NCBI GenBank assembly: GCA_043808285.1
Contig: JAZDFA010000007.1
Location: 129,187 to 193,186 of the forward strand
DNA from: an archaeon
GTDB lineage: Archaea; Nanobdellota; Nanobdellia; Pacearchaeales; DTIR01
Direction of reading: 5' to 3'
DNA: 64,000 nucleotides
In this document: positions 1-64,000 of the stretch, piece after piece
How the letters are laid out: every line of letters starts with the position of its first letter
How positions within the stretch are numbered: the first letter of the stretch is position 1
Notes under the pieces: generated by a model
What the model saw: only the letters and a program-made list of their open reading frames with translations
Database searches by the model: none
What the model was told of the DNA's origin: nothing
Made by a program: the position numbers and the translations under genes

Positions 1-459
1 CAGGCTCATAAATATGGATTAATTGCTATTGGAATAACTGCTGTTGGAAGCAATCCTGAACTTCAAAAATTAGTAAAAGGCGAGAGAGAGGATAAAAAAG
101 AACTTGATGAAAAAGACAAGAAAGAAGCAGTAAAGTATCTCAAGCATGCAGCAAGAATTCTTTCAGAGAATGGGGCAGATATAGTAAAAACATATTACTG
201 TGATGGTTTTGAAGAGGTTATTGATGCTTGCCTTTCTCCAATTATAATTGCGGGTGGAACAAAAAAACCTGCGAAAGAGGCATTAAACTTTACATACAAT
301 GCAATAAAGGCGGGAGCTGTCGGCGTTGATATGGGAAGAAATATTTTCCAAAATGAAAATCCTGTTGCAATGATAAAGGCTATGAGGGAAATAGTCCATA
401 ATGGAAAAACAGCTGAAGAAGCATATGACTTCTACAAGAAAGCAAGCATGAAACAATAG
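1..459 (+). CDS. DhnA-family class I aldolase (fructose-bisphosphate aldolase / ADH-synthase type), C-terminal part; the 5' end lies outside the window
   Basis: Frame 1 is open from base 1 to TAG at 457-459 and is absent from the ORF track because it has no start. The translation GADIVKTYYCDGFEEVIDAC..IIIAGGTKK..GAVGVDMGRNIFQ fits the C-terminal pattern of archaeal class I aldolases. Confidence 0.65.
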   Translation, partial: QAHKYGLIAIGITAVGSNPELQKLVKGEREDKKELDEKDKKEAVKYLKHAARILSENGADIVKTYYCDGFEEVIDACLSPIIIAGGTKKPAKEALNFTYNAIKAGAVGVDMGRNIFQNENPVAMIKAMREIVHNGKTAEEAYDFYKKASMKQ

Positions 460-477
460 AAAAAATCTTTATAAAAA

Positions 478-1512
478 ATGAAAGTCGGAATGTATTACAA
501 TAACAGCAAAGTACTTGTTGAAGAAATGCCTGTTCCTGAAGTTCATGATGATGACTTGCTTCTAAAAGTTAATGCCTGTGGAATATGCGGCAGCGACATA
601 ATGGAATGGTACAGAATCAAGAAAGCGCCTCTTGTTCTGGGTCATGAGATTACAGGAGAAATTGTTGAAACTGGAAAGAATGTTAAAAAATTCAAGAAAG
701 GAGACAGAGTCTTTTCAACTCATCATGTTCCCTGCAATGAGTGCTATTACTGCATTACGGGCCATGAAACTGCATGCGAAACATTTCATACAAAAAATAA
801 CTTTAGTCCTGGAGGATTTGCAGAATATCTAAGAGTTTCTGGAAAAAGCGTTGATACAGGAACTATAAAACTTCCTGATGATGTTTCTTACGAGCAAGGA
901 ACATTTATCGAGCCTCTTGGGACAGTTGTAAGGGGGTTAAGAAGAGCAGAATTAAAGCCCGGAGACAGTGTTCTTGTTCTTGGAAGTGGGCTTGCGGGAT
1001 TGCTGAACATAAATCTCTCAAAAGCACTCGGCGCAGGAAGAATAATTTCAACTGACGTAAATGATTACAGATTAAATGCTGCAAAAATATTTGGCGCAGA
1101 ATATGCATTTAATGCAAAAGAGGACATTCAAAAACTTGTAAGAAATGCAAATGAAGGCAGATTAGCAGACAAGGTGATAGTATGCACAGGCAGTTTGTCT
1201 GCAATGTCTCAAGCATTGCAGTCTGTTGAAAGAGGAGGCACAATATTGTTTTTTGCTGTTCCTAAACCTGAAGAACTTGTTAGTATAGACTTAAATCCGT
1301 ACTGGAGAAATGATATAAGCATCAAGACAAGCTACGGAGCAGCCCCTTTAGACAATAAACAGGCTTTAGAGCTTATAAGAGCCAAGAATGTAGATGTTGA
1401 TGAGATGATAACACAAAGATTAAGCCTTGAAGAGATTGCAGAAGGATTCAGGCTTGCAAGCGAAGGCAAAGAATGCCTGAAAGTCGTAATAAAGCCGCAT
1501 AAAAATGAATGA
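478..1512 (+). CDS. Zinc-dependent alcohol dehydrogenase (MDR superfamily, threonine/sorbitol dehydrogenase-like)
   Basis: 344 aa. It has the CGICGSD and GHEITGEIVETG zinc-ADH motifs, the structural-zinc cysteines CNECYYC, and a GSGLAG nucleotide-binding motif. Confidence 0.85.
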   Translation: MKVGMYYNNSKVLVEEMPVPEVHDDDLLLKVNACGICGSDIMEWYRIKKAPLVLGHEITGEIVETGKNVKKFKKGDRVFSTHHVPCNECYYCITGHETACETFHTKNNFSPGGFAEYLRVSGKSVDTGTIKLPDDVSYEQGTFIEPLGTVVRGLRRAELKPGDSVLVLGSGLAGLLNINLSKALGAGRIISTDVNDYRLNAAKIFGAEYAFNAKEDIQKLVRNANEGRLADKVIVCTGSLSAMSQALQSVERGGTILFFAVPKPEELVSIDLNPYWRNDISIKTSYGAAPLDNKQALELIRAKNVDVDEMITQRLSLEEIAEGFRLASEGKECLKVVIKPHKNE

Positions 1513-1921
1513 ATATAGATTGGAGCATTTTGGATTGATTGTTTCTAATATTGAGAAATCTGCTGAATTTTACAAGAAAAATTTTGGATTTTCAGAAGTA
1601 AAGCAATTTGAAAAGCCTGATTTGGAAATAAGAGGATTGATAATGAAACTAGGGAATTTTGCAATTGAACTGCTTCAGCCTTATTCAGAAACAGATTCTA
1701 AGGAATGTATTAAAGAAAACATTGAAGGCAAAAGATCTCCTAAAGGATTATTCAAGAAAATAGCATCAGGTCATATTGCTTTGAGTGTTCCTGATATTAA
1801 TTCTGCCTATCAAAATCTGAAAGAAAACAATGCTGATATTCTAACAGAAATAATTGAATATAGATATTTTTTCTGCAGAGATTTGGACAATATCTTGCTG
1901 GAAATAAGGCAAAGAAAGTAA
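1505..1921 (+). CDS. VOC / glyoxalase-family protein (methylmalonyl-CoA epimerase-like)
   Basis: 138 aa. The N-terminal LEHFGLIVSNIEKSAEFYKKNFGF and the later GHIALSVPDI are typical of the VOC fold. It overlaps the ADH stop by 8 nt (ATGAATGA), suggesting an operon. Confidence 0.65.
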   Translation: MNEYRLEHFGLIVSNIEKSAEFYKKNFGFSEVKQFEKPDLEIRGLIMKLGNFAIELLQPYSETDSKECIKENIEGKRSPKGLFKKIASGHIALSVPDINSAYQNLKENNADILTEIIEYRYFFCRDLDNILLEIRQRK

Positions 1922-1983
1922 AATAATTTTTATTTTCAAAGAGTTTAGATGGATTTTTATAGTTTAAATAATTAGGAGGATTA

Positions 1984-2367
1984 ATGGGAAAAGCAGAGTT
2001 ATTGATTGATGAGGACATAACCAAATACAAGGGAAATTGGATTGCTGTATACAACAAGAAAGTTATAGCTTATGGAAATAACCTAAAAGAAGTCCATGAG
2101 AATGCCTCTAAATTATATTCGAGCGATCAATTCTTCCTTCATAAAATTCCTGAAAACTCTTATCCTTTTCTTTTCAACTTTTCCAGTGGATTATTGAAAA
2201 CACGAAACTTGTTTTCTACACCTCGGGAAGTCTCGCAATTCAGGTCGGGTTTGGAAAAAAGCACAAAAGAAGCTTTCAAAAGAATAGACCGGAACAAAAG
2301 AGAGACGCTTGCAGAAAGCATGAGCCTTATTTTAGAGGGATATAGACATAATTTATTTCTAATTTAG
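1984..2367 (+). CDS. Hypothetical protein (the N-terminal ~50 aa resemble the small archaeal DUF5678-type domain)
   Basis: 127-aa ORF with a GGAGG motif 5-9 nt upstream. The segment KYKGNWIAVYNKKVIAYGNNLKEVHENA is recognised only weakly. Confidence 0.35.
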   Translation: MGKAELLIDEDITKYKGNWIAVYNKKVIAYGNNLKEVHENASKLYSSDQFFLHKIPENSYPFLFNFSSGLLKTRNLFSTPREVSQFRSGLEKSTKEAFKRIDRNKRETLAESMSLILEGYRHNLFLI

Positions 2368-2457
2368 GACTCTGTTTAGGCTGCAAGGGTAGGATTTTTA
2401 TTTTAAAAGGAGGGTTAATTTAAGAAAGTTTTTAAACTGATATTTCTGGACAGAAAT

Positions 2458-2676
2458 ATGAAAAGTTACAAAGGACTTTATGTCCCTGAAAAAATAGAAT
2501 TGTCTTTTGGAAAGGGATATGTGAATCTAAAATACAAAGGAATGAACCACAGCAGGGTTACATTAAGCGGCCACTTCACTCCCGAGGATATAAAAAAAGC
2601 AATTGGCGATTTGGAGATAAGAGTAGGCCGGGAGAGAAGAGCAGAATTTCGTGGCGAGAGAAGAAGCAGGGAATAG
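2458..2676 (+). pseudogene. Short ORF, possibly a truncated and diverged paralog of the C-terminal nuclease module of 4130..5020
   Basis: GLYVPEKIELSFGKGYVN..HFTPEDIKKAIGDLE..RAEFRGERR lines up by eye with DFYLPDYDYYIEFYGGFPG..FITPDELRDLDTAIKKEL..RSFGEGSV of the intact gene. Confidence 0.3.
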
Positions 2677-2752
2677 AAGGCTGGGAGATTTCTTATCAGT
2701 TTTAGAGAGTTTGGGGAATAAATTTTTATAGATTGATTTTTTCACTAATAAG

Positions 2753-2977
2753 ATGATAACTGGAGACATGGTGGGGTGGGCAAGCAATATATTTTTTGTT
2801 TTGGGTGCTATTTTAATTGCCCGAAAAAATAAGCTGGGATTTTATGCCAATATTGTTGGCAATTCCGGGTACGTCATTCAGGGAATAATGCTTGGAATTA
2901 CAAGCATAGGGGCAATTTCTGTGATGTTGGTCTGCCTTAATATATATGGGCTGATTTACTGGGGAAAGAAGGGCTGA
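2753..2977 (+). CDS. Small three-helix membrane protein, PnuC-like half-unit
   Basis: 74 aa with three hydrophobic segments. W..N....LGAILIARKN..F..NIVG...Y......L and the C-terminal NIYGLIYWG resemble the conserved pattern of one triple-helix repeat of PnuC transporters. Confidence 0.35.
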   Translation: MITGDMVGWASNIFFVLGAILIARKNKLGFYANIVGNSGYVIQGIMLGITSIGAISVMLVCLNIYGLIYWGKKG

Positions 2978-3081
2978 TTTTTCAAGCAGATTATCTCTAT
3001 TGATAATCAAAAGTGAGGTGACGCGGGGGTTTCTTGGTTTTACAGAAAGAAGTTTTGAGAGACAGAAAGAATTAAATTTGT

Positions 3082-4074
3082 ATGCCTCTAATAATATTGA
3101 ATAAGCCTAAAAAAATGAAATTAGACATAAAGAGTTATTTTTCAACAAGAATAAGAGCTAGATTAGCAGAGTTCATAGTCTCTGAAGTGGCAAGGGGCAT
3201 TTTAACAACTAAATATCCTCCGGAAATTTTAGAAGAAGAATTCTTTAATATCATTCCTAAAGAAGAAAAAGATTTCTTAAAAAAATATTGGACAACTTTT
3301 GATATCTTTAAGCCTATCTTTGAAATTATTGATGAAATCCCAGTATACGAAGATTTTATTCTATATGAGGTTAAGAGCAAAGTAATAACTGAGAAGAATC
3401 AAAGAGAATTAGAAAATCCAATTATAAGATTATCCTTAAATCAAAAACAATTCCTAGATGAATCTAAGAAGTTAGGCATTGCTGTGAAGTTTTTTTTAGT
3501 TTTCTTTTTGAAAGACTGGGAAGTCCAATACAATGAATTTGATATAGATAATTTAAGTGCTTATACTAAACCAAATTCAGTTTGGAATGAAGAAAGAATG
3601 AAAAGAATAAAGTCTTCAAAACTAAGCCAATTTTGGAATGATTTATTCCCAGATAGAGTTTTATACCGCATAGATGAAAAAGAATTAGAAAAAGAAGAAA
3701 AAAAGCAATCTGAAAATTATCTAAAAGAGATTGTAAGGACTCCCTTAAATGATTTTGAGAAAAAAATGTTGATCGAACGTGCAAAAAAGAAAAATAAACC
3801 TACGCCAAAATTTTTAGAAGAGGAGCATTATGAAAGAGCAGAGTATGACAAAATAAAAAATGGAAAAAGAATAAAAATTGGAGAGGATTATCTGGACAGA
3901 GTACAGAAGATAAAGGAGACTTTTTCAAATGCCTATGAGCCTTGGGAAAAAGAAGAGGAAGATAGGCTAAGAGAGTTATTTTCTGAAGAATCAAAGATTA
4001 AGGAAATCTCCAAAATTTTAAAAAGACAGCCAGGAGCTATTAAATCTAGATTAAAGAAGATTGGTCTTCTATAA
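3082..4074 (+). CDS. Hypothetical protein with a putative PD-(D/E)xK nuclease-like N-terminal region and a C-terminal Myb/sigma-r4-like HTH
   Basis: 330 aa. It has a D..(n)..LYEVKSK motif, a charged coiled middle, and a C-terminal PWEKEEEDRLRELF..SKIKEISKILKRQPGAIKSRLKKIGL typical of short Myb/SANT-like HTH modules. Confidence 0.4.
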   Translation: MPLIILNKPKKMKLDIKSYFSTRIRARLAEFIVSEVARGILTTKYPPEILEEEFFNIIPKEEKDFLKKYWTTFDIFKPIFEIIDEIPVYEDFILYEVKSKVITEKNQRELENPIIRLSLNQKQFLDESKKLGIAVKFFLVFFLKDWEVQYNEFDIDNLSAYTKPNSVWNEERMKRIKSSKLSQFWNDLFPDRVLYRIDEKELEKEEKKQSENYLKEIVRTPLNDFEKKMLIERAKKKNKPTPKFLEEEHYERAEYDKIKNGKRIKIGEDYLDRVQKIKETFSNAYEPWEKEEEDRLRELFSEESKIKEISKILKRQPGAIKSRLKKIGLL

Positions 4075-4098
4075 TTTTCTTTGGATTTGCAAGTGGAA

Positions 4099-4115
4099 GA
4101 TTTTTATAGAATAGA
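4099..4115 (+). promoter_or_regulatory. TATA-box promoter of the nuclease gene (GATTTTTATAGAATAGA)
   Basis: An AT-rich TTTTATAG box lies 31 nt upstream of ATG 4130. The same 17-mer recurs at 8117-8133, 32 nt upstream of xseA. Confidence 0.5.
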
Positions 4116-4129
4116 AAGATTATCCGAAG

Positions 4130-5020
4130 ATGCCAAAAAATCCGCTGAGATATCAGAAAGGAAAAAAGAGTGCTGCGACAAGGAAAAAGATTTCTGCAAC
4201 GCTTAAAGAATATTTCAAGACGCATCCTTCGCCTTTCAAAGGCAAAAAGCATTCCGCTGCCAAAAAAAGGGAGATGAGCAGATTGAAGATTGAGTTCTTG
4301 AGGCAAAATCCTTCGTGGGCTGCGAAGAAAAGCAAGGAGATGAAGAAGTATTGCAAGAAAAATCCTGAATTTATGCGGAAGGCGCAGAAAATTTCTATTG
4401 GTTACATGAGAAAACATCCGGAGATATTGGAAAGAAGAGCGGAGAGCATAAGGCTTCGATACAAGAATGACAAGAAGCTCATAAAAAGAATATCTTTCAA
4501 GCTGAAAGAAAAATGGAAAGACCCAACTTACGCGAATCTTGTTGATTCAAGGGTTACGGCATGGTGGAGAGAGCATCCTAATATGAAAAAGGAAAGGGCA
4601 GAAGAGGCGAGAGAATACTTTCTTGCTCACCCAGAGGATTTCAGGGAGAAATTCCTTAACGCGAAAAGCAATCCGTTCAAGTGCCACATAATGACAAGAC
4701 AGGGATTCAAGGTTAGAAGCAAAGGAGAGAAAAAGATTGCAGATTATCTGTTTGAAAAAGGGATTGAGTGTGAGTATGAAAGTGAAAACTTTATTTTAGA
4801 AGGGTGGGCGTGCACCCCTGATTTCTACCTGCCAGATTATGATTATTATATTGAGTTTTACGGCGGGTTTCCCGGCAGCAGGCCCAAAAAGGTGTTAAAG
4901 AACAGGCTTTATCCGAAATACTCTGTTGCTTGTATATTCATAACGCCTGATGAGTTGAGAGATCTTGATACTGCTATTAAAAAAGAGTTGCGTAGGAGTT
5001 TCGGAGAAGGGAGCGTTTAG
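4130..5020 (+). CDS. NUMOD3-like DNA-binding repeats fused to a C-terminal PD-(D/E)xK (Vsr/restriction-endonuclease-like) nuclease; homing-endonuclease-like selfish gene
   Basis: 296 aa. There are two GKK(H)S..(K/R)KK(I/M)S motifs (NUMOD3-like) in a K/R-rich N-terminal half. The C-terminus is SKGEKKIADYLFEKGIECEYE....PDFYLPDYDYYIEFYGG. Its 3' end has several decayed copies in this window. Confidence 0.55.
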   Translation: MPKNPLRYQKGKKSAATRKKISATLKEYFKTHPSPFKGKKHSAAKKREMSRLKIEFLRQNPSWAAKKSKEMKKYCKKNPEFMRKAQKISIGYMRKHPEILERRAESIRLRYKNDKKLIKRISFKLKEKWKDPTYANLVDSRVTAWWREHPNMKKERAEEAREYFLAHPEDFREKFLNAKSNPFKCHIMTRQGFKVRSKGEKKIADYLFEKGIECEYESENFILEGWACTPDFYLPDYDYYIEFYGGFPGSRPKKVLKNRLYPKYSVACIFITPDELRDLDTAIKKELRRSFGEGSV

Positions 5021-5043
5021 AAAGGGTTAGCTATCTTATTTCC

Positions 5044-5562
5044 CTACATAATTATTGCCTCAATTTTATTTATGAAACTATAAGCGTCTTGCTTTATGCT
5101 TTCAGCTATTTCTTTTGTTGTTTGTTTTGTTACGCTATACTGTGCAATTTCTCTCTTATGTTTTGCCGCAGATAACTTTTCTATCTCTGATTTTTGTATT
5201 ATGGCATTTTTCAAAAGATCTATGTCTTCCTTAGATATTATTTTCTTTTTAAGAAAAAATTCTTCAAGCAATTTTATTGTTGCGGTGTGATTCCTGCTCT
5301 TGTATCCAATTTTCGCAATTAGGGATAATGCCGCAGCATACATTGCGTAATATCCGCAAATAACCACCCATTCATCACTGTTATAATCAGAAGGTATCTT
5401 TAGCAAATCTCTTGCTTTTTGGTTATTGTTTAGATCTGAAAGCAGGCTCATTGTGACTAAGTTAGTTCTTGCTTTTTGCAGGTATTTTTTAGAAAGATTT
5501 TTTGCAGAATCATCTTTTGAGATATATCCTCCACTGATTAGCTGCTTAATGTCATTTATCAT
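5044..5562 (-). CDS. HEPN domain protein (toxin-like partner of the upstream nucleotidyltransferase)
   Basis: 172 aa. The pattern YYAMYAAALSLIAKIGYKSRNHTATIKLL ... KHKREIAQY fits the HEPN family. It overlaps the MNT gene by 11 nt. Confidence 0.65.
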   Translation of the reverse strand: MINDIKQLISGGYISKDDSAKNLSKKYLQKARTNLVTMSLLSDLNNNQKARDLLKIPSDYNSDEWVVICGYYAMYAAALSLIAKIGYKSRNHTATIKLLEEFFLKKKIISKEDIDLLKNAIIQKSEIEKLSAAKHKREIAQYSVTKQTTKEIAESIKQDAYSFINKIEAIIM

Positions 5563-6211
5563 CTTTATACATCCAATAATAAAAATTATCTCCCCCTTTA
5601 AATGCTATTCCATACCTCTTTAAATCATGCCACAGTTCAGGATTCTCCTTTTTTATCTTAGGAAATTCGTGAATTGGCAATACTACCTGAGAAAAGTTGA
5701 TCCCGTATTTATGTTTTAATGATTTAACAAAATCCTCTGCCTCTTTTTCTTTACCTGGGATACAGGTAATAATCAAATCAACATCGCTTTGTTTATTCTC
5801 AGTTCCTTTTGAATAACTTCCAAACAAGATTACTCCCAATGAAAGGGGATTATTCTCTACTTCTTGGATTGCATTATAGACTGTTTTGTGTTTCTTAATA
5901 AATTGGACTTTTCTTTGGAGCATATACCTGATAAAACCTAGGCTATAAGAGTATGGAGTTTTTGTATCAAGAGAGTAAACAAGAGTTTTTCCTATTTGTT
6001 TTTCGATAACAATCTTTTTTTTAGTTAAAGATTTTAAGGCAGCATTAACTCTCTCATAAGAATAGTCAACTCTCTCTTGAATCTCTTTAATTGTCATCTC
6101 CTCAGCTTCTGGGAAAAAAGCAGCAATTATAGTTCCCTCTAAATGAGAAATCTCCAATTCCCCAAAAATTGCACTAAAACCTTCTTCCTGCTTTCTTTTG
6201 ATCTTTTCCAT
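5552..6211 (-). CDS. Minimal nucleotidyltransferase (MNT) with an N-terminal winged-helix domain
   Basis: 219 aa. It has the LFGSYSKGTENKQSDVDLII nucleotidyltransferase motif (GS..(n)..DxD). The N-terminal ~90 aa look like a wHTH (TIKEIQERVDYSYERVNAALKSLTKKKIV). Confidence 0.8.
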   Translation of the reverse strand: MEKIKRKQEEGFSAIFGELEISHLEGTIIAAFFPEAEEMTIKEIQERVDYSYERVNAALKSLTKKKIVIEKQIGKTLVYSLDTKTPYSYSLGFIRYMLQRKVQFIKKHKTVYNAIQEVENNPLSLGVILFGSYSKGTENKQSDVDLIITCIPGKEKEAEDFVKSLKHKYGINFSQVVLPIHEFPKIKKENPELWHDLKRYGIAFKGGDNFYYWMYKDDK

Positions 6212-6217
6212 TTTCCT

Positions 6218-6255
6218 ATTACTGATATTTCAATAATATTACTGATTTATCAGTA
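6218..6255. promoter_or_regulatory. Candidate operator of the MNT-HEPN operon
   Basis: ATTACTGAT occurs twice (6218-6226 and 6238-6246). The second copy forms the palindrome TACTGA-TTTA-TCAGTA with 6249-6255. The site lies directly upstream of the minus-strand start at 6211. Confidence 0.4.
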
Positions 6256-6647
6256 GTTAAATATCTTTCGGTTGGGGAATTATGGTGTTTTTTATAAATA
6301 TTGGAGAGGCTCCGTATCTTGATACAACGCTTATAAGCCCAACTTTCATTATTTTAAGATGGGCAAAAAAGAGGCTCTTGATTGCAAGATATCTAAGATT
6401 ATAGAAGATATCAGAGAGATAAAAGAAGAAACTGTCAAGATAAGAAACAGGCTGCAAGAATTATTCCCTATTTTTTATTCTTATCATGCTCCTTTAATCA
6501 GGTTAATTAAAGGAGCGGAGAACCTATCACCTCTGGAAGTTTTTAACCTGAGTCAGTTAGGGTATCACCACTGATTTATCCGCAAAAGAGGCATTTCATA
6601 AAGGCTAGCGGTTTTAGCAAAAAACCGCTGCCTTTTGTATTTATTGT

Positions 6648-6699
6648 GATTCTGGGGGGGGGGGTGGAAAGGGAGTTTCGGGGGAAGGGGGCGTTCTAA
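6648..6699 (+). repeat. Decayed relic of the 3' end of the 4130..5020 gene family, containing a G11 homopolymer
   Basis: GATTCTGGGGGGGGGGGTGGAAAGGGAGTTTCGGGGGAAGGGGGCGTTCTAA parallels ..GAGTTTCGGAGAAGGGAGCGTTTAG at 4993-5020 and the relic at 9575-9629. Confidence 0.5.
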
Positions 6700-6707
6700 C
6701 CAAAAAG

Positions 6708-6735
6708 TATTTAAATGTTATAACAATGTTATAAC
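6708..6735 (+). promoter_or_regulatory. TATA box followed by a tandem palindromic operator (2 x AATGTTATAAC)
   Basis: TATTTAAA at 6708-6715. AATGTTATAAC sits at 6714-6724 and again at 6725-6735, and each contains the perfect palindrome GTTATAAC. The ATG at 6739 implies a leaderless mRNA. Confidence 0.5.
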
Positions 6736-6738
6736 CTT

Positions 6739-7515
6739 ATGGAAGCAATCATAAAAGATGCTATTAAAGTAGGAAATAGTGCCGGGATTCTGCTGCCAAA
6801 ATCATGGGAAGGTGGCAAGGTTAAAGCAGTGTTAATTGAAGAGCCCTTAAACATAAAGTGGGAGGTATTAAGGATTCTTGAGCCCTATCTAAAAGACATT
6901 ATTGCAGTATTCCTTTACGGTTCTTATGCCAGAGAAGAGCATGACAAAAAATCTGATGTAGATGTCTTAGTGGTAGCAAACAGGAAAATAGATATCCCTA
7001 AAAAAAGCAGGTTTGATATTACGGTCATTACAGAGGACAAAACAGGCAAGATGAGGGACAATGACCCTATTTTCTTCTATTCGTTATTAAGAGAGGCAAA
7101 ACCAATAATAAATGCATCATTTCTTTTATCCCTGAAGAAAGAAGAGCCAAGAGCAAGTTATTTCCGGAATTTTATTGAAAGCACCAAAAGGATGATAAAA
7201 ATGAACAAGGAGTTTATAGAACTTGATAAATTGGACGGGGAATTGCTTGAATCCACCAGCGTCATTTATTCAATAATATTGAGGCTGAGAGGAGTTTTCA
7301 TTATAAACCTGATATTAGAAAAAAAAGAATATTCCAATACCCTATTCAAAAATTGGATAAAGAACAATGCTGCAGGAATTGAGTATGACAAAATTTACAA
7401 CATCTACAGAGCAATAAGGGATAAAAAAGAACCTGAAGAAGAGGGAAAAATTAAAGATGTGGAAATGCTGCTGCATCTGCTTGAAAAAGAGATAAGTAAA
7501 CTGGAGAAAAAATAA
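6739..7515 (+). CDS. AbrB/SpoVT-like DNA-binding domain fused to a nucleotidyltransferase domain
   Basis: 258 aa. The N-terminal VGNSAGILLPKSWEGGKVKAVLIEE looks like an AbrB-type swapped hairpin. It is followed by the NTase motif LYGSYAREEHDKKSDVDVLVV and a helical C-terminal half. Confidence 0.65.
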   Translation: MEAIIKDAIKVGNSAGILLPKSWEGGKVKAVLIEEPLNIKWEVLRILEPYLKDIIAVFLYGSYAREEHDKKSDVDVLVVANRKIDIPKKSRFDITVITEDKTGKMRDNDPIFFYSLLREAKPIINASFLLSLKKEEPRASYFRNFIESTKRMIKMNKEFIELDKLDGELLESTSVIYSIILRLRGVFIINLILEKKEYSNTLFKNWIKNNAAGIEYDKIYNIYRAIRDKKEPEEEGKIKDVEMLLHLLEKEISKLEKK

Positions 7516-7519
7516 AAAA

Positions 7520-7705
7520 ATGGCAAATAGAAAAAAGAGGCTTAAGAAAGGAATAGAATCTCTCAAGAAGCAGATAATGTTCCATGAAGAAAAACGGGAA
7601 AAAGCTAAAGAAGATGGAAAAGAGGAATTAGTTTCTTACTATGATGACGAGATTAAATCAAAAGAGAAGGATATAGAAAAGAAGAAGATAATTCTTGATA
7701 AATAA
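7520..7705 (+). CDS. Small lysine/glutamate-rich coiled-coil protein
   Basis: 61-aa ORF that starts 5 nt after the previous stop. It has no recognisable domain. Confidence 0.3.
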   Translation: MANRKKRLKKGIESLKKQIMFHEEKREKAKEDGKEELVSYYDDEIKSKEKDIEKKKIILDK

Positions 7706-7706
7706 G

Positions 7707-7755
7707 TTGGAAGTTAAGGGGGGGTTTCCTGGGATGGAAATGTTTAGGTTTCTAA
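7707..7755 (+). repeat. Internally deleted relic of the nuclease-gene 3' end
   Basis: GGGGGGGTTTCCTGGG (compare GGCGGGTTTCCCGGC at 4863-4877) is joined to ..ATGTTTAGGTTTCTAA (compare the relic tail at 9615-9629). Confidence 0.45.
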
Positions 7756-7841
7756 TCATTGTATTCCTGCTTTAGGTGGTAGGGTGACGCAATAAGGTTT
7801 GGTTTTGGATGGGTAGGCTTGTGTTTCGGATTTTTGTCTAG

Positions 7842-8110
7842 TAGATTATGATTATTATGTCAAGAACACTTGACAAAACTCGTGTGTTCTTGATCATCCT
7901 AAAGTTGCCTGCTAAATCAGTATTCAGCAACTTTATGATATTGAGTTTTATGGGGGGTTTCCTGGGTCGAGGAGGAAGAAAGTGATTAAGAATAAGCTGT
8001 ATGCTAAGTACTCTGTTGCTTGCATTTTTATTACGCCCGGAGAGGTGGGGGATTTGGGTGGGGCGATAGTTGGGGAACTTGAAAGGGAGTTCGGACGTGG
8101 GAGTGTGTGA
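7842..8110 (+). pseudogene. Decayed copy of the last ~190 bp of the NUMOD3/PD-(D/E)xK nuclease gene, interrupted by an 81-bp hairpin element
   Basis: TAGATTATGATTATTAT / ATTGAGTTTTATGGGGGGTTTCCTGGG...AAGTACTCTGTTGCTTGCATTTTTATTACGCC...GGGAGTTCGGACGTGGGAGTGTGTGA is collinear with 4834-5020 of the intact gene. The reading frame is not preserved upstream. Confidence 0.75.
7859..7939 (+). mobile_element. Hairpin MITE-like element (IS200/IS605-derivative-like), copy A
   Basis: It is inserted right after TTAT. Stem 1 pairs TCAAGAACAC (7860-7869) with GTGTTCTTGA (7884-7893). Stem 2 pairs TAAAGTTG (7900-7907) with CAACTTTA (7928-7935). It is absent from the homologous position of the intact gene. 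Confidence 0.7.
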
Positions 8111-8116
8111 AGGATG

Positions 8117-8133
8117 GATTTTTATAGAATAGA
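8117..8133 (+). promoter_or_regulatory. TATA-box promoter of xseA, identical 17-mer to the nuclease-gene promoter
   Basis: GATTTTTATAGAATAGA lies 32 nt upstream of ATG 8149 and is identical to 4099-4115. Confidence 0.5.
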
Positions 8134-8148
8134 GAACTAGAGTAAAAT

Positions 8149-9375
8149 ATGGAAACCAATCTTGAGCCGAATACAAAAATATATTCTGTAGATGAAATAA
8201 CAACGCACATTAAAAATTTAATAGAGAGGGATGAAGCCTTGCAAGACATTTCTGTTGAGGGAGAGATATCTAATTTCAGGCATTCCAATAAAATGCATAT
8301 GTACTTCAGTTTAAAGGATGAAAATTCAATAATAGAATGTGCCATGTTTCAAAGGGCAAATCAGAATCTGGAATTTATGCCATCAGATGGAATGAAAGTA
8401 GTTGTCAGAGGATATCTGGAGGTCTATAAACCCAGAGGCACATATCAAATAATTGTAGAGGAAATGCATCTAGCCGGAAGGGGCAAATTGTATCTTGAAT
8501 TTTTAAAACTAAAGGAAAAATTGGAAAAAGAAGGGCTATTTAAAGAAGACCACAAGAAACCTCTTCCAAAATATCCTAAAACTATAGGCGTGATTACATC
8601 TCCTGAAGGGGCAGTTATTTATGATATCATTAAAGTTGTAAAAAGAAGATATCCCCATGTCAAGATTATACTCTTCCCTTCCCCGGTTCAGGGAAATGAA
8701 GCAAAATATAGGATAGTAGAAGGAATAAAAAAATTAAATCAGATTTGTGTTGATGTGATAATTATTGCAAGAGGGGGTGGTTCATTTGAAGACTTATGTT
8801 CATTTAATGAAGAGATTATTGCAAGGGCAGTTTATGATTCCAAAATACCAATAATCTCTGCTATAGGTCATGAAACAGATTTTACAATTATAGATTTTGT
8901 GGCTGATAAAAGAGCTCCAACTCCTTCTGCGGCTGCTGAATTGGTAGTTCCAGATGAAATAGAAGTTTACAATAATCTTTCCAATCTTGAAAACAAGATC
9001 TATAGGTGCATGATAAGAGTAATTGAATCTTATAAACAAAGAATCCATTATATCTCAAATAGACTGATTTTTAAAAGACCTTTTAGTTTAATAGAAGGAT
9101 ATAAACAAACTCTGGATGAACGAGGAATCCAGCTTAAACAAACAGTAGTTAACAAAATTGAAATTCTAAAAAGAGAAGTAAATGGATTTGAAGGAAAGCT
9201 GAACGCTTTAAGCCCTTATTCAGTATTAAAGAGAGGATATAGCATCACACAAAAAGATGGTAAGATTGTTTCAAGCATAAAGAATATAAGCAAGGGAGAT
9301 ATTATTTACACAATTGTAAAGGATGGGGAAATAAAATCTGGGATAAAAAACAAAAATGAAAGAAAAATCATTTGA
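8149..9375 (+). CDS. xseA: Exodeoxyribonuclease VII large subunit
   Basis: 408 aa. An N-terminal OB-fold region (VEGEISNFR.H..GH.YF.LKD) is followed by GVITSPEGAVIYDI, IIARGGGS.EDL and ISAIGHETDFTI, the canonical XseA pattern. Confidence 0.9.
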   Translation: METNLEPNTKIYSVDEITTHIKNLIERDEALQDISVEGEISNFRHSNKMHMYFSLKDENSIIECAMFQRANQNLEFMPSDGMKVVVRGYLEVYKPRGTYQIIVEEMHLAGRGKLYLEFLKLKEKLEKEGLFKEDHKKPLPKYPKTIGVITSPEGAVIYDIIKVVKRRYPHVKIILFPSPVQGNEAKYRIVEGIKKLNQICVDVIIIARGGGSFEDLCSFNEEIIARAVYDSKIPIISAIGHETDFTIIDFVADKRAPTPSAAAELVVPDEIEVYNNLSNLENKIYRCMIRVIESYKQRIHYISNRLIFKRPFSLIEGYKQTLDERGIQLKQTVVNKIEILKREVNGFEGKLNALSPYSVLKRGYSITQKDGKIVSSIKNISKGDIIYTIVKDGEIKSGIKNKNERKII

Positions 9376-9571
9376 AGAGGCATTGGAAAAAATAGACGAG
9401 GTCATAACCTCACTTGAAGAGGAAGATTTGCCATTGAAGAAAAAAATAGAAAAATTCAAGGAAGGCGCTGAATTACTGAAATTTTGCAACAAAGAGCTCA
9501 AGGAATCTGAGCTGAGCATACAGAAGATTTTAGATAAAGATGGAAAGATCAAGCTCGAAGAATTTGAATAA
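9356..9571 (+). CDS. xseB: Exodeoxyribonuclease VII small subunit
   Basis: 71 aa. SFEEALEKIDEVITSLEEEDLPL is the XseB signature. It overlaps xseA by 20 nt. Confidence 0.8.
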   Translation: MKEKSFEEALEKIDEVITSLEEEDLPLKKKIEKFKEGAELLKFCNKELKESELSIQKILDKDGKIKLEEFE

Positions 9572-9574
9572 AGA

Positions 9575-9629
9575 GATTCTGGGATATTTGGGTAGGGAGT
9601 TCGGAGAAGGGGGGTGTTTAGGTTTCTAA
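9575..9629 (+). repeat. Decayed relic of the nuclease-gene 3' end
   Basis: GATTCTGGGATATTTGGGTAGGGAGTTCGGAGAAGGGGGGTGTTTAGGTTTCTAA translates in one frame to ..LGREFGEGG.., compared with ..LRRSFGEGSV* in the intact gene. Confidence 0.5.
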
Positions 9630-9641
9630 AAATAAGATATT

Positions 9642-10088
9642 TTACTTTTCTTTATTATCAAAGAAACAATGTTTCCTTACTACTTGTATAAGTTCTTTAC
9701 TCTCTTTACTTTTTGTATCTTGCATTTTCCACTCTTCTAATTTTATAGAAGAAGCATTAAACTGATAATAAGCATTTTTATAGAAAATAGCACTTAAAGT
9801 CATAAGAATTCCTAAAGAAACAAGGATTACTGAATAATCTTTAAATGAAAAGGATAGTAAAATTAAGAATAAACCAAAAAAAAGTACCCCCCATGCTCTT
9901 TTTTCTTCTAAATCTATTGAAACTAGGTGCTTATAATCTAAATCTCTCAGAGTTTTATCCCCCACTAAATTTTTTTTGAATTTTAATAACCTCTTGTTTG
10001 TCGCAATCCAATTTATGCCCCCCACTTTATGTTCATACTCTATCTTCTCTTCGGGGGATAATTGATTTAAGATATATTCTTCTACCAT
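9642..10088 (-). CDS. Membrane protein with an N-terminal bacterial-PH-like domain
   Basis: 148 aa. GGINWIATNKRLLKFKKN is followed by two hydrophobic helices. The domain assignment is weak. Confidence 0.35.
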   Translation of the reverse strand: MVEEYILNQLSPEEKIEYEHKVGGINWIATNKRLLKFKKNLVGDKTLRDLDYKHLVSIDLEEKRAWGVLFFGLFLILLSFSFKDYSVILVSLGILMTLSAIFYKNAYYQFNASSIKLEEWKMQDTKSKESKELIQVVRKHCFFDNKEK

Positions 10089-10171
10089 GTTAGTACCTCT
10101 TTTCTATGATGCTAGAGTTAGTTAATAGAGATATTTAAGGGTTTTGGGCAAGAGGCAGAGGGGAATTTGGG

Positions 10172-12094
10172 TTAAAAATTAATTCTAGATTTAAAATAAT
10201 TCTCAACTTCTTTATCCACAAAATAAACATAACATCCCTTCATGCCTCTTGACATTAAGACACGATAAATATTCTTAACATACTCATCAAATCTCTCTCT
10301 GCTTTTTTTTAGCATTGGGTCTTTAGATCCATCACGGTTAGCTATCAAGCAATCATTCGCTTTGTCATATTTTAAATCAGCACCAACAATTACACCTATA
10401 TAATCGAACTCAAAACCCTGAGCAGTATAGATACATCCAACTTGTTTAATCCCTTCTGGTTTATATGCCCACTCATACCACCTAACATAACCTTCTGGAG
10501 GGGTAATGTCTCCATGAGTTTCCCAAGGCATTTCAAAACTTTCAATTTTAACATCTTTTACTAATTCTCCTTTTTCATTAAGTTTTGTAGACCAGGGCCA
10601 ACAATATCCTGCAACAATCCTAGCACTCATGCTTTTTTGTGAATTTTTCTCTTTTATTATCTCATAAAGTTGATTTGGAGAATCTATGATTTGAAAATCA
10701 AAATTATCTTCTTTTTTCAAAATCTTTTTTTCAGAAGTATATCCTAAAACATGTTCTAACCAATCCAGATAGTTATCTGAACCATTACATCTAAACTGCG
10801 AGGTTAGCTCCACTTCTTCGATATTTCTTCCCAACATCTCTCCAGTCTTTTTGATTAATTTAGTATTTCCTACTTCTGCGCCCCTGATCGTCTGTTTGTC
10901 ATCTATAAAAAAAATAGAGGTTTTTGCACACCTAATTAACTGCTCTACTTGAGGCATGGTTGTTCTATTCTCTTTTTTAGTGAATCTATGGTCTGATTTT
11001 TCACCAATTCTATGTGCTTCATCAACAATTAAGATATCTAACTCATTTTCACCAATTTTGGTAGGTATATATGGATCTAAACTGGTAAAGAGTATTTTGG
11101 CATTAACTTCTCCAACTTTTTGCCCCCTTTCCATCTTATATCTGATTGCTTCAATTAATGGTTTTGACCTAGATGAAAAGAATATCTTGTATTTCTTATC
11201 TTTATGACCTGCAAATTCTGCCAGAATATGTAAAGCGATTACTGTTTTACCAGTGCCAGGCCCGCCTTTTACTATAACCACACTTTTTTCATTGTTTGTT
11301 TCACCTTTTTTTATTTTATCAACAATCGCATTTCTAGCATATATCTGATCATCAAGCAAATTAAAATCAGATTCTTTTTTTATAACGGTGGAAGCATTAT
11401 CCAAAAGTTTTCTTGAGGGTCTTATGGGAGATTCCATGAACTTATTAAAAATATCAAAACCATCTTCTTGACCTAGTAACTCTTTCAATCTCTCTGCTAA
11501 TTTCTCTATATCGTTTTTTGTGTAGATTGGATATTTGGCTAGAACTTCACTATATTTGATGTCAAATAATCCTTTTCCTTCTTTTTTATCATAATTTGGG
11601 CAATAAGCACAACCAAATAAATTAACTTCTTTTTCTTCAAATATTTCCACAAAACCCAATAGATAATTACTGTATCCCTGAACTTGTTGTGAAGGATGCG
11701 CAACCTTTCTTTTATCTCCACCAGTATATGTTTCCACAAAGTTTCCTTCACAGTCTAATGCTTCTACATCTTTCCATTGCTTCATCTCTATATGCACGAC
11801 TATCCCTTTTCCGTGTTTATTCTTACCAAATAATAAACAGTCAATTCTTTTCTGGGTATAGGGAACTTGATATTCAAATGAAACATAAACATTTTCTAAA
11901 CAGCCTAATTCAATCAAATTTTTTATTACTTTTCCAGTATCTACCCAAGAATTAAACTCTGGCTCTCCAGCCTTTCTTCCGTAGGATTTTGAGAAGTTTT
12001 CTTGAAGTATGTCTGCAAATTTATTTAGTAATACATCTCTGACAAATTGTTTTTGCGGTGCGTCATAAATAATCAGTCTATTCAGCATTTTCAA
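10172..12094 (-). CDS. DUF2075-type SF1 helicase/ATPase with an N-terminal PD-(D/E)xK nuclease-like domain
   Basis: 640 aa. The N-terminus has IDCLLF..(n)..VVHIEMKQW (D...ExK). It also has Walker A GGPGTGKT, DEAHR, and the C-terminal YTAQGFEFDYIGVIVG and YRVLMSRGMKGCYVYF. The start is TTG at 12094 or ATG at 12088. Confidence 0.8.
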   Translation of the reverse strand: MKMLNRLIIYDAPQKQFVRDVLLNKFADILQENFSKSYGRKAGEPEFNSWVDTGKVIKNLIELGCLENVYVSFEYQVPYTQKRIDCLLFGKNKHGKGIVVHIEMKQWKDVEALDCEGNFVETYTGGDKRKVAHPSQQVQGYSNYLLGFVEIFEEKEVNLFGCAYCPNYDKKEGKGLFDIKYSEVLAKYPIYTKNDIEKLAERLKELLGQEDGFDIFNKFMESPIRPSRKLLDNASTVIKKESDFNLLDDQIYARNAIVDKIKKGETNNEKSVVIVKGGPGTGKTVIALHILAEFAGHKDKKYKIFFSSRSKPLIEAIRYKMERGQKVGEVNAKILFTSLDPYIPTKIGENELDILIVDEAHRIGEKSDHRFTKKENRTTMPQVEQLIRCAKTSIFFIDDKQTIRGAEVGNTKLIKKTGEMLGRNIEEVELTSQFRCNGSDNYLDWLEHVLGYTSEKKILKKEDNFDFQIIDSPNQLYEIIKEKNSQKSMSARIVAGYCWPWSTKLNEKGELVKDVKIESFEMPWETHGDITPPEGYVRWYEWAYKPEGIKQVGCIYTAQGFEFDYIGVIVGADLKYDKANDCLIANRDGSKDPMLKKSRERFDEYVKNIYRVLMSRGMKGCYVYFVDKEVENYFKSRINF

Positions 12095-12453
12095 AGCTCG
12101 TTATATTTCTTATTACTCCCCTTCGCCTTTTCAACGGGATATTTCTTTTCGTTCTTTTCCAGCTTCTTATTTAACTCTGTTGCCAAGTCTATGTCATATT
12201 TTTGGGCAAGCCTGATTAGAAAGTATAAAACGTCGGCCATCTCCTCGGAGATGTGCTGCTTTTTCTCTGGATTCTTGAACATTTCTTCTATTTCTTTTTC
12301 AGATTTAAACCTGAAATGCTCTAGAAGCTCTGAAGCTTCGGTAATAATGCCTATTGCAAGGTCTTTGGCTCCGTGATACTGGTCCCAGTCCCTGTCTTCG
12401 CAGAATTTCTTTACTTTTTCCTTTAGTTCCTGAATGTTGGTTTTGTGGTCCAT
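12091..12453 (-). CDS. MazG-like (DCTPP1-type) nucleoside triphosphate pyrophosphohydrolase
   Basis: 120 aa. FCEDRDWDQYH..KDLAIGIITEASELLEHF....EEMADVLYFLIRLA....DL......KLEKNEKKYP matches the all-alpha MazG/dCTPase pattern. Its stop lies within 4 nt of the DUF2075 start. Confidence 0.85.
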   Translation of the reverse strand: MDHKTNIQELKEKVKKFCEDRDWDQYHGAKDLAIGIITEASELLEHFRFKSEKEIEEMFKNPEKKQHISEEMADVLYFLIRLAQKYDIDLATELNKKLEKNEKKYPVEKAKGSNKKYNEL

Positions 12454-12522
12454 GTTGCTACAAGAATTGTTGGATTTATAGGGTTTTCGATAGGATGGAT
12501 AGAGAGGATATTTTAAATAGAT

Positions 12523-13257
12523 TTGTTGAATTGCTTAAGAATGGATAAATTAAAGAGAATAGTATCTGATAGGCAATGGTATCACACTTCAGCACCACTA
12601 AAGGTATTTGAAGGAAGACTTAAAGATATGATATTTTTAGAAGGAACTATCCTTACACAAAAAAATATGAATTCTTCAACTAAAAACGAAGCAAGAAAAC
12701 AATATGTAATTATGTTAGTTACATGTTATGAAACATATACTAGGGAAATGTTCAAAATATTGATTAATGAAGAACTTGTTGCTATTCCTAAAATAAAAAA
12801 GATGAAGGATGTAAAATTCGCAATAGAAGAAATTGAATATATAAAGAAAAATAATATAGAGTTATCTGAGTTGCTAGCAGAGTACATAAACTTTCAAAAT
12901 TTTGAAGAAGTACTTGAAATATTCAAAAATTTCGGATTAAACAAAAAAATAGATGAGAGTTTAAATAATCGGGATGGAGTTATGCCACTGCCAGATTCTA
13001 TTTTTAAGAATAAAAAGATAGATAGCGAAACTTTCGTAATTGAATTCTTTAAACAGATGACACTACATAACAAAATAGACAAAGAATACCTCTTTCATCA
13101 AATTAGGCTATTATTAGGAATAAGACATAAAATAATCCATAAGAATATTGATATAACCATTGAACAAGAAGACCTATTAACATTCACTCTTGCGATCTAT
13201 GAAATTGTTATGATACTAGACAGGTTCGTTCAAGACATGACATCCTCCCCACCCTAA
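12523..13257 (+). CDS. HEPN-like (RiboL-PSP/Abi-like) protein
   Basis: 244 aa, all-helical. The C-terminal LLLGIRHKIIHKN contains an Rx4H HEPN motif. It is divergent from the MazG-DUF2075 operon. Its last codons run into the IS200-like element. Confidence 0.4.
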   Translation: MLNCLRMDKLKRIVSDRQWYHTSAPLKVFEGRLKDMIFLEGTILTQKNMNSSTKNEARKQYVIMLVTCYETYTREMFKILINEELVAIPKIKKMKDVKFAIEEIEYIKKNNIELSELLAEYINFQNFEEVLEIFKNFGLNKKIDESLNNRDGVMPLPDSIFKNKKIDSETFVIEFFKQMTLHNKIDKEYLFHQIRLLLGIRHKIIHKNIDITIEQEDLLTFTLAIYEIVMILDRFVQDMTSSPP

Positions 13258-13943
13258 AGGTTTGATGCTGATGCATCAAATCCTCACTTCGTTCGGAGTG
13301 GGGTTTCCATGATGGTGTTCTTCTTGATTCAAGATATAATTTCTCACAACATCTTCTTGAACAAATCCTACTGAAGCTGCAAACTTGCCTCTGCTCCATA
13401 AATGCCCTTTGGGATACCTTAATCTTGCCTTTGGATTTTTCTCAAAGAAAAGTTTTGCAGATAATCCTTTTAAAATTAGCAAAACCTTTGATGCAGACAT
13501 ATTCAAAGAAACTTGCACTTCACAATGAATATGCTCTGGCATCACAGATAAAACAATAATTTTTATGTTATGCATGATTGCTGCCCTTCTTATGCAAGCG
13601 ATGCAAAGATTTTTTTGCTCTTCTTTAGCAAACATTTTGTAGGCATACTTTGATTTCCATTCAAGATGAAGCATCATCACCCCAACAGAATGAGAGTAAT
13701 GAGCATACTCATGTTTTTTATTTTCTGTATAGCTCCCGCTAAGTTGTATTTGTGTTTCCATTTTTCTCCGCACGGGGCGCGTTGTCGCGCACCGTAAAGT
13801 TTATTATCTGAGAGAAAGTTACAACTACATCTGATGATTTTCAGGGAGCTGCAACAAGCTCTCCCTGAATTATAATTTCTAAAGTAGAAAAAGATTACCG
13901 CAAACGCACTACTCCAGCCTAAAGGCTGGGGATTTCTTCTTAG
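13258..13943 (-). mobile_element. IS200-like element (boundaries approximate)
   Basis: tnpA is flanked by hairpins. On the 3' side: TTTGATGC-TGAT-GCATCAAA (13261-13280). On the 5' side: GCGCG-TTGT-CGCGC, CAGGGAG..CTCCCTG and CCAGCC-TAAA-GGCTGG (13786-13930). I saw no terminal inverted repeats, as expected for this family. Confidence 0.5.
13276..13773 (-). CDS. tnpA: IS200/IS605-family Y1 (HUH) transposase TnpA
   Basis: 165 aa. It has the HUH motif PEHIHCEV, LKGLSA, and LWSRG...SVG.....V.NYILNQ with the catalytic Tyr, collinear with IS200 TnpA. Confidence 0.85.
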   Translation of the reverse strand: MRRKMETQIQLSGSYTENKKHEYAHYSHSVGVMMLHLEWKSKYAYKMFAKEEQKNLCIACIRRAAIMHNIKIIVLSVMPEHIHCEVQVSLNMSASKVLLILKGLSAKLFFEKNPKARLRYPKGHLWSRGKFAASVGFVQEDVVRNYILNQEEHHHGNPTPNEVRI

Positions 13944-13996
13944 TTAATTAACGTTTTAGCAGTTATAGAGTAAGGCAGTTGATGGGTATTTTTAGG
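13944..13996 (-). repeat. Dispersed intergenic repeat (IGR family); the only inverted copy in the window
   Basis: The reverse complement reads CCTAAAAATACCCATCAACTGCCTTACTCTATAACTGCTAAAACGTTAATTAA. Confidence 0.7.
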
Positions 13997-14017
13997 GTAG
14001 GGATAAATGGAAAATCA

Positions 14018-14097
14018 TTTCTGCAAAACTAAGGGAAAAACAAATCTTCTAAGAACTAAAAACCTCTCCACCCCAGTCCTAACTTATAAAATTAAAC
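14018..14097 (+). repeat. Dispersed intergenic repeat (IGR family), degenerate forward copy
   Basis: TTTCTGCAAAACTAAGGGAAAAAC...CTAAAAACCTCTCCACCCCAGTCCTAACTTATAAAATTAAAC. Confidence 0.55.
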
Positions 14098-14131
14098 AAA
14101 GCTTTTTAAATAACAGAATATAAATTATATA

Positions 14132-14842
14132 ATGAAAAAGTTTATGTTAATAATTTTCTTCATCACCCTTGGGCTGATGCTATCACTTGGAGTACATGCA
14201 CAGAATTATGGAGAGAATAAAGATAATTCTAGTAAAAACAGTGATTATAAAATCGAAAATAAAACCCAGTACGAGAACAACTCCAATCACAACGAATCTG
14301 GACAGGGGAGTAATAATGAGACAAATAACAGCAGGGGTATTGGGCAGGAGTTAAGCGCCCAGATAAGAGAACTGAAAGGAGAACTTAAAGAAGGCAACTA
14401 TACAGGGTCTTTAGGCCAGCTTCTTAATGTAAAGCAGCTAAGTTCAGATCTTAGAGAGTTAAGAGTCAAAAATGTTTCTGCTGAGACTAATTTGAACGTA
14501 ACTAGGGAGCAGATTAATGAAAGAACAAAATTAACCGTTAAGTTAAATAATGGCAAAGAAAAAGAAATAAAGATAATGCCAGATACTGCATCTGAAAGAG
14601 CATTAGAATCACTAAAGTTAAATTCTTGTTCCTCAGAAAATAACTGCACAATTGTTTTGAAAGAGACTGGCGTTGGAACTAAAGATAATTCGATAAAATA
14701 TGAGATTCAGATAGAGAGGCATGCAAAGCTGCTAGGACTATTTAGAATTAAGATAGCAGAAAGAGCAGAAGTTGATGCAGAATCCGGAGATACAAAAGTA
14801 AAGAAGCCCTGGTGGGCATTTTTAGCAGTTGAAACCGAGTAA
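14132..14842 (+). CDS. Secreted or surface protein, Asn/Ser-rich N-terminal region
   Basis: 236 aa. It has an N-terminal signal-like hydrophobic segment (MKKFMLIIFFITLGLMLSLGVHA) and no recognisable domain. Confidence 0.45.
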   Translation: MKKFMLIIFFITLGLMLSLGVHAQNYGENKDNSSKNSDYKIENKTQYENNSNHNESGQGSNNETNNSRGIGQELSAQIRELKGELKEGNYTGSLGQLLNVKQLSSDLRELRVKNVSAETNLNVTREQINERTKLTVKLNNGKEKEIKIMPDTASERALESLKLNSCSSENNCTIVLKETGVGTKDNSIKYEIQIERHAKLLGLFRIKIAERAEVDAESGDTKVKKPWWAFLAVETE

Positions 14843-14866
14843 TATTCAGAATTCTTAAAAACACTT

Positions 14867-14957
14867 ATGTCACGTAAATTAACAACCCTCCAAAAGAAAA
14901 ACCCTGCTGCAAACTCCTAAAAATACTCCGCGTAACCTTATTCCTGTATTTAACAGG
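14867..14957 (+). repeat. Dispersed intergenic repeat (IGR family): a tail module plus one unit
   Basis: ATGTCACGTAAATTAACAACCCTCC is followed by CTGCAAACTCCTAAAAATACTCCGCGTAACCTTATTCCTGTATTTAACAGG. Confidence 0.7.
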
Positions 14958-15002
14958 CAATTTAATAATAAGCTTTATTAATAGATTTTTCAAGTGTTAT
15001 TC

Positions 15003-16711
15003 ATGAAAGTAGCGATAGTTCACAAGGACAAGTGCCTTCCGGAAAAATGTGCAAATCTCTGCGCAAGATTATGCCCGGTTAACCGCAAAGGCGAGAATTG
15101 CATAGAGATAAATGTGAAAGCAAAGATAGAGGAGACAGCATGCATAGGCTGCGGCATATGCCAAAATAGATGCCCTTTTGGCGCAATAAGCATCACTAAT
15201 CTTCCTTCTCAGCTGGACAAGAGCCTTTTTTACCGGTATGGGAAAAATGGATTCTGTCTTTATGGGCTTCCCACCCCAAAAGTGGGAGTTTTAGGATTAT
15301 TGGGCAGAAATGGTGTTGGAAAATCAACAGCATTGAATCTCCTTTCAGGAAAATTAAAAATAAATCTGGGACAGGACGAAGTATCAGATGAAAAAATAAG
15401 GCAGTTCTTGCAGGGTTCAGAGCTTTTGGGGTATTTTGACAATATCAATAATATTTCTTTTTCAGTAAAGCCTCAGAATCTTTCAGAAGTTGCAAAACAC
15501 GACCTTACTGGCCTGGAATTGATAAAAAAGTTTGGAGATGACAAAGAGATAGAGAATTTTTGTAATATGCTAAAGATTAATTTTCTAGACAGGAAGCTTG
15601 CGCAGCTTTCCGGTGGAGAGCTTCAAAAATTATCAATAGCAATTTGTGGCATGAAAAATCAGATGTATATCTTTTTGACGAGCCATCAGCATTCTTGGAT
15701 ATACAGGAAAGGCTTCGTGTTTGCGAGTTCATAGAGCATATTGCAAAGAAAAGCAAGGTAATTGTTGTAGAGCACGATTTGCTCATGCTAGATTACATGA
15801 CAGATTTCATAAACATATTTTATGGGGTTCAGGCATGCTACGGAATTGTCTCGGGGATAAAGCCTTCAAGAAGGGCAATAAATGATTACTTGGCTGGGCA
15901 ATTGCCTGAAGAGAATGTGAGATTTAGGGACAAGGAAATAAGCTTTAAGTTCATTCATTCAAGAGATGCAAGAAAGGAAGTAATAGCTTCATGGGATAAG
16001 TTCACTAAGACGTTTGAAAACTTCAAGATGGAGGCAGATGCTGGAAGCATACCCCTCAAGGGAATAGTGGGGATTGCAGGAAAAAATGGCACGGGAAAAA
16101 CAACTTTTGTGAAGTGCATTGCAGGAATAGAAAAAACTGACTTTGGCACTATTGATTTGAAGATGAAAGTTTCTTACAAGCCCCAGTACATCCAAGGTGA
16201 TGAAAGGCTTGTTGGGGAAGTTGTAAAGGAAGAAAGAATACCAAAAGCAATTGTTTCAGCTTTTTCAATGGAAGGTGTTATGACCAAGAAAACAAAAAAT
16301 CTTTCAGGGGGGGAACTTCAAAAATTGGCTATTGCATTATGCTTGTCAAAAGAAGCAGACCTTTACTTGCTTGATGAGCCCTCGGCTTTTTTGGATGTTG
16401 AAGAAAGGCTGCAGTCAGCAAAAACAATAAGGAGTATAATTGATGAGAAAGAGAAAGCTGCATTTATAGTAGAGCATGACTTGCTTTTCCTTAGCTATGT
16501 TGCAGATTCATTGGTTGTTTTCTCTGGAGAGCCCGCAAAGCATGGATTTGCACGCTCTCCAATTGAATTTACTCATGGGCTTAATGAGTTGATGAAGGAG
16601 CTTAATATAACAATAAGGAAGGACAAGGATTCTGGCAGGCCGAGGATAAACAAGAAGGATTCAGTTCTTGACAGGGAGCAGAAAGAAAAGGGGAAGTATG
16701 TTGAGCTGTGA
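15003..16711 (+). CDS. ABCE1 (RNase L inhibitor / ribosome recycling ATPase), interrupted by a 1-nt frameshift at an A5 run (15654-15658)
   Basis: The N-terminal 2x[4Fe-4S] cysteines are C..KC..LCARLCP and CIGCGICQNRCP. NBD1 has GRNGVGKST and LSGGELQK. After the shift come VYLFDEPSAFLD and NBD2 with GKNGTGKTT, LSGGELQK and LYLLDEPSAFLD. Track ORFs 14994..15734 and 15644..16711 are its two halves. Confidence 0.9.
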
Positions 16712-16738
16712 TTAATAAAAAAACAAAAAACTACTTCC

Positions 16739-16989
16739 TCTGCAAAACATTGATTAATAATTATTAATTTAGTGGGCGGCTTAAAGGTGGGGGGAAGCAA
16801 AGATGGGGCAGGTAAGGGATTCTAACAGGAAATTTTCTTGGATTTTTCTAGGATAAAAGAGAATTAGGGCTCAATGCCTATTTAAAAAATTCAAGTGTGA
16901 AAGAAAAAATCTTCTACAAACCCCTAAAAACCCACCACGTAACCCTGCCCCTATACTGCTAAAGAAGGATACAACAATTAACAACCTCC
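16739..16989 (+). repeat. Dispersed intergenic repeat (IGR family): a short unit plus a long unit
   Basis: TCTGCAAAACATTGATTAATAA, then TTTAGTGGGCGGCTTAAAGGTGGGGGGAAGCAAAGATGGGG...AATTCAAGTGTGAAAGAAAAAA...CACGTAACCCTGCCCCTATACTGCTAAAGAAGGATACAACAATTAACAACCTCC. Confidence 0.75.
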
Positions 16990-16997
16990 CAACAACT

Positions 16998-18272
16998 TTA
17001 TGATGCTAATCTCTTAATCAATTCATCGCTCTTTTTCATTCCGTCCTTTATTCTGTCTTTAAAGAATTCTTTTGTTTCATCAAATTGCTGTTTGTACCCC
17101 CTTGTATCTCCATGAGCGATTATTGAAGCCCATTCCCTTACAGCAGTATGGAATTCCAAATCATCTCCCCTTATTCTTTTGTCAAACAGTGCTGCATTAA
17201 CAGACTCTTCAAGCATCCCCCTATTTCTAAATAAATATTCGGCTATTCCCAATCTCAGCCTGAAAGGAGGAGTCTGGCATATCAGATTCTTGTAAGGGTT
17301 TATCTTTAATTGATGCCACGCATCAACCATTGATAATATGCTTAGATGAGAGTTTGGCTTTTTATCTATCTCTTCTCCTAATCTGAACTCTCCCATTATT
17401 TTATCTTCAAGCAATATTTTGGAGTCCTTATTCCCAAAAACAAACTCTCCTGATTTCTTTACCCTGTCTTTGAATGCAGATTCATTTTCCTGAATCATCA
17501 GTTTGAACAATTCAGATTCTGAATCTGCATATTGTTTTATCTGCTCTCTTGCAAAAGGATTAATGATTGCAAGCCCTGAGTAAATATGGGATTTCCCCCC
17601 GTAAATTCTAAGAGTCATCAATACCTTGACATTATCAATCCCTCCAACATAAGAGGCATTTTCCCAGGGGTAGACAATTGCATTTTTCCATGCAGTTCCC
17701 ATTGCCTCAAATCCCATATGAGTAACTGCCTGTGTATCTGCAGTAACTTTGTCATGCTCTTTGTAATCTTTGATTTCTATAATTTTAGAGCCCAGCTTCT
17801 GGAAAATTTCTATCGCTCTTTTATAAGCTTGCTCAGAACTTCGATGCCTTATAACTGCCAGACTCTGCCCAACAGGGCTGATTGTTGGTCCATGCAATGA
17901 ATGGCATGTTACTATATTAGCATCTCTTGGCAGATATCTCTCAAAAGCTTCTATTTCAGGAGTTTTTACAGATGTCTGGCCTGCAACGATAGCCCCACTT
18001 TTTGTTGATGGGCCAAATTGTTTTGCTACTCTGCCAATATTCTCCGCTTCTACAGAATAGAATATCAAATCACTTCTTCTTGAAACTGCCATACCGTCAT
18101 CAAGAATATGAATCTCCATCCCCTGCAATTCCATTTCTAACTGATTTCTCTTCTCAGGCAAATCACAGCCATTAACTCTGTAACCTTTTCTGGCAAACTC
18201 TTTTGCATATAACTTGCCCATATCTCCCAAACCAATAATTCCTATTTCCATAATTAATCTCTCAGAAAACAT
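16998..18272 (-). CDS. tyrA: Prephenate dehydrogenase (fungal TYR1-like type)
   Basis: 424 aa. It has the IGIIGLGDMGKLYAKEF NAD(P)-binding motif and a long C-terminal domain as in TYR1-type enzymes. The likely start is the internal MEIGIIG (18251). Confidence 0.75.
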   Translation of the reverse strand: MFSERLIMEIGIIGLGDMGKLYAKEFARKGYRVNGCDLPEKRNQLEMELQGMEIHILDDGMAVSRRSDLIFYSVEAENIGRVAKQFGPSTKSGAIVAGQTSVKTPEIEAFERYLPRDANIVTCHSLHGPTISPVGQSLAVIRHRSSEQAYKRAIEIFQKLGSKIIEIKDYKEHDKVTADTQAVTHMGFEAMGTAWKNAIVYPWENASYVGGIDNVKVLMTLRIYGGKSHIYSGLAIINPFAREQIKQYADSESELFKLMIQENESAFKDRVKKSGEFVFGNKDSKILLEDKIMGEFRLGEEIDKKPNSHLSILSMVDAWHQLKINPYKNLICQTPPFRLRLGIAEYLFRNRGMLEESVNAALFDKRIRGDDLEFHTAVREWASIIAHGDTRGYKQQFDETKEFFKDRIKDGMKKSDELIKRLAS

Positions 18273-18386
18273 CTCTGAGGTACTTCCCTCACCTCTTTAT
18301 TTAACAGGTATCGAATATTTAAAAATCTAATGCCGTTTGAAGTTTCTTAGAGCAACCTTTATTAATGTGATTTCTTTTTTAAAAAT

Positions 18387-20093
18387 ATGTTTGAGGAAAA
18401 GATAGGTGAGCTCATAAGTGGCATAAAAGACCTCGGATTAAAAGAAGAGGAAGTAATTTCCAAGCTTGAGATTCCAGCCCAAAAAGAATTTGGAGATTTT
18501 GCATTTCCCTGCTTTTTTCTTGCAGCAAAGCTAAAAAAGAATCCAAATGATATTGCAAAGCACATTGCAGAAAAAGTCATGAGTAAGAGAGCAAAAGAGA
18601 TAACAAAGGTTGAAATTAAGGGGGCATATATTAATTTTTTTCTTGATAGCAAGCTTATTGCCCAAAAAGTTGTAAATGATATCCTAGAGCAAAAAGAGGA
18701 TTATGGCAAAAGCGAGGAAGGAAAGAAAAAGAAGATAGTAATTGATTTTTCCGGACCAAACATAGGAAAGCCAATGCATATTGGGCATATACGCTCAACT
18801 ATATTGGGAGATTCTCTCTTGAGGATATTTGAGCATTGCGGATACGATGCAAAAGGAATAAATTATCTTGGCGATGTTGGATTGCACATAGGCAAGCTTA
18901 TTGTAGCATATGAATTATGGCTTGACAAGAATGCATTGAAATCTGACCCGGTTAAAGAGCTCTTAAGGCTTTACATAATGTTTTGCGAAAAAGAGAAGAC
19001 AGAATATCAGGAAGGCATTGAAGAGGAATTCCAGGACAATGAATGGACGCTTAAAGCGAAAGAAAAATTAAAGCTCCTAGAAGAAGGAGATGAAAAAACA
19101 GAAAAAATATGGAATGATATCTTGAAATCATCAAAAAAAGGATTTAACGAAGTATATTCTATTCTTAATGTAAACTTCCATGAAACAACAGGCCAAAGCT
19201 TGTTTTCAAAGAAAGGAAAAGCGATAATAACTGAGGCATTAAAAAAAGGTTTGGCAAAGATTGAAGATGATAATGCAGTTTATGTTGAACTAGAGCCATT
19301 GCCAAAGAAATATGTGCTGAGGGCAAATGGAACAGCAGGCTACATAACTCAAGACTTGGGCGCAGCAGTTGAGCGATACAGCAAATACAAGTTTGACAGG
19401 ATGATTTATGTAACTGATTTTAGGCAGGAGATGCATTTCAAGCAGCTTTTTGCAATATTATCTAAGTTCGGCTACAATTTTGGAGATAAGCTTACCCATC
19501 TTGGTTTTGGGACAGTAAATTTCGGTGCTGAAATAATGTCTACAAGAAAAGGAAAAGTGATACTGCTAAATGATGTTCTTGCAAAAACAGTAGAGAAGGC
19601 AGATGAAGAAATAAAGAAGAGAGAAACAAAAGGAGATGCTTCAAAGATAGGAGTGGGGGCGGTAAAATACGCATTCCTAAAGAACGAGCCTTCAAAGGAT
19701 GTTAGCTTTTCATGGGAACATTCCCTTAATTTTGAGGGGAATACAGGCCCATACCTGCAGTATTCTTATGCTCGTGCATCAAGCATATTAAGAAAATCAA
19801 CCAAAAAAGCAAAAGCAAAATATATTCATTCTCTCCAAAGTGATGAAGCAGAGTTAATCAAGAAGCTTTCAAGATTCTCTTCTATTTGCTCAAAGGCCCT
19901 TAGCGAGCTAAATCCTTCAGTGATATCTAATTATTCATTTGAGCTTGCGCAGAATTTCAGCGAGTTTTATCATTCTTCCACAGTAATAGGCTCTCCAGAA
20001 GAAGAATTCAGGCTTGCAATAATAGAGTGCTATATGATAGTAATCAAGCAATGCCTTCATCTTTTAGGAATAGAAGTAATGGAGGAAATGTAA
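18387..20093 (+). CDS. argS: Arginyl-tRNA synthetase
   Basis: 568 aa. It has the class I HIGH-type motif PNIGKPMHIGHIRSTILGD, then YVTDFRQEMHFKQLF, and a C-terminal anticodon-binding DALR-like domain ending in ..M. Confidence 0.9.
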   Translation: MFEEKIGELISGIKDLGLKEEEVISKLEIPAQKEFGDFAFPCFFLAAKLKKNPNDIAKHIAEKVMSKRAKEITKVEIKGAYINFFLDSKLIAQKVVNDILEQKEDYGKSEEGKKKKIVIDFSGPNIGKPMHIGHIRSTILGDSLLRIFEHCGYDAKGINYLGDVGLHIGKLIVAYELWLDKNALKSDPVKELLRLYIMFCEKEKTEYQEGIEEEFQDNEWTLKAKEKLKLLEEGDEKTEKIWNDILKSSKKGFNEVYSILNVNFHETTGQSLFSKKGKAIITEALKKGLAKIEDDNAVYVELEPLPKKYVLRANGTAGYITQDLGAAVERYSKYKFDRMIYVTDFRQEMHFKQLFAILSKFGYNFGDKLTHLGFGTVNFGAEIMSTRKGKVILLNDVLAKTVEKADEEIKKRETKGDASKIGVGAVKYAFLKNEPSKDVSFSWEHSLNFEGNTGPYLQYSYARASSILRKSTKKAKAKYIHSLQSDEAELIKKLSRFSSICSKALSELNPSVISNYSFELAQNFSEFYHSSTVIGSPEEEFRLAIIECYMIVIKQCLHLLGIEVMEEM

Positions 20094-20095
20094 AG

Positions 20096-20572
20096 ATGGA
20101 CCCCATAAGGAAATTTAGGATTTATGTTGTAGCAATTTTTCTTGCTTTGTTTTCGCTTACAATCATAGAGATAATAAACCAAAATATATTTGCCGAGTTC
20201 TTTATGAGGATAAGAGAGCATGTTTCATGGATTCTTGGTATCACAATCGGGATGGTAATGCCCAATATCCTTCTTAGAATAAGATATGGGGCATTTAGAA
20301 GAGAGTTTACACCAAAAATAGATGAGAGGTTCTATATGTTCCTGGCAAACACTTCTCTGCTTGTGTTTATAGTCTCTTTTGGGAGGGGAATCATCGTGCT
20401 TTTCTTTACAGAATACTTTGAATATTTTCATTTGATAACAGTTCAATGGCTCATTATTGTTTACCTTTGGTTCAAGTTCGTAAACGGCTTCAAGATTTCA
20501 TGGAGATACATAGTTTCAACAGAGCTGATACTGCTTGCATGCACTTCAATTCTCTTGATATGGCTGAAGTGA
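20096..20572 (+). CDS. Integral membrane protein, unknown function
   Basis: About five hydrophobic helices. The start is moved to ATG 20096 (MDPIRKF), just after the argS stop. The track ORF starts at 20027, inside argS. Confidence 0.45.
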   Translation: MDPIRKFRIYVVAIFLALFSLTIIEIINQNIFAEFFMRIREHVSWILGITIGMVMPNILLRIRYGAFRREFTPKIDERFYMFLANTSLLVFIVSFGRGIIVLFFTEYFEYFHLITVQWLIIVYLWFKFVNGFKISWRYIVSTELILLACTSILLIWLK

Positions 20573-20601
20573 TGTTTTAGTTTTTTTCTAAATAGAATTC
20601 A

Positions 20602-20656
20602 TCTGCAAAACCAAAGAAAGACTATTCTCAAGCCCTGCTCTGTATATGCTAAAAAA
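20602..20656 (+). repeat. Dispersed intergenic repeat (IGR family), forward copy
   Basis: TCTGCAAAACCAAAGAAAGACTATTCTCAAGCCCTGCTCTGTATATGCTAAAAAA. Confidence 0.55.
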
Positions 20657-21204
20657 TTATTTCTCGTATAAAGTCCCTTCTTTTTTTGCCTTGTGATAAT
20701 CATACAAAGTTCTCTCAATATCTCTTGCTTTGACATTCAGCTTTTTTGCATATCCTCTCAAGCTTTCAAGATAATCTCTCCAATTTCTAAAATTAAATCC
20801 AACTCCTGATGGCTTGCCATTCACAACACCATAAAGATGAAGTGTCTGCCAGACTCTTATGTCAATAACCCCATATCTCTTTGGGTCTGTCAATGCAAGT
20901 ATTGCTGAAGCCATTGGTATTGACACCCCCTGAGTTCTGTAAGCAGGTCTATCCTCTCTTGCTCATCCCTTGATGCAAACACTCTCCCAGATATCCTGGC
21001 TACTTTCTTAGGAGAATTGCTGATATACAATTGCTTTGGCCTGGGACTTTTCCACATGCAAATCCTTACGAACTCTTTTTTTGTGACATACCCCCTTTTT
21101 CTTGCATCAGTCAGTTCATTGATTATCCGTGCAGTCTTTGGCTCTTCCTGCTCATGGACATTTTCTCTCAAGAGAGCTTCAATATTATTATATTCCTTTT
21201 TCAT
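20657..21204 (-). pseudogene. Helix-hairpin-helix (DNA-glycosylase-like) protein split by a frameshift in a C5/G5 run (20926-20930)
   Basis: Track ORFs 20890..21204 and 20657..20926 are one gene. Adding one G to the run restores ..[29 protein letters not shown].., an L.GV....AS.IL HhH-type motif. Confidence 0.55.
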
Positions 21205-21279
21205 TCTTATTCCCTTAGAAAAAAGCTAAGGTGCTTATCACCCCTCTAAAAAATCATATATCTGGGATTTATAAATTTT

Positions 21280-22575
21280 TCAATTATCTTCAACAATCTT
21301 CCCATACAAATAATGGGGGGAAGTTTTCACAATCTCAACATCAACAAATTTTCCTAAGATATTTTTTCCATTGACTGCTATTAGGTTATAATCTTTATTT
21401 CTCGCCAGAAAAGTATCCTCAAATCCATGCTTGTCAACAATTGCTTTGCCATTCCAACCCAACATCTTGGCGCTTTCTTCCTTGCAGATTCCAAGATGCA
21501 GTTCTGAAATAACTTTTGCCCTCTTCTTAGACTCTTTTGCATTTATCCGCTTCAATCCAGAAGCTTCTGTATTTTTCATTGGCCAGAATCTGCTAAGGTT
21601 AAGAATTTGAGGTCTTATTTTTTTTATCAATTCAACTGTTTCATCAAAATCATCTTTGCTTTCTGTTGGATATGCAACAATGATGTCTGTTGATACAGTG
21701 ATAGTTGGAAATTCTTTGCGGAATGAATTTACTATTTTTGTGAAATTCTCTTTTGAATATCCTCTTTTCATTTCCTTCAAGACTTTATTGCTGCCAGACT
21801 GGATTGGGATGTGAAGGAACTTAAAAAATTTCTCATCACGGTAGCATTCTATCAATTCATCAAGAAATGGGAGAACATGATTTGGATTCATCATTCCCAG
21901 CCTTACATAGAACTTGCCTTTAAGGGAGAGTATTTCTTTAAGCAGTACTGGAAGCATGTATTTGCCGCTTTCAAGACCATATGCTGCATTATCCTGGGAG
22001 GTGAGCCATATTTCCTTGCACCCATTTGCAAGGTCATTTTTAATGTTCTTTATTATCTCTTCTTTAGGATAGCTGAATAATTCTCCCTTTGCCTGCCTTG
22101 TTATGCAGTAAGTGCATTTTCCAACGCATCCTTCAAGTATCTGTGTTATTCCTATAACGCTGCTTGAAGGAATCTTTGGGAGGCATAATTTAGGCTCATT
22201 AATCTTTCCAGTCATGAAAACTTTTTTGCCCTGGCTTATTTTCTTTACTGCATTTGCAATATTCTTAACATGATGGCTTCCCACAAATGATGAATTGGGA
22301 GCAATTTGAAGTATCTCTTTTGAAAAAACATCTGGCATGCATCCTGAAACTATAAACCTTGCACCAAATTTCTTTCCAATCTCCTTTACTCTTGAAAGCA
22401 TCTTTTCTTTTGTAGGACCTTTTACTATGCAAGTATTTAGTATTGCAAAATCAGCTATCTTGATGTTTTTCACAATAAAAAGCCCAGCCTGCCTAAGTAT
22501 GCCAGAGATTATCTCGGCATTGTTCTGATTGGCAGAACAGCCATACGTTTCGATGTAAACATTTTCTATCTGCAT
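21280..22575 (-). CDS. MiaB/MtaB-family radical SAM methylthiotransferase (archaeal/eukaryotic CDKAL1-like t6A37 type)
   Basis: 431 aa. It has an N-terminal UPF0004 domain (ETYGCSANQ), the radical SAM motif CVGKCTYC, and a C-terminal TRAM-like domain (GKFVDVEIV). Confidence 0.85.
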   Translation of the reverse strand: MQIENVYIETYGCSANQNNAEIISGILRQAGLFIVKNIKIADFAILNTCIVKGPTKEKMLSRVKEIGKKFGARFIVSGCMPDVFSKEILQIAPNSSFVGSHHVKNIANAVKKISQGKKVFMTGKINEPKLCLPKIPSSSVIGITQILEGCVGKCTYCITRQAKGELFSYPKEEIIKNIKNDLANGCKEIWLTSQDNAAYGLESGKYMLPVLLKEILSLKGKFYVRLGMMNPNHVLPFLDELIECYRDEKFFKFLHIPIQSGSNKVLKEMKRGYSKENFTKIVNSFRKEFPTITVSTDIIVAYPTESKDDFDETVELIKKIRPQILNLSRFWPMKNTEASGLKRINAKESKKRAKVISELHLGICKEESAKMLGWNGKAIVDKHGFEDTFLARNKDYNLIAVNGKNILGKFVDVEIVKTSPHYLYGKIVEDN

Positions 22576-22607
22576 GAAAAAAATGAAATAAGGAGATTAT
22601 TAAAATT

Positions 22608-23462
22608 TTACTTCTTGAATTTTGAAAGAGTCTGCCTGCTTATCTGGGATGCAAGAACTTTGTCTTTGTTTATTACAACCTTTATCTGGGCATCTTTCTC
22701 AAATATCTCTTTTATCATTGAATTGCAGTCAATTTCATCAACTCCAATTGCTTTTGCAAATGCATTGTCAAGCTTGTTTTTCAATTCAAGCGGAATGTAT
22801 ATCTGTATAACGAGGTCTCCAAACACCATTATCTCAGATGTTTCAGCGCATCTTACTCCAAGCTTTACATTTCCGCCTAGTTTGTTATAGAATTTTGATG
22901 CCCATCTGTCTATTGCGCAATCTCCCGAGCATAATGTGAAAACCTTATGCCCCATTTTTGCAAGCTGCCTCATCCAATTATACTCTGCCCTCAGGTAAAA
23001 AATGGGGCGCCACTCGTGGGAGTGGTGAAAGCAGATGTTTTCCTTCTGCTTTGAATTCGTTACATAATTCTTTTGAAGGTAATAGAGATATTTCTCAACA
23101 TCAAACCATGTCTTGAAGATAAAAACCCTGATTGCATCAGAATTGCCATCTTCTCGGTCAAATATTGCTGCCTGCTTTTCTGAAAAATAATTCACCCGGA
23201 TTATTTCTGTCTGGTTATGTATCTCCTTCACCCATTCAAGATTAAGAGTATAGCCTTCTTTTGTTTTAAGAAGTATTTTCCCATCAATCATCTGCATTAC
23301 AGCCTTGTAGACTGCTTGGTATGTGACTTTCTTTGCATGCTTCTTTCTTACGGCGTGATATATTTTTTTTATGCTTAGCGGCCAGTCATAGCTAAGAATA
23401 TTGACAATGATGTCTTTTGTAGAGCCTTCCTTGCTCCTATAGACTGAGATATCTGGATACAT
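22608..23462 (-). CDS. Hypothetical protein with an N-terminal winged-helix DNA-binding domain
   Basis: 284 aa. SIKKIYHAVRKKHAKKVTYQAVYKAVMQMIDGKILLK looks like a wHTH. The remainder is unassigned. Confidence 0.35.
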   Translation of the reverse strand: MYPDISVYRSKEGSTKDIIVNILSYDWPLSIKKIYHAVRKKHAKKVTYQAVYKAVMQMIDGKILLKTKEGYTLNLEWVKEIHNQTEIIRVNYFSEKQAAIFDREDGNSDAIRVFIFKTWFDVEKYLYYLQKNYVTNSKQKENICFHHSHEWRPIFYLRAEYNWMRQLAKMGHKVFTLCSGDCAIDRWASKFYNKLGGNVKLGVRCAETSEIMVFGDLVIQIYIPLELKNKLDNAFAKAIGVDEIDCNSMIKEIFEKDAQIKVVINKDKVLASQISRQTLSKFKK

Positions 23463-23538
23463 TCACTTTTTCATCCATTCAATATTTTAAACTTTTTGGT
23501 TAACTTTTTGATAACCTAAAGTATATTATCAAACATCC

Positions 23539-23826
23539 TTGAAGTGTATCATGAAAGAGGCATTTTTAAGATGCAGATATATGGAGGGGGGAATAGCATT
23601 CTTAGGAGAATACATGATAAAATTAAATACAGAAAAAGGAGAAAAGAACTGGTGCATAATAAACAAGGAAGATTTGATAAAACAGGATAATGAAAATGGC
23701 TTGGTAAAGGTCATTTCAGAGCCCTCGAACAAAAAAGGGAATATTCTTGTCGCAATAAACGACGTAGGAGATCATAGAATCTCTACTTTCTCTGTGCCTG
23801 AAACAGAAATAGTGGACATAGATTAA
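23539..23826 (+). CDS. Small protein translationally coupled to the downstream radical SAM gene
   Basis: 95-aa ORF, or 72 aa from the internal MIKLN. Its stop TAA (23824-23826) is 1 nt before ATG 23828. Confidence 0.3.
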   Translation: MKCIMKEAFLRCRYMEGGIAFLGEYMIKLNTEKGEKNWCIINKEDLIKQDNENGLVKVISEPSNKKGNILVAINDVGDHRISTFSVPETEIVDID

Positions 23827-23827
23827 A

Positions 23828-24691
23828 ATGTTTTTTCCACTGGATAAATATGAGGAGATAAAAGCGGGAAGGAGAAACACCCTGCAGATTTTTATAACTA
23901 ATAGGTGTAACCTCAATTGCATTGGATGTTTTGCAAAAAAGGTTATGAAAGAAAAGCAAAAGGACATCACAATAAAAGAGTATAGTTGGGCAGTAAATGA
24001 ATTCTTGAAAAAAGGCGGGGGGCAAATAAACCTCCTTGGCGGGGAGCCTCTGATGCATCCTAGATTAAGAGAGATAATAGAGATAAACAAGAAGAGGAAA
24101 ATAAAAACAACAATATACACAAATGGAATTATGCTTCCAAATTTTGGAGAAAAAGATTTACAAGGAGTAAAATTAAGAGTTTCAATTTATTGCAAGAACA
24201 AGGGAATCAAAAGTGCAGTTAAACTGCCCAAAACAAGCAGCAAAATAGAAGTCTGCTATATGATTTCAAAGAAAACTTCCCTAAAAGAGATGCTTGCCAG
24301 CGCTTATCACATAGAAAAGAATCACAATTGCAATGTTTTCTTCATATCAAGCATAAGGGAGCTAGACAACAAGAACAAAGAATTCTTTGAAGACACAGAC
24401 CTGACAATGAACCTGCTGAGATACAAAAGAATTGTCCACGAATTTCTCAAAGAATACAAGGGAAATATGCAAATTCACATATCAAAAAGAGGAGTATTCG
24501 AAAGCACAAAAAATCTGGCTGAAAACAAATGCAGGTTTGCAAATTATTTCATAGGCAAAAAAATAATACAATGCCCTTATGACACAATCAATCTGAAATT
24601 TCAAAAAAGCTACGAATTCAACAAGAGGCATTGCCAGCATAACAATACCTGCCTCATGAGCAAAATTATACTAAGAAAGATTGATAGGTAA
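23828..24691 (+). CDS. Radical SAM enzyme with a C-terminal Cys-rich region
   Basis: 287 aa. It has the CNLNCIGC (Cx3Cx2C) motif, GGEPLMHP, and C-terminal cysteines (C..(n)..C...C.....C). Confidence 0.75.
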   Translation: MFFPLDKYEEIKAGRRNTLQIFITNRCNLNCIGCFAKKVMKEKQKDITIKEYSWAVNEFLKKGGGQINLLGGEPLMHPRLREIIEINKKRKIKTTIYTNGIMLPNFGEKDLQGVKLRVSIYCKNKGIKSAVKLPKTSSKIEVCYMISKKTSLKEMLASAYHIEKNHNCNVFFISSIRELDNKNKEFFEDTDLTMNLLRYKRIVHEFLKEYKGNMQIHISKRGVFESTKNLAENKCRFANYFIGKKIIQCPYDTINLKFQKSYEFNKRHCQHNNTCLMSKIILRKIDR

Positions 24692-24755
24692 TACGGGTAA
24701 AATACTTCAATTAATAATAACAATCGGATTTAATTTAATCAGAAAAAATATTTAT

Positions 24756-25574
24756 TTATACAGCAACCTTGCTTAATGGTTTAAGGCCGCCCCATGTTGA
24801 ATCAAACATGCCCTCAACTGCATTTGCGAAGAATTCTGTGTTTACCCACACACTAGAATCATAGCTTGGATGAATCTTTTCATCATCAAGCATCATAAAC
24901 ATTAATTCATCTCCATCAACAACACAGAATCTTGCCTTTGGCCCCTCAAGATGCTTTACCTCTGCAATCTTTGACATGTCCTTTGCAAACTTAATATTGT
25001 TTTTGGTTATTGGTGCTGCAACTCTTATCTTTACTCCTCTCTTTTTTGCTTTTTCAAGTGTTGGCATCAATGCTTCCATTTTTCTGTTTAATCCTTCAGC
25101 AGTTGTTACAAGAGTAATGCTCTTGTCTGCCCCCCTCATCATCATATCAAGATGATTGTATATGTTCTGCCTTCCTTTCAATGCTCCTGCCAAATCAGAA
25201 GGCTGAATAAATTTCACACCATCTGTAAAAAGCAAATTTAATTCCTTTAGAACTTCATCATCCTTTAGATTATCAAGCCTCAATGATTTCTCTTTCGCTT
25301 CAGTATGAAGGTTTCTCTTGGCCCTCTCTATTACTTCTTGAGGCTTTAATGCTACAAACTTTATAGGCTTTCCTATTTTCATCACGATAAAACCTTTTTT
25401 TTCAAGAGATTCCAAAATATCATATGTCCTGCTTCTTGGAACATCGCTTATAGTGCTTAGCTCGCCGGCAGTAGAAACTCCTCTGGAAAGCAAAGATGCC
25501 CAAACTTTTACTTCATAGAGATTTAAATCAAAAATTTTTCTTAATCTGCTTAAAAATTCTTCTCTTACTATCAT
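24756..25574 (-). CDS. TrmB-family transcriptional regulator
   Basis: 272 aa. LYEVKVWASLLSRGVSTAGELSTISDVPRSRTYDILESLEKKGFI is the TrmB wHTH. It has a C-terminal effector-like domain. Confidence 0.8.
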   Translation of the reverse strand: MIVREEFLSRLRKIFDLNLYEVKVWASLLSRGVSTAGELSTISDVPRSRTYDILESLEKKGFIVMKIGKPIKFVALKPQEVIERAKRNLHTEAKEKSLRLDNLKDDEVLKELNLLFTDGVKFIQPSDLAGALKGRQNIYNHLDMMMRGADKSITLVTTAEGLNRKMEALMPTLEKAKKRGVKIRVAAPITKNNIKFAKDMSKIAEVKHLEGPKARFCVVDGDELMFMMLDDEKIHPSYDSSVWVNTEFFANAVEGMFDSTWGGLKPLSKVAV

Positions 25575-25642
25575 TTTTTTGTGTTTGTTCTCCTTAGAAA
25601 GTTAATAACTCTGAGGAGAAAGTACTATTTAAACCTTTCTTT

Positions 25643-28444
25643 TCAAAACAGTATCGCTGCTTTTTTGCCCTTAATTTCGGCATCAAATCTGCTTGCTTTT
25701 TTGGGTGTTTCATCGTCTATATCTATAATGGTTATATTGGTTGCATTCACCTTGGTTTTTATCATGTCAATGTTGTCTTCAACCCCCCTTTTTAGTTCAC
25801 TGCCTAGTTGTAATACGAGATCTATTGAATCATCTTTCTTAAGCTTTGATTTTTTTCTTGCATCCTGTATGTTTCTTAAAAGCTCCCTTGCATAGCCCTC
25901 TCCCTCAAGTTTTGGGGTGAGTTTTGTGTCAAGTTTCACTGATATTTCTTCCCCTTTTGTTATATTTACCTCTTTCACATTAAGCTGCTTTAGTATTATT
26001 TCCTCCACTTCATCGCTTAATATTGTATTGCATGTTACCTCTGCTTTTGCAAGAGGCCATCTTACACCCAAAGAAACAACCGCCCTCTGCGCCATTCCAA
26101 TCTCTATTATTTTCTCAGCTATCAGGAATTCATTCTCTAGTTTTTCATTTATTTTAGACATGTCAAACTCAGGCATTATGCAAAGGTGTATCGATTCTTC
26201 TTCTGCCTCTCCTTTTTTCTTTAGTTCCTGCCATATCTTTTCAGTTATGAATGGCATTATAGGTGCAAGGATTTGCAGCAGCCCCTTTCTTATTTCATCA
26301 AGAACGCTATAAGCTTCACTCGCCCTTCCTCTTATCATCTGTATATATGTCCTGCTTAAATCAAAAACAATGAATCTCTCAATTATCTGCAGCGCTTCAG
26401 GAATCCTAAACTTGTTGTAATATTCACTTGCTTCCTTTAATGCAGAATGATATCTTGACAGAATCCATTCATCCTCTACATTTAATTGCCCGCTCTTATT
26501 TTCTGTCTGTTCAATAAAATTATTCACATTAAGCAGTATTGTAATCACTTTTTGTATGTCCATGAATTCCTTTTCATCAAATGCAAAATCTTCACCCTTT
26601 GAAACTTTCGCAAAGTAATATCTCAGATAGTCCCTGCCAAATTTTTGTATTATCTCTTGCGGTGAGATTATATTACCCATGCTTTTTGACATTTTTTTCT
26701 TTCCTAAATCCAAGACCATTCCATGAACTGCAATATTTTCAAATGGCTTCTTGCCAAATCTTATTACTGAAAGTATAAGCTGAGAATTCCACCATCCCCT
26801 TATCTGGTCCTTACCTTCTATGTTTAAGTCTGCTGGCCAGAATTTTTCAAATAATTCTTTTTCTTTGGGAAACCCTAACGCTGCCCAGCTTGAAACTCCC
26901 GAATCAAACCATACATCAAGCACCTCTTCAACTCTTTTCATTTCATTTCCGCATTCGCATTTTATTGTTATATCATCAATCTCAGGCTTGTGAACTTCCT
27001 CTACTTTTTTGCCACTAAGTTCTTCCAACTCTTCTACACTGCCAATCACTTTCTTTTCATTGCACTTGCTGCAAGTCCATATTGGAAGAGGCGTGCCCCA
27101 ATATCTTTTTCTTGAAACAGGCCAGTCAGAAACTCCCTCTAGCCATGAATTCATTCTCAATTTCATCCATGATGGAATCCATTCAGTTTTTTCATTCTCA
27201 GACATTATTATGTCATGTATCTTTGATATCCTCAAAAACCATTGAGGCTGTGAAATCATTAAAAGCGGGCTTTTGCATCTCCAGCATAGCGGATAATCAT
27301 GATTGTATTTCATTTTGTAAACCAGCATTGATTTGCTTTCCAAATCAGTTATTATTTCTTCATCTACAACTCTTGCCTTTTTTCCTTGATATTTTCCAGC
27401 TTCCTCTGTGAGCAATCCATTTATTGAAACTGGGGAAGGCATGTCTAATTCGTATTCTTTGCCTACCTCATAGTCTTCTTTTCCATGGCCTGGCGCGCAA
27501 TGGACTAATCCTGTTCCCTCTTCAAGATGGACATATCTCCCAGACAGCACAATCTTGTATCCATTTTTTACAGAAAGATTTAGGTCTTTGGAAAGAGGAT
27601 TTTCATATTCCCATCCCTCCATTTCTTTTCCATCATACTCTGCTTTTGCATTAAACCCCAGTTCAAGAGAAGCCATGATCTTGGCAACAAGCTCCTTTGC
27701 AATTATCCACCTATCGCCATTTGAAAGCTCTATCTTCTGATATTTGAAATCAGGATGCACCATCACTCCTGTATTCCCTGGCAGTGTCCATGGAGTTGTT
27801 GTCCATATTATCAGGAAGGTATTTTTCTTTTGCTTAAGCGGAAATTTTACGAAGACTGAAGTATCATCCTGCTTGCCATATTCTATTTCATTGTATGCAA
27901 GGGCAGTCTCGCATCTTGGGCAGACGTGAACTGGGTATTTTCCAAGGTAAAGCAATCCCTTTTCATCAGCAACCTTGAAAGTTTCCCATATAGCTTCTAT
28001 GTAATCCGTGGAGAGTGTTAGGTAAGGATTGTCAAAATCCATCCAGACTCCTAAGTCTTTAAACTCAGAATTCATTACATCAATATATTGTGTTGCAAAC
28101 TGCTTGCACTTCTCTATGAACTTCTTTACACCAAAAACTTCTATGTCTTTCTTTGTCTTGCTTCCTATTTCCTTTTCTATCTGGAATTCAATTGGCAGCC
28201 CATGAGTATCATAACCTGCCCTGTCAAAAACATCATAGCCCTGCATCCTTTTTGTTCTCATTGCAATGTCTTTTAGTATCTTGTTTAATGCAGTCCCCAT
28301 ATGGATATGTCCTGTCGCGTATGGTGGGCCATCCATGAAGTAGAATTTTTTTCCTTGCGCATTTTTTTCTTTTACTTTCTTGTAAATCTGGCTTTTGCTC
28401 CAGAAATCAAGCACTTCTTGTTCAGTTTCTTTGAAATTGTACAT
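25643..28444 (-). CDS. ileS: Isoleucyl-tRNA synthetase (archaeal type)
   Basis: 933 aa. It has GPPYATGHIHMGTALNKILKD, the editing-domain TTPWTLPGN, DWPVSRKRYWGTPLPIW, and KMSKS. Confidence 0.9.
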   Translation of the reverse strand: MYNFKETEQEVLDFWSKSQIYKKVKEKNAQGKKFYFMDGPPYATGHIHMGTALNKILKDIAMRTKRMQGYDVFDRAGYDTHGLPIEFQIEKEIGSKTKKDIEVFGVKKFIEKCKQFATQYIDVMNSEFKDLGVWMDFDNPYLTLSTDYIEAIWETFKVADEKGLLYLGKYPVHVCPRCETALAYNEIEYGKQDDTSVFVKFPLKQKKNTFLIIWTTTPWTLPGNTGVMVHPDFKYQKIELSNGDRWIIAKELVAKIMASLELGFNAKAEYDGKEMEGWEYENPLSKDLNLSVKNGYKIVLSGRYVHLEEGTGLVHCAPGHGKEDYEVGKEYELDMPSPVSINGLLTEEAGKYQGKKARVVDEEIITDLESKSMLVYKMKYNHDYPLCWRCKSPLLMISQPQWFLRISKIHDIIMSENEKTEWIPSWMKLRMNSWLEGVSDWPVSRKRYWGTPLPIWTCSKCNEKKVIGSVEELEELSGKKVEEVHKPEIDDITIKCECGNEMKRVEEVLDVWFDSGVSSWAALGFPKEKELFEKFWPADLNIEGKDQIRGWWNSQLILSVIRFGKKPFENIAVHGMVLDLGKKKMSKSMGNIISPQEIIQKFGRDYLRYYFAKVSKGEDFAFDEKEFMDIQKVITILLNVNNFIEQTENKSGQLNVEDEWILSRYHSALKEASEYYNKFRIPEALQIIERFIVFDLSRTYIQMIRGRASEAYSVLDEIRKGLLQILAPIMPFITEKIWQELKKKGEAEEESIHLCIMPEFDMSKINEKLENEFLIAEKIIEIGMAQRAVVSLGVRWPLAKAEVTCNTILSDEVEEIILKQLNVKEVNITKGEEISVKLDTKLTPKLEGEGYARELLRNIQDARKKSKLKKDDSIDLVLQLGSELKRGVEDNIDMIKTKVNATNITIIDIDDETPKKASRFDAEIKGKKAAILF

Positions 28445-28608
28445 TCTAAATACCTAGTGATTTAGTATTTTTTAAATATTCCGCTCTATTAAGAATCTTG
28501 CTTCAGCTGCCCTCCTTTCCTTCCCTTAGCGTGCATTCATATGTTTTAAGATACTGTCAACTAAAAGGGATAAGATTATAAACTTCTAATTCTTAAACAT
28601 CTCAGGAG

Positions 28609-28911
28609 GTGAGATGTATGAAATGCCCAAATTGTAGAAACACAAATATTTCTAAAAGAGGATTTAGATATGACCAAATTGGAAAGAAACAGAGGTTTCT
28701 TTGTAATAAATGTGAAAAGACTTTTATTAAAAAAGATGGATTTGAAAGAATGAGGCATAAGAAAAGAGATATTGCAAGGGCAATACACCTCCATAATGAT
28801 GGTCTTTCTCTTTTTCAAATTCAAAATCATCTTTGGCAACATGATGGTGTAAAAGTAAGCAGAGAAACTGTAAGAGAATGGTGTGATAGATATTCTGTTT
28901 TTTTAAAATAG
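28609..28911 (+). CDS. IS6-family transposase, N-terminal zinc-finger/HTH part (frame A)
   Basis: A CPNC...(n)..CNKC zinc ribbon is followed by LSLFQIQNHLWQHDGVKVSRETVREWCDRY, which resembles the IS26 Tnp N-terminal HTH. It ends at TAG 28909-28911 right after T7A4. Confidence 0.75.
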   Translation: MRCMKCPNCRNTNISKRGFRYDQIGKKQRFLCNKCEKTFIKKDGFERMRHKKRDIARAIHLHNDGLSLFQIQNHLWQHDGVKVSRETVREWCDRYSVFLK

Positions 28912-29539
28912 GATAAGAAAAATTGTTAAGCCAAAAATTAAAGGAGGCATTCATTATGATGAAAAATACATTAAAGTTAATGGAAAAGAGAATTATGATT
29001 TGAATGCTATTGATAACAAAACCAAGTTTGTTTTAGCTCATTTGTTCGTCGAGAAACGAACAAAACAGAAATGTTATGAATTTCTAAAGCAGATAAAAGA
29101 TTCTTGTTACCATCAAATAATCGAAACTTACAATCAAGAAAAGCATAAGAAAGTTGAGGATAGAAAATTAATAAATTTTGTTTGTGATAAATTTGCAGGT
29201 TATAAATCTGCTTTTAGTAGAAATTTTTATAGAATTGCAAATTTGTCTTTTGGAGTTCCAATTGCTTGTAAAAAATATGGATTAGAGCATAACAATAATC
29301 CAATTGAGAGATACAATGGAAAAATAAAAGATAGGATGAATGGGATGAGAAAAGGTTTTGGTAGTTTTTCAGGAGCAGAAAATTTTATGAATTTGCAATG
29401 TGTAATTCATAACTTTGTAAATCCCCATCAGGAATTGAAAGATAAAACTCCTGCAGAAATGGCAGAAATAGTTTTACCCTTAGGAAGAAATAAGATACTA
29501 GGATTAGCGAGATATTTGGTTAATGTCCCGTTAATCTGA
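28910..29539 (+). CDS. IS6-family transposase, DDE catalytic part (frame A+1)
   Basis: The frame is open from 28910. HYDEKYIKVNG...LNAIDNKTK, VCDKFAGYKSAF and NNNPIERYNGKIKDRM..GFGSF align with DETYVKVNG, NTDKAPAY and NNVIECDHGKLKRI..GFKS of IS26-type transposases. Confidence 0.8.
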   Translation, partial: RIRKIVKPKIKGGIHYDEKYIKVNGKENYDLNAIDNKTKFVLAHLFVEKRTKQKCYEFLKQIKDSCYHQIIETYNQEKHKKVEDRKLINFVCDKFAGYKSAFSRNFYRIANLSFGVPIACKKYGLEHNNNPIERYNGKIKDRMNGMRKGFGSFSGAENFMNLQCVIHNFVNPHQELKDKTPAEMAEIVLPLGRNKILGLARYLVNVPLI

Positions 29540-29590
29540 CAGTATCATGTTTTAAGTTAATTTAAATATTCAGATTACCTCTAGTAATAT

Positions 29591-30049
29591 ATGGGGCTTT
29601 TTGACTTAAAACTTGGAAAATTAAATACCTCCCTTTATGATTTGGGGACTATTGCCGCAGGATTCTATATTGGATACAATGAAGGAAAAGGAATCCCCAC
29701 TGGCAGGTCAGTAGAGTACATGGCAAAATACGGACCAACTACCCTTTCATTGGCTGTTTCCCCATTGATGATTAAGGCAAATTACTCTTTCCTAAAATGG
29801 GCTAGAAAGAAAGTATTGGAAGGCATTGCAAGCGGGAATTTGAAGGTAACTCTTGGAGATAATTCAAAGAAGAAATTTAAAGATTTGAATAAAGAACAAC
29901 AACAAAAAGTGGCAGATTCAATGAAGAATATTGAATCCAAGATTTTATCTCTAAGATATATCGAGCCAGCTTTATTAATCGGATTAAAGACTTCCCTTGA
30001 AACATTTGTAGGATATTATGCTGGAAGATTATACAGCCAGCTAAACTAA
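29591..30049 (+). CDS. Hypothetical protein (probably membrane associated)
   Basis: 152-aa ORF with hydrophobic segments and no recognisable domain. Confidence 0.35.
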   Translation: MGLFDLKLGKLNTSLYDLGTIAAGFYIGYNEGKGIPTGRSVEYMAKYGPTTLSLAVSPLMIKANYSFLKWARKKVLEGIASGNLKVTLGDNSKKKFKDLNKEQQQKVADSMKNIESKILSLRYIEPALLIGLKTSLETFVGYYAGRLYSQLN

Positions 30050-30119
30050 ATCTCTCCCATATCTCACTTATGGAACAGCAATTCGAAAGCTATTTAATAT
30101 AGTTTAATCAAGCTTTTTT

Positions 30120-31106
30120 ATGCGCAAGAAGATAGTGACTATAGGGGGCGGCTCAGGCAGTTTCAATCTCCTGAAAGGTCTTAAGAAATATGTTTTAAGG
30201 GATGATGGGGATGAAAGCATAGACATAACGTTCATAGCAGCATCAACTGATTCTGGAGGAAGTTCTGGAGAATTAAGAGATGAGTTTGGAATATTGCCTC
30301 CAGGAGATATGAGACAGGGATTAATAGCCTTGTCAAATTCTGGTGAAGAATGGAAGAAGATTTTTGGTTACAGGTTTAAGAACGAGAAGAGCAGGCTTAA
30401 TGGGCATAATATTGGCAATATAATAATAACAGGGCTTACTGAAGATTATGGTGAAAAAGAAGCATGGAATAGGCTTCATAAGATGCTTGATGTGCAAGGC
30501 AGAGTTATCCCTTCAACATGGGAAAAAACACATATAACTGCAGAGTATGAAGATGGGACTGTTCTTGATAAAGAACATATGATAGACAAGGCTGATAACT
30601 CTCCTCTTTCAAAAATAAAAAAGCTTTATTCTAATTCAAAGATAAGAGCTAATCCAGAGGCTTTGGAGGCAATAGCAAAGGCAGACGCAATAATAATCGG
30701 GCCAGGAGATTTATACACCAGTATAATATGCAATTTCGTTGTTGGGGGAATTGCAGATGCCATTAAAAAATCAAAGGCAATGAAAGTCTACAATTGCAAC
30801 ATAATGACAAAGCCTTCAGAAACCCCGAAATATAGCGTTGCCACTCACTTTAGTGACATTGAAAAATATCTTGGGAAAGATATTATCAGCACTATCACAT
30901 ACAACAACAATTATGATTTTGACAGCAAGCTTCTCCAAGGTTATAGAAAAGAGAACAAGGAGATTGTAAAATTTAATGCTGGTGAGTTTGCGTCAAAAAA
31001 TGTCAAGCTAATGGGGGCAGATTTGGCAAGTGACAAGGACATAATCAGGCATGATTCTGAGAAACTCTCAAGCATAATAATGAGAGTAATTTTCCCGATA
31101 GTGTAG
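30120..31106 (+). CDS. CofD/YvcK-family protein (UPF0052; 2-phospho-L-lactate transferase-like / gluconeogenesis factor)
   Basis: 328 aa. It has VTIGGGSGSFNLLKGL, TDSGGSSGELRDEFGILPPGDMRQ and IIGPGDLYTSI. Confidence 0.8.
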   Translation: MRKKIVTIGGGSGSFNLLKGLKKYVLRDDGDESIDITFIAASTDSGGSSGELRDEFGILPPGDMRQGLIALSNSGEEWKKIFGYRFKNEKSRLNGHNIGNIIITGLTEDYGEKEAWNRLHKMLDVQGRVIPSTWEKTHITAEYEDGTVLDKEHMIDKADNSPLSKIKKLYSNSKIRANPEALEAIAKADAIIIGPGDLYTSIICNFVVGGIADAIKKSKAMKVYNCNIMTKPSETPKYSVATHFSDIEKYLGKDIISTITYNNNYDFDSKLLQGYRKENKEIVKFNAGEFASKNVKLMGADLASDKDIIRHDSEKLSSIIMRVIFPIV

Positions 31107-31110
31107 AAAT

Positions 31111-31410
31111 ATGGATGAGATAAAAAAGAAAAAAGTTCTTGAATTAATCAGCAGTATTCCAAAAGGAAAAGTTTCCAGTTACAAGATTGTCGCAGATAAA
31201 TTAAAAGTTCATCCAAGGGTTGTTGCCCACGCACTTTCTTCTAACAAGCACCCAATTGTTATTCCTTGCCATAGGGTTGTTCATCATGATGGAAGAGTCG
31301 GGGGCTATACTCCTAAAGGAACAAAAGAAAAGATCAGGATTCTAAAAGAAGAGGGAGTTGAGATTTCTGATGGAAAGATTGATGAGGAAGATTTCTGTTT
31401 TTTTAACTGA
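31111..31410 (+). CDS. MGMT-family protein (methylated-DNA-protein-cysteine methyltransferase DNA-binding/active-site domain only)
   Basis: 99 aa. It has IPKGKVSSYKIVA and the active-site PCHRVV motif. It starts 4 nt after the previous gene. Confidence 0.8.
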   Translation: MDEIKKKKVLELISSIPKGKVSSYKIVADKLKVHPRVVAHALSSNKHPIVIPCHRVVHHDGRVGGYTPKGTKEKIRILKEEGVEISDGKIDEEDFCFFN

Positions 31411-31423
31411 TAAAATTATTTTT

Positions 31424-31476
31424 CCAAATCCAAGGAAAGTCCCATCCTATCTGCTAAATAACCACGTCAATTAAAA
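31424..31476 (+). repeat. Dispersed intergenic repeat (IGR family), forward copy
   Basis: CCAAATCCAAGGAAAGTCCCATCCTATCTGCTAAATAACCACGTCAATTAAAAG. Confidence 0.6.
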
Positions 31477-31504
31477 GATTCTAATAAAAATCACTCATAA
31501 AAAA

Positions 31505-32224
31505 TTATATCCCTTCAATCATTTCCGCTTCAATAAAATGCAATGATGATGGAAAGATTAAGCATGATGGATTTTTTATTTTCTTTTTTGATAATGTTTC
31601 AAAAGTTCCTTTGATTATTTCTTGATGCTCTGTTCCAAGCATTGAGCATGCTATGATTATATTTGGCAAGTTCTCTCCTCTTTTGTCTGATATTTCTTTG
31701 ATGTAGGCTAACGCCTCTTTTGCATCCAGTCCGATATCAAGAAGAAATAATGTGTGCGCTTTTATTGAGTCATTTTCTTTGTAGATATCATAAAAGCTTT
31801 CTGGCTGAAAGCTTTTTTGCCATTTTGGTATTGAAGCAATTTTGCCAAACTTGTACAATTGAAGTCCTGTGTCGCAAACTGCATTGATAACTGAAGTGTT
31901 ATGAATTATTTTTATTTTTACACCTTCTTTTTTTGCTCTCAGGATTATATCTGAGTGAGTTGTTGCAGAAAGAGGGTCTCCATATACCAATATTGCAACA
32001 TCAATTTTTTTAGCATCATTTATTATCTCTTCTGCGCCACTCTCTATTTTTGCCCTGTCTGCAATGATTAGCTTTTTTTCAAGAGATTTTTCAAGTTCGC
32101 AAATTTCATATGGGAATTCTATTGTGTAAGATTCAAGATATGTTTTTTTGCACTTCTTTATTATTTCCAATGACTTGATAGAAACGTCTCCAATATCCAA
32201 ACCCAGTCCTATGATATAAAGCAT
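31505..32224 (-). CDS. dph5: Diphthine synthase
   Basis: 239 aa. It has MLYIIGLGL......S.K.LE.....K.TYLESYT and a tetrapyrrole-methylase fold pattern (LVYGDPLSATTH). Confidence 0.85.
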   Translation of the reverse strand: MLYIIGLGLDIGDVSIKSLEIIKKCKKTYLESYTIEFPYEICELEKSLEKKLIIADRAKIESGAEEIINDAKKIDVAILVYGDPLSATTHSDIILRAKKEGVKIKIIHNTSVINAVCDTGLQLYKFGKIASIPKWQKSFQPESFYDIYKENDSIKAHTLFLLDIGLDAKEALAYIKEISDKRGENLPNIIIACSMLGTEHQEIIKGTFETLSKKKIKNPSCLIFPSSLHFIEAEMIEGI

Positions 32225-32225
32225 T

Positions 32226-32525
32226 TTATTTCTTCCTATTTTTTTTCTTACTCGTTAAATGCTCTTCATTGCAGCATGTTCTGCTGTATGAGCTATGTAC
32301 AAGCAGATAAATGAATGCAGAACTTAATATCAGGAGCCATTTTTCATTTATTCCAATCCTCAAAAATAATGAAGCAATTACCACTGTTGCGCATCCGACC
32401 ATTATTGCAAAGAAAGCGTCTCTTCCCTTCTGGAGTTCTTCTTTTGTTGATTTTGCTAAGAGCATCCCCAATGGAACTGCCGCTCCAAGAACAGTCAAAA
32501 CAAGTATTATTTGCAATGCATCCAT
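32226..32525 (-). CDS. Small membrane protein
   Basis: 99 aa with three hydrophobic helices. Its stop lies 1 nt upstream of the dph5 start. Confidence 0.4.
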   Translation of the reverse strand: MDALQIILVLTVLGAAVPLGMLLAKSTKEELQKGRDAFFAIMVGCATVVIASLFLRIGINEKWLLILSSAFIYLLVHSSYSRTCCNEEHLTSKKKNRKK

Positions 32526-32548
32526 GTTTATTGATTGGAAATATTCAT

Positions 32549-33313
32549 TTAAATTTTTATTGGAAGGTCAAAAAATTTAATGGCATTTATTCCTGCCCCC
32601 TTCCATACCCCTTCAAAAGTTATTTTTTTTATTTCTGCAATTTCTGCTGCTACCTGTTTTATTGATAATGGCGTGTTTCTCTTGCCGAATCCAAACCATG
32701 GAGAGTCAGTTTCAAGCATTATGTTTGAAAGAGGCATGTCTCTTGCAATTTTCTTTATGTCCTTTGACTTCATTATGCTTGGCCCAATTGAGATCCCCCA
32801 ATTGTTTTCAATTATGTTTTTTATATGCTCTTTTGAAGAAAAAAGATGCATTACAACTTTCTTGTCTTTCATTCCTTCTTTTTCTAGTATTGATATGCAG
32901 TCATCAAATGCATCCCTGCAATGGATTAATAGCGTTTTGTCAAGCTCTTTTGCAAGACGGATAAATTCAACAAACATCTCTTTTTGTTTCTCTCTTGAAG
33001 CAGGATTTTTTATGTGGTAGTAATCCAGTCCTGTTTCTCCAATAGCATTGATTAATTCCTTATTCTCTCTTAAGAAGTCAATCGCCTGTTTTATTGTTGA
33101 TTCTGACATCTTCTCTATATATATAGGGTGTATTGCCAAAGCATTAAAAAGAAATAATGGATATTTTTTGTGCAAGTCAATTGCACTCCCAAAATTTGGG
33201 AAATAGGGAGAGGAATTTATTACTGCCTTTAGCTCCTTTTGGCATTCTTTTATTACTTCATCCCTGTCAGAATCATAATCCTTTTGCTGTATGTGGCAGT
33301 GAACATCTATCAT
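32549..33313 (-). CDS. TatD-family metal-dependent hydrolase/DNase
   Basis: 254 aa. It has MIDVHCHI, IGETGLDYY, LLIHCRDA and ETDSPW. Confidence 0.85.
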   Translation of the reverse strand: MIDVHCHIQQKDYDSDRDEVIKECQKELKAVINSSPYFPNFGSAIDLHKKYPLFLFNALAIHPIYIEKMSESTIKQAIDFLRENKELINAIGETGLDYYHIKNPASREKQKEMFVEFIRLAKELDKTLLIHCRDAFDDCISILEKEGMKDKKVVMHLFSSKEHIKNIIENNWGISIGPSIMKSKDIKKIARDMPLSNIMLETDSPWFGFGKRNTPLSIKQVAAEIAEIKKITFEGVWKGAGINAIKFFDLPIKI

Positions 33314-33377
33314 CTTTAAGAGAAAAATATCTCGTTTAAATATTTGGTGTTGTAGAATACTTCAAAAGAAAGACAAT

Positions 33378-33443
33378 TCTTCCAAAACCAAAAATTATAT
33401 TGAGCCACCTTACTCCTAACTGCTAAAATGTCACGTTAATTAG
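33378..33443 (+). repeat. Dispersed intergenic repeat (IGR family), forward copy
   Basis: TTCTTCCAAAACCAAAAATTATATTGAGCCACCTTACTCCTAACTGCTAAAATGTCACGTTAATTAG. Confidence 0.75.
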
Positions 33444-33483
33444 AAAAAGGTTATAGCTATTTTTCACATCAAAAAAACATGAG

Positions 33484-33638
33484 TATTACCGCACCTTAAA
33501 AGGTGCGGTTTGTGTGTTTTTTGGATGCAAGGAAATTCTTTTGAATTTCCGGCACAGAAAATCCAGTAAGATTTTCTTGTGCTCAAGAACACGCGACTAC
33601 ACACTTTAAATGTGTAGTTTTAGTCAAGTGTTCTTGAC
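33484..33638 (-). mobile_element. Hairpin MITE-like element, copy C (longer variant, minus orientation)
   Basis: On the minus strand it starts after TTAT with GTCAAGAACACTTGAC...CGCGTGTTCTTGA. Further hairpins follow (CTACACA..TGTGTAG, GAAAATC..GATTTTC, GGAAATTC..GAATTTCC, CCGCACCTT..AAGGTGCGG). It ends in ..GCGGTAATAC. Confidence 0.6.
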
Positions 33639-33676
33639 ATAAAAAAATTAATAAATGCCAGTTGGTTAGCCCATGA

Positions 33677-34300
33677 ATGCCTCATAAAATCTACAACAGG
33701 CTAAAAGAGGGACTAAAAAAAGTAAGCATAGGAATAGGCCCTGATTGCCATAAAAAAGTTAAGCATATACTTGATGACATCGAGTCACACTTAGGTTTTC
33801 TTTATGAGATGGTTATAAACGACCCAAAAACCGGGGTTTACAACAATAAGTTCTTCGAGGAGATTACAAGCATAGAAATAGAAAAGGCAAAAAGAGGCCA
33901 TGCATTAGCATTGATTATTTCTGATATAGACAATTTCAAAAGAGTTAACGATATATTTGGCCACAAGAAAGGAGATGCAATACTCAAGTATGTTGTAAAG
34001 ATGATAAGAGAAAACACAAGAAAAATAGATGTCATAGGAAGATTTGGCGGGGAGGAGTTTACAGTGCTTCTTCCTTTTACAGATTACCCCAAGGCAAACA
34101 TGGTTGCAGAGAGAATAAGGAAGAAAATAGAAAGCAGCAAGTACCTTCAAAGGCATAAAGTTACAGTCAGCATAGGTCTCTCAACATATGAGGAAAAAGA
34201 TACAATTCAGAAATTATTCAACAAGGCAGATTCTGCATTGTATTATGCAAAGAATCATGGCAAGAACATGACAGTCATGCATAAGGATTTAAAAGAGTAG
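33677..34300 (+). CDS. Stand-alone GGDEF-domain diguanylate cyclase
   Basis: 207 aa. It has DPKTGVYNNKFF, ISDIDNFKRVNDIFGHKKGD, an intact GGEEF active site preceded by RKID five residues upstream (RxxD I-site), VSIGLS, and ADSALYYAKNHGKN. Confidence 0.85.
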   Translation: MPHKIYNRLKEGLKKVSIGIGPDCHKKVKHILDDIESHLGFLYEMVINDPKTGVYNNKFFEEITSIEIEKAKRGHALALIISDIDNFKRVNDIFGHKKGDAILKYVVKMIRENTRKIDVIGRFGGEEFTVLLPFTDYPKANMVAERIRKKIESSKYLQRHKVTVSIGLSTYEEKDTIQKLFNKADSALYYAKNHGKNMTVMHKDLKE

Positions 34301-34319
34301 TATTATTTTCTTTTCCTGC

Positions 34320-35363
34320 ATGAAAACAGGCACAGCAGACTTGCCTCTGCATTATGGAGACTGCCCAAAATGGCTTTTTCCAAGAATGGTAAAATTGTCA
34401 AGGGCAATTTCAGATGTAATAGTGCAAGAGTATGGCACTTCTCAACTTCTAAAACGGCTTTCAAATCCCTATTGGTTTCAGGCATTCGGCTGCGTTCTTG
34501 GATTTGATTGGCATTCTTCCGAGCTTACAACAACTGTATGCAGTGCATTAAAAGAGGGGCTAAAAGACAGCAAAGAGATATTTGTTGCTGGCGGAAAAGG
34601 AAGGGTAAGCCGCAAGGCAATAGAAGAGATAAGCAGAATGGGCTATGAATTGAATCTGGGCGGAGAGAAAATTGCGCAGCTTTCAAAAGCAAGCAGGTTG
34701 GCAGCAAAAATAGACAATAATGCAATACGGGATGGTTTTGCTATCTATTACCATTCTTTTATTTTTGACAATAATGGCAATTGGGTCGTGATACAGCAGG
34801 GAATGAATGACATTACAAGCTATGCAAGAAGATATCATTGGCTAAGCGATATAGTTGATGAAAATATGACCTCTCCCCAGTCAGAAGAATCAAGAAATGC
34901 AAGTGTTGACCTTGTGAATGATAATCCAAAACATCTGGAGCGCTTCATCTCAAAAGGAAGCGGCGGCGGACAGCTTTCAATAAATGATTTCTCAAATAGC
35001 AATAGTTTCACTATGCCTAAAGAGCATTTTCCAAAGATTGATTTTGATATGAATGCAATGCTAAAAGCTTACGAGATACAGCCGCAGGATTACGAGGCGC
35101 TTTTGCTTATCAAAGGGCTTGGAGCAAAGACAGTAAGGGCTCTTGCATTGATATCTGACTTAGTGCACGGATGCAAGGCTTCCGGGCAAGACCCCTGCAA
35201 ATATAGTTTTGCCCACGGAGGCAAAGATGGATGGCCTGAAAAAGTGAATAAAGAAAGATATGATGAGTCTATTAACATATTAAAAGATGCCATAGATAAC
35301 GCAAAAATAGGCAGCAAGCTTAAAGTTGATGCATTAAGAAGGCTTGGTAGATATGCAAATTAA
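34320..35363 (+). CDS. DUF763-family protein
   Basis: 347 aa. The N-terminal ADLPLHYGDCPKWLFPRMVKLSRAI..IVQEYG....LLKRLSNPYWFQAF is the pattern I associate with DUF763. It has an HhH-like LIKGLGAKTVRALALIS near the C-terminus. Confidence 0.65.
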   Translation: MKTGTADLPLHYGDCPKWLFPRMVKLSRAISDVIVQEYGTSQLLKRLSNPYWFQAFGCVLGFDWHSSELTTTVCSALKEGLKDSKEIFVAGGKGRVSRKAIEEISRMGYELNLGGEKIAQLSKASRLAAKIDNNAIRDGFAIYYHSFIFDNNGNWVVIQQGMNDITSYARRYHWLSDIVDENMTSPQSEESRNASVDLVNDNPKHLERFISKGSGGGQLSINDFSNSNSFTMPKEHFPKIDFDMNAMLKAYEIQPQDYEALLLIKGLGAKTVRALALISDLVHGCKASGQDPCKYSFAHGGKDGWPEKVNKERYDESINILKDAIDNAKIGSKLKVDALRRLGRYAN

Positions 35364-35381
35364 AAGATTAGGTTATTCTTA

Positions 35382-35452
35382 TCTGCAAAAAAAGAAAAAA
35401 TAATTTCGTTGCCCTACTCCTAACTACTAAAGCGGGAATACCTTTGATTAAA
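35382..35452 (+). repeat. Dispersed intergenic repeat (IGR family), forward copy (GCGGGAATAC variant)
   Basis: TCTGCAAAAAAAGAAAAAATAATTTCGTTGCCCTACTCCTAACTACTAAAGCGGGAATACCTTTGATTAAA. Confidence 0.7.
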
Positions 35453-35534
35453 AATTATTAATAGCTTTTTTTTAGAATTTATTCAAATCTCAAATTTCCA
35501 TAAATTTATAAATAATTTTGCATTCAAATAGAAA

Positions 35535-36122
35535 ATGATGTTAGGCAAGATATTATCTGAATGGAAGGAATTCTGGGAGATTGCAGAGATTGGAGGCATA
35601 GCAAGGAGATACTTTGCAATAAATCTTTTTGATGAAATACTCACAATAATAGGCATACTAATAGCTAGCTTTTTTTCAAATGTTACTGATTTAAAAGTTG
35701 TTGCCTTGGCAGTAATTGGCGCATCAATAGCAATGACTGTATCAGGAGTATGGGGTGCTTATCTCACAGAGATGGCTGAAAGGAAGGGCAAGATAAGAAG
35801 ATTGGAAAAAAGGATGTCAATAAGCTTGGACAGGTCTCCAATAGCAAGAGCCCATAAATTTGCATCTGTTTTTCTTGGATTAGTTGATGGAGTGCTGCCA
35901 ATGATTGCAGCGCCATTGATGATTTTCCCGCTATTCCTGGCAATACCAGTTAATACTGCTTATTACATTTCATTTGCAACTTCATTCTTCCTGCTGTTCG
36001 TTACGGGGGCTTATCTTGGAAAGATAAGCAAAGAGAATCTTTTTGTTTCAGGAATAAGAATGCTTTTTGTAGGGCTCTTGTGCGCAGTATTAATCTATAT
36101 TGTTGAGCTTATTATAAAATAA
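35535..36122 (+). CDS. VIT1/CCC1-related integral membrane protein (short archaeal type)
   Basis: 195 aa with four or five helices. RRYFAINLFDEILTIIG...SGVWGAYLTEMAERK resembles the short VIT-like family. Confidence 0.45.
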   Translation: MMLGKILSEWKEFWEIAEIGGIARRYFAINLFDEILTIIGILIASFFSNVTDLKVVALAVIGASIAMTVSGVWGAYLTEMAERKGKIRRLEKRMSISLDRSPIARAHKFASVFLGLVDGVLPMIAAPLMIFPLFLAIPVNTAYYISFATSFFLLFVTGAYLGKISKENLFVSGIRMLFVGLLCAVLIYIVELIIK

Positions 36123-36157
36123 GAATGGATATTTCTTCTAGAATATAATCTCTATAA

Positions 36158-36532
36158 TCATTTAGCTTTTTTAGCTTTGTACTTCTCAAATATTCTTGAC
36201 TTTGAAACAAATCTTTTTTGTTCACTTGTGTATAAATGGCCATGGCCGATAATCTCTTCAAGAATACTTTCTTCCTTATTGTCTATTTCTATCTCTCCTA
36301 TAAGTTTTAAATTTGTTCTATGATCTAGGCCACTGATAACATCCTGGGCTGCTTTCATCTTCTCTGGGTCTTTGCAAAACCAGTAATTTGGGTCTTTTCC
36401 CCCCAGTTTATCCACATATCTTCTTACTACAATCCCTTGTCCAGGAATATAGAACCAGTCTCTTCTGTCTCCTACTGTAGGATGAACAGATTTTCCATAA
36501 AGGCTTCCAGTCTCTAATTGATAAATTTTCAT
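36158..36532 (-). CDS. Hypothetical protein
   Basis: 124-aa ORF with no recognisable domain. Confidence 0.35.
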   Translation of the reverse strand: MKIYQLETGSLYGKSVHPTVGDRRDWFYIPGQGIVVRRYVDKLGGKDPNYWFCKDPEKMKAAQDVISGLDHRTNLKLIGEIEIDNKEESILEEIIGHGHLYTSEQKRFVSKSRIFEKYKAKKAK

Positions 36533-36606
36533 TTTAGTATTAGATTTAGTTAAAATTACTGATTTAAAAATCTTTTTCTAAAAGTCTGATTCCTAAAAAT
36601 TATAAC

Positions 36607-36690
36607 CGCCACGACCAGGAATCGGACCTGGATATCTCTCACGAGAAACAAGGTTAGCAACCTTGCGCCGTACCATTGGGCCATCGTGGC
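36607..36690 (-). tRNA. tRNA-Ser (anticodon GCU)
   Basis: The minus strand reads GCCACGA-TG-GCC..GGC-G-CAAGG-TTGCTAA-CCTTG, then the long variable arm TTTCTCGTGAGAGATAT, then CCAGG-TCCGATT-CCTGG-TCGTGGC-G. The 3-bp D stem and long variable arm fit a class II tRNA. CCA is not encoded. Confidence 0.8.
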
Positions 36691-36720
36691 ATAAGGTTAT
36701 CAATTATACTCCATTTTTAA

Positions 36721-37191
36721 ATGTTTTTCAGTAATATATTTATACAAGTGAATAATAAACATTCAATGGTGGTTAGAGGTGTAGAGAGGAAGGTTCTTGA
36801 TTTCAAAAAAAGCATAGAGCCTGTATTGGATGTTCTTGCTTGCAAGTATGAGATAGACTGCCTTTATCTAAACGACTGTCTTCTTCCTTCTATAGGTGCA
36901 TGCAGTGTTTACATGGCTCTTGATGCAAGAGACCCTAAAAAGAAAGAATGCATAAACAAATTCTACAAGGACAAGGATATTCTCGGCTACAATCCCAATT
37001 TTGCAAGGGCAATATTTGAGGTTGATGGAAAGAGGATAGGCAATGTAAGGGTTAATTCAATTCTTCTTACCCCTAGGAAAATTAATGACATCTCAAGGAG
37101 AAAGAATCTTGGCATAAAGGTGGACGAGAGCAAACTTGTGTATGAGGCAATTGCAATAAACGATGCAACAGACGAATCTGCTTTGGGCTAG
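36721..37191 (+). CDS. Hypothetical protein
   Basis: 156-aa ORF. The start may be the internal MVVRG. It has no recognisable domain. Confidence 0.35.
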   Translation: MFFSNIFIQVNNKHSMVVRGVERKVLDFKKSIEPVLDVLACKYEIDCLYLNDCLLPSIGACSVYMALDARDPKKKECINKFYKDKDILGYNPNFARAIFEVDGKRIGNVRVNSILLTPRKINDISRRKNLGIKVDESKLVYEAIAINDATDESALG

Positions 37192-37222
37192 CAAGATCAA
37201 AGCCATACGGGGAAAAGATCTT

Positions 37223-37293
37223 GATGCAAAACCCTAAAAATATTCTTCGTAACCCTACACCTATACTGCTAAATGTCACGTGAATTAACAACC
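37223..37293 (+). repeat. Dispersed intergenic repeat (IGR family), forward copy
   Basis: GATGCAAAACCCTAAAAATATTCTTCGTAACCCTACACCTATACTGCTAAATGTCACGTGAATTAACAACC. Confidence 0.8.
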
Positions 37294-37312
37294 ATTCGTA
37301 AAAAGATAAATT

Positions 37313-37387
37313 ATTTCTGTAAAAACAAGAAAATCCACTAGTGAGCCTTACTCCTACACTGCTAAAATGTCACGTCAATTAACAACC
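37313..37387 (+). repeat. Dispersed intergenic repeat (IGR family), forward copy
   Basis: ATTTCTGTAAAAACAAGAAAATCCACTAGTGAGCCTTACTCCTACACTGCTAAAATGTCACGTCAATTAACAACC. Confidence 0.8.
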
Positions 37388-37409
37388 CCCCAAAAAACAT
37401 TTTTCTTAT

Positions 37410-37493
37410 GTCAAGAACACTTGAAAAAACTCGCGTGTTCTTGATCATTCTAAAGTTGTTGTGTGCAGACAATAACACTTAACAACTTTATAA
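37410..37493 (+). mobile_element. Hairpin MITE-like element, copy B
   Basis: It starts after TTAT (37406-37409). The stems are TCAAGAACAC..GTGTTCTTGA and TAAAGTTGTT..AACAACTTTA. It is collinear with copy A at 7859-7939. Confidence 0.65.
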
Positions 37494-37592
37494 TTAGACT
37501 AAACTATATATTCAATAAGAAAAATGTTTTTAAATACATAGAGTAATGATTTCTTATTCACAAAAAGGTGTTTATAATACGAGGTTAAAAAA

Positions 37593-37871
37593 ATGGCTTA
37601 TAGCAGATCATTAAGAAACGAAGATTACATACAGAAACTTGCAGATTACATCAATAAAAGAAAGGATAAATATCCAATGGACACTTTGAGATGGGCTTTA
37701 ATCAAGCAGGAGCATACAAGGACTTGCGTCGAGAAGGCTATAGAAGTTGCTGCCCAACAAGCAGCCGCTAGAGTCTCAAAACCTGTAGCACCAGTAGAGC
37801 CAAAAGTAGAATTTTGCGAAGAGCCCCAGGAAGAAAGAAAGGGATTTTTTGCAAGACTCTTTGGAATGTAG
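37593..37871 (+). CDS. Hypothetical small protein
   Basis: 92-aa ORF with no recognisable domain. Confidence 0.35.
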   Translation: MAYSRSLRNEDYIQKLADYINKRKDKYPMDTLRWALIKQEHTRTCVEKAIEVAAQQAAARVSKPVAPVEPKVEFCEEPQEERKGFFARLFGM

Positions 37872-37905
37872 TTTTTGTTTTTTGATTTAACAATTTGAAT
37901 TTGTC

Positions 37906-38148
37906 TTAATCGGAAGATTGGCTTTTTGCTAATTTCTTTTCTGCCCTAATGATCATTTCTTTTTTTAATCCTATGAACACGCCACCTTCCTTACCCTGCA
38001 CATAAGTCGCTTCACCGGGTTTTACTATCTCCTTAAGCTCATCCAATTCTATATCTACATGAGTAATCCTTGCATTGCTCTTCCCCTTCTCATGAATGTA
38101 AACATCTGCCTTGCCTAGGAATTTTTTCCCTTCTCCTGCGCCAGACAT
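37906..38148 (-). CDS. Hypothetical small protein, co-transcribed with the hemerythrin-like gene
   Basis: 80-aa ORF that starts 1 nt after the upstream stop. Confidence 0.35.
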   Translation of the reverse strand: MSGAGEGKKFLGKADVYIHEKGKSNARITHVDIELDELKEIVKPGEATYVQGKEGGVFIGLKKEMIIRAEKKLAKSQSSD

Positions 38149-38149
38149 C

Positions 38150-38692
38150 TTAATTACCTCCCTTCTCTATTTCATTTACAATTTCTTTGTATTTTTTATG
38201 TATGAACTTTTTGTCAAATTCATAGAATTCTATTATCATTGCCTGCTTTTCCTGATTATTGAAGTATTGCATTACAGGAATGAAGAATTGCTTGTCTTCT
38301 TTGGCTATATGCTCCGGGTAAAACTTTGCAAGTGTTTCCATACTGTATACTGCCTGCGCTATTGCAGATTTATCTCCTTTCTTATATTTTTCTTTTGCAT
38401 CAACAAGTCTCTTTACATATTCCCTACCTACAACATGCTCATGTATCAGCTCATCCATCATTTTTCTATGCTCTTCTGTCATCTCTTTTTTTGATAAGTC
38501 CCTAAAAAGTATGTACTCCTCCTTTCCATGATGCAGTTTGTCAGCATATGTTTTTATGAAATCAATAATAGAATCAATCAACTCTATATTAAGAGAATTC
38601 TCTTTTTTTATCCTTGTTGTCTCACAGTTCATGATGCATATCATCCGCTCAATCAATCTATGTTCAATCATCAACGGAGCTACAGGCATCAT
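38150..38692 (-). CDS. Hemerythrin-like (HHE cation-binding) domain protein
   Basis: 180 aa. It has PLMIEHRLIE, KLHHGKEEYILF and PEHIAKEDKQFF, which are repeated H...E/H..KE(D/E)..(L/F)F motifs. Confidence 0.65.
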   Translation of the reverse strand: MMPVAPLMIEHRLIERMICIMNCETTRIKKENSLNIELIDSIIDFIKTYADKLHHGKEEYILFRDLSKKEMTEEHRKMMDELIHEHVVGREYVKRLVDAKEKYKKGDKSAIAQAVYSMETLAKFYPEHIAKEDKQFFIPVMQYFNNQEKQAMIIEFYEFDKKFIHKKYKEIVNEIEKGGN

Positions 38693-38768
38693 TTTCTCTT
38701 TTGTCTGTATATAATGCAGCAGTGATTTAAATAAATTTATATCCCTATTAATAATCTAATAAAGTGTT

Positions 38769-38841
38769 GGGGCCGTAGTATAGCCTGGTAGTATCCAAGG
38801 TTCGGGGCCTTGTGACCTGCGTTCGAATCGCAGCGGTCCCA
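38769..38841 (+). tRNA. tRNA-Pro (anticodon CGG)
   Basis: GGGGCCG-TA-GTAT..GTAT-C-CAAGG-TTCGGGG-CCTTG-TGAC-CTGCG-TTCGAAT-CGCAG-CGGTCCC-A. The T loop is canonical and G37 is present. CCA is not encoded. Confidence 0.85.
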
Positions 38842-38855
38842 TATTTCAGTTTTTA

Positions 38856-38931
38856 TCTGCAAAAAAAGAAACTACAATTAGTAAGCCTTATTCTATTAAC
38901 ACCTAAAGCGGGAATACAGTAATTAACAATC
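38856..38931 (+). repeat. Dispersed intergenic repeat (IGR family), forward copy (GCGGGAATAC variant)
   Basis: TCTGCAAAAAAAGAAACTACAATTAGTAAGCCTTATTCTATTAACACCTAAAGCGGGAATACAGTAATTAACAATC. Confidence 0.7.
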
Positions 38932-39024
38932 AATTACACTAAATTTATAGTCATTAATAAGTAGCTACAATAAGAAAGATTTAAATATACAAATTCTCTA
39001 TATTTTTTAAGGAGCTAAAATAAA

Positions 39025-39441
39025 ATGATAAAACAAATAAAAAGTATTGGTGGTGTAGTAAGTGAAATCATTACTGCAACTAAGTATATATCTACTGGGG
39101 CAATAGCTGGCAATTTACCCCATAATATTAGGGAAAAATTAGAGAGAAGGCTAAATTCTGATTCAGATACTATAGGAAAAGTAAGCTTAATTACTAACAC
39201 TATCCTCTACCCAACTATATCTTATTTCGGAGCTATGGCTATAATCGGAAAAAAGGAAGAAGCATTTCTTGCATTGGGCTTAGGCGGGATTTATTCTCTT
39301 TTAGAAGCATGTGTAAGATTAGCTTATGTTGGTGACGGAAATGTCTGCCCAGCTTCTTTACCGGGAAAAATAATTGCCTTGCCATTAGAAGTTAAAGATT
39401 ATTTCTCAAATTTACATCAAAAAGCTAAAAATAATGTTTAG
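39025..39441 (+). CDS. Hypothetical membrane protein
   Basis: 138-aa ORF with hydrophobic segments. A TATA-like TTTAAATA box lies about 45 nt upstream. Confidence 0.35.
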   Translation: MIKQIKSIGGVVSEIITATKYISTGAIAGNLPHNIREKLERRLNSDSDTIGKVSLITNTILYPTISYFGAMAIIGKKEEAFLALGLGGIYSLLEACVRLAYVGDGNVCPASLPGKIIALPLEVKDYFSNLHQKAKNNV

Positions 39442-39468
39442 GAAAATTTTTATTATATTGCACAAAAA

Positions 39469-40092
39469 ATGGTCAACAAGCACGATTTTATGGTGTCTCT
39501 TGAATGGGCAGTGTCATTCATGAAATCAAAAGAGAGGCATGGGGTGGATAATCTGGAGATGTATCTTGGAAGAAAAGAACAGCTTTGTTTATGGCCTATT
39601 GTAAATGTGCTTAATCTTGTAGAGATAGAGCACAGAACTGGAAAGAGCAACAAGCTAAAGATGCTGCAATCAATGATTAGTGACGCAAGAGAAGGTTATG
39701 CGACTGGAATCAGAAGGCTAAAGGCAAAAAGAGATGAAATCAGCAAGGTAATGAATTATTATGAGTATGCTTTTGTGAGTTTTGAGAAAGAATCAGGACC
39801 AATTCCCTTAAGAATTTTAGTAGGAGGTTTAGGCAATATTATTAATTATCCTTCAGATATCCCAAATCTATACAGGTTTATCGAGCCACCCTCTTCAGGA
39901 GGAAAAATAGAGCAACTGGTTACATTGGAGTCTATTAAGGCAAGACACTCCTTGATATCTGAAACTAAAACAAAAAAAGAAAAAATCCCACAGCTTTGCG
40001 TTTTAAAAAATGAATGCGCTTTCAAATATTCCCAGCTTATCAGCGAGGTAATGGGGATAATTGAGAATTACAATTGGCATCAGAAGGGTTGA
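39469..40092 (+). CDS. Hypothetical protein
   Basis: 207-aa ORF with no recognisable domain. Confidence 0.35.
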   Translation: MVNKHDFMVSLEWAVSFMKSKERHGVDNLEMYLGRKEQLCLWPIVNVLNLVEIEHRTGKSNKLKMLQSMISDAREGYATGIRRLKAKRDEISKVMNYYEYAFVSFEKESGPIPLRILVGGLGNIINYPSDIPNLYRFIEPPSSGGKIEQLVTLESIKARHSLISETKTKKEKIPQLCVLKNECAFKYSQLISEVMGIIENYNWHQKG

Positions 40093-40148
40093 AATTTGTC
40101 AGAAAAAACAATTAGGTAACCTTAATTTAGATATTAATTATTCATTTC

Positions 40149-40361
40149 TTCGTGGTCAAGGGTTAATGGGGTAAAGGCAGCAAAGATGAGTGAGGACAAG
40201 ACACTGGGAAAAAATTCTTTTCTGGATTATTTTTAGTAAGATGAATTATAGAGTCATTCGTATTAAAACAATTCAAGTGTGAAAAAACATAATCTGCAAA
40301 TCCAAAAAATACTCTGCGTAACCTTGCTCCTAACTGCTTGATTTCACGTTGATTAACAATC
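40149..40361 (+). repeat. Dispersed intergenic repeat (IGR family), long forward copy
   Basis: ..GTGGTCAAGGGTTAATGGGGTAAAGGCAGCAAAGATGAG...AATTCAAGTGTGAAAAAACATAATCTGCAAATCC...GCGTAACCTTGCTCCTAACTGCTTGATTTCACGTTGATTAACAATC. Confidence 0.75.
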
Positions 40362-40397
40362 TTCCTTAAAGAAAAATTAATGATTATCAATCTCTAT

Positions 40398-41546
40398 TCA
40401 AGACAGCCTTTCCATGTAATCTTTATATCCAAACTCTTTAATGACCTTTAACTTCTTCTTTTTCGTGAATATTGCAATTGATGGAAGATTTATACCATTA
40501 AATGTTGTGTTCTTTACCATTGAATATATGGCCATGTCTAGGAAAATTAGTTTGTCTCCAACTTTGAGAGGTTTTGAAAAAGAATAATCTCCTATGACGT
40601 CTCCTGCCAGACAGGTGTTTCCTGCTAGTCTGTATGTGTACTTCTTTTTGTTTGGAATATTTGCGCCAACAACATTTGGTCTGTATGGCATTGCAATCAC
40701 ATCAGGCATGTGAGCCTCTGCAGATGTATCAAGTATCGCAATATCCATGCCGTTATTTACTATATCCAGCACAGATGCAACAAGTATGCCGCTGTTGAGG
40801 GCAACTGCCTCTCCAGGCTCAAGATAGACATTGATATTATTGTATTTTTTTCTGAAGCTATTGATTATCTTTACAAGCCGGTTTACATCATAATCCTTTC
40901 TTGTTATATGGTGGCCTCCACCAAAATTAACCCACTGCATCTTTTTGATGTATTTGCCAAATTTTTTCTCGTAAACCCTGATTACTCGTTCAAGTGTATC
41001 TGAATTCTGTTCGCACATTGCATGAAAATGCAAGCCAGTTATGCCTGTTAAATCTTTTCCTTTAAATTCCTTGAGCATTATGCCCAATCTTGAGTTTTTT
41101 GCGCAAGGATTATACAATTTCACTTTTATTTCAGAATACTCCGGGTTTACTCTAAGTCCGCATTTTATTTTTTTTGGGATTATTTTTTTGAATTTTTCCC
41201 ATTGAGAAAATGAATTGAAGATAATGTAATCTGCATACCTGATAATCTCTTTGAATTCCTCTTCCTTGTATGCCGGAGAGAAAACATGGACTTCTTTACC
41301 AAACTTTTCATATCCGAGTCTTGCTTCGTTTAATCCTGAAGCGCAAATTCCCTTTAGGTATTTTTTTACTTGTGGGAACGTGCTCCACATTGCATACCCC
41401 TTTAATGCAAGAAGTATGCTGCATCCTGTCCTTTTTTGTACAGAATCAAGAATATGCAGATTGTTCTCCAGAAGCCTCTCATCCAAGATGTAGGATGGAG
41501 TTTTTACTTTTCTGGTATGAAACCCGAGAAATCCGTAACTTTCCAT
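40398..41546 (-). CDS. nspC: Carboxynorspermidine/carboxyspermidine decarboxylase
   Basis: 382 aa. It has the N-terminal TPSYILDERLLENN, an alanine-racemase-fold PLP enzyme pattern (NFGGGH, EPGEAV), and the C-terminal CLAGDVIG. Confidence 0.85.
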   Translation of the reverse strand: MESYGFLGFHTRKVKTPSYILDERLLENNLHILDSVQKRTGCSILLALKGYAMWSTFPQVKKYLKGICASGLNEARLGYEKFGKEVHVFSPAYKEEEFKEIIRYADYIIFNSFSQWEKFKKIIPKKIKCGLRVNPEYSEIKVKLYNPCAKNSRLGIMLKEFKGKDLTGITGLHFHAMCEQNSDTLERVIRVYEKKFGKYIKKMQWVNFGGGHHITRKDYDVNRLVKIINSFRKKYNNINVYLEPGEAVALNSGILVASVLDIVNNGMDIAILDTSAEAHMPDVIAMPYRPNVVGANIPNKKKYTYRLAGNTCLAGDVIGDYSFSKPLKVGDKLIFLDMAIYSMVKNTTFNGINLPSIAIFTKKKKLKVIKEFGYKDYMERLS

Positions 41547-42736
41547 GGCAAACCTTGCTCGTTGAGCTCCTCCATAAATTGGTCTGGGTCAAGTTCTTCA
41601 ATATTGAAAACTCCTTTGCCCTTCCATTTTCCTTCAAGAATAAGTTTTGCCGCTATCATTGTAGGAACCCCAGTAGTATAAGAGATTGCCTGCGCCTTTA
41701 CTTCCTTGTAGCATTCAGCGTGGTCGCATACATTGTATATGTACACTGTTTTTTCTTTGCCATCTTTCTTACCATTTATAACACAGCCTATTACTGTCTT
41801 TCCAGTATATTTTTCTGCCAAAGAGGATGGATCTGGAAGAACTGCCTTTAAGAATCTTAGGGGGATAACTTCTTTCCCTTCATAATTGACTGGGTCTATT
41901 CTAGTCATGCCCACATTTTGAAGGACCTTCAAGTGATTTATATAATTGTCAGAGAATGTCATCCAGAATCTTATTCTTTCTAAGCCCTTAATGTTCTTTA
42001 CTAAAGACTCTTCTTCTTCATGATAAAGCAAATAGCTTTCTTTTTTTCCTACAATTGGATAATCAAATCCAAAATGTATTGAGCTTGTGTCAAGTATTGC
42101 AGGTGTTTCTATCCATTTTCCTTTTGCCCAGTGCCTTACAACCTGAGTTACTTCTCTTATGTTTATTTCAGGATTAAAATTTGTTGCAAATGCTTTTCCA
42201 TGATTTCCTGCATTGCAGTCAAGTATCTCTATTGTTTTTATTGTATCAAAAAGATGCTTTTGAGCGTATGCGCAAAAAACATTTGTTACGCCAGGGTCAA
42301 AACCTGCTCCCAAAAGCGCCATTATCCCTTTTTTCTTGTATTTATCCTGATATGCCCATTGCCATTTGTATTCGAATTTAGCAACATCCAGTGGTTCATA
42401 ATTAGCAGTATCAAGATAATTAATGCCTGTTTCCAAGCATGCATCCATAATTGTAAGATCTTGGTAAGGCAATGCAACATTTATTACCAATTCTGGCTTG
42501 AATTCTTTTAAGAGTTTAACAAGCTCTGGGACATTGTCAGCATCAACTTGGGCAGTTTTTATTTCAACACCAATATCCTTTTTTACTTCTTCCTTTATCT
42601 TGTCGCATTTTTCTTTTGTTCTGCTTGCAAGCATTATTTCCTTGAACACCTGCTTGTTCATTGCACATTTCTTTACAACAACGGTACCCACACCGCCTGC
42701 ACCTATTATCAGTACCCTTCCGGTTTTATTTTTCAT
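41504..42736 (-). CDS. Saccharopine-dehydrogenase-family carboxynorspermidine/carboxyspermidine synthase
   Basis: 410 aa. It has VLIIGAGGVGTVV (Rossmann fold), GAGFDPGVTNVF, and gene-order linkage with nspC (43-nt overlap). Confidence 0.8.
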   Translation of the reverse strand: MKNKTGRVLIIGAGGVGTVVVKKCAMNKQVFKEIMLASRTKEKCDKIKEEVKKDIGVEIKTAQVDADNVPELVKLLKEFKPELVINVALPYQDLTIMDACLETGINYLDTANYEPLDVAKFEYKWQWAYQDKYKKKGIMALLGAGFDPGVTNVFCAYAQKHLFDTIKTIEILDCNAGNHGKAFATNFNPEINIREVTQVVRHWAKGKWIETPAILDTSSIHFGFDYPIVGKKESYLLYHEEEESLVKNIKGLERIRFWMTFSDNYINHLKVLQNVGMTRIDPVNYEGKEVIPLRFLKAVLPDPSSLAEKYTGKTVIGCVINGKKDGKEKTVYIYNVCDHAECYKEVKAQAISYTTGVPTMIAAKLILEGKWKGKGVFNIEELDPDQFMEELNEQGLPWKVTDFSGFIPEK

Positions 42737-43598
42737 TTTTTTTACAAAATTTATAGCTTAATAATGTGTATATTAACTTTGCTGAAATAAAATCAGGCGC
42801 TTTATTAACTTTACTGGGGCATAATTCAACAACGTCGAAACCAACAATATTCTTTGAATCAGAAACTGCCTTTAGCAATTTTAATACTGAATACCAATCC
42901 ATCCCCCCAGGTTCAGGCGTGCCTGTAGAAGGCAGTATAGAAGGATCAAAAACATCCAGGTCGATTGTGATATAAACATTATTTGGAAGTTTTTTTACTG
43001 CATCTTTAATCCAGCTGTCTGAATCATGTATATCCTGTGCAAAGAAAATAGAATCTTTATTCGCGTTTTTTAGCTCTGATGAGTCCATGCTTCTTATCCC
43101 TACAGAGACTATATTGGATGACACTTCTTGCGCCCTTGCAATAACACATGCATGATTGTACTTGCTGCCCTCATAACTCTCTCTCCTATCGCTGTGTGCA
43201 TCAAGATGAAGTATGCCAATGTTTTTGTAATGGTCTGCAAAGGCATTAATCGCACCTATTGAAATTGAATGTTCTCCTCCAATTAATACCACAAACTTTT
43301 CATCATCTAGGAATTTCTTTGTGCTTTCATTAACTTTTTTTATCATTGAGATGGAGTCTTTTTCATCTATCTCTTCTGCAGTGAATATTCCGTTCTTGTA
43401 AACTTCACTGTCAGTTTCAATATCATAGAATTCAAGGTTAGGTGATGCATCAATTATCGCTTTAGGCCCCTTGTCTGCCCCTTTCATCCATGTGCTTGTT
43501 TTATCAAATGGAATAGGCAGAATAATTATCTTAGAACTATCATACTGGCAGAATTCTTTTGGGAAGCCGCCAAAATTCTGGATTTTTTTTTGTTTCAT
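42726..43598 (-). CDS. speB: Agmatinase (arginase/ureohydrolase family)
   Basis: 290 aa. It has GGEHSIS, LHLDAHSD, TIDLDVFDPS and the PEPGG metal-site motifs. Confidence 0.85.
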   Translation of the reverse strand: MKQKKIQNFGGFPKEFCQYDSSKIIILPIPFDKTSTWMKGADKGPKAIIDASPNLEFYDIETDSEVYKNGIFTAEEIDEKDSISMIKKVNESTKKFLDDEKFVVLIGGEHSISIGAINAFADHYKNIGILHLDAHSDRRESYEGSKYNHACVIARAQEVSSNIVSVGIRSMDSSELKNANKDSIFFAQDIHDSDSWIKDAVKKLPNNVYITIDLDVFDPSILPSTGTPEPGGMDWYSVLKLLKAVSDSKNIVGFDVVELCPSKVNKAPDFISAKLIYTLLSYKFCKKNEK

Positions 43599-43601
43599 TT
43601 G

Positions 43602-44225
43602 TTATTGTTTAACAAGAGATTCAAGGCTATTTTCTCTCTTTGCTCCATTGTGTTCTTCGTTTCCTGCCGATTTATTAACATCAGTTATAAAAACCGCAGC
43701 AGCAATTACAGTAGTCCATAAATCCCCCTTTGGCACTTCTGCTGACTGGCATATATGTGTTGTCTTGAATATATGCCCAGATGCCTTGTATATCTGTTCT
43801 CTTTCTTTCCATGCCTTATCCGGGTCAAATTCTACTCCCAGTGTTGTTGCAAGCATTGTTGCAGCCAAGTCTTCTGCATATTCTCCCGCTTCATCAGCTG
43901 TCTTGCCCTCGCCATGATATTCAGATAAGTATCCATATTGCCTGTCTCTTGCCTTTGGCACAGCAACTCCAAGTGCGGCAGATATAAGCCTATTTCGTTT
44001 GTCTGCAGATATGCGTGCCATGACGCAGTAAGTTATATCTCCTGGCTCAAGCAGTTGTATTCCTCTTTCTCTGGTTATTATCTGGCAATTTGGCGGCAGA
44101 ATGCTTGAAACATAAACAAGATTGCATTTTTCTATGCCTGCTTTTCTTAATGCAAGTTCAAATGAACCCAACCCTTCCTTATGGATTCCATACCCTTTTG
44201 TAAAGAATACTTTTTTTGGTGCCAT
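43602..44225 (-). CDS. pdaD: Pyruvoyl-dependent arginine decarboxylase, paralog 1
   Basis: 207 aa. [35 protein letters not shown] contains the self-processing Ser-Ser site. Confidence 0.85.
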
Positions 44226-44233
44226 TTACTTAT

Positions 44234-44848
44234 CTATATCTTTTTAACTTCTACTTTAATGTTATTTTTATTGCTATTCTCATCCTTAGAATCAATTATA
44301 AAAACTGCTGCTGCAATACAAGTAGTCCAGAGTCCCTCTTTATTTCCTGTTGCAGACTGGCATATGTTTGTTGTCTTGAATATATGCTTAGATGCCTTGT
44401 ATATCTTTTCTCTTTCTTTCCATGCCTTATCCGGGTCAAATTCTACTCCCAGTGTTGTTGCAAGCATTGTTGCAGCCAAGTCTTCTGCGTACTCTCCTGC
44501 TTTTTCGTCTGTCTCGCCGCAGGAATGATGCTCTGATAAATATCCATACTGACTAGCTCTTGCCTTTGGCACAGCAACTCCAATTGCAGATGCTACTAAT
44601 CTATTTGGTTCATTTGTTTCATTCTTTGCCATTACGCAAAATGTTATCTGTCCAGGCTCAAGCAGTTTAATTCCGTTTTTCTTAGGTATTATCTGGCAAT
44701 TTGGCGGCAGAATGCTTGAAACATAAACAAGATTGCATTTTTCTATTCCTGCATTTCTTAATGCTTTTTCAAATGATGCAAGCTTGTTTTTGTCTACGCC
44801 TACTCCTTTTGTAAGGAACATTTTTGTAGGCAATATTTGTGAATACAT
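44234..44848 (-). CDS. pdaD: Pyruvoyl-dependent arginine decarboxylase, paralog 2
   Basis: 204 aa. It has the same signature ([38 protein letters not shown]). It sits in tandem with paralog 1. Confidence 0.85.
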
Positions 44849-44996
44849 TTTGTTTTTTCCTAGTTATTTTTAATTATTCTCAATAAAAAATATTATTTTT
44901 AAACCTTTTTCTTTTTTTAAACCTTTTTAAAAGTTGAATTAAATTTTAAAATGATATTTCTGATTTTTTTGTTGCAAATGAAGAAAGAAAAAATTA

Positions 44997-45070
44997 TTTC
45001 TGCAAGACAAAACAATCATTTCTTCACCTTACTCCTAACACCTAACAGCAGGAAATACAAATATTAACAA
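44997..45070 (+). repeat. Dispersed intergenic repeat (IGR family), forward copy
   Basis: TTTCTGCAAGACAAAACAATCATTTCTTCACCTTACTCCTAACACCTAACAGCAGGAAATACAAATATTAACAA. Confidence 0.7.
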
Positions 45071-45097
45071 ATATCTTCTTGAATATTTTTAGTTAAG

Positions 45098-45105
45098 TTT
45101 AAAAG
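45098..45105 (+). promoter_or_regulatory. TATA box of the initiator tRNA gene
   Basis: TTTAAAAG ends 24 nt upstream of the tRNA 5' end at 45129. Confidence 0.45.
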
Positions 45106-45128
45106 TATCGATATGCAAAAATTAACAT

Positions 45129-45204
45129 AGCGGGGTGGAGCAGCCAGGAGTGCTCGCAGGGCCCATAACCCTGAGGTCGTGTGGTTCAAATCCCACCCCC
45201 GCTA
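45129..45204 (+). tRNA. Initiator tRNA-Met (anticodon CAU)
   Basis: The AGCGGGG..CCCCGCT acceptor stem has an A1:U72 pair. The anticodon arm CAGGG-CCCATAA-CCCTG has three consecutive G:C pairs. The T loop is TTCAAAT. The T stem GTG(T)GG/CCCAC needs one bulged U. Confidence 0.8.
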
Positions 45205-45212
45205 CTTTTAAA

Positions 45213-45893
45213 ATGTTGATTCTCGGCATAGATGATGCAGGAAGGGGCCCGGTTATAGGCCCGATGGTGATGGCAGGAGTTCTTATAGATTCTAAAGATG
45301 AAGATAAATTAAGGTTGCTTGGTGTAAAGGATTCAAAACAGGTAATTCAATCAAAAAGAGAAATTCTTGCAAAAGAGATAGAAAAGATTGCAGTTTCATA
45401 TCATTTTGTCATTATATCTGCAAACGAGATTGATGGCAGAGGAGATGCCGGTCTGAATCTGAATCAGCTTGAGGCAGTAAAAACTGCTGCAATAATAAAC
45501 AAATTAAACAAAAAAGATGAAAAAATAAAGGTGGTAATAGATTGCCCATCAGTAAATACAAAATCATGGCAGCACTATCTTGAGGGCTACATAGATAATA
45601 TAGAGAATCTCTCGCTTTATGTTGAACATAAAGCAGATATCAATCATGTTGCATGTTCTGCCGGCTCTATAATTGCAAAAGTTACCAGGGAAAAGGAAAT
45701 AGAGAAACTCAAGAAAAAAATAGGTGTTGATTTTGGTTCAGGCTATCCTTCAGACCCCATTACAAAAGAGTTCATTGCAAAACATGGCGAGCAATATCTT
45801 AAAGAAGGCATAATAAGGCAGACATGGGCAACATGGACGCTTAATCATGAGCCCAAAAAAGAAAAGAAGCAGAAGAGCTTGAGCGAATTTTGA
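45213..45893 (+). CDS. rnhB: Ribonuclease HII
   Basis: The start is moved to ATG 45213 (MLILGIDDAGRGPVIGPMV) because the track ORF (45135) reads through the tRNA. It also has DSK, a VDCPSVN-type motif and GSGYPSDP. Confidence 0.9.
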   Translation: MLILGIDDAGRGPVIGPMVMAGVLIDSKDEDKLRLLGVKDSKQVIQSKREILAKEIEKIAVSYHFVIISANEIDGRGDAGLNLNQLEAVKTAAIINKLNKKDEKIKVVIDCPSVNTKSWQHYLEGYIDNIENLSLYVEHKADINHVACSAGSIIAKVTREKEIEKLKKKIGVDFGSGYPSDPITKEFIAKHGEQYLKEGIIRQTWATWTLNHEPKKEKKQKSLSEF

Positions 45894-45981
45894 TTGCCTT
45901 CTACCCGCTTCATTTATTGTTCTGCCTAAAGAAATAAATTGTTTTTCAATATATAAAAAGTTGTTTTTTTAGAATAATCTT

Positions 45982-46908
45982 TTAGTTCTCAATCATTCTT
46001 GATTCATTTTTAGTTTTAACTGCGATGTAAGCACCTGCGATTATTATAGCTGAACCAAGAATCTGGATTATTGAAGGATTTTCCTTGAGGAATATAGAGC
46101 TTATTATCAGTATCATGATTGGAGAAGCAAGCATTATTACTGTTGCCTTTGAAGGATTTAGATATTTTATCCCATGATACCACAATAATGAATAAATGCA
46201 TAATAATGCAGATGAGATGAGTATGTAACCCCATTGTATTTTTTCTATAGCAAATAATGGCTCTAAACCGAAAGCATAATAAGTTATTGCAATAAGCATC
46301 AATGAGCCAAAAAACATTCTGCCAAATATCAATACTTCAGGATTTTCTTCATCTATCTTAGCTTTCTTGATTATTGTATTTTCTACTGCCCAAAGTATTG
46401 CCGCAGAAAGAATAAGAAAATCCCCCATCCTCATCTTTAATGATGCGTTAGAAAATTCCAGCAGGTAAGCTCCCGCAATCATTGACAAGATGATTATTAC
46501 CTGCTTGCCCTTTATCTTTTCTTTGAGGAAAAGTGAGGAAAGCAGTATTGCATACATCGGCAATGTGCTGTAGAGAAATGCTGCTCTTCCGGCAGTTGTT
46601 TCCCTTAGTCCTAGGAAGAAAAGAAGGAAAGGAGCCCCTCCCCCAATTATGCCAACCATAATAAGTTTTCCCCAAGAAACTTTCTTAAATTTTTTTATGT
46701 TAAATTTGCATGCTAAAAGTGAAATAATAAGAAAAGCTACTCCTATCAAAAAAGCGCGTATTGTTGTGAAGATGAACGGGTCAATCTTTACTACAAAGAA
46801 CTTGTTTAAAACAAAAGATGCAGAGTATATTGCGCAAGCCGATAATACAAGAATTATCCCTAGTAAGTCTCCCTTGTTTTTATTCCCACTTTTTTTGAGA
46901 AACTTCAT
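45982..46908 (-). CDS. EamA/DMT-superfamily transporter
   Basis: 308 aa with about 10 hydrophobic helices in two EamA-like halves. Confidence 0.75.
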   Translation of the reverse strand: MKFLKKSGNKNKGDLLGIILVLSACAIYSASFVLNKFFVVKIDPFIFTTIRAFLIGVAFLIISLLACKFNIKKFKKVSWGKLIMVGIIGGGAPFLLFFLGLRETTAGRAAFLYSTLPMYAILLSSLFLKEKIKGKQVIIILSMIAGAYLLEFSNASLKMRMGDFLILSAAILWAVENTIIKKAKIDEENPEVLIFGRMFFGSLMLIAITYYAFGLEPLFAIEKIQWGYILISSALLCIYSLLWYHGIKYLNPSKATVIMLASPIMILIISSIFLKENPSIIQILGSAIIIAGAYIAVKTKNESRMIEN

Positions 46909-46961
46909 GGTGTTATCTGGATTTTTCCATTTTAATATGTTTTTGTTTTCAAGAAACTTAA

Positions 46962-47144
46962 TTATTGATTATTATTTTTAGCTTTTTTTATAATTCTCAT
47001 GCCTATCGCAACAAAAACAATTCCAATAATACTCAAGGCAGAGGACTTCATGTCAAGATCAAAAACATAACTTATTGCATTCATCAATATCAGTGCAAAA
47101 CCTACAAGAGCCATTACATATCCAGATATTTTTTGTTTGTTCAT
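46962..47144 (-). CDS. Small two-helix membrane protein
   Basis: 60-aa ORF immediately downstream of the RuBisCO gene on the same strand. Confidence 0.3.
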   Translation of the reverse strand: MNKQKISGYVMALVGFALILMNAISYVFDLDMKSSALSIIGIVFVAIGMRIIKKAKNNNQ

Positions 47145-47151
47145 ACTATTC

Positions 47152-48432
47152 TTATCCCCACTGCTTGATTGCTTTTCTTAATTCTTCTTTTTCCTCTGCT
47201 GCCTTCTCCAAGGAAACATTATTCATTACAGCATCAAGAGCCTGCCTGCATGCTCTTGCCCCCTTTATTGTGCCGCCAGGATGCGCATGTATCCCTCCTC
47301 CAAACTGCATTATTATGTCATTGCCAAATATCCTGTAAAGCTCTGGTATCATCAATGGATGCAAGCCTCCAGAAGCAACAGGGAATACTGGCTTTATTTT
47401 TTCCCAGTTTTGTGATAATACTCTCAATGAATCATTCTCTTTCACTTTTTCTTGGATGCACCCATCTCTTATTGCCAGAACCTCGTTTTTATCTCCGTGC
47501 ATCTTTCCCGTTACTGTTCCAATATGAATCTGGTCAAGTCCAATCAGCCTTGTAAGCTTTGCAATAACCTGCATGCTCACTCCATGCTTCTCATTCCTTG
47601 TAATTGCAGAATGCATGCACCTATGCGCATGAAGCACGAGTTTTAAGTCTTCATTAGCTTTTCTTAATGACTGCAATGCGCTCCATCCAACAGGAATAAT
47701 GTCTACCATTATGTACTCTCCTCCGTTATCGCTTACAAATTTAGCTCTCTTTATCATCTCCTCTGTTGTTGGCGCAGTTATGTTTGCAAGATACATCTTT
47801 CTCTCACCAGTTTCTTTTTCAGCTTTTTCTTTCATTTTCAGGCTTAGCTTTATTCTTTCTTGGAATGGATTAAATTTTTGATTTGTGAGATTTTCATCTT
47901 CTTTTACCAAATCGCATCCTCCAAACCATGAGTTGTATGCAACTAATGCATGCTTCTCTGTTGTTAAACCGACTTTTGGCTTTACTATAGTCCCTATCAG
48001 CGGTCTATTTGCCACCTTTGTTATCTTTCTTACTCCCTCTAGTCCATATTTTGGCCCCCTGAATTCTTTTATAACTTCATTTGGAAATGATATATCCAAT
48101 AACTTTAGATTGCTAAGAAGTTTCATGCTGAATATATTTCCTGCTATGCTGCTTAGTATTTGTGGCACAGAGCAAGTCTCGAATAATTCAGAATGATAAG
48201 CAATTTTGGCGATATTTCTTTTCTTGTCCATAAAGAAAACATGAGGTTTAAGCCTTTTGGCTGTTTGAGGACTGAGCGTGCTTATCTCTGCCCAAGTGTC
48301 AATAGAACTCTCTCCAGCCATATTAGTTACAACCTCTTCAAAAGAAAAGCCTTGTGAAGGTTCTATATAATACTCGCAGATTATCTCAGATTTGTTTGGC
48401 TTGTAATCCAGATTGATATATTCTTGAAGCAT
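47152..48432 (-). CDS. rbcL: Ribulose-1,5-bisphosphate carboxylase/oxygenase large subunit, form III
   Basis: 426 aa. It has GTIVKPKVGL, GGCDLVKEDE, LHAHRCMH and SGGLHP......FG.D.IMQFGGGIHAHPGG. There is no adjacent small subunit. Confidence 0.9.
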   Translation of the reverse strand: MLQEYINLDYKPNKSEIICEYYIEPSQGFSFEEVVTNMAGESSIDTWAEISTLSPQTAKRLKPHVFFMDKKRNIAKIAYHSELFETCSVPQILSSIAGNIFSMKLLSNLKLLDISFPNEVIKEFRGPKYGLEGVRKITKVANRPLIGTIVKPKVGLTTEKHALVAYNSWFGGCDLVKEDENLTNQKFNPFQERIKLSLKMKEKAEKETGERKMYLANITAPTTEEMIKRAKFVSDNGGEYIMVDIIPVGWSALQSLRKANEDLKLVLHAHRCMHSAITRNEKHGVSMQVIAKLTRLIGLDQIHIGTVTGKMHGDKNEVLAIRDGCIQEKVKENDSLRVLSQNWEKIKPVFPVASGGLHPLMIPELYRIFGNDIIMQFGGGIHAHPGGTIKGARACRQALDAVMNNVSLEKAAEEKEELRKAIKQWG

Positions 48433-48481
48433 TTTTCCTCTTTTTGTGGATAAATATATTAAATGAAATTTTTAATACTTT

Positions 48482-49228
48482 CTACTTCATCGAAACCAGC
48501 AGTATCGTGAGTATTACTCCTACCATCAAGGAGAATATTGTGCTGTGGTTTGTCGTCTTTGAGCATGAAGCTGGGATTAATTCATCCGCAGATATATAAA
48601 TCATAAGCCCCGCAGTTGCAGCAGTTATCAGCCCTATGAATAGGGGAGATATATTCCTTAGCAGGAAGTATGCGAGTAGAAATCCAAGCAGCGTAGGAAT
48701 TGCTGTTGCTGATGAGAGAAGGAAAGACTTAAGTTTTTTCTTGCTGTAAAGATAGTACGGAGCAGAAGTGCATATCCCTTCAGGTATATCATGTATCGCA
48801 ATTGCCAAAGCTATTACTAATCCAGATCCAACTCCTATTGTACTTCCTATCCCCATAGCCATTCCTTCTGGAAAATTATGCATCGCAATGCCCAAAAGAA
48901 GGTAAATTGATGTTTTTTTTAATTTTAATCCTTGTTCTGGCTCACATAATCCATGATGCAGATGCGGAATGCTTCTGTCTATTGCAAACATTACAATAGC
49001 CCCAAGGAAGATGCCCGTCATTGAGATTAGTGGGGATGATAATTTTATGCTTACTGGGATTAATTCAATGAAAGATATTGAAAGCATTACTCCTGCCGCA
49101 AATGAAAGCATATTGAACATGAAACGATTAGATGGCTTGGTTATAATCCCAATCAAAGAGCCAATTACAGGCCCAAGAATAGCAAGAACTGCAACTAAGA
49201 AAATAATCTCCATCTCTAAAAAATTCAA
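48482..49228 (-). CDS. ZIP-family divalent metal transporter (ZupT-like)
   Basis: 248 aa. It has the HNFPEGMAMG and HDIPEG motifs and about eight helices. Confidence 0.85.
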   Translation of the reverse strand: MNFLEMEIIFLVAVLAILGPVIGSLIGIITKPSNRFMFNMLSFAAGVMLSISFIELIPVSIKLSSPLISMTGIFLGAIVMFAIDRSIPHLHHGLCEPEQGLKLKKTSIYLLLGIAMHNFPEGMAMGIGSTIGVGSGLVIALAIAIHDIPEGICTSAPYYLYSKKKLKSFLLSSATAIPTLLGFLLAYFLLRNISPLFIGLITAATAGLMIYISADELIPASCSKTTNHSTIFSLMVGVILTILLVSMK

Positions 49229-49307
49229 AATACTTATTTAAATCTTGTGAATTAAAAAAATTTAAATACTTGGATGCATCAATAATATAATCATATTAAT
49301 CACATAG

Positions 49308-49961
49308 ATGACATCAGAAATTTGCGAAAATTCTATTGAACGGAAAAACGATGGTGCAAGGGGAGGAGAAGCTTTTGTGCTGGAGGTTGAAGAACCGCTT
49401 TCCGATATGTTTTTGATTAATCTAATTTCTCAAGCAATGGCTCATCATCCAGAGAAAAAAGAAGATGAGAAATTAGAAGAGATAATAGAGGAAGACGAGG
49501 AGGATTCTCCAGATGATGATGGGGAGGGTGATTTCTCCATAGACAAGAATTCTGAGGAGCTTTCAGAAATAATTAGTAAAGAAGACGAAGGCGAAGAGGA
49601 AGACTTGTTTGAAATGCTCCAGCTGCCAAAAATAAACATGCATTATTCTGATGAAGAAGAAAATGATTCCTCAATTGTCCATGAAGAATTCCAAAATCAT
49701 TATACTGGGGATGTGTTTTCAATCATTCATAATTTTTCTACTAGAAACATGGGGGATGCTTCCTCAAAATATTTTGAGAGTGTGATTTCTTCAATGGACG
49801 CAATGAAAGATGACATAGAAGAGATAAATGAGGAAGGGGCTTCCTTTTATAGCACAAGTTCTGAGATTGAAACTGAAGAGGAGATGCCAGATTCAATTGA
49901 TGAAACAGAAAACACTCTATCAAATGACAGGGTTCAGAATTTTGCAGGCGTTCTTAATTAG
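49308..49961 (+). CDS. Highly acidic hypothetical protein
   Basis: 217 aa with long D/E runs (EEIIEEDEEDSPDDDGEGD, EDEGEEED) and no recognisable domain. Confidence 0.4.
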   Translation: MTSEICENSIERKNDGARGGEAFVLEVEEPLSDMFLINLISQAMAHHPEKKEDEKLEEIIEEDEEDSPDDDGEGDFSIDKNSEELSEIISKEDEGEEEDLFEMLQLPKINMHYSDEEENDSSIVHEEFQNHYTGDVFSIIHNFSTRNMGDASSKYFESVISSMDAMKDDIEEINEEGASFYSTSSEIETEEEMPDSIDETENTLSNDRVQNFAGVLN

Positions 49962-50197
49962 TATGTTTTTTTGCTTCTGCTTGCAAGTATTATGTGGGAG
50001 ATTAATATTATCAAAAAAGGAACCCAGATTGAAGTGTGTATTCTAAAAGACAGAGCCTTGTTCAATTTCCCCCAAGTAATGAATTCTATAATATTGTAAT
50101 GGGTTATTCCTAAGCCGGTTATTATCAATGCAATTGAGGATATCAGCAAAAGCCACTGCACCGCTCTTTTTGTAATGCTGAAATAATCTATTTTCAT
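49958..50197 (-). CDS. Small membrane protein downstream of the molybdopterin-domain gene
   Basis: 79 aa with two or three helices. It starts 3 nt after the upstream stop. Confidence 0.35.
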   Translation of the reverse strand: MKIDYFSITKRAVQWLLLISSIALIITGLGITHYNIIEFITWGKLNKALSFRIHTSIWVPFLIILISHIILASRSKKTY

Positions 50198-50200
50198 GTT

Positions 50201-50884
50201 TTATAAAAGGAAGCTTTTGTTTAAATCTCCTTCGTTTGAATATCCTCTTTTTTCCCAGTACCCTTGGTAATCACTATTGTCAGAAAGCTCTATCTTTGTT
50301 ATCCATCTTGCCCACTTGTAACCCCATTTGCTTTCTGCAACCAATTGGAAAGGAAAACCTCTCTCTGGCGGGAGCGTTACATTGTTCATCTGATATGCTA
50401 AAATTATTTTGTTACTCTTTATGTACTCTAGTGGCAATGATGTTGTGTAGCCGTCATAAGAATGGAAGATCACTGTATTTGCCCCACCTATTGGCATTGC
50501 TTCATTTATCAAATCTTCAACGAGAATTCCTTCCCACAAGATTGTAGTGCTCCATCCTTCAACGCAATTTAATTTTACTACCTTGCTGTATCTATCATGA
50601 TTAATAACCTGCTCATAGGTATATCTCTGGGGGTTGTTGACCATCCCCCTTATTTCCAGTTTATAACTGCTGATATCTATATTCTGAATTCCCTTTATTG
50701 AATTCTCTCTAAACTCGCTGATTGCAGACAGCTGCTTTCCTTCATATTCATTTATTTCCATTTCAGAAAGTTCTTTTGGAACTTTGCCAATGAAGAACGA
50801 TGCGATTATTGAAATAAAAATTGCTGCAGCTATTACTGATAGAAGTATGACCTCTCTTAATTTCATCGTCCCTCTTTTTGCCAT
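50201..50884 (-). CDS. Molybdopterin-binding oxidoreductase domain protein (sulfite oxidase/YedY-MsrP-like), membrane anchored
   Basis: 227 aa. An N-terminal helix is followed by LNCVEGWSTTILWEGILVEDL, LAYQMNN..LPPERGFPFQLVAESKWGYKWARW. Confidence 0.65.
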   Translation of the reverse strand: MAKRGTMKLREVILLSVIAAAIFISIIASFFIGKVPKELSEMEINEYEGKQLSAISEFRENSIKGIQNIDISSYKLEIRGMVNNPQRYTYEQVINHDRYSKVVKLNCVEGWSTTILWEGILVEDLINEAMPIGGANTVIFHSYDGYTTSLPLEYIKSNKIILAYQMNNVTLPPERGFPFQLVAESKWGYKWARWITKIELSDNSDYQGYWEKRGYSNEGDLNKSFLL

Positions 50885-50971
50885 ATATGCTATTGTTTGG
50901 GCATGTTATAAAATCTTTCTAATGCAATCTTTAAGATGTTTTATAAATTTGAGTAATTTGTTTAGATAATC

Positions 50972-51541
50972 ATGAATCTGGGAAAGACCCTTTATGTAAC
51001 AAATAGGGATGATTGGCGTGCATGGCTTTCTAGAAATCACCAAAAAGAGAGGGAAATATGGCTGGTTTATTACAAAAAATCTTCTGGCAAGCCAAGGATA
51101 CATTACAATGATGCTGTTGAAGAAGCAATTTGTTATGGTTGGATTGACAGCACTGTTAAAAAAGTGGATGATGAATCTTTTGCGCAGAGATTCACCCCTC
51201 GAAGGCATGGAAGTAAGATTTCAGAAATGAACAAGGAAAGAGTAAGAATACTCATTGCCGGAAATAAAATGACAAAGAAGGGGCTTGATGCAATTTCTGC
51301 AGTTTTCAATCCCGAAAAGGATAAAGTTACAAAGTGGAGGATTGCTCAGGATATAATTAAAGCAGTCAGGGCAGACAGGCAGGCATGGGCAAATTTCAGA
51401 AAATTTCCAGAGAGTTACAGGAGAGTAAGGATAGGATATATTGAAAGCCAGAGAAGCCATAGTAATGAAATGTTTAATAAGAGTTTGCAGAATTTTATAA
51501 AAAAGACTGCAAAGAATAAGAAATTTGGTATGATCAAATAG
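50972..51541 (+). CDS. YdeI/OmpD-associated family protein
   Basis: 189 aa. It has WRAWLSRNHQKEREIWLVYYKK.SGKP...Y.DAVEEAICYGWIDS. Confidence 0.7.
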   Translation: MNLGKTLYVTNRDDWRAWLSRNHQKEREIWLVYYKKSSGKPRIHYNDAVEEAICYGWIDSTVKKVDDESFAQRFTPRRHGSKISEMNKERVRILIAGNKMTKKGLDAISAVFNPEKDKVTKWRIAQDIIKAVRADRQAWANFRKFPESYRRVRIGYIESQRSHSNEMFNKSLQNFIKKTAKNKKFGMIK

Positions 51542-51543
51542 TA

Positions 51544-52386
51544 ATGTCAGGAACATTTAACAAAGATTTAAATTTGGGTGCTGTTTTGTTTATAACTAGA
51601 AAAAAAGGTGAAAAAATGCATGCTTTAGCGTTATCTTCTGGTTCGTCTGGAAATTGTTTTTACATAGAGGACAAGGGAAATGCAATTCTTATTGATGCAG
51701 GCATAAGTGCAAAGAAGACAGTGCAGACGTTATCCTCTTTTGGCAAGAATGCGGCAGACATAAAAGGAATTTTTTTAACACATGAGCATACAGACCATAT
51801 TAGGGGGGTGGAAGTTCTTTCAAAGAAATTAAAAATTCCTGTTTTTGCAACAAAAAAAACATTTCAGAATTCTTCCTTTGAAGGAAATGAAGAACTGCTT
51901 AATTGCATAAGGAATAATGAAGTGACTGACATTGGCAGTTTGAGTGTAGAGGCGTTTTCAAAGTTTCACAAATCTGCAGACCCGGTTTCATATACTGTTT
52001 CTGCAGCGGATAAAAGAGTTTCAGTAATAACTGATTTGGGCACTAGGTGCAGCAATACAATAAGCCATGTGAAAGATGCGGATTTTCTCTTCCTTGAATC
52101 GAATTATGATGAGGATATGCTTTCTGATGGGAAGTATCCTGCATTCCTCAAGCAATGGATAAGCAGCAATAAAGGTCATCTGTCAAACATGCAGGCATCA
52201 CTTCTTGTTCTTGAGCATGCCTCTCCAAAACTAAAGAGTCTTGTGCTCTCGCACCTAAGCAAGAATAATAACAACCCCGAGCTTGCGTTAAATACAATGC
52301 ATACTTTGATTAAAGAAAGGCATGATTTGAAACCCCAGATTTCTGTGTCATTAAGAGATGTTCCTACCGCTTTGTTCTGTATCTAA
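51544..52386 (+). CDS. MBL-fold metallo-hydrolase
   Basis: It has THEHTDHIRG (HxHxDH) and IDAG. The likely true start is the internal MHALALSSGSSGNCFY. Confidence 0.75.
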   Translation: MSGTFNKDLNLGAVLFITRKKGEKMHALALSSGSSGNCFYIEDKGNAILIDAGISAKKTVQTLSSFGKNAADIKGIFLTHEHTDHIRGVEVLSKKLKIPVFATKKTFQNSSFEGNEELLNCIRNNEVTDIGSLSVEAFSKFHKSADPVSYTVSAADKRVSVITDLGTRCSNTISHVKDADFLFLESNYDEDMLSDGKYPAFLKQWISSNKGHLSNMQASLLVLEHASPKLKSLVLSHLSKNNNNPELALNTMHTLIKERHDLKPQISVSLRDVPTALFCI

Positions 52387-52417
52387 AAAATGAAAATTTT
52401 TAAACAGATTATATCTA

Positions 52418-52954
52418 ATGTGTAAAATGGACTCAATACTTTTTGCATCGCTTTTGATTTTTCTTTTTATATTATGGTTTTTCTATACTAGATTTACTGG
52501 TGCAGAATATTATCCAACTACAAGAAGAAAAATGGAAAAGATGCTCCAGTATGCCTCATTGAAAAAAAATGATGTTGCTTATGATTTGGGATGCGGAGAC
52601 GGAAGATTAGTTATTGCTGCTGCAAGGAAATGCCGCAAGGCAGTTGGTATTGAGATAGATTTCCTAAGATTTGCCATTTCATTTGTCAAAGCAAAGTTGC
52701 TTGGCTTGAGAAATGCAAAAATTATCCTTGGAGATTTGTTCAAGCAGGATTTAAAGGATGCGAATGTTGTTTTTCTTTTCCTGAGGCAGTGGACAAATGA
52801 CAGACTGCAGGAAAAACTTTCAAAATTAAATAAAGGAACAAGAATTGTATCGCATTATTGGATATTCAAGGGTTGGAAAGCCGTAAAGAAGGATGACAAG
52901 CTCAAGATTTACCTGTATATAGTGGGGAAGGGAATGAAGAAAGGTAAGAAATGA
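52418..52954 (+). CDS. Class I SAM-dependent methyltransferase with an N-terminal membrane helix
   Basis: 178 aa. It has the motif I sequence AYDLGCGDGRLVIAAA and a GDLF post-I pattern. Confidence 0.7.
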   Translation: MCKMDSILFASLLIFLFILWFFYTRFTGAEYYPTTRRKMEKMLQYASLKKNDVAYDLGCGDGRLVIAAARKCRKAVGIEIDFLRFAISFVKAKLLGLRNAKIILGDLFKQDLKDANVVFLFLRQWTNDRLQEKLSKLNKGTRIVSHYWIFKGWKAVKKDDKLKIYLYIVGKGMKKGKK

Positions 52955-53425
52955 TTATTTTTGAGAATTATCTGTTGGCTGGGCATCTAAAACCTTGTAT
53001 CCTTTTAAATCCCTATACATAAACTGAGTTTTAGAATCAAATTTAGGCAAACATAAAAAAGCCTCCCACCATTTTCCATCTCTTGAATATCTATCATTCT
53101 GTATCTCTTTGTAAGAAACAACTGCTTTCTCCCCAATGGCTTTAAATTTTTTATAAATTTGTCCATAGTCAGATTCAAATACTGCATTCTTGCCTTTAAA
53201 CTTTACAGAGAAACTTTCATCCTCAATCATAACCATCCCTAAAGTAATCATGACTGGATCTAGCTGATCATACTTAGGGGTATGTTTCATAGAAACAACA
53301 ACAGCCTCCTTTTGCTTTACTGGAGAGTTTGCTGGAATATCAAACTCATATTTGCATCCGCTTGCCAGTATAGGCAAGGCTATAGTTAGTGTTCCAACAC
53401 CTAGTATCTTTTGAAGTTTGTTCAT
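52955..53425 (-). CDS. Putative lipoprotein
   Basis: 156 aa. The signal peptide ends in a lipobox-like LASGC. Confidence 0.5.
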   Translation of the reverse strand: MNKLQKILGVGTLTIALPILASGCKYEFDIPANSPVKQKEAVVVSMKHTPKYDQLDPVMITLGMVMIEDESFSVKFKGKNAVFESDYGQIYKKFKAIGEKAVVSYKEIQNDRYSRDGKWWEAFLCLPKFDSKTQFMYRDLKGYKVLDAQPTDNSQK

Positions 53426-54147
53426 TTTGCCATTACCCTCTCTATTTTATTTGCAGCATCAGCTGGCTTATAAGATAATGAGACTTCATTATCCTGTTTT
53501 CCAAGGAGTGAATTGATATTATCCATTATCTTTGAAGCATTTAATTCGGATTTCATCAGATATGCATCTAAAGTAGAACCATTTGGATTAACCCAATAAC
53601 TTGGCAAACACTCCACAGGTTCATTGCCGCTCTTTTGATGGGCAGCAACTGCCTCAGGAACTGAATGCAGATACATCCTATCATAACCCTTGTTATATGC
53701 AGCTGTTTCTGCAATCTTCTTTGATATCTTATACATTCCTTTTCCCTGGTATTCTGGGTGAGTTTCAACAAGCTCAAGATAGAATGCTTTGTTATCTTTT
53801 AGCTGTGGGCATTCATAAGCAGTAGTATAATTCATGTTCTTTTGGTTCTGTTTGTAATGTGAAGCAGGATAACAGATTATATAGCTCATTATCTTCCCAG
53901 TATTCTTATCTTCAATAGCTAGGTTGATTCCTTTCTTGTCACTTAAGATGTCCTTGAGTGCTTGTTTAGAATAATCAAGATCCTTGTACATTGATTGCAG
54001 CTGATAAAGTTCATCAAAATCATTAAGTGAAGTAGTTCTCACTCTTGCATTCATCCCTTTAAGGGTTTCATTGCTTTCATTTGTGTTTTTTACAAGTGTT
54101 TCCAAGCCCATTATTTTTTCAAGTCCTTTCATTTTGTTTTTCTCCAT
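53422..54147 (-). CDS. GNAT-family N-acetyltransferase (putative)
   Basis: 241 aa. LELVETHPEYQGKGMYKISKKIAE fits the acetyl-CoA-binding motif A (Q/RxxGxG/A). Confidence 0.5.
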   Translation of the reverse strand: MEKNKMKGLEKIMGLETLVKNTNESNETLKGMNARVRTTSLNDFDELYQLQSMYKDLDYSKQALKDILSDKKGINLAIEDKNTGKIMSYIICYPASHYKQNQKNMNYTTAYECPQLKDNKAFYLELVETHPEYQGKGMYKISKKIAETAAYNKGYDRMYLHSVPEAVAAHQKSGNEPVECLPSYWVNPNGSTLDAYLMKSELNASKIMDNINSLLGKQDNEVSLSYKPADAANKIERVMAK

Positions 54148-54262
54148 GTTTATTTTTTGTTTACTCCTTAATAGTTATAATACTTCGGCATATAATAAAG
54201 TTATGATGTAAAAATAAGCTTTTACCGAAATATTTATATATTAAATTAGTCTAAAGAGGATT

Positions 54263-55282
54263 ATGAGGCTTGATGGCACTAGAGGGGAGATAAACCTCGA
54301 TAAGAAGGATAGAAAGATAATTGAGATGCTTGCAAAAGATGGGCGAGTTCCGTTGACTCAGATTGCAAAGAAGTCAATGCTTAGCAAGGATTCTATTGCC
54401 TACAGGATAAAAAGGCTGCAGGAGCGAGGGGTAATAAAAAAGTTTTGTACAATCGTCAATTACAAAAGTTTTGGATACACCGCCTATAATGTGCTTTTGC
54501 AAACAAGGGAGGTCACAACAGAAACAGAAGAGAAATTTTTAAAGTATCTTGACAAAGAACCAAGGATAATAGATGTTATTGATTATTCTGATATTATTGA
54601 TTTTCAGATAAAGATTCTTGTAAAGGACATAGAGGAATTTGACAGTATTATATCTTGGATAAAGAGAGAATTTGCAGAAATTATTGAGCATATAATAACT
54701 CTTCACGTAGTTGAAGAGATGAGCAATAGAATACTTCCATTAGAGATGGGGGATGCAAAAATAGAGAGCAAGTCTGGCGGTGTTGCTAAGCTTGATGAAA
54801 AAGACATAAAAATAATCAAATTGCTCAATGAGAATTGCAGGCTTTCTAGTTATGATATTGCCCCCAAGATAGGCATTAATGCAGACACAGTGATATACAG
54901 GATAAAGAAGATGGTTTCAAGCGGAGTGATAAAATTTACTACTGTAGTAAATCTCTCTGCTCTTGGCTACAGTGGCAATGCACTTATGCTGAAATTAAGG
55001 ACATTGGATGAAAAAAAGGAGCAGGAAATAGAAGATCATATAAAGTCAAATGCAAATCTCCTCACCGCAGAAAAGACAATAGGTGAATGGGACCTTGTCC
55101 TTCATTTTGTCACAAAGGATGCAAGGGACTTTCATAGCATCATAAAGAAGATAAGAATGGAGTTTGGCGCATCAATCCTTGTTTATGACACTTTAATGGT
55201 GTATAGGGAATATGAATTTGATTATGGGAGTTTTCTTTCAGAGGATGAAACTGGCAAGGCAGCGAAGGGAATGAAGAAATAA
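54263..55282 (+). CDS. Tandem Lrp/AsnC-family transcriptional regulator (two HTH plus RAM units)
   Basis: 339 aa. D.KIIEMLAKDGRVPLTQIAKK..LSKDSIAYRIKRLQERGVI recurs as D.KIIKLLNENCRLSSYDIAPK.GINADTVIYRIKKMVSSGVI. Confidence 0.8.
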   Translation: MRLDGTRGEINLDKKDRKIIEMLAKDGRVPLTQIAKKSMLSKDSIAYRIKRLQERGVIKKFCTIVNYKSFGYTAYNVLLQTREVTTETEEKFLKYLDKEPRIIDVIDYSDIIDFQIKILVKDIEEFDSIISWIKREFAEIIEHIITLHVVEEMSNRILPLEMGDAKIESKSGGVAKLDEKDIKIIKLLNENCRLSSYDIAPKIGINADTVIYRIKKMVSSGVIKFTTVVNLSALGYSGNALMLKLRTLDEKKEQEIEDHIKSNANLLTAEKTIGEWDLVLHFVTKDARDFHSIIKKIRMEFGASILVYDTLMVYREYEFDYGSFLSEDETGKAAKGMKK

Positions 55283-55303
55283 TTGCTATGTGAAGGAAAA
55301 AAT

Positions 55304-55378
55304 CTTACTGCAAAACTAAGAAAAGTCCCATCCCTTCTGCCCCACTCTATATCTGCTTGATTTCACTACTATTAATAA
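55304..55378 (+). repeat. Dispersed intergenic repeat (IGR family), short forward copy
   Basis: CTTACTGCAAAACTAAGAAAAGTCCCATCCCTTCTGCCCCACTCTATATCTGCTTGATTTCACTACTATTAATAA. Confidence 0.7.
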
Positions 55379-55602
55379 AAAGATAATTTAGCGGTCGTCT
55401 AAGGTTTTTTTGGAAAGAGAAGATGGAGGGAGTAATGATTCTTTGGGATTTTCTTGGATTTTGGAGGGTAAGAGGTGAATCTGAGTTATGCCTAAAAACA
55501 ATTCAAGTGTGAAAGAAAAAAACCAATCTGCAAATCCCATAACTACAATTCGTAAGCCTTACTCTATAACTCCTAAACTGAATACAACAATTAACAACCT
55601 CC
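55379..55602 (+). repeat. Dispersed intergenic repeat (IGR family), long forward copy
   Basis: AAAGATAATTTAGCGGTCGTCTAAGG...AATTCAAGTGTGAAAGAAAAAAACCAATCTGCAAATCCC...TTCGTAAGCCTTACTCTATAACTCCTAAACTGAATACAACAATTAACAACCTCC. Confidence 0.8.
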
Positions 55603-55644
55603 ATATTCCAAAAATATTAAATAAGAGATAAAATATAATCAAAT

Positions 55645-55926
55645 ATGGACCTTAAGGAGATACAAAAAACAGTAAAGAGAAGAATAAATCTTTATGTTTC
55701 TCTTTACAAGGATAAAAGAACTCCATTAATTTCTAAGGTATTTTTATGGATTGCAATTGGATATTTTTTCCTGCCATTTGATTTAATTCCAGATTTCATT
55801 CCAATCTTAGGGCAGCTTGATGACCTGATTATTGTTTCTGGTTTTATTTTTCTCTCGTTGAGGTTTATTCCTAAAAAGGTGTATGATGAGAATTATAGAA
55901 AAGTGTTTGGCAAAAGAATTAAATAA
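55645..55926 (+). CDS. DUF1232 (YkvA-like) membrane protein
   Basis: 93 aa. It has the hallmark DLIPDFIPILGQLDDLIIV. Confidence 0.7.
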   Translation: MDLKEIQKTVKRRINLYVSLYKDKRTPLISKVFLWIAIGYFFLPFDLIPDFIPILGQLDDLIIVSGFIFLSLRFIPKKVYDENYRKVFGKRIK

Positions 55927-55946
55927 CCAGATAATATTATCTTATT

Positions 55947-56162
55947 ATGGTTAAAGAATCAAAAAAAGTGGCGGAAGTCAAGTGCAAAACATCTGCGGGG
56001 TGCGGACCTTCTGGCGCAGTTTACGGCTTAGGGTTTATTGGTGCTGCAATCTATTTCATTGGAAAAGCAACAACATTCTGGGCTGGCGTCTTAGGATTTT
56101 TTAAAGCAATGGTTTGGCCTGCATTTTTAGTCTATGAGGCGCTGAAATATTTGAAGATTTAG
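55947..56162 (+). CDS. Small membrane protein
   Basis: 71 aa with two hydrophobic helices. Confidence 0.35.
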   Translation: MVKESKKVAEVKCKTSAGCGPSGAVYGLGFIGAAIYFIGKATTFWAGVLGFFKAMVWPAFLVYEALKYLKI

Positions 56163-56211
56163 GAACTTGAGTTAGCGGGTTTGGGGAAGAAGGGAAGAAA
56201 AAGAATTAATC

Positions 56212-58350
56212 TTATCCAACAATATCCAAAACCTCCTCTCCATACTTCATTATCTTGGTTTTGCCTATGCCATAAATATCCTCAAGTTCTTTGGAAGTTT
56301 TTGGGCGTTTTGATGCTAATTCATTTAATGTAAGGTCTGTGAATATGCAGTATGCTGGGACTTTTTCTTCCTTACTTTTTCTAATTCTCCATTTTTTTAA
56401 TTGCTCAAGAAGTGCCTTTTCGTCTCCGCCTTTACTTTCACGCTTGACACCCTCAATTATTTCCATCATACCCTCGCTTATGAAATATGTTGGCTTCTTG
56501 CCGGAGTATGTGAGGTGCAGTTTCTCAGCTGCTCTGCTCATTGCAACATAAAATAGTCTTCGCTCTTCTGCTTCCTTGTCATATTCCTCTGCCTTCACCA
56601 TTTCTATTACTGGATGCTCGCTTGCCCTGCATGGAAAATTAAGAGAGGTGCAGCCAACAACAAAAACAATCTTTGCCTCTAAACCCTTAATTGCATGTAT
56701 TGTTGCGAGCGTTACATCTTCTTTCTTTGCAATTGCAGTCTTTCTTACCTCATCATTTCTTACAACATGGTTTATTTTAGCCTTCTTCATTCTCTCGGAA
56801 AGGTCTTTTAGCTGCCTGTTTGTCCTTGCAAGAACAAAAATATTATGCCTCTCCTCTTCACTTTCAAGTATCCTACTTATTACAAAATCATATTCTTCAT
56901 CCTCAGAGTCAAAATCAGAAAGATGAACGCATTTCTCCCCCTCAATTGTATGCTCTAAGTCAGGAAGATTCATCTCCTTTATCACAGAATTAATAGTTTC
57001 AACTATATGCTTTTTTGAGCGGTAATTCTTTGTAAGGGTTATTACACTGCACTCTGGATATTTAACTGGGAAATTAATAATGTAATGAACATCAGACCCT
57101 CTCCATCCAAAGATTGACTGCCTTGGGTCTCCAACACCAAAGATATTCTTTGGGTTAAGCAGGTCTATTAGCTCAATTTGTGAGGAGTTCACGTCTTGGT
57201 ATTCATCAACCAATATATGCTCAAATTGCGGGATAACACTTTTGTCCTGCTTGAATAATTTTATTGTGTCAATCATCTGGTCTGTAAAGTCCCTCAGGCC
57301 GTTTTCCTGCATATACTCCTCAATTGATTTAGCTATATTATATATCATCTTGGCAGCATGCTTGTTCTCGCTTTCTGCCATGTGCGAGAAATCCTCTAGT
57401 TTTTCGTTGCGGCTCTTGTAATAATCCAGTATGAAAAAGCAGTCATTCATTAAAAGGTTTGCAAGTTCTTCGCTTGTCCTGTTGTTTATTTTATTTCTTG
57501 TGAAATAATTGTCTATAGCATAATCCATGCCAATCTTGTTCTCATTCAAGGCATAATTCATTGCCATGATTTTGTCTCCATAGTTCATCACTCTTGTAGG
57601 AATAGAATAAATTTTTTCTGCATTGCTCCTTAGAACTTTTTCACAGAACGAATTGAATGTCTCAACCATTATATCGCTAAGGCTAAGATTAGCAAGCCTC
57701 CTAGCCATTTCTCTGCGTGCTTTTCTTGTGAATGTTATTGCAAGTATCTTGTCTGGAGAAACAGATTTGTATTTTACAAGAAACTCTATTCTCTTTACAA
57801 GAACTGTCGTTTTGCCGCTTCCTGCACCCGCAATGCAGAGTATCTTGTCATTGCTTTCTATTATTGCTTTTTTCTGCTCTTCATTGTAACTTTTAAGGAA
57901 ACTATCAAGCTCTCTGAATATCTCTCGGTCTTTCTCGCTTATTTGGGTGGCAGCGTGGCTGAATAATATATTCTTGTTTGAGAGTGTGGGATTGTCAATT
58001 TCATCTATCCCTTTCTTTGTGAGTACCAATACTTTTGAAAACTGGTTCTCATCCATCGCTACTATTTTTATCATGCCATTCTGCATAAGCCTTTCAATCA
58101 TTGCGCTTATCTTGTCGTCAGAATAATTAAGAGAGCCAAAATTGTCAAGAAATGCAAGCTTGTTTTTTTCTATCATTTTCGAATCTTTCCCCTTTAGAAA
58201 ATCCACGAGATTATTTTTTCCAAGGGGAAAAGGAATTTCATACAGCGCCTTTAGCACATGAAGATAATCCATTTCCTTAACACTCTTAATCTCGTCTGGG
58301 ATTACTACATTTCCATTATTATCAAAATTTAACTGCCCCATTTTTATCAT
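56212..58350 (-). CDS. UvrD/PcrA-type SF1 DNA helicase with an N-terminal RQC-like winged helix and a C-terminal HRDC-like domain
   Basis: 712 aa. It has AGAGSGKTT, ITFTRKA, VDEYQDVN, GDPRQSIFGWRG, NYRS, IHAIKGLEA and VAMSRA. The C-terminus AYCIFTDLTLNELASKRPKTSKELEDIYGIGKTKIMKYGEEVL resembles a RecQ HRDC domain. Confidence 0.85.
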   Translation of the reverse strand: MIKMGQLNFDNNGNVVIPDEIKSVKEMDYLHVLKALYEIPFPLGKNNLVDFLKGKDSKMIEKNKLAFLDNFGSLNYSDDKISAMIERLMQNGMIKIVAMDENQFSKVLVLTKKGIDEIDNPTLSNKNILFSHAATQISEKDREIFRELDSFLKSYNEEQKKAIIESNDKILCIAGAGSGKTTVLVKRIEFLVKYKSVSPDKILAITFTRKARREMARRLANLSLSDIMVETFNSFCEKVLRSNAEKIYSIPTRVMNYGDKIMAMNYALNENKIGMDYAIDNYFTRNKINNRTSEELANLLMNDCFFILDYYKSRNEKLEDFSHMAESENKHAAKMIYNIAKSIEEYMQENGLRDFTDQMIDTIKLFKQDKSVIPQFEHILVDEYQDVNSSQIELIDLLNPKNIFGVGDPRQSIFGWRGSDVHYIINFPVKYPECSVITLTKNYRSKKHIVETINSVIKEMNLPDLEHTIEGEKCVHLSDFDSEDEEYDFVISRILESEEERHNIFVLARTNRQLKDLSERMKKAKINHVVRNDEVRKTAIAKKEDVTLATIHAIKGLEAKIVFVVGCTSLNFPCRASEHPVIEMVKAEEYDKEAEERRLFYVAMSRAAEKLHLTYSGKKPTYFISEGMMEIIEGVKRESKGGDEKALLEQLKKWRIRKSKEEKVPAYCIFTDLTLNELASKRPKTSKELEDIYGIGKTKIMKYGEEVLDIVG

Positions 58351-58491
58351 TCATTCATTAATCAGTTTAAATAATTTGTTTTTGTCCCGTCGATTATTTC
58401 TTTGGAGAGTATAAAAATCAATTCTAAGTTAGAAAAACCGAAATATTTATAAACCACCTTTGTAGAATATTTTTAATTAATCAAATAAAAA

Positions 58492-59784
58492 ATGGCGAGA
58501 GAAAAACCAAATTTCAATGTTATTTTTGTAGGTCATGTAGACCATGGCAAGAGTACAGCAATCGGAAGATTGTGGTATGAATCAGGGAAGCTGCCAGAGC
58601 AAGAGCTTCAAAAATTAAAGGACGAAGCAGCAAGGCATGGCAAGGTTGGTTTTGAATTCGCATTCGTTATGGACAAATTCAAGGAAGAGAGAGAAAGAGG
58701 AGTTACAATTGACCTTTCTTATAAGAAACTAATTACTAAAAACTTTGAAATGACAATAATCGATGCTCCTGGTCATAAGGACTTCGTAAAGAACATGATA
58801 ACAGGCGCATCTCAAGCAGATGGTGCAGTACTAGTCGTTGCATGCCAGCATGGTGTAATGGCACAGACAAAGGAACATATATGGTTATGCAGAACAATGG
58901 GTGTTGGTCAAATGGCTGTATTAATCAATCAGATGGACACAGTAAATTATGATGAAGACAAATACAATAAGGTAAAAGCAGACTTATCTGTTCTGTTAAA
59001 GACTGCAGGTTTTAACCCTGATAAGATAAACTTTATTGCAGGTTCAGGTTTCAAGGGAGACAACATAACAAAGAAGAGCGCAAATATGGCTTGGTACAAG
59101 GGACCAACAGTACTTGAGCAATTCGACTTATTCACTCCTCCTGAAAAGCCAACTGAATTACCATTAAGAATGCCTATTCAAGATGTTTATGAAATCACCG
59201 GTATCGGAACTGTTCCAGTAGGAAAGATAGAGACTGGAATAATGAAGAACGGACAGAAAGTAATAATCTTGCCTGGAAGGACCGGAGCAGGAATAAATGG
59301 CGAAATAAAGACAATAGAAATGCATCATGAGACATTGACTGAAGCCATGGCAGGAGATAATGTTGGTATAAACATAAGAGGAGTTGGGAAGAAAGACCTA
59401 GCAAGAGGGGATGTAATCTGCGATGCAGCAAATCCACCATGTGTAGTTGAGGAATTTACAGCTCAAATAGCAGTAATCAATCATCCAACAGTAATTGCCA
59501 AAGGTTACACACCAGTATTCCATATTCACACTGCACAAGTACCTTGCCAGTTTATTGAATTGATAAAGACAATTGATTCTAAGACAGGACAAACTTCCAA
59601 GGAAAATCCAGACTTTTTAAAGAATGGAGATGTTGCACAAGTCAAGATAAAGCCAATGGGCAATCTTGTTCTTGAAAAGCAGTCAGTAAATCCTCATATG
59701 GCAAGATTCGCTATAAGAGACGCTGGCCAGACAGTTGCAGCAGGAATATGCACAGATTTAATTGCCAAGAAGATCGGCAAGTAA
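58492..59784 (+). CDS. tuf: Translation elongation factor EF-1 alpha
   Basis: 430 aa. It has [17 protein letters not shown] and NQMD, and the archaeal/eukaryotic-type N-terminus. Confidence 0.95.
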
Positions 59785-59901
59785 GTATTTTCTTTTATTT
59801 TTTATTAGTAATTAATAAATAAAGATTTATCAAAAAAACAAAATTGAAGTTTTGTTTTTAGGATCTTAAAAACCCACAATAAAACAAGAGGTTTTTATGA
59901 T

Positions 59902-60047
59902 GCAGGTTTTTAGGGATTTTTATTCCTAACCTGATGATCTTTTGATATTTTGCTCTGTCCCCATATAACCTCAATTCTTCAAAACAAATAAAAAGTCCCA
60001 TCCAACTGCCTGACTCTATAACTGCTAGATTTCTGTTAATTAATAAT
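59902..60047 (+). repeat. Dispersed intergenic repeat (IGR family), extended short unit
   Basis: GCAGGTTTTTAGGGATTTTTATTCCTAACCTGATGATC...TCAATTCTTCAAAACAAATAAAAAGTCCCATCCAACTGCCTGACTCTATAACTGCTAGATTTCTGTTAATTAATAA is collinear with 61244-61370. Confidence 0.75.
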
Positions 60048-60252
60048 AGTTAATTTAGCGGTCGCCTAGAGAAGGTTGGGGGCAGCAAAGATGGGTAAGT
60101 GGGGGGAATGTATGGGACAAATCTTAGGCAGAATTTGAAGATGTGGGCGGAGAATCTGTGTCATGCGTAAAGAAAAATAATTCATAAAAAGAAAACCCCA
60201 TGCGTAACCTTACTTCTATACTGCTAAGGCAGGGATACAACAATTAACAACC
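60048..60252 (+). repeat. Dispersed intergenic repeat (IGR family), long forward copy
   Basis: TAGTTAATTTAGCGGTCGCCTAGAGAAGGTTGGGGGCAGCAAAGATGGG...ATGCGTAAAGAAA...CATGCGTAACCTTACTTCTATACTGCTAAGGCAGGGATACAACAATTAACAACC. Confidence 0.8.
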
Positions 60253-60466
60253 AGATAGTTAGAAGTTCTGTTACCATTACTAAGTAATTAAAAAAAGAAA
60301 GATTTAAATACTACCTATGCCTATACATATTATCACCTCTTTTACCCGGGAGAGGCTTAAATCGGTGCGTCTTTTAGATTGCTGATTTAACCTCTCTTAG
60401 GGTTTCATACTATCATTACATCTTATTAAACAAAAAAGAGTTATAAGGAGGTAAAAAACAACAAAA

Positions 60467-60832
60467 ATGAAAAACTTAAAACAAATCACTGAAAATATAG
60501 CTAATAATGAAATTGCTGCTGAATTAGCAGAAGCAAAAGCTGAGTATAAACAAGCAATAAAAGAGTACAATAAATCTCTAGTTGGCACATATGGAAGTTA
60601 TGCTCTGTCCTTAGGTATTATTACTACAGGTATTTATTTCGCAGGACAAGCGGCAACTGACCTTGGTCCTAATACCCCTCAAGGGATTGCAATTCCTTTA
60701 TTTATAATAATGGCTAGTTCCTCTGTATTTGCACCGATTTTTGGTTCAAATATTTTATACCATAGTGAAAAAGCAAGGTACTTAAATTCAAAGAAAAAAG
60801 ACCTTGTTGCAAAACTTGAGGCAGCTAAATAA
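60467..60832 (+). CDS. Hypothetical membrane protein
   Basis: 121 aa. An N-terminal amphipathic helix is followed by two hydrophobic helices. It shares its first seven codons with the next gene. Confidence 0.4.
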   Translation: MKNLKQITENIANNEIAAELAEAKAEYKQAIKEYNKSLVGTYGSYALSLGIITTGIYFAGQAATDLGPNTPQGIAIPLFIIMASSSVFAPIFGSNILYHSEKARYLNSKKKDLVAKLEAAK

Positions 60833-60833
60833 A

Positions 60834-61190
60834 ATGAAAAACTTAAAACAAATTATAGGAACAGGAATGATGGCTTTAGCTTTGCCTGCAGTATTAGCTG
60901 GATGCGGCAATGATAAGACAACTGGAAAAAGCAATAGCACAGGTTATGCTAAATCAAGTCCTGCATACACAATTACAGTAAAAAGTGGAGATAACCTTTC
61001 ATTTTATCTTGGAAAAGAAGGCTATCCAATAGACCTTAATATGTATACTAAAGTTGTAAAGGCATTGAACTATGACAACAAGCAGGCATTTGTAAACTAT
61101 GACGGTGGTCAGATAAGAGACAACAGGGAAATATTATTGCCAGACCTTAATAATGATGGCAAGGTTGGCGGCAAGACAGGAAAAAGATAA
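60834..61190 (+). CDS. Putative lipoprotein
   Basis: The start is moved to ATG 60834 (MKNLKQIIGTGMMALALPAVLAGC), which gives a lipobox-like signal peptide. The track ORF starts at 60804. Confidence 0.5.
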   Translation: MKNLKQIIGTGMMALALPAVLAGCGNDKTTGKSNSTGYAKSSPAYTITVKSGDNLSFYLGKEGYPIDLNMYTKVVKALNYDNKQAFVNYDGGQIRDNREILLPDLNNDGKVGGKTGKR

Positions 61191-61243
61191 GCTTTTTTCT
61201 TTTTTTTATATTTTATTAATTTATTTAATAAGCAAAGACTAAT

Positions 61244-61370
61244 GCAGATTTAGGATATTATTCCTAAACTGCTCATCTTTGGTCATATTTATTATCAATT
61301 CTTCAAAACCAATAAATCACTCCTCCTTCTGCCCTATTCCTGTACTGCTTGATACAGCATTAATTAATAA
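61244..61370 (+). repeat. Dispersed intergenic repeat (IGR family), extended short unit
   Basis: GCAGATTTAGGATATTATTCCTAAACTGCTCATC...TCAATTCTTCAAAACCAATAAATCACTCCTCCTTCTGCCCTATTCCTGTACTGCTTGATACAGCATTAATTAATAA. Confidence 0.75.
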
Positions 61371-61591
61371 AAAGATAAGTTAGCTGCTCAGTTGGGGTGC
61401 GGGGGGTAGAGAAGATGGGTGAGGACAAGATTACTAAGAAAAATTTTTTTGGATTGTTCTGGGTAAGAGGAGAATTTGAGCAATGCGTAAAGAAACAATT
61501 GATAACAAAAGAAAAAACATCTGCAAAACAAAAAGAAAAACAATTCGTAAGCCCCACTCTATAACTGCTAAACAGAATACAACAATTAAAG
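61371..61591 (+). repeat. Dispersed intergenic repeat (IGR family), long forward copy
   Basis: AAAGATAAGTTAGCTGCTCAGTTGGGGTGCGGGGGGTAGAGAAGATGGG...ATGCGTAAAGAAA...CATCTGCAAAAC...TTCGTAAGCCCCACTCTATAACTGCTAAACAGAATACAACAATTAAAG. Confidence 0.8.
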
Positions 61592-61662
61592 ATATTCTTT
61601 CTCTCTTCTTTAGTTAAAACATATCTTTTTATACGCAATTTGTCTTCCTTGTTTACAAAAAG

Positions 61663-62154
61663 ATGGCAAAGCATGGAAAGATTACTAAGGGAAGATATGA
61701 ATTCGGGGTTATTGCTGTTCTGTTTTTGATAAGTGGTATAGCCTTGCTTCTTGAAGGGCAGGGAATCTTGCCAGGCATACACAATTTATGGCCCATGTTT
61801 GTTTTCGTTGTTGGCATGGGATTGTCTTTGATGTTTTATCAGGACTGCAAAGATGTAGGACTTCTTGGGCTGGGCTCATTCCTTTTAATGACAAGCATAT
61901 TGTTTTTTTATCTTAATTACACTTCCTGGGTAAAACTCAAAGAGTGGTGGGCGTCTTTTATATTCATAGTTGGAGCTTCATTGATTATATGCAGTATATA
62001 CAGTCGCAAGAGAATATTTTTCTTGGTAGGATTATTCGGAATTCTGCTCAGCATAGCTTTTATTTTGATATTTGCAGTTTCAGCATCACTTTGGCCAGTC
62101 TCTCTCATTATAGCAGGTATTTTTATACTCATAATATCTAGATTTGATAACTAA
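61663..62154 (+). CDS. Integral membrane protein (about five helices)
   Basis: 163 aa. Its stop is 2 nt before the radical SAM gene start. Confidence 0.45.
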   Translation: MAKHGKITKGRYEFGVIAVLFLISGIALLLEGQGILPGIHNLWPMFVFVVGMGLSLMFYQDCKDVGLLGLGSFLLMTSILFFYLNYTSWVKLKEWWASFIFIVGASLIICSIYSRKRIFFLVGLFGILLSIAFILIFAVSASLWPVSLIIAGIFILIISRFDN

Positions 62155-62156
62155 AA

Positions 62157-63560
62157 ATGAAATCGCAGCTCGAAAGCAGTTCAAAGAGAATAGCATTTAT
62201 AGAGCCAAGAGGCTCCAAGGACAATGTTTTTTCAAAATCTATAACATGGCCGCTATTAGGCCCAATATATCTCGCAACTATCCTAAAAAAAGAAGGATAT
62301 GACGTTAAAGTATATAATGAGAATATTCTTGGAAGAGATATTAATCTTCATGAGCTTGATGTTGATGTTCTTTGTCTTACTGGATTAACCACTACAATAG
62401 ACAGGGCATATGAAATTGCCATTAAGTTCCGGGCATTAAACCCCCAAGGCAAGGTGATAATCGGAGGAATACACGCTTCATTTATGAAAGAAGAGTCTGG
62501 AAGATATGCAGATTACGTTGTTTCTGGCGAGGGAGAAAGCGTTATAGCAGACTTGATTAAGAATGGTTCTAAAGAAAAATTTATTGATGCGCATAGGATT
62601 GAAGACATGAACAAACTGCCAATCCCCGATTTTTCTCTATTGCAAAATAACAAGAGGATGCCAATAACTCCAATCATGACTTCAAGAGGATGCCCTTTTG
62701 GATGCAATTTCTGCTCAGTTACAGCAATGTTTGGAAGAAAATTCAGGACAAGAAGCATTGAGAAAGTGGTTGAGGAATTCAGGAGAATAAAAACTAAAGG
62801 CACTTTCTTTTACGATGATAATTTATGCGCTGACAAGAAAAGGGCAGCAGCTCTTTTTGACGCGCTCAAAAGAAACAACCCAAATAATGTGGTATGGACT
62901 GGCCAGGTAAGATGCGATGCAGCCAATGACGATTCTTTGTTAAGGAAAATGGCTGATTCTGGATGCGTGAAAGTCTATATAGGATTTGAATCAGTCAATC
63001 AGAAAACTCTTGATGCATACAACAAATCACAGTCAGTAAAGGATATAAAAATGGCAATCAAGAAATTCCATGATTACGGCATAGGAGTTCACGGGATGTT
63101 TGTGCTTGGTTCAGATGAGGATGACAAGCATGTTTTTGATGCGACAACCGAGTTTTCCAATTCTAATGAAATAGATTCTGTCCAGTATATGATATTGACT
63201 CCTGGCCCGGGCACACCATTTTTTGCAAGGCTGGAATCTGAAAACAGGCTTTTGCACAGGATGTGGGAGTATTATGATGGCATGCACGTTGTTTTCCAGC
63301 CAAAGCTCCTTTCTCCAACAGAGCTTCAGCAAGGCATGATTGACTGCTACAAGGATTTTTACACCTACGGCAAGGCATTAAATGGCGCAGTAAACATAGT
63401 CTATGACAAGGCTGCAGATTTATGCGCATCCGCTTTTAATCGGGCAAAAAGATATTTCCCAAGGAATTGGGACACCACGCTTTTGGGCAAGATAATAATC
63501 CATAGATGGATGAAAACAAACAAGAGCTATCTGGGATATTTAAGAAATAGAAAAAATTAA
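62157..63560 (+). CDS. B12-binding-domain radical SAM protein
   Basis: 467 aa. An N-terminal cobalamin-binding-like Rossmann region (DVLCLTGLTT, VIIGGIHAS) is followed by the radical SAM motif CPFGCNFCSV. Confidence 0.8.
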   Translation: MKSQLESSSKRIAFIEPRGSKDNVFSKSITWPLLGPIYLATILKKEGYDVKVYNENILGRDINLHELDVDVLCLTGLTTTIDRAYEIAIKFRALNPQGKVIIGGIHASFMKEESGRYADYVVSGEGESVIADLIKNGSKEKFIDAHRIEDMNKLPIPDFSLLQNNKRMPITPIMTSRGCPFGCNFCSVTAMFGRKFRTRSIEKVVEEFRRIKTKGTFFYDDNLCADKKRAAALFDALKRNNPNNVVWTGQVRCDAANDDSLLRKMADSGCVKVYIGFESVNQKTLDAYNKSQSVKDIKMAIKKFHDYGIGVHGMFVLGSDEDDKHVFDATTEFSNSNEIDSVQYMILTPGPGTPFFARLESENRLLHRMWEYYDGMHVVFQPKLLSPTELQQGMIDCYKDFYTYGKALNGAVNIVYDKAADLCASAFNRAKRYFPRNWDTTLLGKIIIHRWMKTNKSYLGYLRNRKN

Positions 63561-63586
63561 ATACCCTATATTAAATTTATTATTTA

Positions 63587-64000
63587 ATGATTAGTTATTA
63601 TATAGTCTTATTGGGGATTGTGCAGATGTTCTTCTGCCTTTTTCTTGTTCGTAGAATCATGAAGCTGATGGATAATGATAGATTAAGGAATGATTGGAAT
63701 GTTATTTTTGGGTTGGTATGCTTTTTTCTTTTGGGATATGCTCTCTATTTTTATTTTCTGAGTAGGACTATAACAGACACAGAATTAAGCAGGCTTTTAA
63801 TCTCCCTTATTTTATGTTTTGGTGCCTCTTTTGTAATAATTGTTCTTTTAGTTATAAAAACTTCCATAAGTTCCCTTACTTTTGATAAGAAAAATGTTCT
63901 TAATTCAAACAAGGCATTGAAAGCAAGCGAGACCAAGATAAAAAGCATGGAAAAGAAGATAGAGCAGAAAAATAAGGAACTTGAAAATACATTAGAGGAT
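63587..64000 (+). CDS. Membrane protein with a C-terminal coiled coil, 3' end outside the window
   Basis: The frame is open from ATG 63587 to the window end (138 codons) and is absent from the track because it has no stop. It has three or four hydrophobic helices and then KASETKIKSMEKKIEQKNKELENTLED. Confidence 0.4.
   Translation, partial: MISYYIVLLGIVQMFFCLFLVRRIMKLMDNDRLRNDWNVIFGLVCFFLLGYALYFYFLSRTITDTELSRLLISLILCFGASFVIIVLLVIKTSISSLTFDKKNVLNSNKALKASETKIKSMEKKIEQKNKELENTLED

Follow-up and report, generated by a model that had tools for sequence, protein, structure and literature searches.

Three hairpin repeats in a 64-kb window of archaeal DNA (the whole stretch analyzed here) are copies of a family of small, noncoding mobile elements of DPANN archaea. 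Their boundaries, target preference, lack of target duplication, hairpins shared with a resident transposon type, and covariation between guide and target sequences make it likely that they are PATE-type MITEs, mobilized in trans by a Y1 (HUH) TnpA of the IS200/IS605 family. The family is new, but elements of this kind are already known. The window itself encodes an intact transposase of this type, and we infer that the MITEs are moved by this TnpA and that their movement follows a single-stranded DNA (ssDNA) route.

Copies in the window share one architecture

All three copies (A, B, and C) open with GTCAAGAACACTTGA...GTGTTCTTGA, forming a 10-bp stem, and TTAT lies directly ahead of each, as a first-pass annotation of this DNA had described. 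Its coordinates for copy A were accurate; copy B ends one nucleotide later than given (37494, not 37493), and copy C extends to 33468. The features of the copies are as follows.

7855-7858, plus strand: TTAT directly 5' of copy A, the putative target and left cleavage tetranucleotide
7859-7939, plus strand: copy A, a stripped MITE of 81 nt (covariance model score, 44.9 bits; E = 1e-7)
7860-7869 and 7884-7893, plus strand: outer hairpin 1 of copy A, joined to stem 2 by the linker TCATCC
7900-7908 and 7927-7935, plus strand: stem 2 of copy A
37406-37409: TTAT ahead of copy B
37410-37494, plus strand: copy B, a stripped MITE of 85 nt (covariance model score, 41.6 bits)
33639-33642 (plus-strand numbering): TTAT ahead of copy C
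33638-33468, minus strand: copy C, a full-type MITE of 171 nt
33617-33597: IP_L-like hairpin of copy C, within outer hairpin 1, with guide AAAA at 33621-33618
33508-33489: IP_R-like hairpin of copy C, within stem 2, with CAAA just ahead
33471-33468: TGAT, the end of copy C
59898-59829, minus strand: probable fourth copy, divergent, 70 nt (covariance model score, 23.9 bits; E = 0.003, a weak match)

Allowing at most one mismatch, GTCAAGAACAC occurs 7 times against 0.56 expected, a count reached in 0 of 100 shuffles. When the window was scanned with a covariance model made from relatives, only A, B, C, and the weak fourth copy were found. The latter has the layout ATAAAAACC..GGGTTTTTA AGATCC TAAAAACAAAAC..GTTTTGTTTTTTTGAT and is similar to positions 3229-3113 of locus L025; the model alignment places ..ATC, not ..AT, directly 5' of it.

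Copies A and B end with a second stem, TAAAGTTG(C/TT)..(G/AA)CAACTTTA, that the first-pass annotation had reported for these two alone. Copy C likewise closes with a second stem and ..TTTTTTTGAT, and one architecture is thus common to all three. The terminal GAT of copy A (7937-7939) is paired with ATC (7896-7898), and in copy B the linker ATT is paired with a terminal AAT, a compensatory change. In copy C, two accessory hairpins follow the domain of outer hairpin 1. Folding as ssDNA gave z-scores of -5.9 for A, -4.8 for B, and -10.8 for C. Both IS-type inner hairpins are absent from A and B, with identical deletion boundaries in the two copies. The stems previously taken as the diagnostic subterminal hairpins of IS200/IS605 transposition are instead outer arms, and A and B lack hairpins of the transposase type. 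A and B are stripped derivatives; if movement follows an IS608-like mechanism, they should now be decayed fossils.

Copy A is an insertion in a nuclease pseudogene

Copy A interrupts a relic nuclease gene that has an intact paralog nearby.

7802-8110 (7802-7858 plus 7940-8110), plus strand: relic nuclease fragment, the C-terminal piece of a PD-(D/E)xK-like nuclease paralog
4130-5020, plus strand: intact nuclease paralog, 296 amino acids
Between 4849 and 4850: empty site in the intact paralog, with ..GATTATTAT to its left and ATTGAG.. to its right

What is left of the relic gene is its C-terminal part, 75 codons long, split by copy A and also carrying a W-to-stop change; a domain search with the intact paralog returned only a weak match to Phage_endo_I. 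The homology offset between relic and paralog is 3009 nt ahead of copy A and 3090 nt past it, a shift that corresponds to exactly 81 inserted nucleotides, placed between codons 240 and 241 of the paralog frame. Copy A landed in a nuclease gene fragment truncated beforehand, a pseudogene. This filled/empty comparison leaves a 2-nt ambiguity because the flank (..AT) is the same as the element end (..AT), and the earlier statement that there is no target duplication applies to copy A only to within these 2 nt. For the family the statement stands: target duplication is absent in three filled/empty pairs, with a residual ambiguity of 1 to 2 nt. The other two pairs are a 51-nt element in locus L010 compared with its empty host in L008, and a 49-nt element in L008 compared with its empty host in L015. 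BLAST searches of joined flanks against all fetched loci returned no empty sites, and an exact-protein look-up of three genes flanking the copies returned no record; these searches thus yielded no orthologous empty site from another strain.

The family occupies many sites and has defined boundaries

The elements occur at >50 independent sites in Woesearchaeota/Nanoarchaeia metagenome-assembled genomes (MAGs) and metagenomes. A motif scan recovered 24 loci from three MAGs of DPANN archaea and a further 46 from metagenomes; the same kind of scan gave 0 matches in viral contigs. Most elements are 49 to 261 nt long, with a mode of 120 to 121 nt. At all 47 delimited independent sites the element is directly preceded by AT (background dinucleotide frequency, 0.096). 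The longer context is subfamily specific, with TTAT at 22 of the 47 sites and ATAT at 9, and one subfamily is preceded by ATAT or ACAT. The target had been described as a fixed TTAT; only its ..AT is universal. The 3' flanks of the copies are unrelated to one another.

Terminal inverted repeats are absent, in agreement with the first-pass annotation: the 5' end GTCAAGAAC.. and the 3' ends ..TTTTTGAT, ..TTTATGAT, or ..GAAGT pair locally and not with each other. Compensatory changes support 10 of the 44 predicted pairs among just 11 core copies, and the 3' trinucleotide covaries with the linker (ATC with GAT, ATT with AAT, and ACT with AGT). Short forms of 49 to 95 nt, A and B included, lack one or both inner hairpins but keep canonical flanks and ends, and they recur at many loci.

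An intact IS200-type transposon lies in the same window

A complete transposon with sharp boundaries is located in the window.

13947-13944: TTAA ahead of the insertion sequence (IS)
13237-13943, minus strand: IS200-type IS, ~707 nt, full length, tnpA only
13935-13932, then 13931-13912: left end, guide AAAT followed by the imperfect palindrome CCCCAGCC TTTA GGCTGGAG
13307-13304, continuing to 13237: right end, guide GAAA followed by CCCCAC...GTGGGG and then 10 nt, AGGATGTCAT
13276-13773, minus strand: tnpA, an intact Y1 HUH transposase gene 5 kb away (the ATG at 13761 corresponds to the start of homologs)

The gene was detected by phmmer with Y1 query sequences and was then confirmed with Pfam and NCBIfam models. 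The protein matches Pfam Y1_Tnp (PF01797) at 80.7 bits (E = 1.2e-22) and exceeds the cutoff of 55 for NCBIfam transpos_IS200 (NF033573) with 79.8 bits; its HUH motif (EHIHC) and catalytic tyrosine (NYILNQ) are intact. It has >700 close homologs, some of them named IS200/IS605 transposase from Nanoarchaeota. Identical copies of the same IS were found in at least five contexts, with the sharp ends TTAA/...GTCAT/ (slashes mark boundaries). Across nine TnpA variants, the ends read TTAA/(C/T)..AAGAAATC-hairpin and hairpin-AGGA(T/G)GTCAT/.

A comparison with the ends of full-length IS elements, which the first-pass annotation had proposed, showed that hairpins are shared and termini are not. Inner hairpins of full-size MITEs, the copy C type included, are identical to the IS hairpins at 22 of 22 nt (right end of the P0120/P0111 IS) and at 22 of 23 nt (left end of the P0058 IS). 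Model R1 also matched IS right ends, weakly, on the tnpA strand. The MITE termini differ from those of the IS, and none of the nine TnpA variants examined belongs to an IS with MITE-type termini (GTCAAGAACAC.. and ..TTGTTTTTTTGAT). It follows that the MITE did not arise by simple internal deletion of such an IS, and the TnpA is its presumed cognate enzyme. MITEs and the TnpA IS family co-occur in the window and in sample Ga0209541. The loci with MITEs outside the window, ~510 kb in all and every one a genome fragment, showed no tnpA gene; no transposase was found in L002, considered as the left end of a complete element, or among the genes between the two copies in L047; and a regex scan for TnpB and serine-recombinase motifs gave no match. 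Streamlined DPANN genomes (~0.6 to 1 Mb) carry an active IS200-type transposon together with prolific, highly structured, nonautonomous dependants, which make the genomes of these uncultured archaea more plastic and cause breaks in their assemblies.

Guide sequences covary with targets

In IS608, guide position G1 pairs with C-3 of the cleavage tetranucleotide, G2 with C-4, and G4 with C-1 (PMC5934647; PMC3201880). We compared guides and targets across the family with the hairpin foot defined by homology and terminal A-T pairs trimmed. The left guide (G_L) AAAA goes with TTAT in 20 of 26 copies, ATAA with ATAT in 6 of 9 parsed copies (two more, misparsed by the script, also lie after ATAT), and TAAA with TAAT in the single case. 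All 11 members of the ATAA subfamily have A at position -4, versus T in 30 of 36 others. On the right, the guide (G_R) CAAA goes with TGAT in 28 of 31 copies. The IS guides follow the same rule (AAAT with TTAA, GAAA with TCAT), and 10 nt separate the right cleavage site (C_R) from the hairpin foot, the same spacing as in IS608. The 49- to 51-nt AGT-ending mini-elements do not fit. Pairing as a simple parallel or antiparallel complement, or with G3:C-4, was also tried and fails for the GATAAC-loop subfamily, which the published pairing fits.

Together with the intact Y1 transposase, the shared hairpins, and the 47 of 47 ..AT flanks, the guide rule supports the earlier reading of the repeats as IS200/IS605 (PATE) derivatives. 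Sequence comparison alone extends the pairing rule of IS608 to a remote lineage of archaea. Subfamilies AAAA, ATAA, and TAAA, which differ at one guide position and sit 3' of TTAT, ATAT, and TAAT, amount to a natural retargeting experiment.

A model for trans mobilization

The full-size element is ~120 nt, and copy C is a 171-nt version of it. After the flank ..TTAT, the first domain consists of G and the 5' arm (TCAAGAACAC), TTGAC, the guide AAAA, IP_L, and the 3' arm (GTGTTCTTGA). The linker GCATCC follows, and the second domain contains a 5' arm (TAAAAACAAG..), the guide CAAA, IP_R, a 3' arm, and the terminal TGAT. By analogy with IS608, a TnpA dimer would bind the two inner hairpins on ssDNA. 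The guides, located 5' of each hairpin foot, would base-pair with TTAT in the flank and with TGAT at the terminus, the two cleavage tetranucleotides. The top strand would be cut 3' of both tetranucleotides and released as a circle, which would be reinserted 3' of a new TTAT-like site with no duplication. The outer arms, peculiar to the MITE, pair the termini into two adjacent stems. Copies A and B, having lost both inner hairpins, should be immobile under this mechanism.

Relation to known systems

The closest parallels are the PATEs (palindrome-associated transposable elements; HqIRS families) of Haloquadratum walsbyi, together with related IS1341/IS605-type transposons. The PATEs are likewise noncoding, lack terminal inverted repeats and target duplications, carry near-terminal palindromes resembling those of the IS200/IS605 elements of the same organism, and have a short conserved targeting oligonucleotide on the 5' side (PMC3119063). 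They too are heterogeneous and as small as ~50 bp, with small elements inserted in or beside palindromes (PMC3119063). In contrast to PATEs, the elements described here have DPANN hosts and a tnpA-only, IS200-type partner IS without tnpB. Their transposase-type hairpins are nested in extra outer stems made by the termini and are lost in many copies; moreover, the termini are unrelated to the IS termini, and the elements are thus not fused-end deletion derivatives.

IS608 of Helicobacter pylori and ISDra2, the paradigm of IS200/IS605 peel-and-paste ssDNA transposition (PMC3201880; PMC5934647), share with the DPANN elements insertion 3' of a tetranucleotide, cleavage sites that both have T at position -4 and A at position -2, and a guide 5' of each hairpin foot with the pairing given above. 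Spacing is also similar: the right cleavage site of the DPANN IS is 10 nt 3' of the foot and the left site of the MITE ~20 nt 5', compared with 10 and 19 nt in IS608. Unlike IS608, the targets are TTAA (IS) or TTAT, ATAT, and TAAT (MITEs) rather than TTAC, tnpB is lacking, ~20 nt separate hairpin and right cleavage site in the MITE, and stems enclose both of its termini; the DPANN system is known from its sequence alone. The ~700-bp, tnpA-only unit with structured ends resembles IS200 of Salmonella and other Enterobacteriaceae. However, lineage and end sequences differ, and IS200 hardly moves, while identical copies of the DPANN IS are found in several contexts.

Alternative explanations

The strongest alternative is that the mobile module is the outer-arm unit itself (AT in the flank, then GTCA-stem-TGA, linker, stem, and a 3' end that pairs with the linker) and that its movement relies on something else than the classical recognition of hairpins by TnpA. 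In that case the hairpins of IS200 type in full-size copies would be cargo or secondary acquisitions, and A, B, and the 49- to 66-nt forms the minimal active elements. Several observations favor this: A and B have the same deletion boundaries at unrelated loci with canonical TTAT flanks, short forms are found at many loci, and the covariation of 3' end and linker is independent of the inner hairpins. In addition, mini-elements of 49 to 51 nt that lack inner hairpins have inserted cleanly into two distinct host elements, in each case in the linker. SMR-A elements of Haloquadratum offer a parallel, entering PATE and IS605 palindromes without duplication (PMC3119063); the minis likewise insert inside PATE-like elements right beside a hairpin, although SMR-A is ~110 bp with prominent terminal inverted repeats and the minis share the outer-arm architecture of their host family. 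Against the alternative, guide and target covary in the 4 nt beside the inner hairpins, which is hard to square with passive cargo; palindromes are prone to deletion, so that the stripped state may postdate insertion or may be passed on as copies recombine with one another; and no candidate alternative enzyme was found. We therefore consider this explanation unlikely, and hold mobilization by TnpA through the inner hairpins to be the better account. The canonical flanks and ends of A and B and their common boundaries do hint at possible movement of stripped forms, for which classical recognition by TnpA offers no explanation. It is conceivable, if improbable, that the two-stem outer scaffold alone suffices for mobility, A, B, and the 49- to 66-nt minis still having been transposed by relaxed, structure-based TnpA recognition or by another enzyme. 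The scaffold would then be a minimal hairpin-only mobile element that parasitizes PATEs by entering their linkers. Stripped and mini forms raise the question of the minimal substrate for single-strand transposition.

Strong, covarying structure, a T run at the 3' end (oligo-T being an archaeal termination signal), and the mostly intergenic location of the copies could also indicate structured noncoding RNA genes or regulatory RNA motifs, such as terminators or small RNAs, rather than mobile DNA. We regard this as very unlikely. A scan of the window against Rfam 15 at the gathering threshold returned only two tRNAs and no match to the elements. Orientation relative to neighboring genes is random, and the elements are therefore no gene-linked regulatory motif. 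Copies lie within a gene fragment and within other copies, have sharp boundaries with a fixed 5' flank dinucleotide, and vary in copy number with modular hairpins. As mobile elements they may nonetheless be transcribed and have a secondary role as RNA.

Similarly slim are the chances that the elements form a REP/REPIN-like system whose enzyme is a domesticated RAYT (TnpA_REP) present in one copy, and not the transposase of an insertion sequence. As in such systems, short hairpin elements far outnumber the Y1 HUH transposase gene, and a conserved tetranucleotide adjoins the hairpin. However, the window TnpA, which passes the IS200 model, scores only 30.7 bits against the RAYT model (NF047646; cutoff, 80), and its gene is not flanked by MITEs. 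The identical tnpA units with their own ends in at least five contexts show the behavior of a mobile IS. Furthermore, the MITEs have two different hairpin domains with defined left and right ends, unlike the inverted pairs of REPs.

The least probable of these readings is a conventional MITE of the DDE type, bounded by short, imperfect terminal inverted repeats and duplicating a 2-bp AT target. It would account for the 2-nt ambiguity at copy A, with its flank ..AT and the usual end ..GAT, and GTCAAGAACA is weakly similar to the reverse complement of the 3' end. Nevertheless, AGT-ending copies are also preceded by ..AT, which excludes an AT duplication, and their filled/empty pairs are ambiguous by at most 1 nt; on these copies we rejected the DDE reading. 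The terminal GAT covaries with the internal linker and hence belongs to the element, the putative inverted repeats are not conserved across subfamilies while the local stems covary, and no DDE transposase was seen. Serine-recombinase (IS607) and IS110/bridge-RNA readings, prompted by the same dinucleotide at flank and element end, were abandoned, since the enzymes they require were not found, the targets span only ~4 nt, and the hairpins match IS200.

A kinship between the MITEs and another dispersed repeat family of the window, was suggested in the first-pass annotation from motifs in copies A and B; the link is probably coincidental. CTGCTAAA occurs 10 times against 4.7 expected, and such short matches are compatible with chance. 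The ..AACAAC at the end of copy B is the 3' arm of its own stem 2.

Architecture and distribution of the hairpin repeat

Three hairpin MITE-like repeats (copies A, B, and C) were confirmed in the window where the first-pass annotation had placed them, each preceded directly by TTAT. Only two of their ends were amended: that of copy B was corrected to 37494, and copy C was extended to 33468.

7859-7939, + strand: copy A, preceded directly by TTAT
37410-37494, + strand: copy B, preceded directly by TTAT
33638-33468, - strand: copy C, 171 nt, preceded directly by TTAT
59829-59898, - strand: weak and divergent fourth copy, matched by a covariance model

Copies A, B, and C share the start GTCAAGAACACTTGA...GTGTTCTTGA, and copy C ends in the same second stem as A and B, followed by ..TGAT. 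The 11-mer of the repeat (≤1 mismatch) occurs 7 times in the window against 0.56 expected, a count reached in 0 of 100 shuffles. Folded as single-stranded DNA, all three are far more stable than shuffled sequences, with z-scores of -5.9 (A), -4.8 (B), and -10.8 (C). The covariance model, built from core copies, matched only these three and the fourth copy in the window and recovered further divergent members among the fetched loci. Genes for a RuBisCO large-subunit homologue and an elongation factor of the EF-1-alpha type lie in the window, whose G+C content is ∼35%.

In public genomes and metagenomes, the hairpin-1 pattern was matched at 24 loci from three Woesearchaeota/Nanoarchaeia MAGs and at 46 loci from metagenomes; the viral contigs scanned contained no match. 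All matches have one architecture, and their 5' flank ends in ..AT. The left domain comprises a single G and hairpin 1, which has a TCA...TGA base and usually encloses a G+C-rich hairpin with a TTTA-type loop. After the linker GCATCC, the right domain consists of a long second stem that encloses a CAAA, conserved and unpaired, and a further TTTA-loop hairpin, and the 3' end is T plus GAT. Element length has its mode at 120 to 121 nt; in short copies (49 to 95 nt), one or both of the inner hairpins are missing. Among the 11 core copies alone, compensatory changes occur at 10 of the 44 predicted pairs, and the 3' trinucleotide pairs and covaries with the linker (ATC/GAT in most copies, ATT/AAT in copy B, and ACT/AGT). 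Small A/T-rich hairpins, often TCA...TGA-based, accumulate in the loop of the right-end hairpin, both in MITEs (stem 2 of loci L001, L004, L018, and L019) and in full-length IS copies (right ends in L071, L081, L105, and window 13296-13262). Their accumulation gives rise to the long copies of 165 to 261 nt and has a counterpart in Haloquadratum, where SMR-A insert into PATE palindromes.

The PATEs of Haloquadratum lack inverted terminal repeats, carry near-terminal palindromes related to IS605-type transposons, make no duplication, use a short targeting oligonucleotide, and are as small as 52 bp (PMC3119063). The MITE family matches this definition as well as the mechanistic paradigm of IS608, which upholds the initial reading of the copies as IS200/IS605-type PATEs. 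The MITE is a new family with an unusual nested-stem architecture; the kind of element is already known. The host of the window is a DPANN archaeon, which brings PATE-type elements to a new host group. In the literature covered on IS200 or MITE elements in DPANN, Woesearchaeota, or Nanoarchaeota, which was incomplete, no description of this family was found.

An intact IS200-type transposon in the window

A phmmer lead search of all fetched DNA with two approximate Y1-transposase queries matched a single open reading frame, window 13276-13773(-). Curated models confirm its identity as a Y1 transposase (Pfam Y1_Tnp, E 1.2e-22, 80.7 bits; NCBIfam transpos_IS200, 79.8 bits against a cut-off of 55), and the REP-associated transposase model scored 30.7 bits, below its cut-off of 80. 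The protein retains an intact HUH motif (EHIHC) and catalytic tyrosine (NYILNQ). This TnpA has >700 close homologs (66 to 91% identity among the matches listed), some of which carry the annotation IS200/IS605 transposase from Nanoarchaeota; the majority come from short contigs, as repeats would. Alignment of the contexts of one homolog, P0020, found in at least 5 different ones, delimited a tnpA-only IS of ∼700 nt with sharp ends, and further variants agree. On the left, the flank TTAA is followed by the element start (C/T)..AAGAAATC and an imperfect palindrome; the right end is GGAAAC, a palindrome, and AGGATGTCAT. The window copy lies 5.3 kb from copy A.

13943-13237, - strand: intact IS, tnpA only, ∼707 nt, preceded by TTAA

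The right end of the IS extends into the final codons of a convergent HEPN (RiboL-PSP) ORF. Identical IS copies in L071, L072, L076, L079, and L075 have one flank in common across contigs and the other not (L071 and L072 agree on the right and differ on the left), which suggests IS-mediated rearrangements between strains.

Guide-rule evidence for a link between the MITE and the IS

The inner hairpins of full-size MITEs are those of the window's IS family: AACTCCACACTTTAGTGTGGAG and the hairpin at the right end of the P0120/P0111 IS (TnpA variants) are identical at 22 of 22 positions, and CTCCATCCTTTAGGATGGAGTT matches the left-end hairpin of the P0058 IS at 22 of 23. The MITE model also weakly matches IS right ends on the tnpA strand. 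The sharpest test of the link is the IS608 rule, by which the guide (the 4 nt 5' of each hairpin foot) pairs with the cleavage tetranucleotide as G1:C-3, G2:C-4, and G4:C-1, with C-2 being A (PMC3201880, PMC5934647).

Guide sequences with predicted and observed cleavage tetranucleotides
IS left end: guide AAAT, predicted TTAA, observed TTAA
IS right end: guide GAAA, predicted TCAT, observed TCAT, 10 nt from the foot as in IS608
MITE left end: guide AAAA, predicted TTAT, observed in 20/26
MITE left end: guide ATAA, predicted ATAT, observed in 6/9 parsed, plus 2 mis-parsed copies of the same type
MITE left end: guide TAAA, predicted TAAT, observed in 1/1
MITE right end: guide CAAA, predicted TGAT, observed in 28/31

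Thus, where the guide changes at one base, the target changes to the complement: the ATAA subfamily has A at position -4 in 11/11, versus T in 30/36 of the others. A compensated swap of G:C to C:G likewise separates the IS and MITE right ends, and copy C obeys the rule at both ends (guide AAAA with flank TTAT; right guide CAAA with end TGAT). In the GATAAC-loop subfamily (L005, L009, L014, L020, L023, L024, L026, L031, L044, L054, and L057), 5' flanks read TTAAYAT, i.e., the IS target TTAA plus Y plus AT. The A at -4 is accounted for by guide ATAA; the guide does not account for the upstream TTA preference. From these data, we infer that the window's TnpA family moves the MITE. The comparison with full-length IS ends proposed at first pass was borne out for the inner hairpins but not for the termini: no IS with MITE-type termini was found among nine TnpA variants, and therefore the MITE is not a simple fused-end derivative. 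Its outer arms hold both termini in adjacent stems.

Copy A in a nuclease relic and the loss of inner hairpins

Copy A was described as an insertion into a relic nuclease gene, and comparison with the intact paralog bears this out: homology-block offsets of 3009 and 3090 nt (families D17 and D5) mean that exactly 81 bases were inserted, between codons 240 and 241 of the intact frame (after ..DYDYY and before IEFYGG..). Since the flank and the element both end in ..AT, absence of a target duplication can be claimed only to within 2 nt. The relic preserves a C-terminal stretch of 75 codons in which a W has become an internal stop; this truncated, decayed paralog (7802-8110) sits 3 kb from the intact gene (4130-5020). 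The intact 296-aa protein has repeated basic N-terminal motifs and a PD-(D/E)xK-like C terminus (..PDFYLP..YIEFYG..), with only a sub-threshold T7 endonuclease I match and no match in NCBIfam. This nuclease gene may be selfish or prone to duplication.

In alignments with L028 and L050, the full-size copies closest to them, A and B retain the outer arms, linker, stem 2, and termini and lack both inner hairpins, with clean boundaries (AAAAC[..]TCGTGTG and ACAA[..]TAACAC). By an IS608-type mechanism, such copies should escape TnpA recognition and would thus be fossils. The main rival reading, that stripped forms have moved, is retained because A and B have an identical left deletion boundary yet occupy unrelated loci, and other hairpin-less forms recur at further loci; we consider it improbable.

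Insertion sites

At 47 independent, fully delimited sites, AT stood directly 5' in 47/47 (background frequency, 0.096), and 3' flanks were unrelated. The TTAT context initially reported was thus narrowed to AT, with TTAT itself at just 22 sites, ATAT at 9, and TGAT, TAAT, ACAT, and others at the rest. Orientation relative to neighbouring genes was random. Besides copy A, two more filled/empty pairs were small members inside the linkers of larger ones: a 51-nt element (L010 1441-1491) follows ..GAGCAT in a host that otherwise equals L008, and a 49-nt element (L008 3904-3952) follows ..GGGAAT in a host that corresponds to L015. Although preceded by ..AT, both have ..GAAGT as their end, which rules out a 2-bp AT duplication and hence a DDE-type element. 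The cross-strain comparison of filled and empty sites proposed at first pass yielded no empty site among the fetched loci. The mini-elements, cleanly placed after GCAT or GAAT, have two simple hairpins, linker GCACT, and the 3' end AGT; they depart from the guide rule and have no hairpin of the IS type. In L022 (2264-2276), the ..TGAT end of one MITE runs directly into GTCAAGAAATGCC, which resembles the beginning of another, truncated element; this would be inserted in tandem, 3' of the first's own TGAT.

A second dispersed repeat

A second intergenic repeat of ∼100 to 120 nt (..CTGCAAA..CGTAACC.TAC.CCTAtAACTGCTAAA(ATGTCACGT.)AATTAACAA) has ∼14 copies in the window, for example:

13957-14033, 14867-14956, 16884-16984
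33383-33448, 37212-37301, 37302-37395
38874-38929, 40266-40369, 44985-45070
55496-55597, 60149-60250, 61469-61589

Exact AATTAACAA matches are all on the + strand (7/7), several upstream of + strand genes or a tRNA-Met gene; the repeat may be a promoter module or a further MITE. Some of its copies are found within 15 to 25 nt of MITE copies B and C. Kinship between the two families, hinted at from CTGCTAAAT in the loop of A and CTTAACAAC at the end of B, proved weak. CTGCTAAA occurs 10 times against 4.7 expected, mostly inside the second repeat, so one extra occurrence is unremarkable, and AACAAC of copy B is the 3' arm of stem 2. A real link, different from the one hinted at, is that the window IS is inserted 3' of TTAA within one second-repeat copy (between ..CTGCTAAAACGTTAATTAA and C..).

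Genomic neighbourhood

Copy A and the IS lie within a stretch (3000-14000) rich in defence or toxin-antitoxin-like genes, which looks like a variable island.

5044-5562 and 5552-6211: HEPN and nucleotidyltransferase pair
6739-7515: second nucleotidyltransferase
10172-12094: Schlafen-like helicase
12091-12453: MazG-like gene
12523-13257: HEPN RiboL-PSP gene

Elsewhere, window 43602-44848(-) holds two tandem paralogous genes of ∼205 aa with 83 to 86% DNA identity (repeat families D1 and D3).

Follow-up and report, generated by a model that had tools for sequence, protein, structure and literature searches.

A probably active IS200-group insertion sequence in the tail of a dispersed repeat of a DPANN archaeon

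A Y1 transposase gene lying beside hairpins and an inverted copy of an abundant intergenic repeat raises the question of whether a tiny DPANN archaeon harbours an enzyme that services the repeat, as in the REPtrons of bacteria, or an insertion sequence that landed next to it. We analysed the 64,000-nt stretch of DNA containing this gene (the window), together with the rest of the genome and its relatives. Judged by sequence comparison, positions 13237-13943 are a complete IS200-group element of the IS200/IS605 family that carries tnpA only. Our overall reading, to which we give a probability of about 85%, is that a probably active IS200 element targeted the tail of the repeat, that the repeat is not a substrate of the usual kind and that a separate family of double-hairpin MITEs contains plausible clients of the transposase. 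The features of the locus are listed in Table 1.

Table 1. Features of the HEPN gene, the insertion sequence and the adjoining repeat arms in the window
Feature	Position	Strand	Basis
RiboL-PSP-type HEPN gene with chimeric tail	12541..13257	plus	Pfam PF18735 (9e-7), homologue alignment
Complete IS200-group insertion sequence	13237..13943	minus	707 bp computed; ends from junctions
Right-end linker AGGATGTCAT, 10 nt; last 4 nt are the cleavage site TCAT (predicted)	13237..13246	minus	Junctions, related copies
Right-end composite hairpin	13247..13303	minus	Folding
Inner 8-bp hairpin TTTGATGC-ATCA-GCATCAAA, holding the tnpA stop codon	13261..13280	minus	Folding
tnpA, Y1 HUH transposase, 161 aa from ATG	13276..13761	minus	Pfam, NCBIfam and PDB matches
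Right guide GAAA (putative), directly 5' of the right-end hairpin	13304..13307	minus	Predicts TCAT under the IS608 rule
GC-rich hairpin just upstream of the tnpA ribosome-binding site and start codon	13772..13795	minus	Folding
Second left-end hairpin, stem of 9-10 bp	13840..13869	minus	Folding
Left-end subterminal hairpin CCCCAGCC-TTTA-GGCTGGAG	13912..13931	minus	Folding; presumed TnpA binding site
Left-end linker CTAAGAAGAAAT, 12 nt	13932..13943	minus	Sequence
Left guide AAAT (putative), last 4 nt of the left linker	13932-13935	minus	IS608 pairing rule
Target tetranucleotide TTAA, retained in the left flank	13944..13947	minus	Insertion immediately 3' of TTAA
Inverted repeat arm beside the insertion sequence	13944..13994	minus	nhmmer model positions 14-69, E = 6e-6 genome-wide
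Head of a decayed forward repeat copy	14019..14043	plus	4.1 bits, model positions 2-24; direct-repeat family D10

The encoded protein matches the Pfam Y1_Tnp model (PF01797) at 1.2e-22 and the NCBIfam IS200 model NF033573 with 79.8 bits (cut-off 55), whereas it reaches 30.7 bits against the RAYT model NF047646 (cut-off 80). Its HUH motif is EHIH, and the catalytic tyrosine lies within ..RNYILNQ.., which aligns with the Tyr helix of the solved IS200/IS605 TnpAs; in the alignment with 2f4f, 2ec2 and 2xm3, both EHIH and YILNQ find their counterparts. All PDB matches are IS200/IS605 TnpAs, and the solved RAYT structure is absent among the matches at E <= 1. On these models and alignments, TnpA is of the classical IS200 type and not a RAYT, as the first-pass annotation of the window had proposed; the open reading frame that it had singled out at 13276-13773 on the minus strand is indeed the sole Y1 transposase gene of the window. 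The upstream GTG at 13773 would give a protein of 165 aa. The true start is likely the ATG at 13761, and the relative in G023 opens with the same ATGGAAA. No further Y1 gene is present in the genome, so that this is its only Y1 transposase.

The description of the transposase as "lone" holds within the window but not genome-wide, where at least three near-identical full copies of the element exist, two of them known from contig-end junctions only, in addition to two relics (C7:102998-103260 and C5:5852-6033). The right-end 138 nt are 100% identical across three copies. Over the left-end 136 nt, two copies are identical and the window copy differs at 5 positions, so that the compared ends share 96-100% identity. 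The element in the window is probably still active. A plasmid with a single copy was considered for contig C14 and rejected: C14 carries housekeeping genes, so that it is more probably a stretch of the chromosome bounded by two copies of the element in direct orientation.

The ends of the element, whose top strand is the minus strand of the window, were set by comparing seven of its junctions within the genome with six related copies from Woesearchaeota. Four junctions in the genome and five in related copies define the right end, and three and five, respectively, define the left end. Every copy terminates in ...GGATGTCAT, which is followed by differing flanks in the window, C5, C13 and C14, and the left end, TTAA followed by CTAAGAAG..., is found in the window, C3 and C14. 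The element sits 3' of TTAA and terminates in TCAT, with TTAA preceding the left end in all three copies of the genome and all five related copies. The right flanks vary (GTC, TTA, TTC, TTT, GTT), and the left flank is not repeated there. The element thus inserts at a fixed target without duplicating it. It also has similar subterminal hairpins, one near each end of a single strand, and lacks terminal inverted repeats, features by which the family is recognised. A left boundary after TTAAY was dropped in favour of one between TTAA and Y, because the guide rule described below predicts TTAA, because Y changes with the lineage of the element and because only a boundary after TTAA gives back a conserved leucine in the HEPN gene. 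The cleavage positions are predicted from these comparisons and the IS608 rule. An Rfam search over 12400-15000 found no known RNA family.

The four hairpins noted in the first pass, three in the 5' flank of tnpA and one across its stop codon, are all present. For three of these four stretches, almost no shuffled version folded as stably as the native sequence (z = -3.5 to -3.9). The stretch with the hairpin at 13772-13795 is the weakest (z = -2.0; 9 of 200 shuffles were equally stable); this hairpin, which has the positional equivalent GCGATT...AATCGC in G023, may control translation, as in IS200. The second left-end hairpin also has a positional equivalent in G023, and the subterminal left-end hairpin is conserved in relatives, with a compensatory change from AGCC/GGCT to ATCC/GGAT in L014 and L017. 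The right-end composite hairpin consists of an outer stem CCCCAC/GTGGGG and CC-TTTA-GG around a 37-nt insert of two hairpins, in the pattern C(C/T)CCAC..CC-TTTA-GGGTGG(G/A)G, and in its place L016 and L013 have a simple hairpin, CTCCACCC-TTTA-GGGTGGAG. The right-end stem covaries (CCGCAC/GTGCGG in L014 and CCCCGC/GCGGGG in G023), and the inner hairpin at the stop codon has compensatory variants in L015, L014 and G023. This end architecture is common to L013-L017 and G023. The element is a member of a clade present in several Woesearchaeota-type DPANN genomes.

The pairing pattern between guides and cleavage sites was inferred from the IS608 sequences and contacts in PMC5934647, and its check here is one of sequence only. 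In IS608, the guide/cleavage pairs are AAAG/TTAC and GAAT/TCAA, with contacts A16:T-3 and A17:T-4 (PMC5934647). The same pattern predicts TTAA from AAAT and TCAT from GAAA, and the observed sites agree with both, so that the locus offers an archaeal worked example in which a pattern derived from IS608 predicts both cleavage sites.

The element resembles IS200 of Salmonella in its length of about 700 bp and in carrying tnpA only. With IS200 and IS608 of Helicobacter pylori, it shares a Y1 HUH transposase, similar subterminal hairpins at both ends of one strand, the lack of terminal inverted repeats and target duplication, a fixed tetranucleotide just 5' of the insertion and guide/cleavage pairs of the same pattern. 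The right linker of IS608 has 10 nt, as here, whereas the left linker has 12 nt here and 19 nt in IS608, and the target TTAA and right end TCAT stand in place of the TTAC and TCAA of IS608. Further differences from IS200 and IS608 are the 37-nt insert in the right hairpin of this lineage, the Tyr motif YILNQEEHH, the DPANN archaeal host and the finding of all copies in one repeat family. Linker length is critical (PMC3597680). By analogy with IS608, a TnpA dimer would bind the two similar hairpins with 8-bp stems and TTTA loops on the top strand, and the 4-nt guides would pair with the cleavage sites, AAAT with the flanking TTAA and GAAA with the terminal TCAT. The element would then exit by peel-and-paste as a single-stranded circle, joining ...GGATGTCAT to CTAAGAAG..., and the circle would re-insert 3' of TTAA in single-stranded DNA.

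The insertion changed the neighbouring HEPN gene. Its codons at 13237-13257 (MTSSPP and the stop) derive from the right end of the element, and in-silico removal of 13237-13943 restores an end ...FVQDLINVLAVIE followed by a stop codon, giving a protein of 241 aa that ends in ..FVQD-L-INVLAVIE. All 14 aligned homologues, with total lengths of 238-250 aa, have a leucine at the restored position. The first-pass suggestion of a possible 3' truncation was right in that the element abuts the gene and alters its 3' end, but only the last nine codons were lost: they were replaced, the gene now finishes in six codons encoded by the element, the lost tail of nine residues is variable and the conserved core is intact. 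The nearest homologue (P0002, 83% identity) lies in another gene context without the repeat and is not an orthologous empty site. The empty-site junction is predicted to read ...GAC followed by TTAATTAACG..., and a resealed donor would join ...GTTCAAGAC to TTAATTAACG.... In this reconstruction, the first 30 nt of the inverted arm at 13944-13994 correspond to the original last nine HEPN codons and stop; the window copy would thus have entered a TTAA in the AT-rich tail of a repeat overlapping these codons. The annotation of the locus is corrected accordingly, to a complete, bounded insertion sequence and a HEPN gene that lacks only a variable tail of nine residues.

The repeat itself is an intergenic sequence of about 72 nt with about 100 copies in the genome. 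It is expanded in this genome only, which has 83 hits, while 59 of the 60 relatives have none, and it is unrelated to the interior and the ends of the element. The inverted copy reported in the first pass is confirmed. Of the 17 copies in the window, it alone lies on the minus strand, and the TTAA used as target belonged to its AT-rich tail. The accompanying forward copy, given as 14018-14097, shrinks to a model match over its first 25 nt, the remainder being decayed, and the inverted pair said to bracket the gene dissolves at the window copy, where repeats lie on one side only.

All three left-end junctions in the genome follow ATTAA at the same place in the repeat tail. The left flank of the window copy matches the nhmmer model at 7.6e-9 and that of C14 gives a tail-only match (E = 0.26); at the C3 junction, the arm was identified by visual inspection only, since the match that nhmmer gives there (2.1e-7) is a neighbouring inverted arm. 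The similarity of these flanks extends beyond TTAA (AAAACGTTAATTAA in two and CGTGATTAA in one). Repeat tails contain 109 of the 1414 intergenic TTAA sites, and with three independent left-end junctions in total, the chance of finding all three in repeat tails is P = 4.6e-4 and that of at least two is P ~0.017. Therefore, the repeat beside tnpA reflects the insertion site and not a partnership of the REP/RAYT kind. The proposal that TnpA services the dispersed repeat in trans is left without support: the ends of the element are unrelated to the repeat, the repeat has neither a TnpA-type hairpin nor a guide, and insertion choice explains the adjacency. The first pass had held that many identical full copies with defined ends unlike the repeat would refute the link, and several near-identical copies with the ends CTAAGAAG...GGATGTCAT are what we found.

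The target choice may arise because two arms of the repeat, on folding onto each other, expose their AT-rich apex. Alternatively, the element might enter any single-stranded TTAA, without an active preference for the repeat, and insertions would survive only where they do no harm, in the AT-rich DNA of the repeats; such survival might account for part of the bias. About 88% of the genome is coding, MITEs likewise land in repeat modules, and related copies in other genomes show no recognisable ~72-nt repeat in the flanks inspected, all of which such an indifferent insertion would accommodate. However, the clustering in repeat tails is improbable by chance even among intergenic TTAA sites, the flank similarity goes past the tetranucleotide, and the window copy struck a coding 3' end, so that we regard this explanation as unlikely, though not lightly set aside.

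A REPtron-like arrangement, in which TnpA acts as a RAYT that spreads the ~72-nt arms and the flanking repeats are its cognate substrates, is decidedly improbable. As in the RAYT systems of E. coli and Pseudomonas (PMC6006769, PMC2817692, PMC3333891), a Y1 HUH gene lies beside an abundant intergenic repeat whose arms form tail-to-tail and head-to-head doublets able to fold as hairpins, and the adjoining repeats sometimes face inward on both sides. At our junctions, inward arms occur on the left in the window and C3 and on the right in C13 (2e-13) and C5 (5.7e-7); left and right junctions are unpairable because the contigs break inside the element. The genome has no other Y1 gene, the arms show a strand bias by contig (29 plus and 8 minus in C7, 0 and 7 in C12, 9 and 1 in C13), and the repeat is abundant just in the genome where the element is also multi-copy, which a causal link would also predict. 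Against this stand the score of the protein below the RAYT cut-off and the nature of the gene. A REPtron is not mobile as a whole, and a tnpA-REP gene is usually single-copy (PMC6006769), whereas this tnpA is present in at least three copies with identical ends, unlike the repeat, and different flanks. Genome-wide hairpin scans detected the hairpins of the element and many in the MITEs described below, but no TnpA-type hairpin, 5' guide or TTTA-loop stem in the repeat arms; two weak hairpin matches fall in arm-rich stretches. The arms thus lack what defines a REP, a short hairpin preceded by a guide in the form of a conserved tetranucleotide such as GT[AG]G. The arms vary between copies of the element, whereas the element itself is 96-100% identical, and its insertion point in the arm tail is always the same one, at its own predicted target. 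A role intermediate between insertion sequence and REPtron has been proposed for class 3 Y1 proteins (PMC6006769); we see little prospect that TnpA is an archaeal intermediate of this kind, which also amplifies the ~100 lineage-specific arms. The idea that the adjacent arm moves together with the element, perhaps through read-through or an alternative left cleavage site, has almost nothing to commend it: the window and C14 share 15 flank bases (AAAACGTTAATTAAC, in which C is the first base of the element) and AGCAG-TATAGAGTAAGGCAGT is common to the window and C3 flanks, but these strings represent a repeat-subfamily consensus that occurs elsewhere without the element, past 15-45 nt the three flanks diverge like ordinary repeat copies although the element is 96-100% identical, and related copies have unrelated flanks up to TTAA.

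Insertion into the repeat tail, our preferred reading, has its closest parallels in IS1397, ISKpn1, IS621, ISPpu9/10 and ISPa11, copies of which lie at a fixed position of a dispersed palindromic repeat (PMC1525189). These known REP-targeting elements belong to the IS3, IS110, IS4, IS256 and IS5 families of bacteria, and only one of 25 IS200 copies was near a REP (PMC1525189). Unlike them, the present element is of the IS200 group, whose members transpose as single-stranded DNA, and has an archaeal host. If the repeated landing at one point of the repeat is true, REP targeting would extend to a sixth family of insertion sequences, a modest extension on three junctions. The locus also cautions that a Y1 gene beside inverted repeats is insufficient for a RAYT call; the element looks like an ordinary insertion sequence of a tiny DPANN archaeon and does not look like a repeat-servicing enzyme.

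We also found a separate family of double-hairpin MITEs (48 hits), with the hairpins CTACACAC-TTTA-GTGTGTAG and CCACACCC-TTTA-GGGTGTGG. They have no transposase, insert 3' of TTAT or TGAT and terminate in TGAT. The end TGAT agrees with the guide CAAA. At the left end, the guide AAAA goes with a TTAT flank and CAAA with a TGAT flank, a correspondence seen in 9 of 12 copies. Thus, the MITEs show the hairpin ends, fixed 5' flank and guide complementarity of IS200-type MITEs and of the PATEs of Haloquadratum walsbyi (PMC3119063), and they share the hairpin design and the guide/cleavage logic of the IS200 element. The MITE linkers measure about 21 and 22 nt, whereas those of the element have 12 and 10 nt, and the guides and targets differ too, which indicates that the MITEs are not simple deletion derivatives of the element. 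In this respect they differ from PATEs, as they do in occurring in relatives without a detected TnpA. Among 60 relatives, TnpA was found in only 2 of the 10 that bear MITEs, a co-occurrence that neither proves nor refutes dependence because the genomes of the relatives are incomplete. By their end structures, the MITEs are plausibly better candidates than the ~72-nt repeat for mobilisation in trans by TnpA, and the genome offers this family no other candidate enzyme.

Other roles of the repeat were also considered. A general function as promoter or terminator was rejected, because the copies are spread evenly over the four classes of orientation relative to neighbouring genes (17, 27, 26 and 25 copies). 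An integron-like array with attC-like arms was likewise rejected: the single tyrosine recombinase lies on C15 at 95 kb, distant from the repeat clusters, and gene orientation relative to the arms is random. GC skew, examined in connection with the strand bias of the arms, tracks the gene strand and not a replication axis. When folded, tail-to-tail arm pairs give long, imperfect hairpins in which TTAA usually lies close to the AT-rich apex. Inverted arms often hold TTTAGGTGTGGGG-like strings, which loosely resemble the 3' half of the hairpin of the insertion sequence.

Protein models bear out the earlier impression that the transposase in this window looks like a classical IS200 TnpA rather than a REP-associated tyrosine transposase (RAYT). 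The open reading frame at 13276-13773 (minus strand) matches Pfam Y1_Tnp (1.2e-22), identifying a Y1 transposase, and scores 79.8 bits with the NCBIfam IS200/IS605 model (cut-off 55) versus 30.7 bits with the RAYT model (cut-off 80). Among all solved structures, only IS200/IS605 transposases were matched (Sulfolobus 2f4f and 2ec2, ISDra2 2xm3 and IS608 2vjv), with no solved RAYT at E <= 1. The HUH motif (EHIH) and the tyrosine helix (..RNYILNQ..) are intact. The coding sequence is likely 13276-13761 (161 aa), because a related TnpA (G023) begins at the ATG equivalent to that at 13761. The tyrosine motif YILNQEEHH (window 13276-13310; also in L002 and L016) fits the Y---Q--HH signature of TnpA subclass 1.2, which is said to be without IS properties and absent from Archaea (PMC6006769), yet the tryptophan motif (WS) fits subclass 1.1. 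These motifs offer a lead on where the protein may belong. Here, Y---Q--HH sits in a multi-copy IS with typical ends.

For the ends of the element we draw on descriptions of IS608, in which each hairpin is preceded on its 5' side by a 4-nt guide that recognizes the cleavage sites (PMC5934647; PMC3597680); AAAG belongs to TTAC and GAAT to TCAA, with the contacts A16:T-3 and A17:T-4 (PMC5934647). The positional pairing pattern was inferred from these quoted sequences and contacts and applied to our IS. For AAAT, the left guide, it predicts TTAA, and for GAAA, the right guide, TCAT. Exactly these tetranucleotides are observed, so the ends lie at 13943 and 13237 (707 bp). The mechanistic steps of transposition would be those of the IS608 model, by analogy. 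Independent support for this placement comes from two sources. The base following TTAA (C or T) tracks the IS lineage and not the flank. Moreover, removal of 13237-13943 in silico restores the frame of the adjoining HEPN gene to ...RFVQD-L-INVLAVIE* (241 aa); all 14 aligned homologues (238-250 aa in total length) have Leu at exactly the restored position. The HEPN gene had been suspected of 3' truncation, and it did lose its tail, but the loss therefore amounts to only nine variable residues, and the RHKIIH motif is intact. No orthologous empty site of the IS was found.

Six related IS copies exist in other Woesearchaeota assemblies, with TnpA identities of 80-85% (n=5) and 61% (G023). Their common left architecture is TTAA followed at the junction by (C/T)T(A/G)A..AAGAAAT-C(T/C)CCAGCC TTTA GGCTGGAG, and their right architecture is GGAAA-C(T/C)CCACCC TTTA GGGTGG(A/G)G-AGGATGTCAT, ending at the junction. 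Compensatory changes occur in the left stem (AGCC/GGCT to ATCC/GGAT) and in the right stem (CCCCAC/GTGGGG to CCGCAC/GTGCGG or CCCCGC/GCGGGG). One 81%-identical copy is all that JBBTTI010000027.1 (L013; 1024 bp), binned as 'Patescibacteria group bacterium', bears, which probably reflects mis-binning and not inter-domain transfer. The four hairpins noticed around tnpA in the first-pass annotation are all present, and three of the four folded stretches beat nearly all shuffles, the one at 13772-13795 being weaker. An Rfam search of the locus returned no known RNA family. In this IS lineage, the right hairpin holds a 37-nt insert (window 13253-13297) with two small hairpins, whose sequence supplies a stretch of the TnpA C-terminus, PNEVRI, together with the stop codon of tnpA. 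L016 and L013 have a simple right hairpin, CTCCACCC-TTTA-GGGTGGAG, and no 37-nt insert. The insert looks like a nested mini-insertion tolerated by TnpA.

Coordinates of hairpins, IS relics and MITE copies
Feature	Position	Strand	Detail	Basis
Hairpin	13261-13280	-	z -3.5 to -3.9 vs shuffles	folding
Hairpin	13772-13795	-	z = -2.0; 9/200 shuffles folded as well	folding
Hairpin	13840-13869	-	z -3.5 to -3.9 vs shuffles	folding
Hairpin	13912-13931	-	z -3.5 to -3.9 vs shuffles	folding
IS relic, right end, 182 bp	C5:5852-6033		95% identity	BLAST
IS relic, internal	C7:102998-103260		93% identity; contains stop codons	BLAST
MITE	7859-7939	+	window copy	
MITE	33468-33638	-	window copy	
MITE	37410-37494	+	window copy	

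The transposase is not a lone one. In the source genome (865 kb, 35% GC, 15 contigs, with the window on contig C7), BLAST with the locus recovered right ends of the IS on C13 (contig end), C14 (contig start) and C5 (a relic), and left ends on C3 (contig start) and C14 (contig end). The right-end 138 nt are identical in three copies. At the left end, C3 and C14 agree over all 136 nt, and the window copy departs from them at five positions, which is why it alone was assembled through. The genome holds at least three full copies, with the pairing of contig-end junctions inferred, plus two relics; Y1 genes of any other kind are absent. The decayed fragments on C7 and C5 show that the IS has been resident in the lineage for some time. 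A weak match to the MITE family described below (C7:103364-103484) lies about 100 nt beside the C7 relic. Both ends of C14 (8845 bp) break inside identical, directly oriented IS copies. Since C14 carries housekeeping genes (a gatA-like amidase, DHH phosphoesterase, rubrerythrin and HAD hydrolase, besides a large surface protein), it most likely represents a piece of the chromosome lying between two IS copies in direct orientation, and recombination between them could well delete or invert this 8.5-kb stretch.

For the dispersed repeat, iterated nhmmer searches of the genome collected some 100 copies, rising to 117 with a relaxed threshold, and the unit measures about 72 nt, TTTCTGCAAAAC..CGTAAGCCTTACTCCTAACTGCTAAA..ATTAACAA. 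They are 95% intergenic, show no consistent direction with respect to adjacent genes, and these arms are clustered, for example at C7 90-200 kb and C15 0-20 kb. Within contigs the arms are strongly strand-biased (C7 29+/8-, C12 0/7, C13 9/1, C15 10/2, C6 5/0); GC skew gave no replication axis to set beside this bias. Some arms form doublets, tail-to-tail (eight) or head-to-head (eight), and the tail-to-tail ones fold into extended, imperfectly paired hairpins whose apex is AT-rich. In the window, 13944-13994 is indeed the sole inverted copy beside 16 forward ones, and of the forward copy annotated at 14018-14097 only the first 25 nt match the repeat model. Genes converging on an arm tail leave a short gap (median about 40 nt; for example, arm 16912-16983 and a gene end at 16998), and some arms overlap the stop codon. 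Read in inverted orientation, the conserved core of the arms is GAGTAAGG, which includes a TAA, and it was this TAA that originally terminated the HEPN gene. The 3' ends of genes thus appear to have been reshaped by copies of the repeat.

Does TnpA service these repeats in trans, as the first-pass annotation proposed? The several identical full IS copies have defined ends unrelated to the repeat, which argues against it. The repeat has no sequence in common with the IS interior or ends, and possesses neither an 8-bp/TTTA hairpin nor a guide. All three left-end junctions follow ATTAA at one point of the repeat tail (AAAACGTTAATTAA for both the window and C14 copies, CGTGATTAA for C3). The window arm is recognized at 7.6e-9 by nhmmer; the C3 arm is clear by eye, the nhmmer match in that flank being a neighbouring inverted arm; and the C14 flank matches by the tail only (E = 0.26). 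On the right, the C13 and C5 copies are flanked by arms that face inward. As 109 of the 1414 intergenic TTAA sites lie in repeat tails, the chance of this location is P = 4.6e-4 for three of three junctions, or about 0.017 counting only two. The fixed junction point and the lack of shared sequence or hairpin thus indicate that the RAYT-like picture was produced by insertion: the IS would have entered an arm tail, possibly at the centre of a doublet, resembling a RAYT between inverted REPs. The bias may arise because an AT-rich apex is exposed when the DNA is single-stranded, or because insertions persist where they do no harm.

We also searched 60 related genomes. The repeat model finds 83 copies in this genome, none in 59 relatives and two weak matches in the remaining one (same family). 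A TnpA homologue is present in 10 of these 60 genomes, none of them among the four same-family relatives. Repeats in relatives without Y1 genes, which would speak against a link, were thus not seen in these distant and incomplete genomes. At the sequence level, the element has all the features of the IS200 group. It lacks three of four RAYT/REPtron features; as for the fourth, inverted-repeat flanks, the window copy has the repeat on one side, and the other left and right junctions with inward-facing arms are unpaired. REP-targeting insertion sequences are known in the IS3, IS110, IS4, IS256 and IS5 families (PMC1525189), and the archaeal IS200-group case is a small extension based on three junctions. 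G-rich inverted arms (e.g. the C8:17295 region and window 13990-14010) hold the strings TTTAGGTGTGGGG and TTTAGGGTAGGGA, with a loose likeness to the right hairpin of the IS over its loop and 3' half (TTTAGGGTGGGGAGG); this could be a coincidence among G-rich sequences or a remnant of shared ancestry.

A more promising candidate for mobilization in trans by TnpA than the dispersed repeat is the second repeat family of the genome, a double-hairpin MITE of about 85-170 nt with 48 genome-wide matches to its right-module model. Full-length copies carry CTACACAC-TTTA-GTGTGTAG and CCACACCC-TTTA-GGGTGTGG (one copy has CTCCAGAT-TTTA-ATGTGGAG), with nested stems and many compensatory variants. Like the IS hairpins, these have an 8-bp stem, a TTTA loop and an A-rich 5' side, but the linkers are about 21 and 22 nt, versus 12 and 10 nt in the IS. 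Nearly every copy combines the right guide CAAA with TGAT at its end, and the left guides AAAA/CAAA accompany the flanks TTAT/TGAT in 9 of 12. The first guide base changes along with the base at flank position -3 (A with T, n=6; C with G, n=3; exceptions, n=3). These pairings, in copies that are not independent, are suggestive of the guide rule holding for MITEs. The MITEs are PATE-type elements (PMC3119063). Four same-family genomes hold 14, 2, 1 and 1 matches to the right-module model with no TnpA detected there, and TnpA was found in only two of the ten relatives bearing MITEs. On balance, we lean slightly towards mobilization of the MITEs in trans by this TnpA. One MITE copy lies inside the upstream module of the dispersed repeat, with its junction after GGAGAATCTGTGTTAT.

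Follow-up and report, generated by a model that had tools for sequence, protein, structure and literature searches.

A dispersed family of intergenic repeats with regional polarity in the genome of a Pacearchaeote

Bacteria are well known to carry dispersed intergenic repeats. The genomes of DPANN archaea are very small and tightly packed, and the open-access literature that we searched yielded no description of a dispersed intergenic repeat family in this group. The 64-kb stretch of a Pacearchaeote genome analysed here (the window) carries one short sequence in many of its spacers, almost always in the same orientation. What this sequence is, how it came to occupy the spacers and what sets its orientation are the questions addressed in this study.

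A profile for nhmmer was built from the 19 intervals listed in the original prediction, each of which contains a member of the family (recovered at E 1e-6 to 1e-14). In the 64-kb window it detects 21 units across 17 spacers, with a best E value of 1e-14; no copy lies inside an ORF of the window, the family being strictly intergenic. Among the 19 intervals, matches are weaker for an orphan tail at 14867-14887, for the unit at 14019-14090 (E 0.012) and for a partial copy at 31445-31476 (E 0.05). Many of the longer spacers are indeed occupied, but the statement that almost every spacer above 150 bp carries a copy was too strong, as this holds for 12 of 18 to the right of 14 kb. The copies are the following.

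3008..3046, - strand: partial inverted unit, head and core (nhmmer E 7e-4, sequence reading)
7753..7800, - strand: inverted unit with the GCAGGAATACA..ATTAG type of tail (nhmmer E 0.03-0.3)
13943..13996, - strand: inverted unit, its tail ..CTGCTAAAACGTTAATTAAC fused directly to the left end of an insertion sequence (nhmmer E 1.8e-6)
14019..14090, + strand: diverged unit, head-to-head with the 13943-13996 copy (nhmmer E 0.012)
14867..14956, + strand: orphan tail (14867-14887) followed by a tail-less unit (14907-14956) (E 3e-6)
16739..16990, + strand: composite F16, with a decayed first unit, G-rich block, middle segment and terminal unit (F-profile E 1e-62)
20602..20657, + strand: tail-less unit in a convergent spacer (nhmmer E 4e-8)
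31424..31476, + strand: partial unit (nhmmer E 0.05); site empty in sister contig L106, where the two sister genes overlap
33378..33443, + strand: unit in a divergent spacer (nhmmer E 1e-11)
35382..35451, + strand: unit in the DUF763-VIT1 spacer (nhmmer E 3e-9); site empty in L106
37225..37384, + strand: two tandem units, 37225-37290 and 37316-37384 (nhmmer E 3e-13 and 1e-13)
38856..38928, + strand: unit beginning 14 nt after tRNA-Pro (nhmmer E 1.5e-8)
40105..40365, + strand: composite F40 (F-profile E 4e-51)
44999..45069, + strand: unit ending 59 nt upstream of tRNA-Met (nhmmer E 2e-7)
55300..55603, + strand: composite F55, with a first unit, AT-rich linker, G-rich block, middle segment and terminal unit (F-profile E 7e-78)
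59902..60253, + strand: composite F59 with a 5' hairpin (F-profile E 1e-65); site empty in sister contigs L093 and L095
61244..61597, + strand: composite F61 with a 5' hairpin (F-profile E 2e-74); site empty in L093 and L095

The unit is about 70 nt long, G-poor, unstructured and non-palindromic. It reads, in order, TCTGCAAAA, an A-rich stretch, CGTAAsCCTTACTCTATA(A)CTGCTAA, 6-14 variable nucleotides and AATTAACAAcc. The median identity between copies is 62%, and nevertheless four boxes have been kept, namely TCTGCAAAA, CCtTACTC, ACTgCTAA and ATTAAC: the copies are old and their boxes have been retained. The 5' boundaries are fuzzy. Starting the unit after TTAAC, in a shifted phase, was tried and rejected, this motif being inconsistent in the 5' flanks, and no other motif shared by the flanks was seen by inspection, with the left boundaries as blurred as they are. 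The reverse complement of the weak copy at 7753..7800 reads ..CACCTAAAGCAGGAATACAATGATTAG and resembles the copies at 35382 and 38856. Five composites of about 250-350 nt (F16, F40, F55, F59 and F61) are built of two direct units and a G-rich block, the latter pairing partly with the first unit, and they also contain inverted partial units. These long copies align with each other over about 250-300 nt (F-profile, E 1e-51 to 1e-78); a further unit, more or less decayed, precedes them, so that the full element spans about 260-350 nt. The two subfamilies of long copies previously proposed are not discrete, since the alignment shows ATGCsTA..AACAATTCAAGTGTGAAAG to be a single segment, with diverged sequence in two copies.

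The orientation of the copies is the most distinctive property of the family. All 18 copies to the right of 14.0 kb are on the + strand and all three to the left are on the - strand, with a single switch at about 14.0 kb. Under a 50:50 expectation the 18:0 distribution has a probability of about 4e-6, and the perfect segregation of 3 from 18 copies one of 1/1330. The original prediction knew of a single inverted copy; there are instead three (3008-3046, 7753-7800 and 13943-13996), two of them outside the interval it had covered. As the reading comprises 64 kb of one genome, the flip in polarity rests on these three weaker copies, which lie in an apparent accessory/defence region. Copies on the + strand are found in (+,+), (+,-) and (-,+) spacers, and the - copies left of 14 kb sit between + genes, antisense to the gene upstream; no - copy lies downstream of a - gene. 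The repeat orientation is therefore set by the chromosomal region, independently of the direction of the neighbouring genes, a claim of the original prediction that this tabulation bears out. Together with a promoter-matrix scan, it also speaks against the repeat being no more than a promoter or terminator for the adjacent genes. Third-codon-position GC skew is without a replication signal both left and right of the flip, and Pfam scans of 68 of the longer ORFs of the window revealed no orc1/cdc6 gene.

Comparison with related genomes indicates how the copies arrived. The genes between the repeats are housekeeping genes on both strands, syntenic with those of the sister contigs, and five orthologous spacers in three of these contigs are short and empty. 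The spacers downstream of EF1A measure 45-143 bp in the sisters and 682 and 472 bp here, the DUF763-VIT1 spacer is 30 bp long in L106 and 171 bp in this genome (a promoter, AAATTTATAAATAATT, is shared at its right edge), and the MGMT and methylase genes, separated here by 94 bp, overlap in L106. Synteny with L106 also shows that one segment here runs in the opposite direction to its counterpart in the sister; the unit at 20602..20657 lies at the left edge of this segment. Short, empty orthologous spacers in the sisters imply that the repeat copies are lineage-specific insertions; the repeats behave as inserted DNA. The closest relatives found (87-88% identity for EF1A, 68% for DUF763) are too distant to fix insertion junctions, and against relatives that distant no exact element boundary, target-site signature or recent polymorphic insertion can be demonstrated. 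The family is absent from sister loci L093-L095 and L106, from 1.3 Mb comprising 92 related Pacearchaeota/Woesearchaeota and Y1-bearing loci, and from 1.5 Mb of related and other DNA in total. A pattern scan of metagenome contigs gave only 8 chance-level matches (the pattern itself matches 4 of the copies in the window), and the phage, plasmid and viral collections, including two viral-contig scans, gave chance matches and no family members. When other Pacearchaeota loci were examined for oriented spacer repeats, a single further locus (L073) proved repeat-rich, and its repeats form an unrelated hairpin family.

These observations lead us to a reading to which we give roughly an even chance: the repeats are lineage-specific, non-autonomous elements, formerly and perhaps still mobile, that colonised the spacers of this Pacearchaeote after its split from the closest known relatives. 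A different account takes the copies for inert debris left by the decay of genes or of segmental duplications, immobile and without function. Their age, divergence and fuzzy 5' boundaries would suit it, and the window does hold a separate relic duplication (4794-4963 versus 7803-8053). But debris would hardly be spread as 21 units over 17 separate spacers whose flanks are unrelated, with perfect polarity, conserved boxes and sites that are empty in the sisters. Nor is there a reading frame common to the copies: by inspection, the frames read contain stop codons and indels separate the copies, which speaks against the gene relics that had been put forward as an alternative. We regard this account as very improbable.

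More serious is the case for a polar cis-element that spread and was then selected by the host, either as a site bound by a chromosomal protein with a role in replication, segregation or insulation or as an element of read-through RNA. It would explain why four boxes have been conserved while the remainder of the unit has diverged, why the copies keep strictly to the intergenic stretch that follows a stop codon or terminator and precedes the next promoter, and why polarity is regional; right of 14 kb, a + copy is present in 11 of the 16 spacers that follow a + gene. Block-wise conservation at this level of identity fits such an element as well as it fits a mobile one. However, the family is absent from all relatives examined, so that sister lineages with the same genes would not need it, the distance from the copies to neighbouring genes is variable, left of 14 kb the copies run antisense to the + genes upstream of them, and no candidate binding protein is evident. 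On balance we consider a host-selected element unlikely.

Structure and expression signals bear on another proposal, a family of small RNA genes in which the long copies would give RNAs of about 200 nt and the short ones RNAs of 45-70 nt, from either strand. Two of the five composites do have significant 5' hairpins, F59 (59903-59933, z -3.9) and F61 (61244-61272, z -5.2). Pairing of the first unit with the G-rich block is found in F59 (z -2.7 and -3.05) and in F61, where, as RNA, the hairpin is stable on the + strand only (z -2.35 vs -0.27), which suggests G·U pairs. In F55, though, this hairpin is absent (z +0.9), and the single units are unstructured; as single-stranded DNA they fold worse than their shuffles (0 to -0.9 kcal/mol, z +0.5 to +1.4). 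The repeats have no match in Rfam, even at E values up to 5, the RNAalifold consensus of the long copies is weak (-5.9 kcal/mol, covariation +0.08, five copies giving low power), and a matrix derived from 44 upstream regions of this genome finds no promoter inside any unit or composite; RNA genes with a promoter of their own were rejected on this count. Uniform regional orientation is not expected of a gene family either. The small-RNA alternative therefore fares badly, and we hold it to be highly unlikely. C/D-box or H/ACA sRNAs, tRNA-derived elements and coding relics were likewise rejected, on anatomy.

If the repeats are mobile, a mobiliser has to be sought. The window contains an intact insertion sequence that is absent from the original prediction.

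13237..13942, - strand: intact 706-bp IS200/IS605 insertion sequence, with ends defined from aligned copies in different genomic contexts
13276-13761, - strand: tnpA, Y1 transposase of 161 aa (Pfam Y1_Tnp 1.2e-22)

The HUH (HIH) and Tyr motifs of the transposase are intact. Its scores are 79.8 bits against a cutoff of 55 for the NCBIfam model transpos_IS200 and 30.7 against a cutoff of 80 for REP_Tyr_transpos (RAYT); judged from these profiles, it is an ordinary IS200-type protein and not a RAYT. It belongs to an ordinary multi-copy IS, since one identical homologue occurs in four or more distinct contexts, and homologues in relatives are multi-copy and have ends of their own. No IS family is more widespread in archaea than IS200/IS605 (PMC13343696). 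The element lies at the polarity switch, directly 3' of AATTAAC in the repeat tail and on the sense strand of the repeat: its left end (TAAGAAGAAATCCCCAGCCTTTAGGCTGG..) adjoins the repeat at 13943, and its right end terminates in ..GGGTGGGGAGGATGTCAT. The repeat adjoins the IS on one side only. As TTAAC flanks the left end in most of the other contexts examined too, the sequences point to the TTAAC of the repeat tail serving as the insertion target of the IS.

The original prediction had related the strand bias to mobilisation by HUH/Y1 enzymes. In its specific form, this hypothesis would make the family an archaeal counterpart of REP/RAYT elements or of IS200/IS605-derived PATE/MITE elements, whose copies the transposase at 13276-13761 would excise and reinsert in trans as single-stranded DNA. 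Several observations agree with it: a transposase with intact motifs is present, at the switch itself; the IS and the adjoining repeat are on the same strand, with the left end joined to the TTAAC of the repeat; transposition of single-stranded DNA yields strand polarity; and the composites contain inverted partial units, as REPINs do. However, the units do not fold as single-stranded DNA and have no subterminal hairpin, no conserved target motif is seen 5' of them by inspection, and a BLAST search with the 175-nt left and 75-nt right ends of the IS matches nothing in the window but the IS itself. A likeness between the G-rich block and the right end, noticed by eye, was discarded, as neither BLAST nor nhmmer gave anything significant. 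The scores against the RAYT and IS200 models and the multi-copy nature of the IS also weigh against this hypothesis, and only IS200-type Y1 proteins were found in Archaea in a 2018 survey (PMC6006769). A 91%-identical transposase is present in at least one sister-clade sample, from the same project as L106, and the sister contigs examined, L106 included, have no repeats. About 250 TTAAC sites are expected per 64 kb from base composition and there are about 20 tails, which gives a chance of about 8% that the IS lands in one of them. The interpretation of the original prediction is supported in part, by the strand polarity, the empty sites and the presence of a Y1 enzyme in the window; the lack of hairpins, of similarity to the IS ends and of a RAYT among the proteins seen there speaks against it. 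The resident transposase is the sole candidate mobiliser in view and probably does not move the repeats, because these lack the hairpins of its ends; no mobilising gene with ends matching the repeats was found. We rate mobilisation in trans by this enzyme as improbable.

Known repeat systems offer partial parallels. In the case of the bacterial REP/BIME and REPIN-RAYT sequences, which are linked to HUH/Y1 enzymes (PMC3333891, PMC3116915, PMC6006769), the resemblance lies in high copy number, short length, strictly intergenic and genome-specific occurrence, and the coexistence of singlets and composite clusters with inverted partners. REPs, though, are imperfect palindromes of 20-40 nt with a GTAG or CGTC tag, alternating in orientation within BIMEs, whereas the present units are about 70 nt long, non-palindromic and uniformly oriented; the CGTAA of the consensus is not at the foot of a stem. 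Moreover, REP/RAYT has been reported in bacteria only, the Y1 protein here is of the IS200 type, and no single-copy RAYT flanked by inverted repeats was found in the window. With IS200/IS605 elements the repeats share the lack of terminal inverted repeats, and a member of that family is inserted in a repeat tail; unlike them, they have no subterminal hairpins and no similarity to the ends of the resident IS, and no conserved target motif is seen next to their blurred 5' boundaries. Non-autonomous derivatives of IS200/IS605 are known as PATEs in haloarchaea and cyanobacteria.

The pneumococcal BOX (boxA-boxB-boxC) and enterobacterial ERIC sequences are modular and intergenic, form stable stem-loops and occur in both orientations. 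Like them, the present family is lineage-specific, combines its modules in varied ways within spacers and has no mobiliser encoded nearby, but its single units are unstructured and its polarity is absolute within the region. Integron attC arrays, also reported in Archaea, likewise place a uniformly oriented site after successive genes and recombine as single-stranded DNA in a strand-specific manner. Here there is no R''-L''/L'-R' palindrome and no hairpin, and what lies between the repeats is housekeeping genes on both strands; an integron attC or CALIN array was rejected, as we found neither the palindromic RYYYAAC..GTTRRRY site nor, among 68 of the longer ORFs of the window (Pfam), an integrase. 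A DDE-type MITE was rejected because terminal inverted repeats are absent: there is no complementarity between the head TCTGCAAAA and the tail AATTAACAA, and no inverted-repeat pair brackets the units in the window.

For the lineage-specific mobile elements that we favour, insertion would be strand-specific, most likely into one DNA strand exposed at the replication fork, a mode of insertion established for IS200/IS605. The polarity of the repeats would then report the direction of the fork, and an origin, a terminus or the breakpoint of an inversion would lie where it flips; the protein that moves or binds the element would recognise it by the conserved boxes. A stronger version, which we think improbable, would see in the family a new, hairpin-free class of archaeal elements mobilised as single-stranded DNA, into one template strand at the fork, by a Y1/HUH enzyme either resident or encoded elsewhere in the genome.

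At the five sites compared with the sister contigs, the spacers have been enlarged by roughly 90-600 bp, so that the element accounts for a large part of the difference from the relatives there. The case also ties an IS200/IS605 element to the repeat in which it finds its target site. An absolute, region-wide polarity is unusual; were it local or accidental, this would be an ordinary lineage-specific repeat family. If a Y1/HUH enzyme did mobilise these hairpin-free elements, they would represent the first host-element system of the REP/RAYT kind in Archaea, and the replichore structure of this uncultivated DPANN archaeon could be read from their orientation, on sequence alone. More generally, if polarity tracks replication, origins and termini would become mappable in uncultured organisms whose GC skew is of no use.

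The dispersed intergenic family proposed in the original prediction is real: a repeat search detects several overlapping direct-repeat families where the copies had been placed, and a profile built from those copies recovers each of them with E-values of 1e-6 to 1e-14. Iterated over the window, the profile search yields 21 units of about 70 nt, distributed over 17 spacers and never within ORFs. The unit, with a 75% consensus of TCTGCAAAAccaaaAAAa..Ca.T.CgtaaCCtTACTCcta.ACTgCTAAaa.a.tAC.t.aATTAAcA, runs from a head box through a variable A-rich stretch and a core to a tail that closes with AATTAAC(AACC). Five long copies, named by their kb position (F16, F40, F55, F59 and F61), can be aligned over about 250-300 nt (F-profile E-values 1e-51 to 1e-78), and upstream of every one lies one more unit, decayed to a varying degree, so that the full composite consists of first unit, AT-rich linker, G-rich block, middle segment and terminal unit. 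The middle segment reads ATGCsTA..AATTCAAGTGTGAAAG, and what had been taken for two subfamilies of long copies are diverged versions of it. Pairwise identity between copies has a median of 62% and a maximum of 85%, the composites being 55-68% identical to one another; the copies are old.

To the right of 14.0 kb all 18 units are in plus orientation. The minus units, all to the left of this point, number three rather than the single inverted copy described earlier, only the last having been seen:

3008-3046, minus strand, repeat unit
7753-7800, minus strand, repeat unit
13943-13996, minus strand, repeat unit

Right of 14 kb, plus copies occupy 7/8 spacers between plus-strand genes, 4/8 convergent and 3/10 divergent spacers; the minus copies on the left lie between plus-strand genes, and none is found downstream of minus-strand genes. 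This tally bears out the claim that orientation is independent of gene direction, and the polarity therefore belongs to the chromosomal region. Once corrected for coding strand, GC skew at third positions is close to zero on both sides of the flip, giving no replication signal, and no orc1/cdc6 gene was found in the window. The pattern covers 64 kb of one genome, and of the three copies that make up its minus block, which lies among many defence and accessory genes, two are weak. The stretch 1984-13257, left of the switch, holds DUF5678, HEPN plus nucleotidyltransferase pairs, a Schlafen-type helicase, a MazG-like gene and a RiboL-PSP HEPN gene, and could represent an island that is mobile or has been rearranged.

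The host is a Pacearchaeote (DPANN, Nanoarchaeota), with an EF-1alpha that matches NCBI MFH1249006.1 at 100% identity, is 79% identical to the best GTDB species representative and has top matches all from Pacearchaeota or Woesearchaeota. On either side of the repeats lie ordinary chromosomal genes (ArgRS, IleRS, EF-1alpha, ABCE1, TatD, CofD, DUF763, UvrD-type helicase, RuBisCO). The unit profile has no match in 1.3 Mb from 92 related and Y1-bearing loci, nor in three sister contigs (L093, L095 and L106); a pattern scan of metagenome contigs gave only 8 matches, a chance level, with a pattern that fits 4 of the window's copies, and the family was not found in phage, plasmid and viral collections. 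The sisters (EF1A 87-88% identical in L093 and L095, DUF763 68% in L106) are too distant for exact insertion junctions; a check for empty sites found short spacers without the repeat at five sites. Downstream of EF-1alpha, spacers of 77/143 bp and about 62 bp in L093 and L095 correspond to 682 and 472 bp in the window, where each contains one composite. L106, syntenic with the window from ArgRS to VIT1, has overlapping MGMT and methylase genes, as against a 94-bp spacer with a unit in the window, and a DUF763-VIT1 spacer of 30 bp as against 171 bp, the shared promoter AAATTTATAAATAATT marking the right edge of the inserted DNA. Since the five sites are empty in three independent sister contigs, a gain in the window lineage is indicated, and the copies are parsimoniously read as lineage-specific insertions.

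Several neighbouring features were also recorded. Relative to L106 (184-1992), a MiaB-like radical-SAM gene is inverted in the window (20657-24691), with extra ORFs around it and the unit at 20602-20657 at the left breakpoint. A unit starts 14 nt after tRNA-Pro(CGG) (38768-38842), which Rfam missed at the gathering threshold and which was found by an Rfam E-value run and ARAGORN, and another lies 59 nt upstream of tRNA-Met (45128-45205). ABCE1/RLI (14994-16711, plus strand) is split into two overlapping ORFs in differing frames, 14994-15734 and 15644-16711, which points either to a pseudogene created by a frameshift or to a misassembly of an essential gene. A pyruvoyl-dependent arginine decarboxylase gene is duplicated in tandem (43602-44225 and 44234-44848, minus strand; 83-86% DNA identity over 450 nt) beside arginase-family, saccharopine-dehydrogenase-like and carboxynorspermidine-decarboxylase-like genes, in what looks like a polyamine cluster. 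A stretch of 120-170 nt (4794-4963) from the 3' end of ORF 4130-5020 recurs with 71-74% identity at 7803-8053, in the 7707-8148 spacer and adjoining an inverted unit; this is probably the nuclease relic of the original prediction. A probable IS6/IS240-family transposase, split into two ORFs (28609-29539, plus strand), separates IleRS from CofD, which are neighbours in L106, and a second small repeat forms a strong palindrome, TCAAGAACAC..GTGTTCTTGA inside GTCAAG..CTTGAC:

28609-28911, plus strand, zinc-finger-like N-terminal ORF of the putative IS6/IS240 transposase
29000-29539, plus strand, DDE_Tnp_IS240 ORF (E 9e-6, just below the Pfam cutoff)
7852-7907, palindromic repeat
37403-37458, palindromic repeat
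33570-33652, palindromic repeat, inverted

Two palindrome copies are 93% identical, and each lies 20-140 nt from a unit and upstream of a gene (xseA, a GGDEF gene, a 92-aa ORF); this repeat has the appearance of an operator or of a hairpin element in its own right. Most other related loci are devoid of dispersed repeats; L073 (Pacearchaeota SO_2017_SWC_18, JBAZOZ010000011.1, 400-15160) has an unrelated family of short hairpins, e.g. GGAAAAC..GTTTTCC, with at least six copies in 21 kb, nearly all in the same orientation.

The ORF at 13276-13761 (minus strand), absent from the original prediction, encodes an IS200/IS605 Y1 transposase, TnpA (Pfam Y1_Tnp 1.2e-22; NCBIfam transpos_IS200 79.8 bits, cutoff 55), with HIH as its HUH motif and the tyrosine within NYILNQ. 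Hundreds of metagenome clusters are 70-91% identical to it, some of them named Nanoarchaeota IS200/IS605 transposases, and a single identical protein is present in four or more unrelated contexts (other Nanoarchaeota contigs), whose alignment set the ends of the element:

13237-13942, minus strand, intact IS200/IS605 element of 706 bp; sole gene tnpA (161 aa, counted from the ATG at 13761)

At the left end TAAGAAGAAATC precedes a CCCAGCC-TTTA-GGCTGG hairpin, and the right end reads ..GGGTG(G/C)GGAGGATGTCAT, its hairpin showing compensatory changes between relatives (CCCCAC/GTGGGG versus CCGCAC/GTGCGG). Most contexts have ..TTAAC on the left flank and one has ..ATAAT, TTAAC being the probable target. 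Here the left end directly abuts the same-strand inverted unit 13943-13996 at its tail, ..CTGCTAAAACGTTAATTAAC, a joint which indicates that the repeat tail supplied the target. Base composition predicts about 250 TTAAC sites per 64 kb, of which about 20 lie in repeat tails; with a chance of about 8% of landing in one, the joint alone is weak evidence of a special link.

The suggested mobilisation by a Y1/HUH enzyme agrees with the strand polarity and with the presence of a Y1 transposase in the window, but not with the units themselves. Single units have no hairpins (as ssDNA they fold less stably than shuffled controls, at 0 to -0.9 kcal/mol) and no terminal inverted repeats, and no similarity of the repeats to the IS ends was found; the G-rich block resembles the IS right end by eye, a likeness that was rejected for want of nhmmer support. 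Small significant hairpins occur at the start of two composites, F59 (z -3.9) and F61 (z -5.2). The first unit pairs with the G-rich block in F59 (z -2.7 and -3.05) and F61 (z -2.35, plus strand only); F55 has both parts without the pairing, and a composite hairpin is thus no conserved property. The resident TnpA is an unlikely mobiliser because the hairpins that define its substrate are missing from the units, the IS ends are unrelated to the repeats, the protein is of typical IS200 type and no RAYT, and a transposase 91% identical to it has been found in a sample of the project that also yielded sister contig L106, a contig without the repeats. A 2018 survey found IS200-type as the sole Y1 class in Archaea (PMC6006769). 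That the copies are small-RNA genes, as also suggested, is less likely: Rfam returns nothing, even with E allowed up to 5, RNAalifold of the five composites (-5.9 kcal/mol) shows no covariation signal, and a promoter matrix, AAAGnTTTAAATA, trained on 44 upstream regions of this genome, has 78 matches in the window and none within units or composites.

What was observed is consistent with a family of non-autonomous elements, which would have spread through spacers by a strand-specific process and then aged. IS200/IS605, which is reported to be more widespread in archaea than any other IS family (PMC13343696), is known for strand-specific insertion at replication forks (PMC5027513), and an element of this family is active in this clade; a single-strand mechanism would thus be the most economical account of the absolute regional polarity. 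Four boxes have been kept despite the divergence of the copies and are probably recognition sites. Their conservation equally favours a serious rival to the mobile-element reading, a polar cis-element selected by the host; inert, decayed relics, the other alternative raised, are less likely.

REP/BIME or REPIN systems, IS200/IS605-derived elements and BOX-type modular repeats are the closest functional likenesses, but the family lacks their defining features (palindrome, subterminal hairpins, RAYT, terminal inverted repeats), and our search of the literature on DPANN archaea found no description of such repeats. We class the family as dispersed, lineage-specific, non-autonomous intergenic repeats, unusual in their freedom from secondary structure, their absolute regional polarity and their DPANN host.
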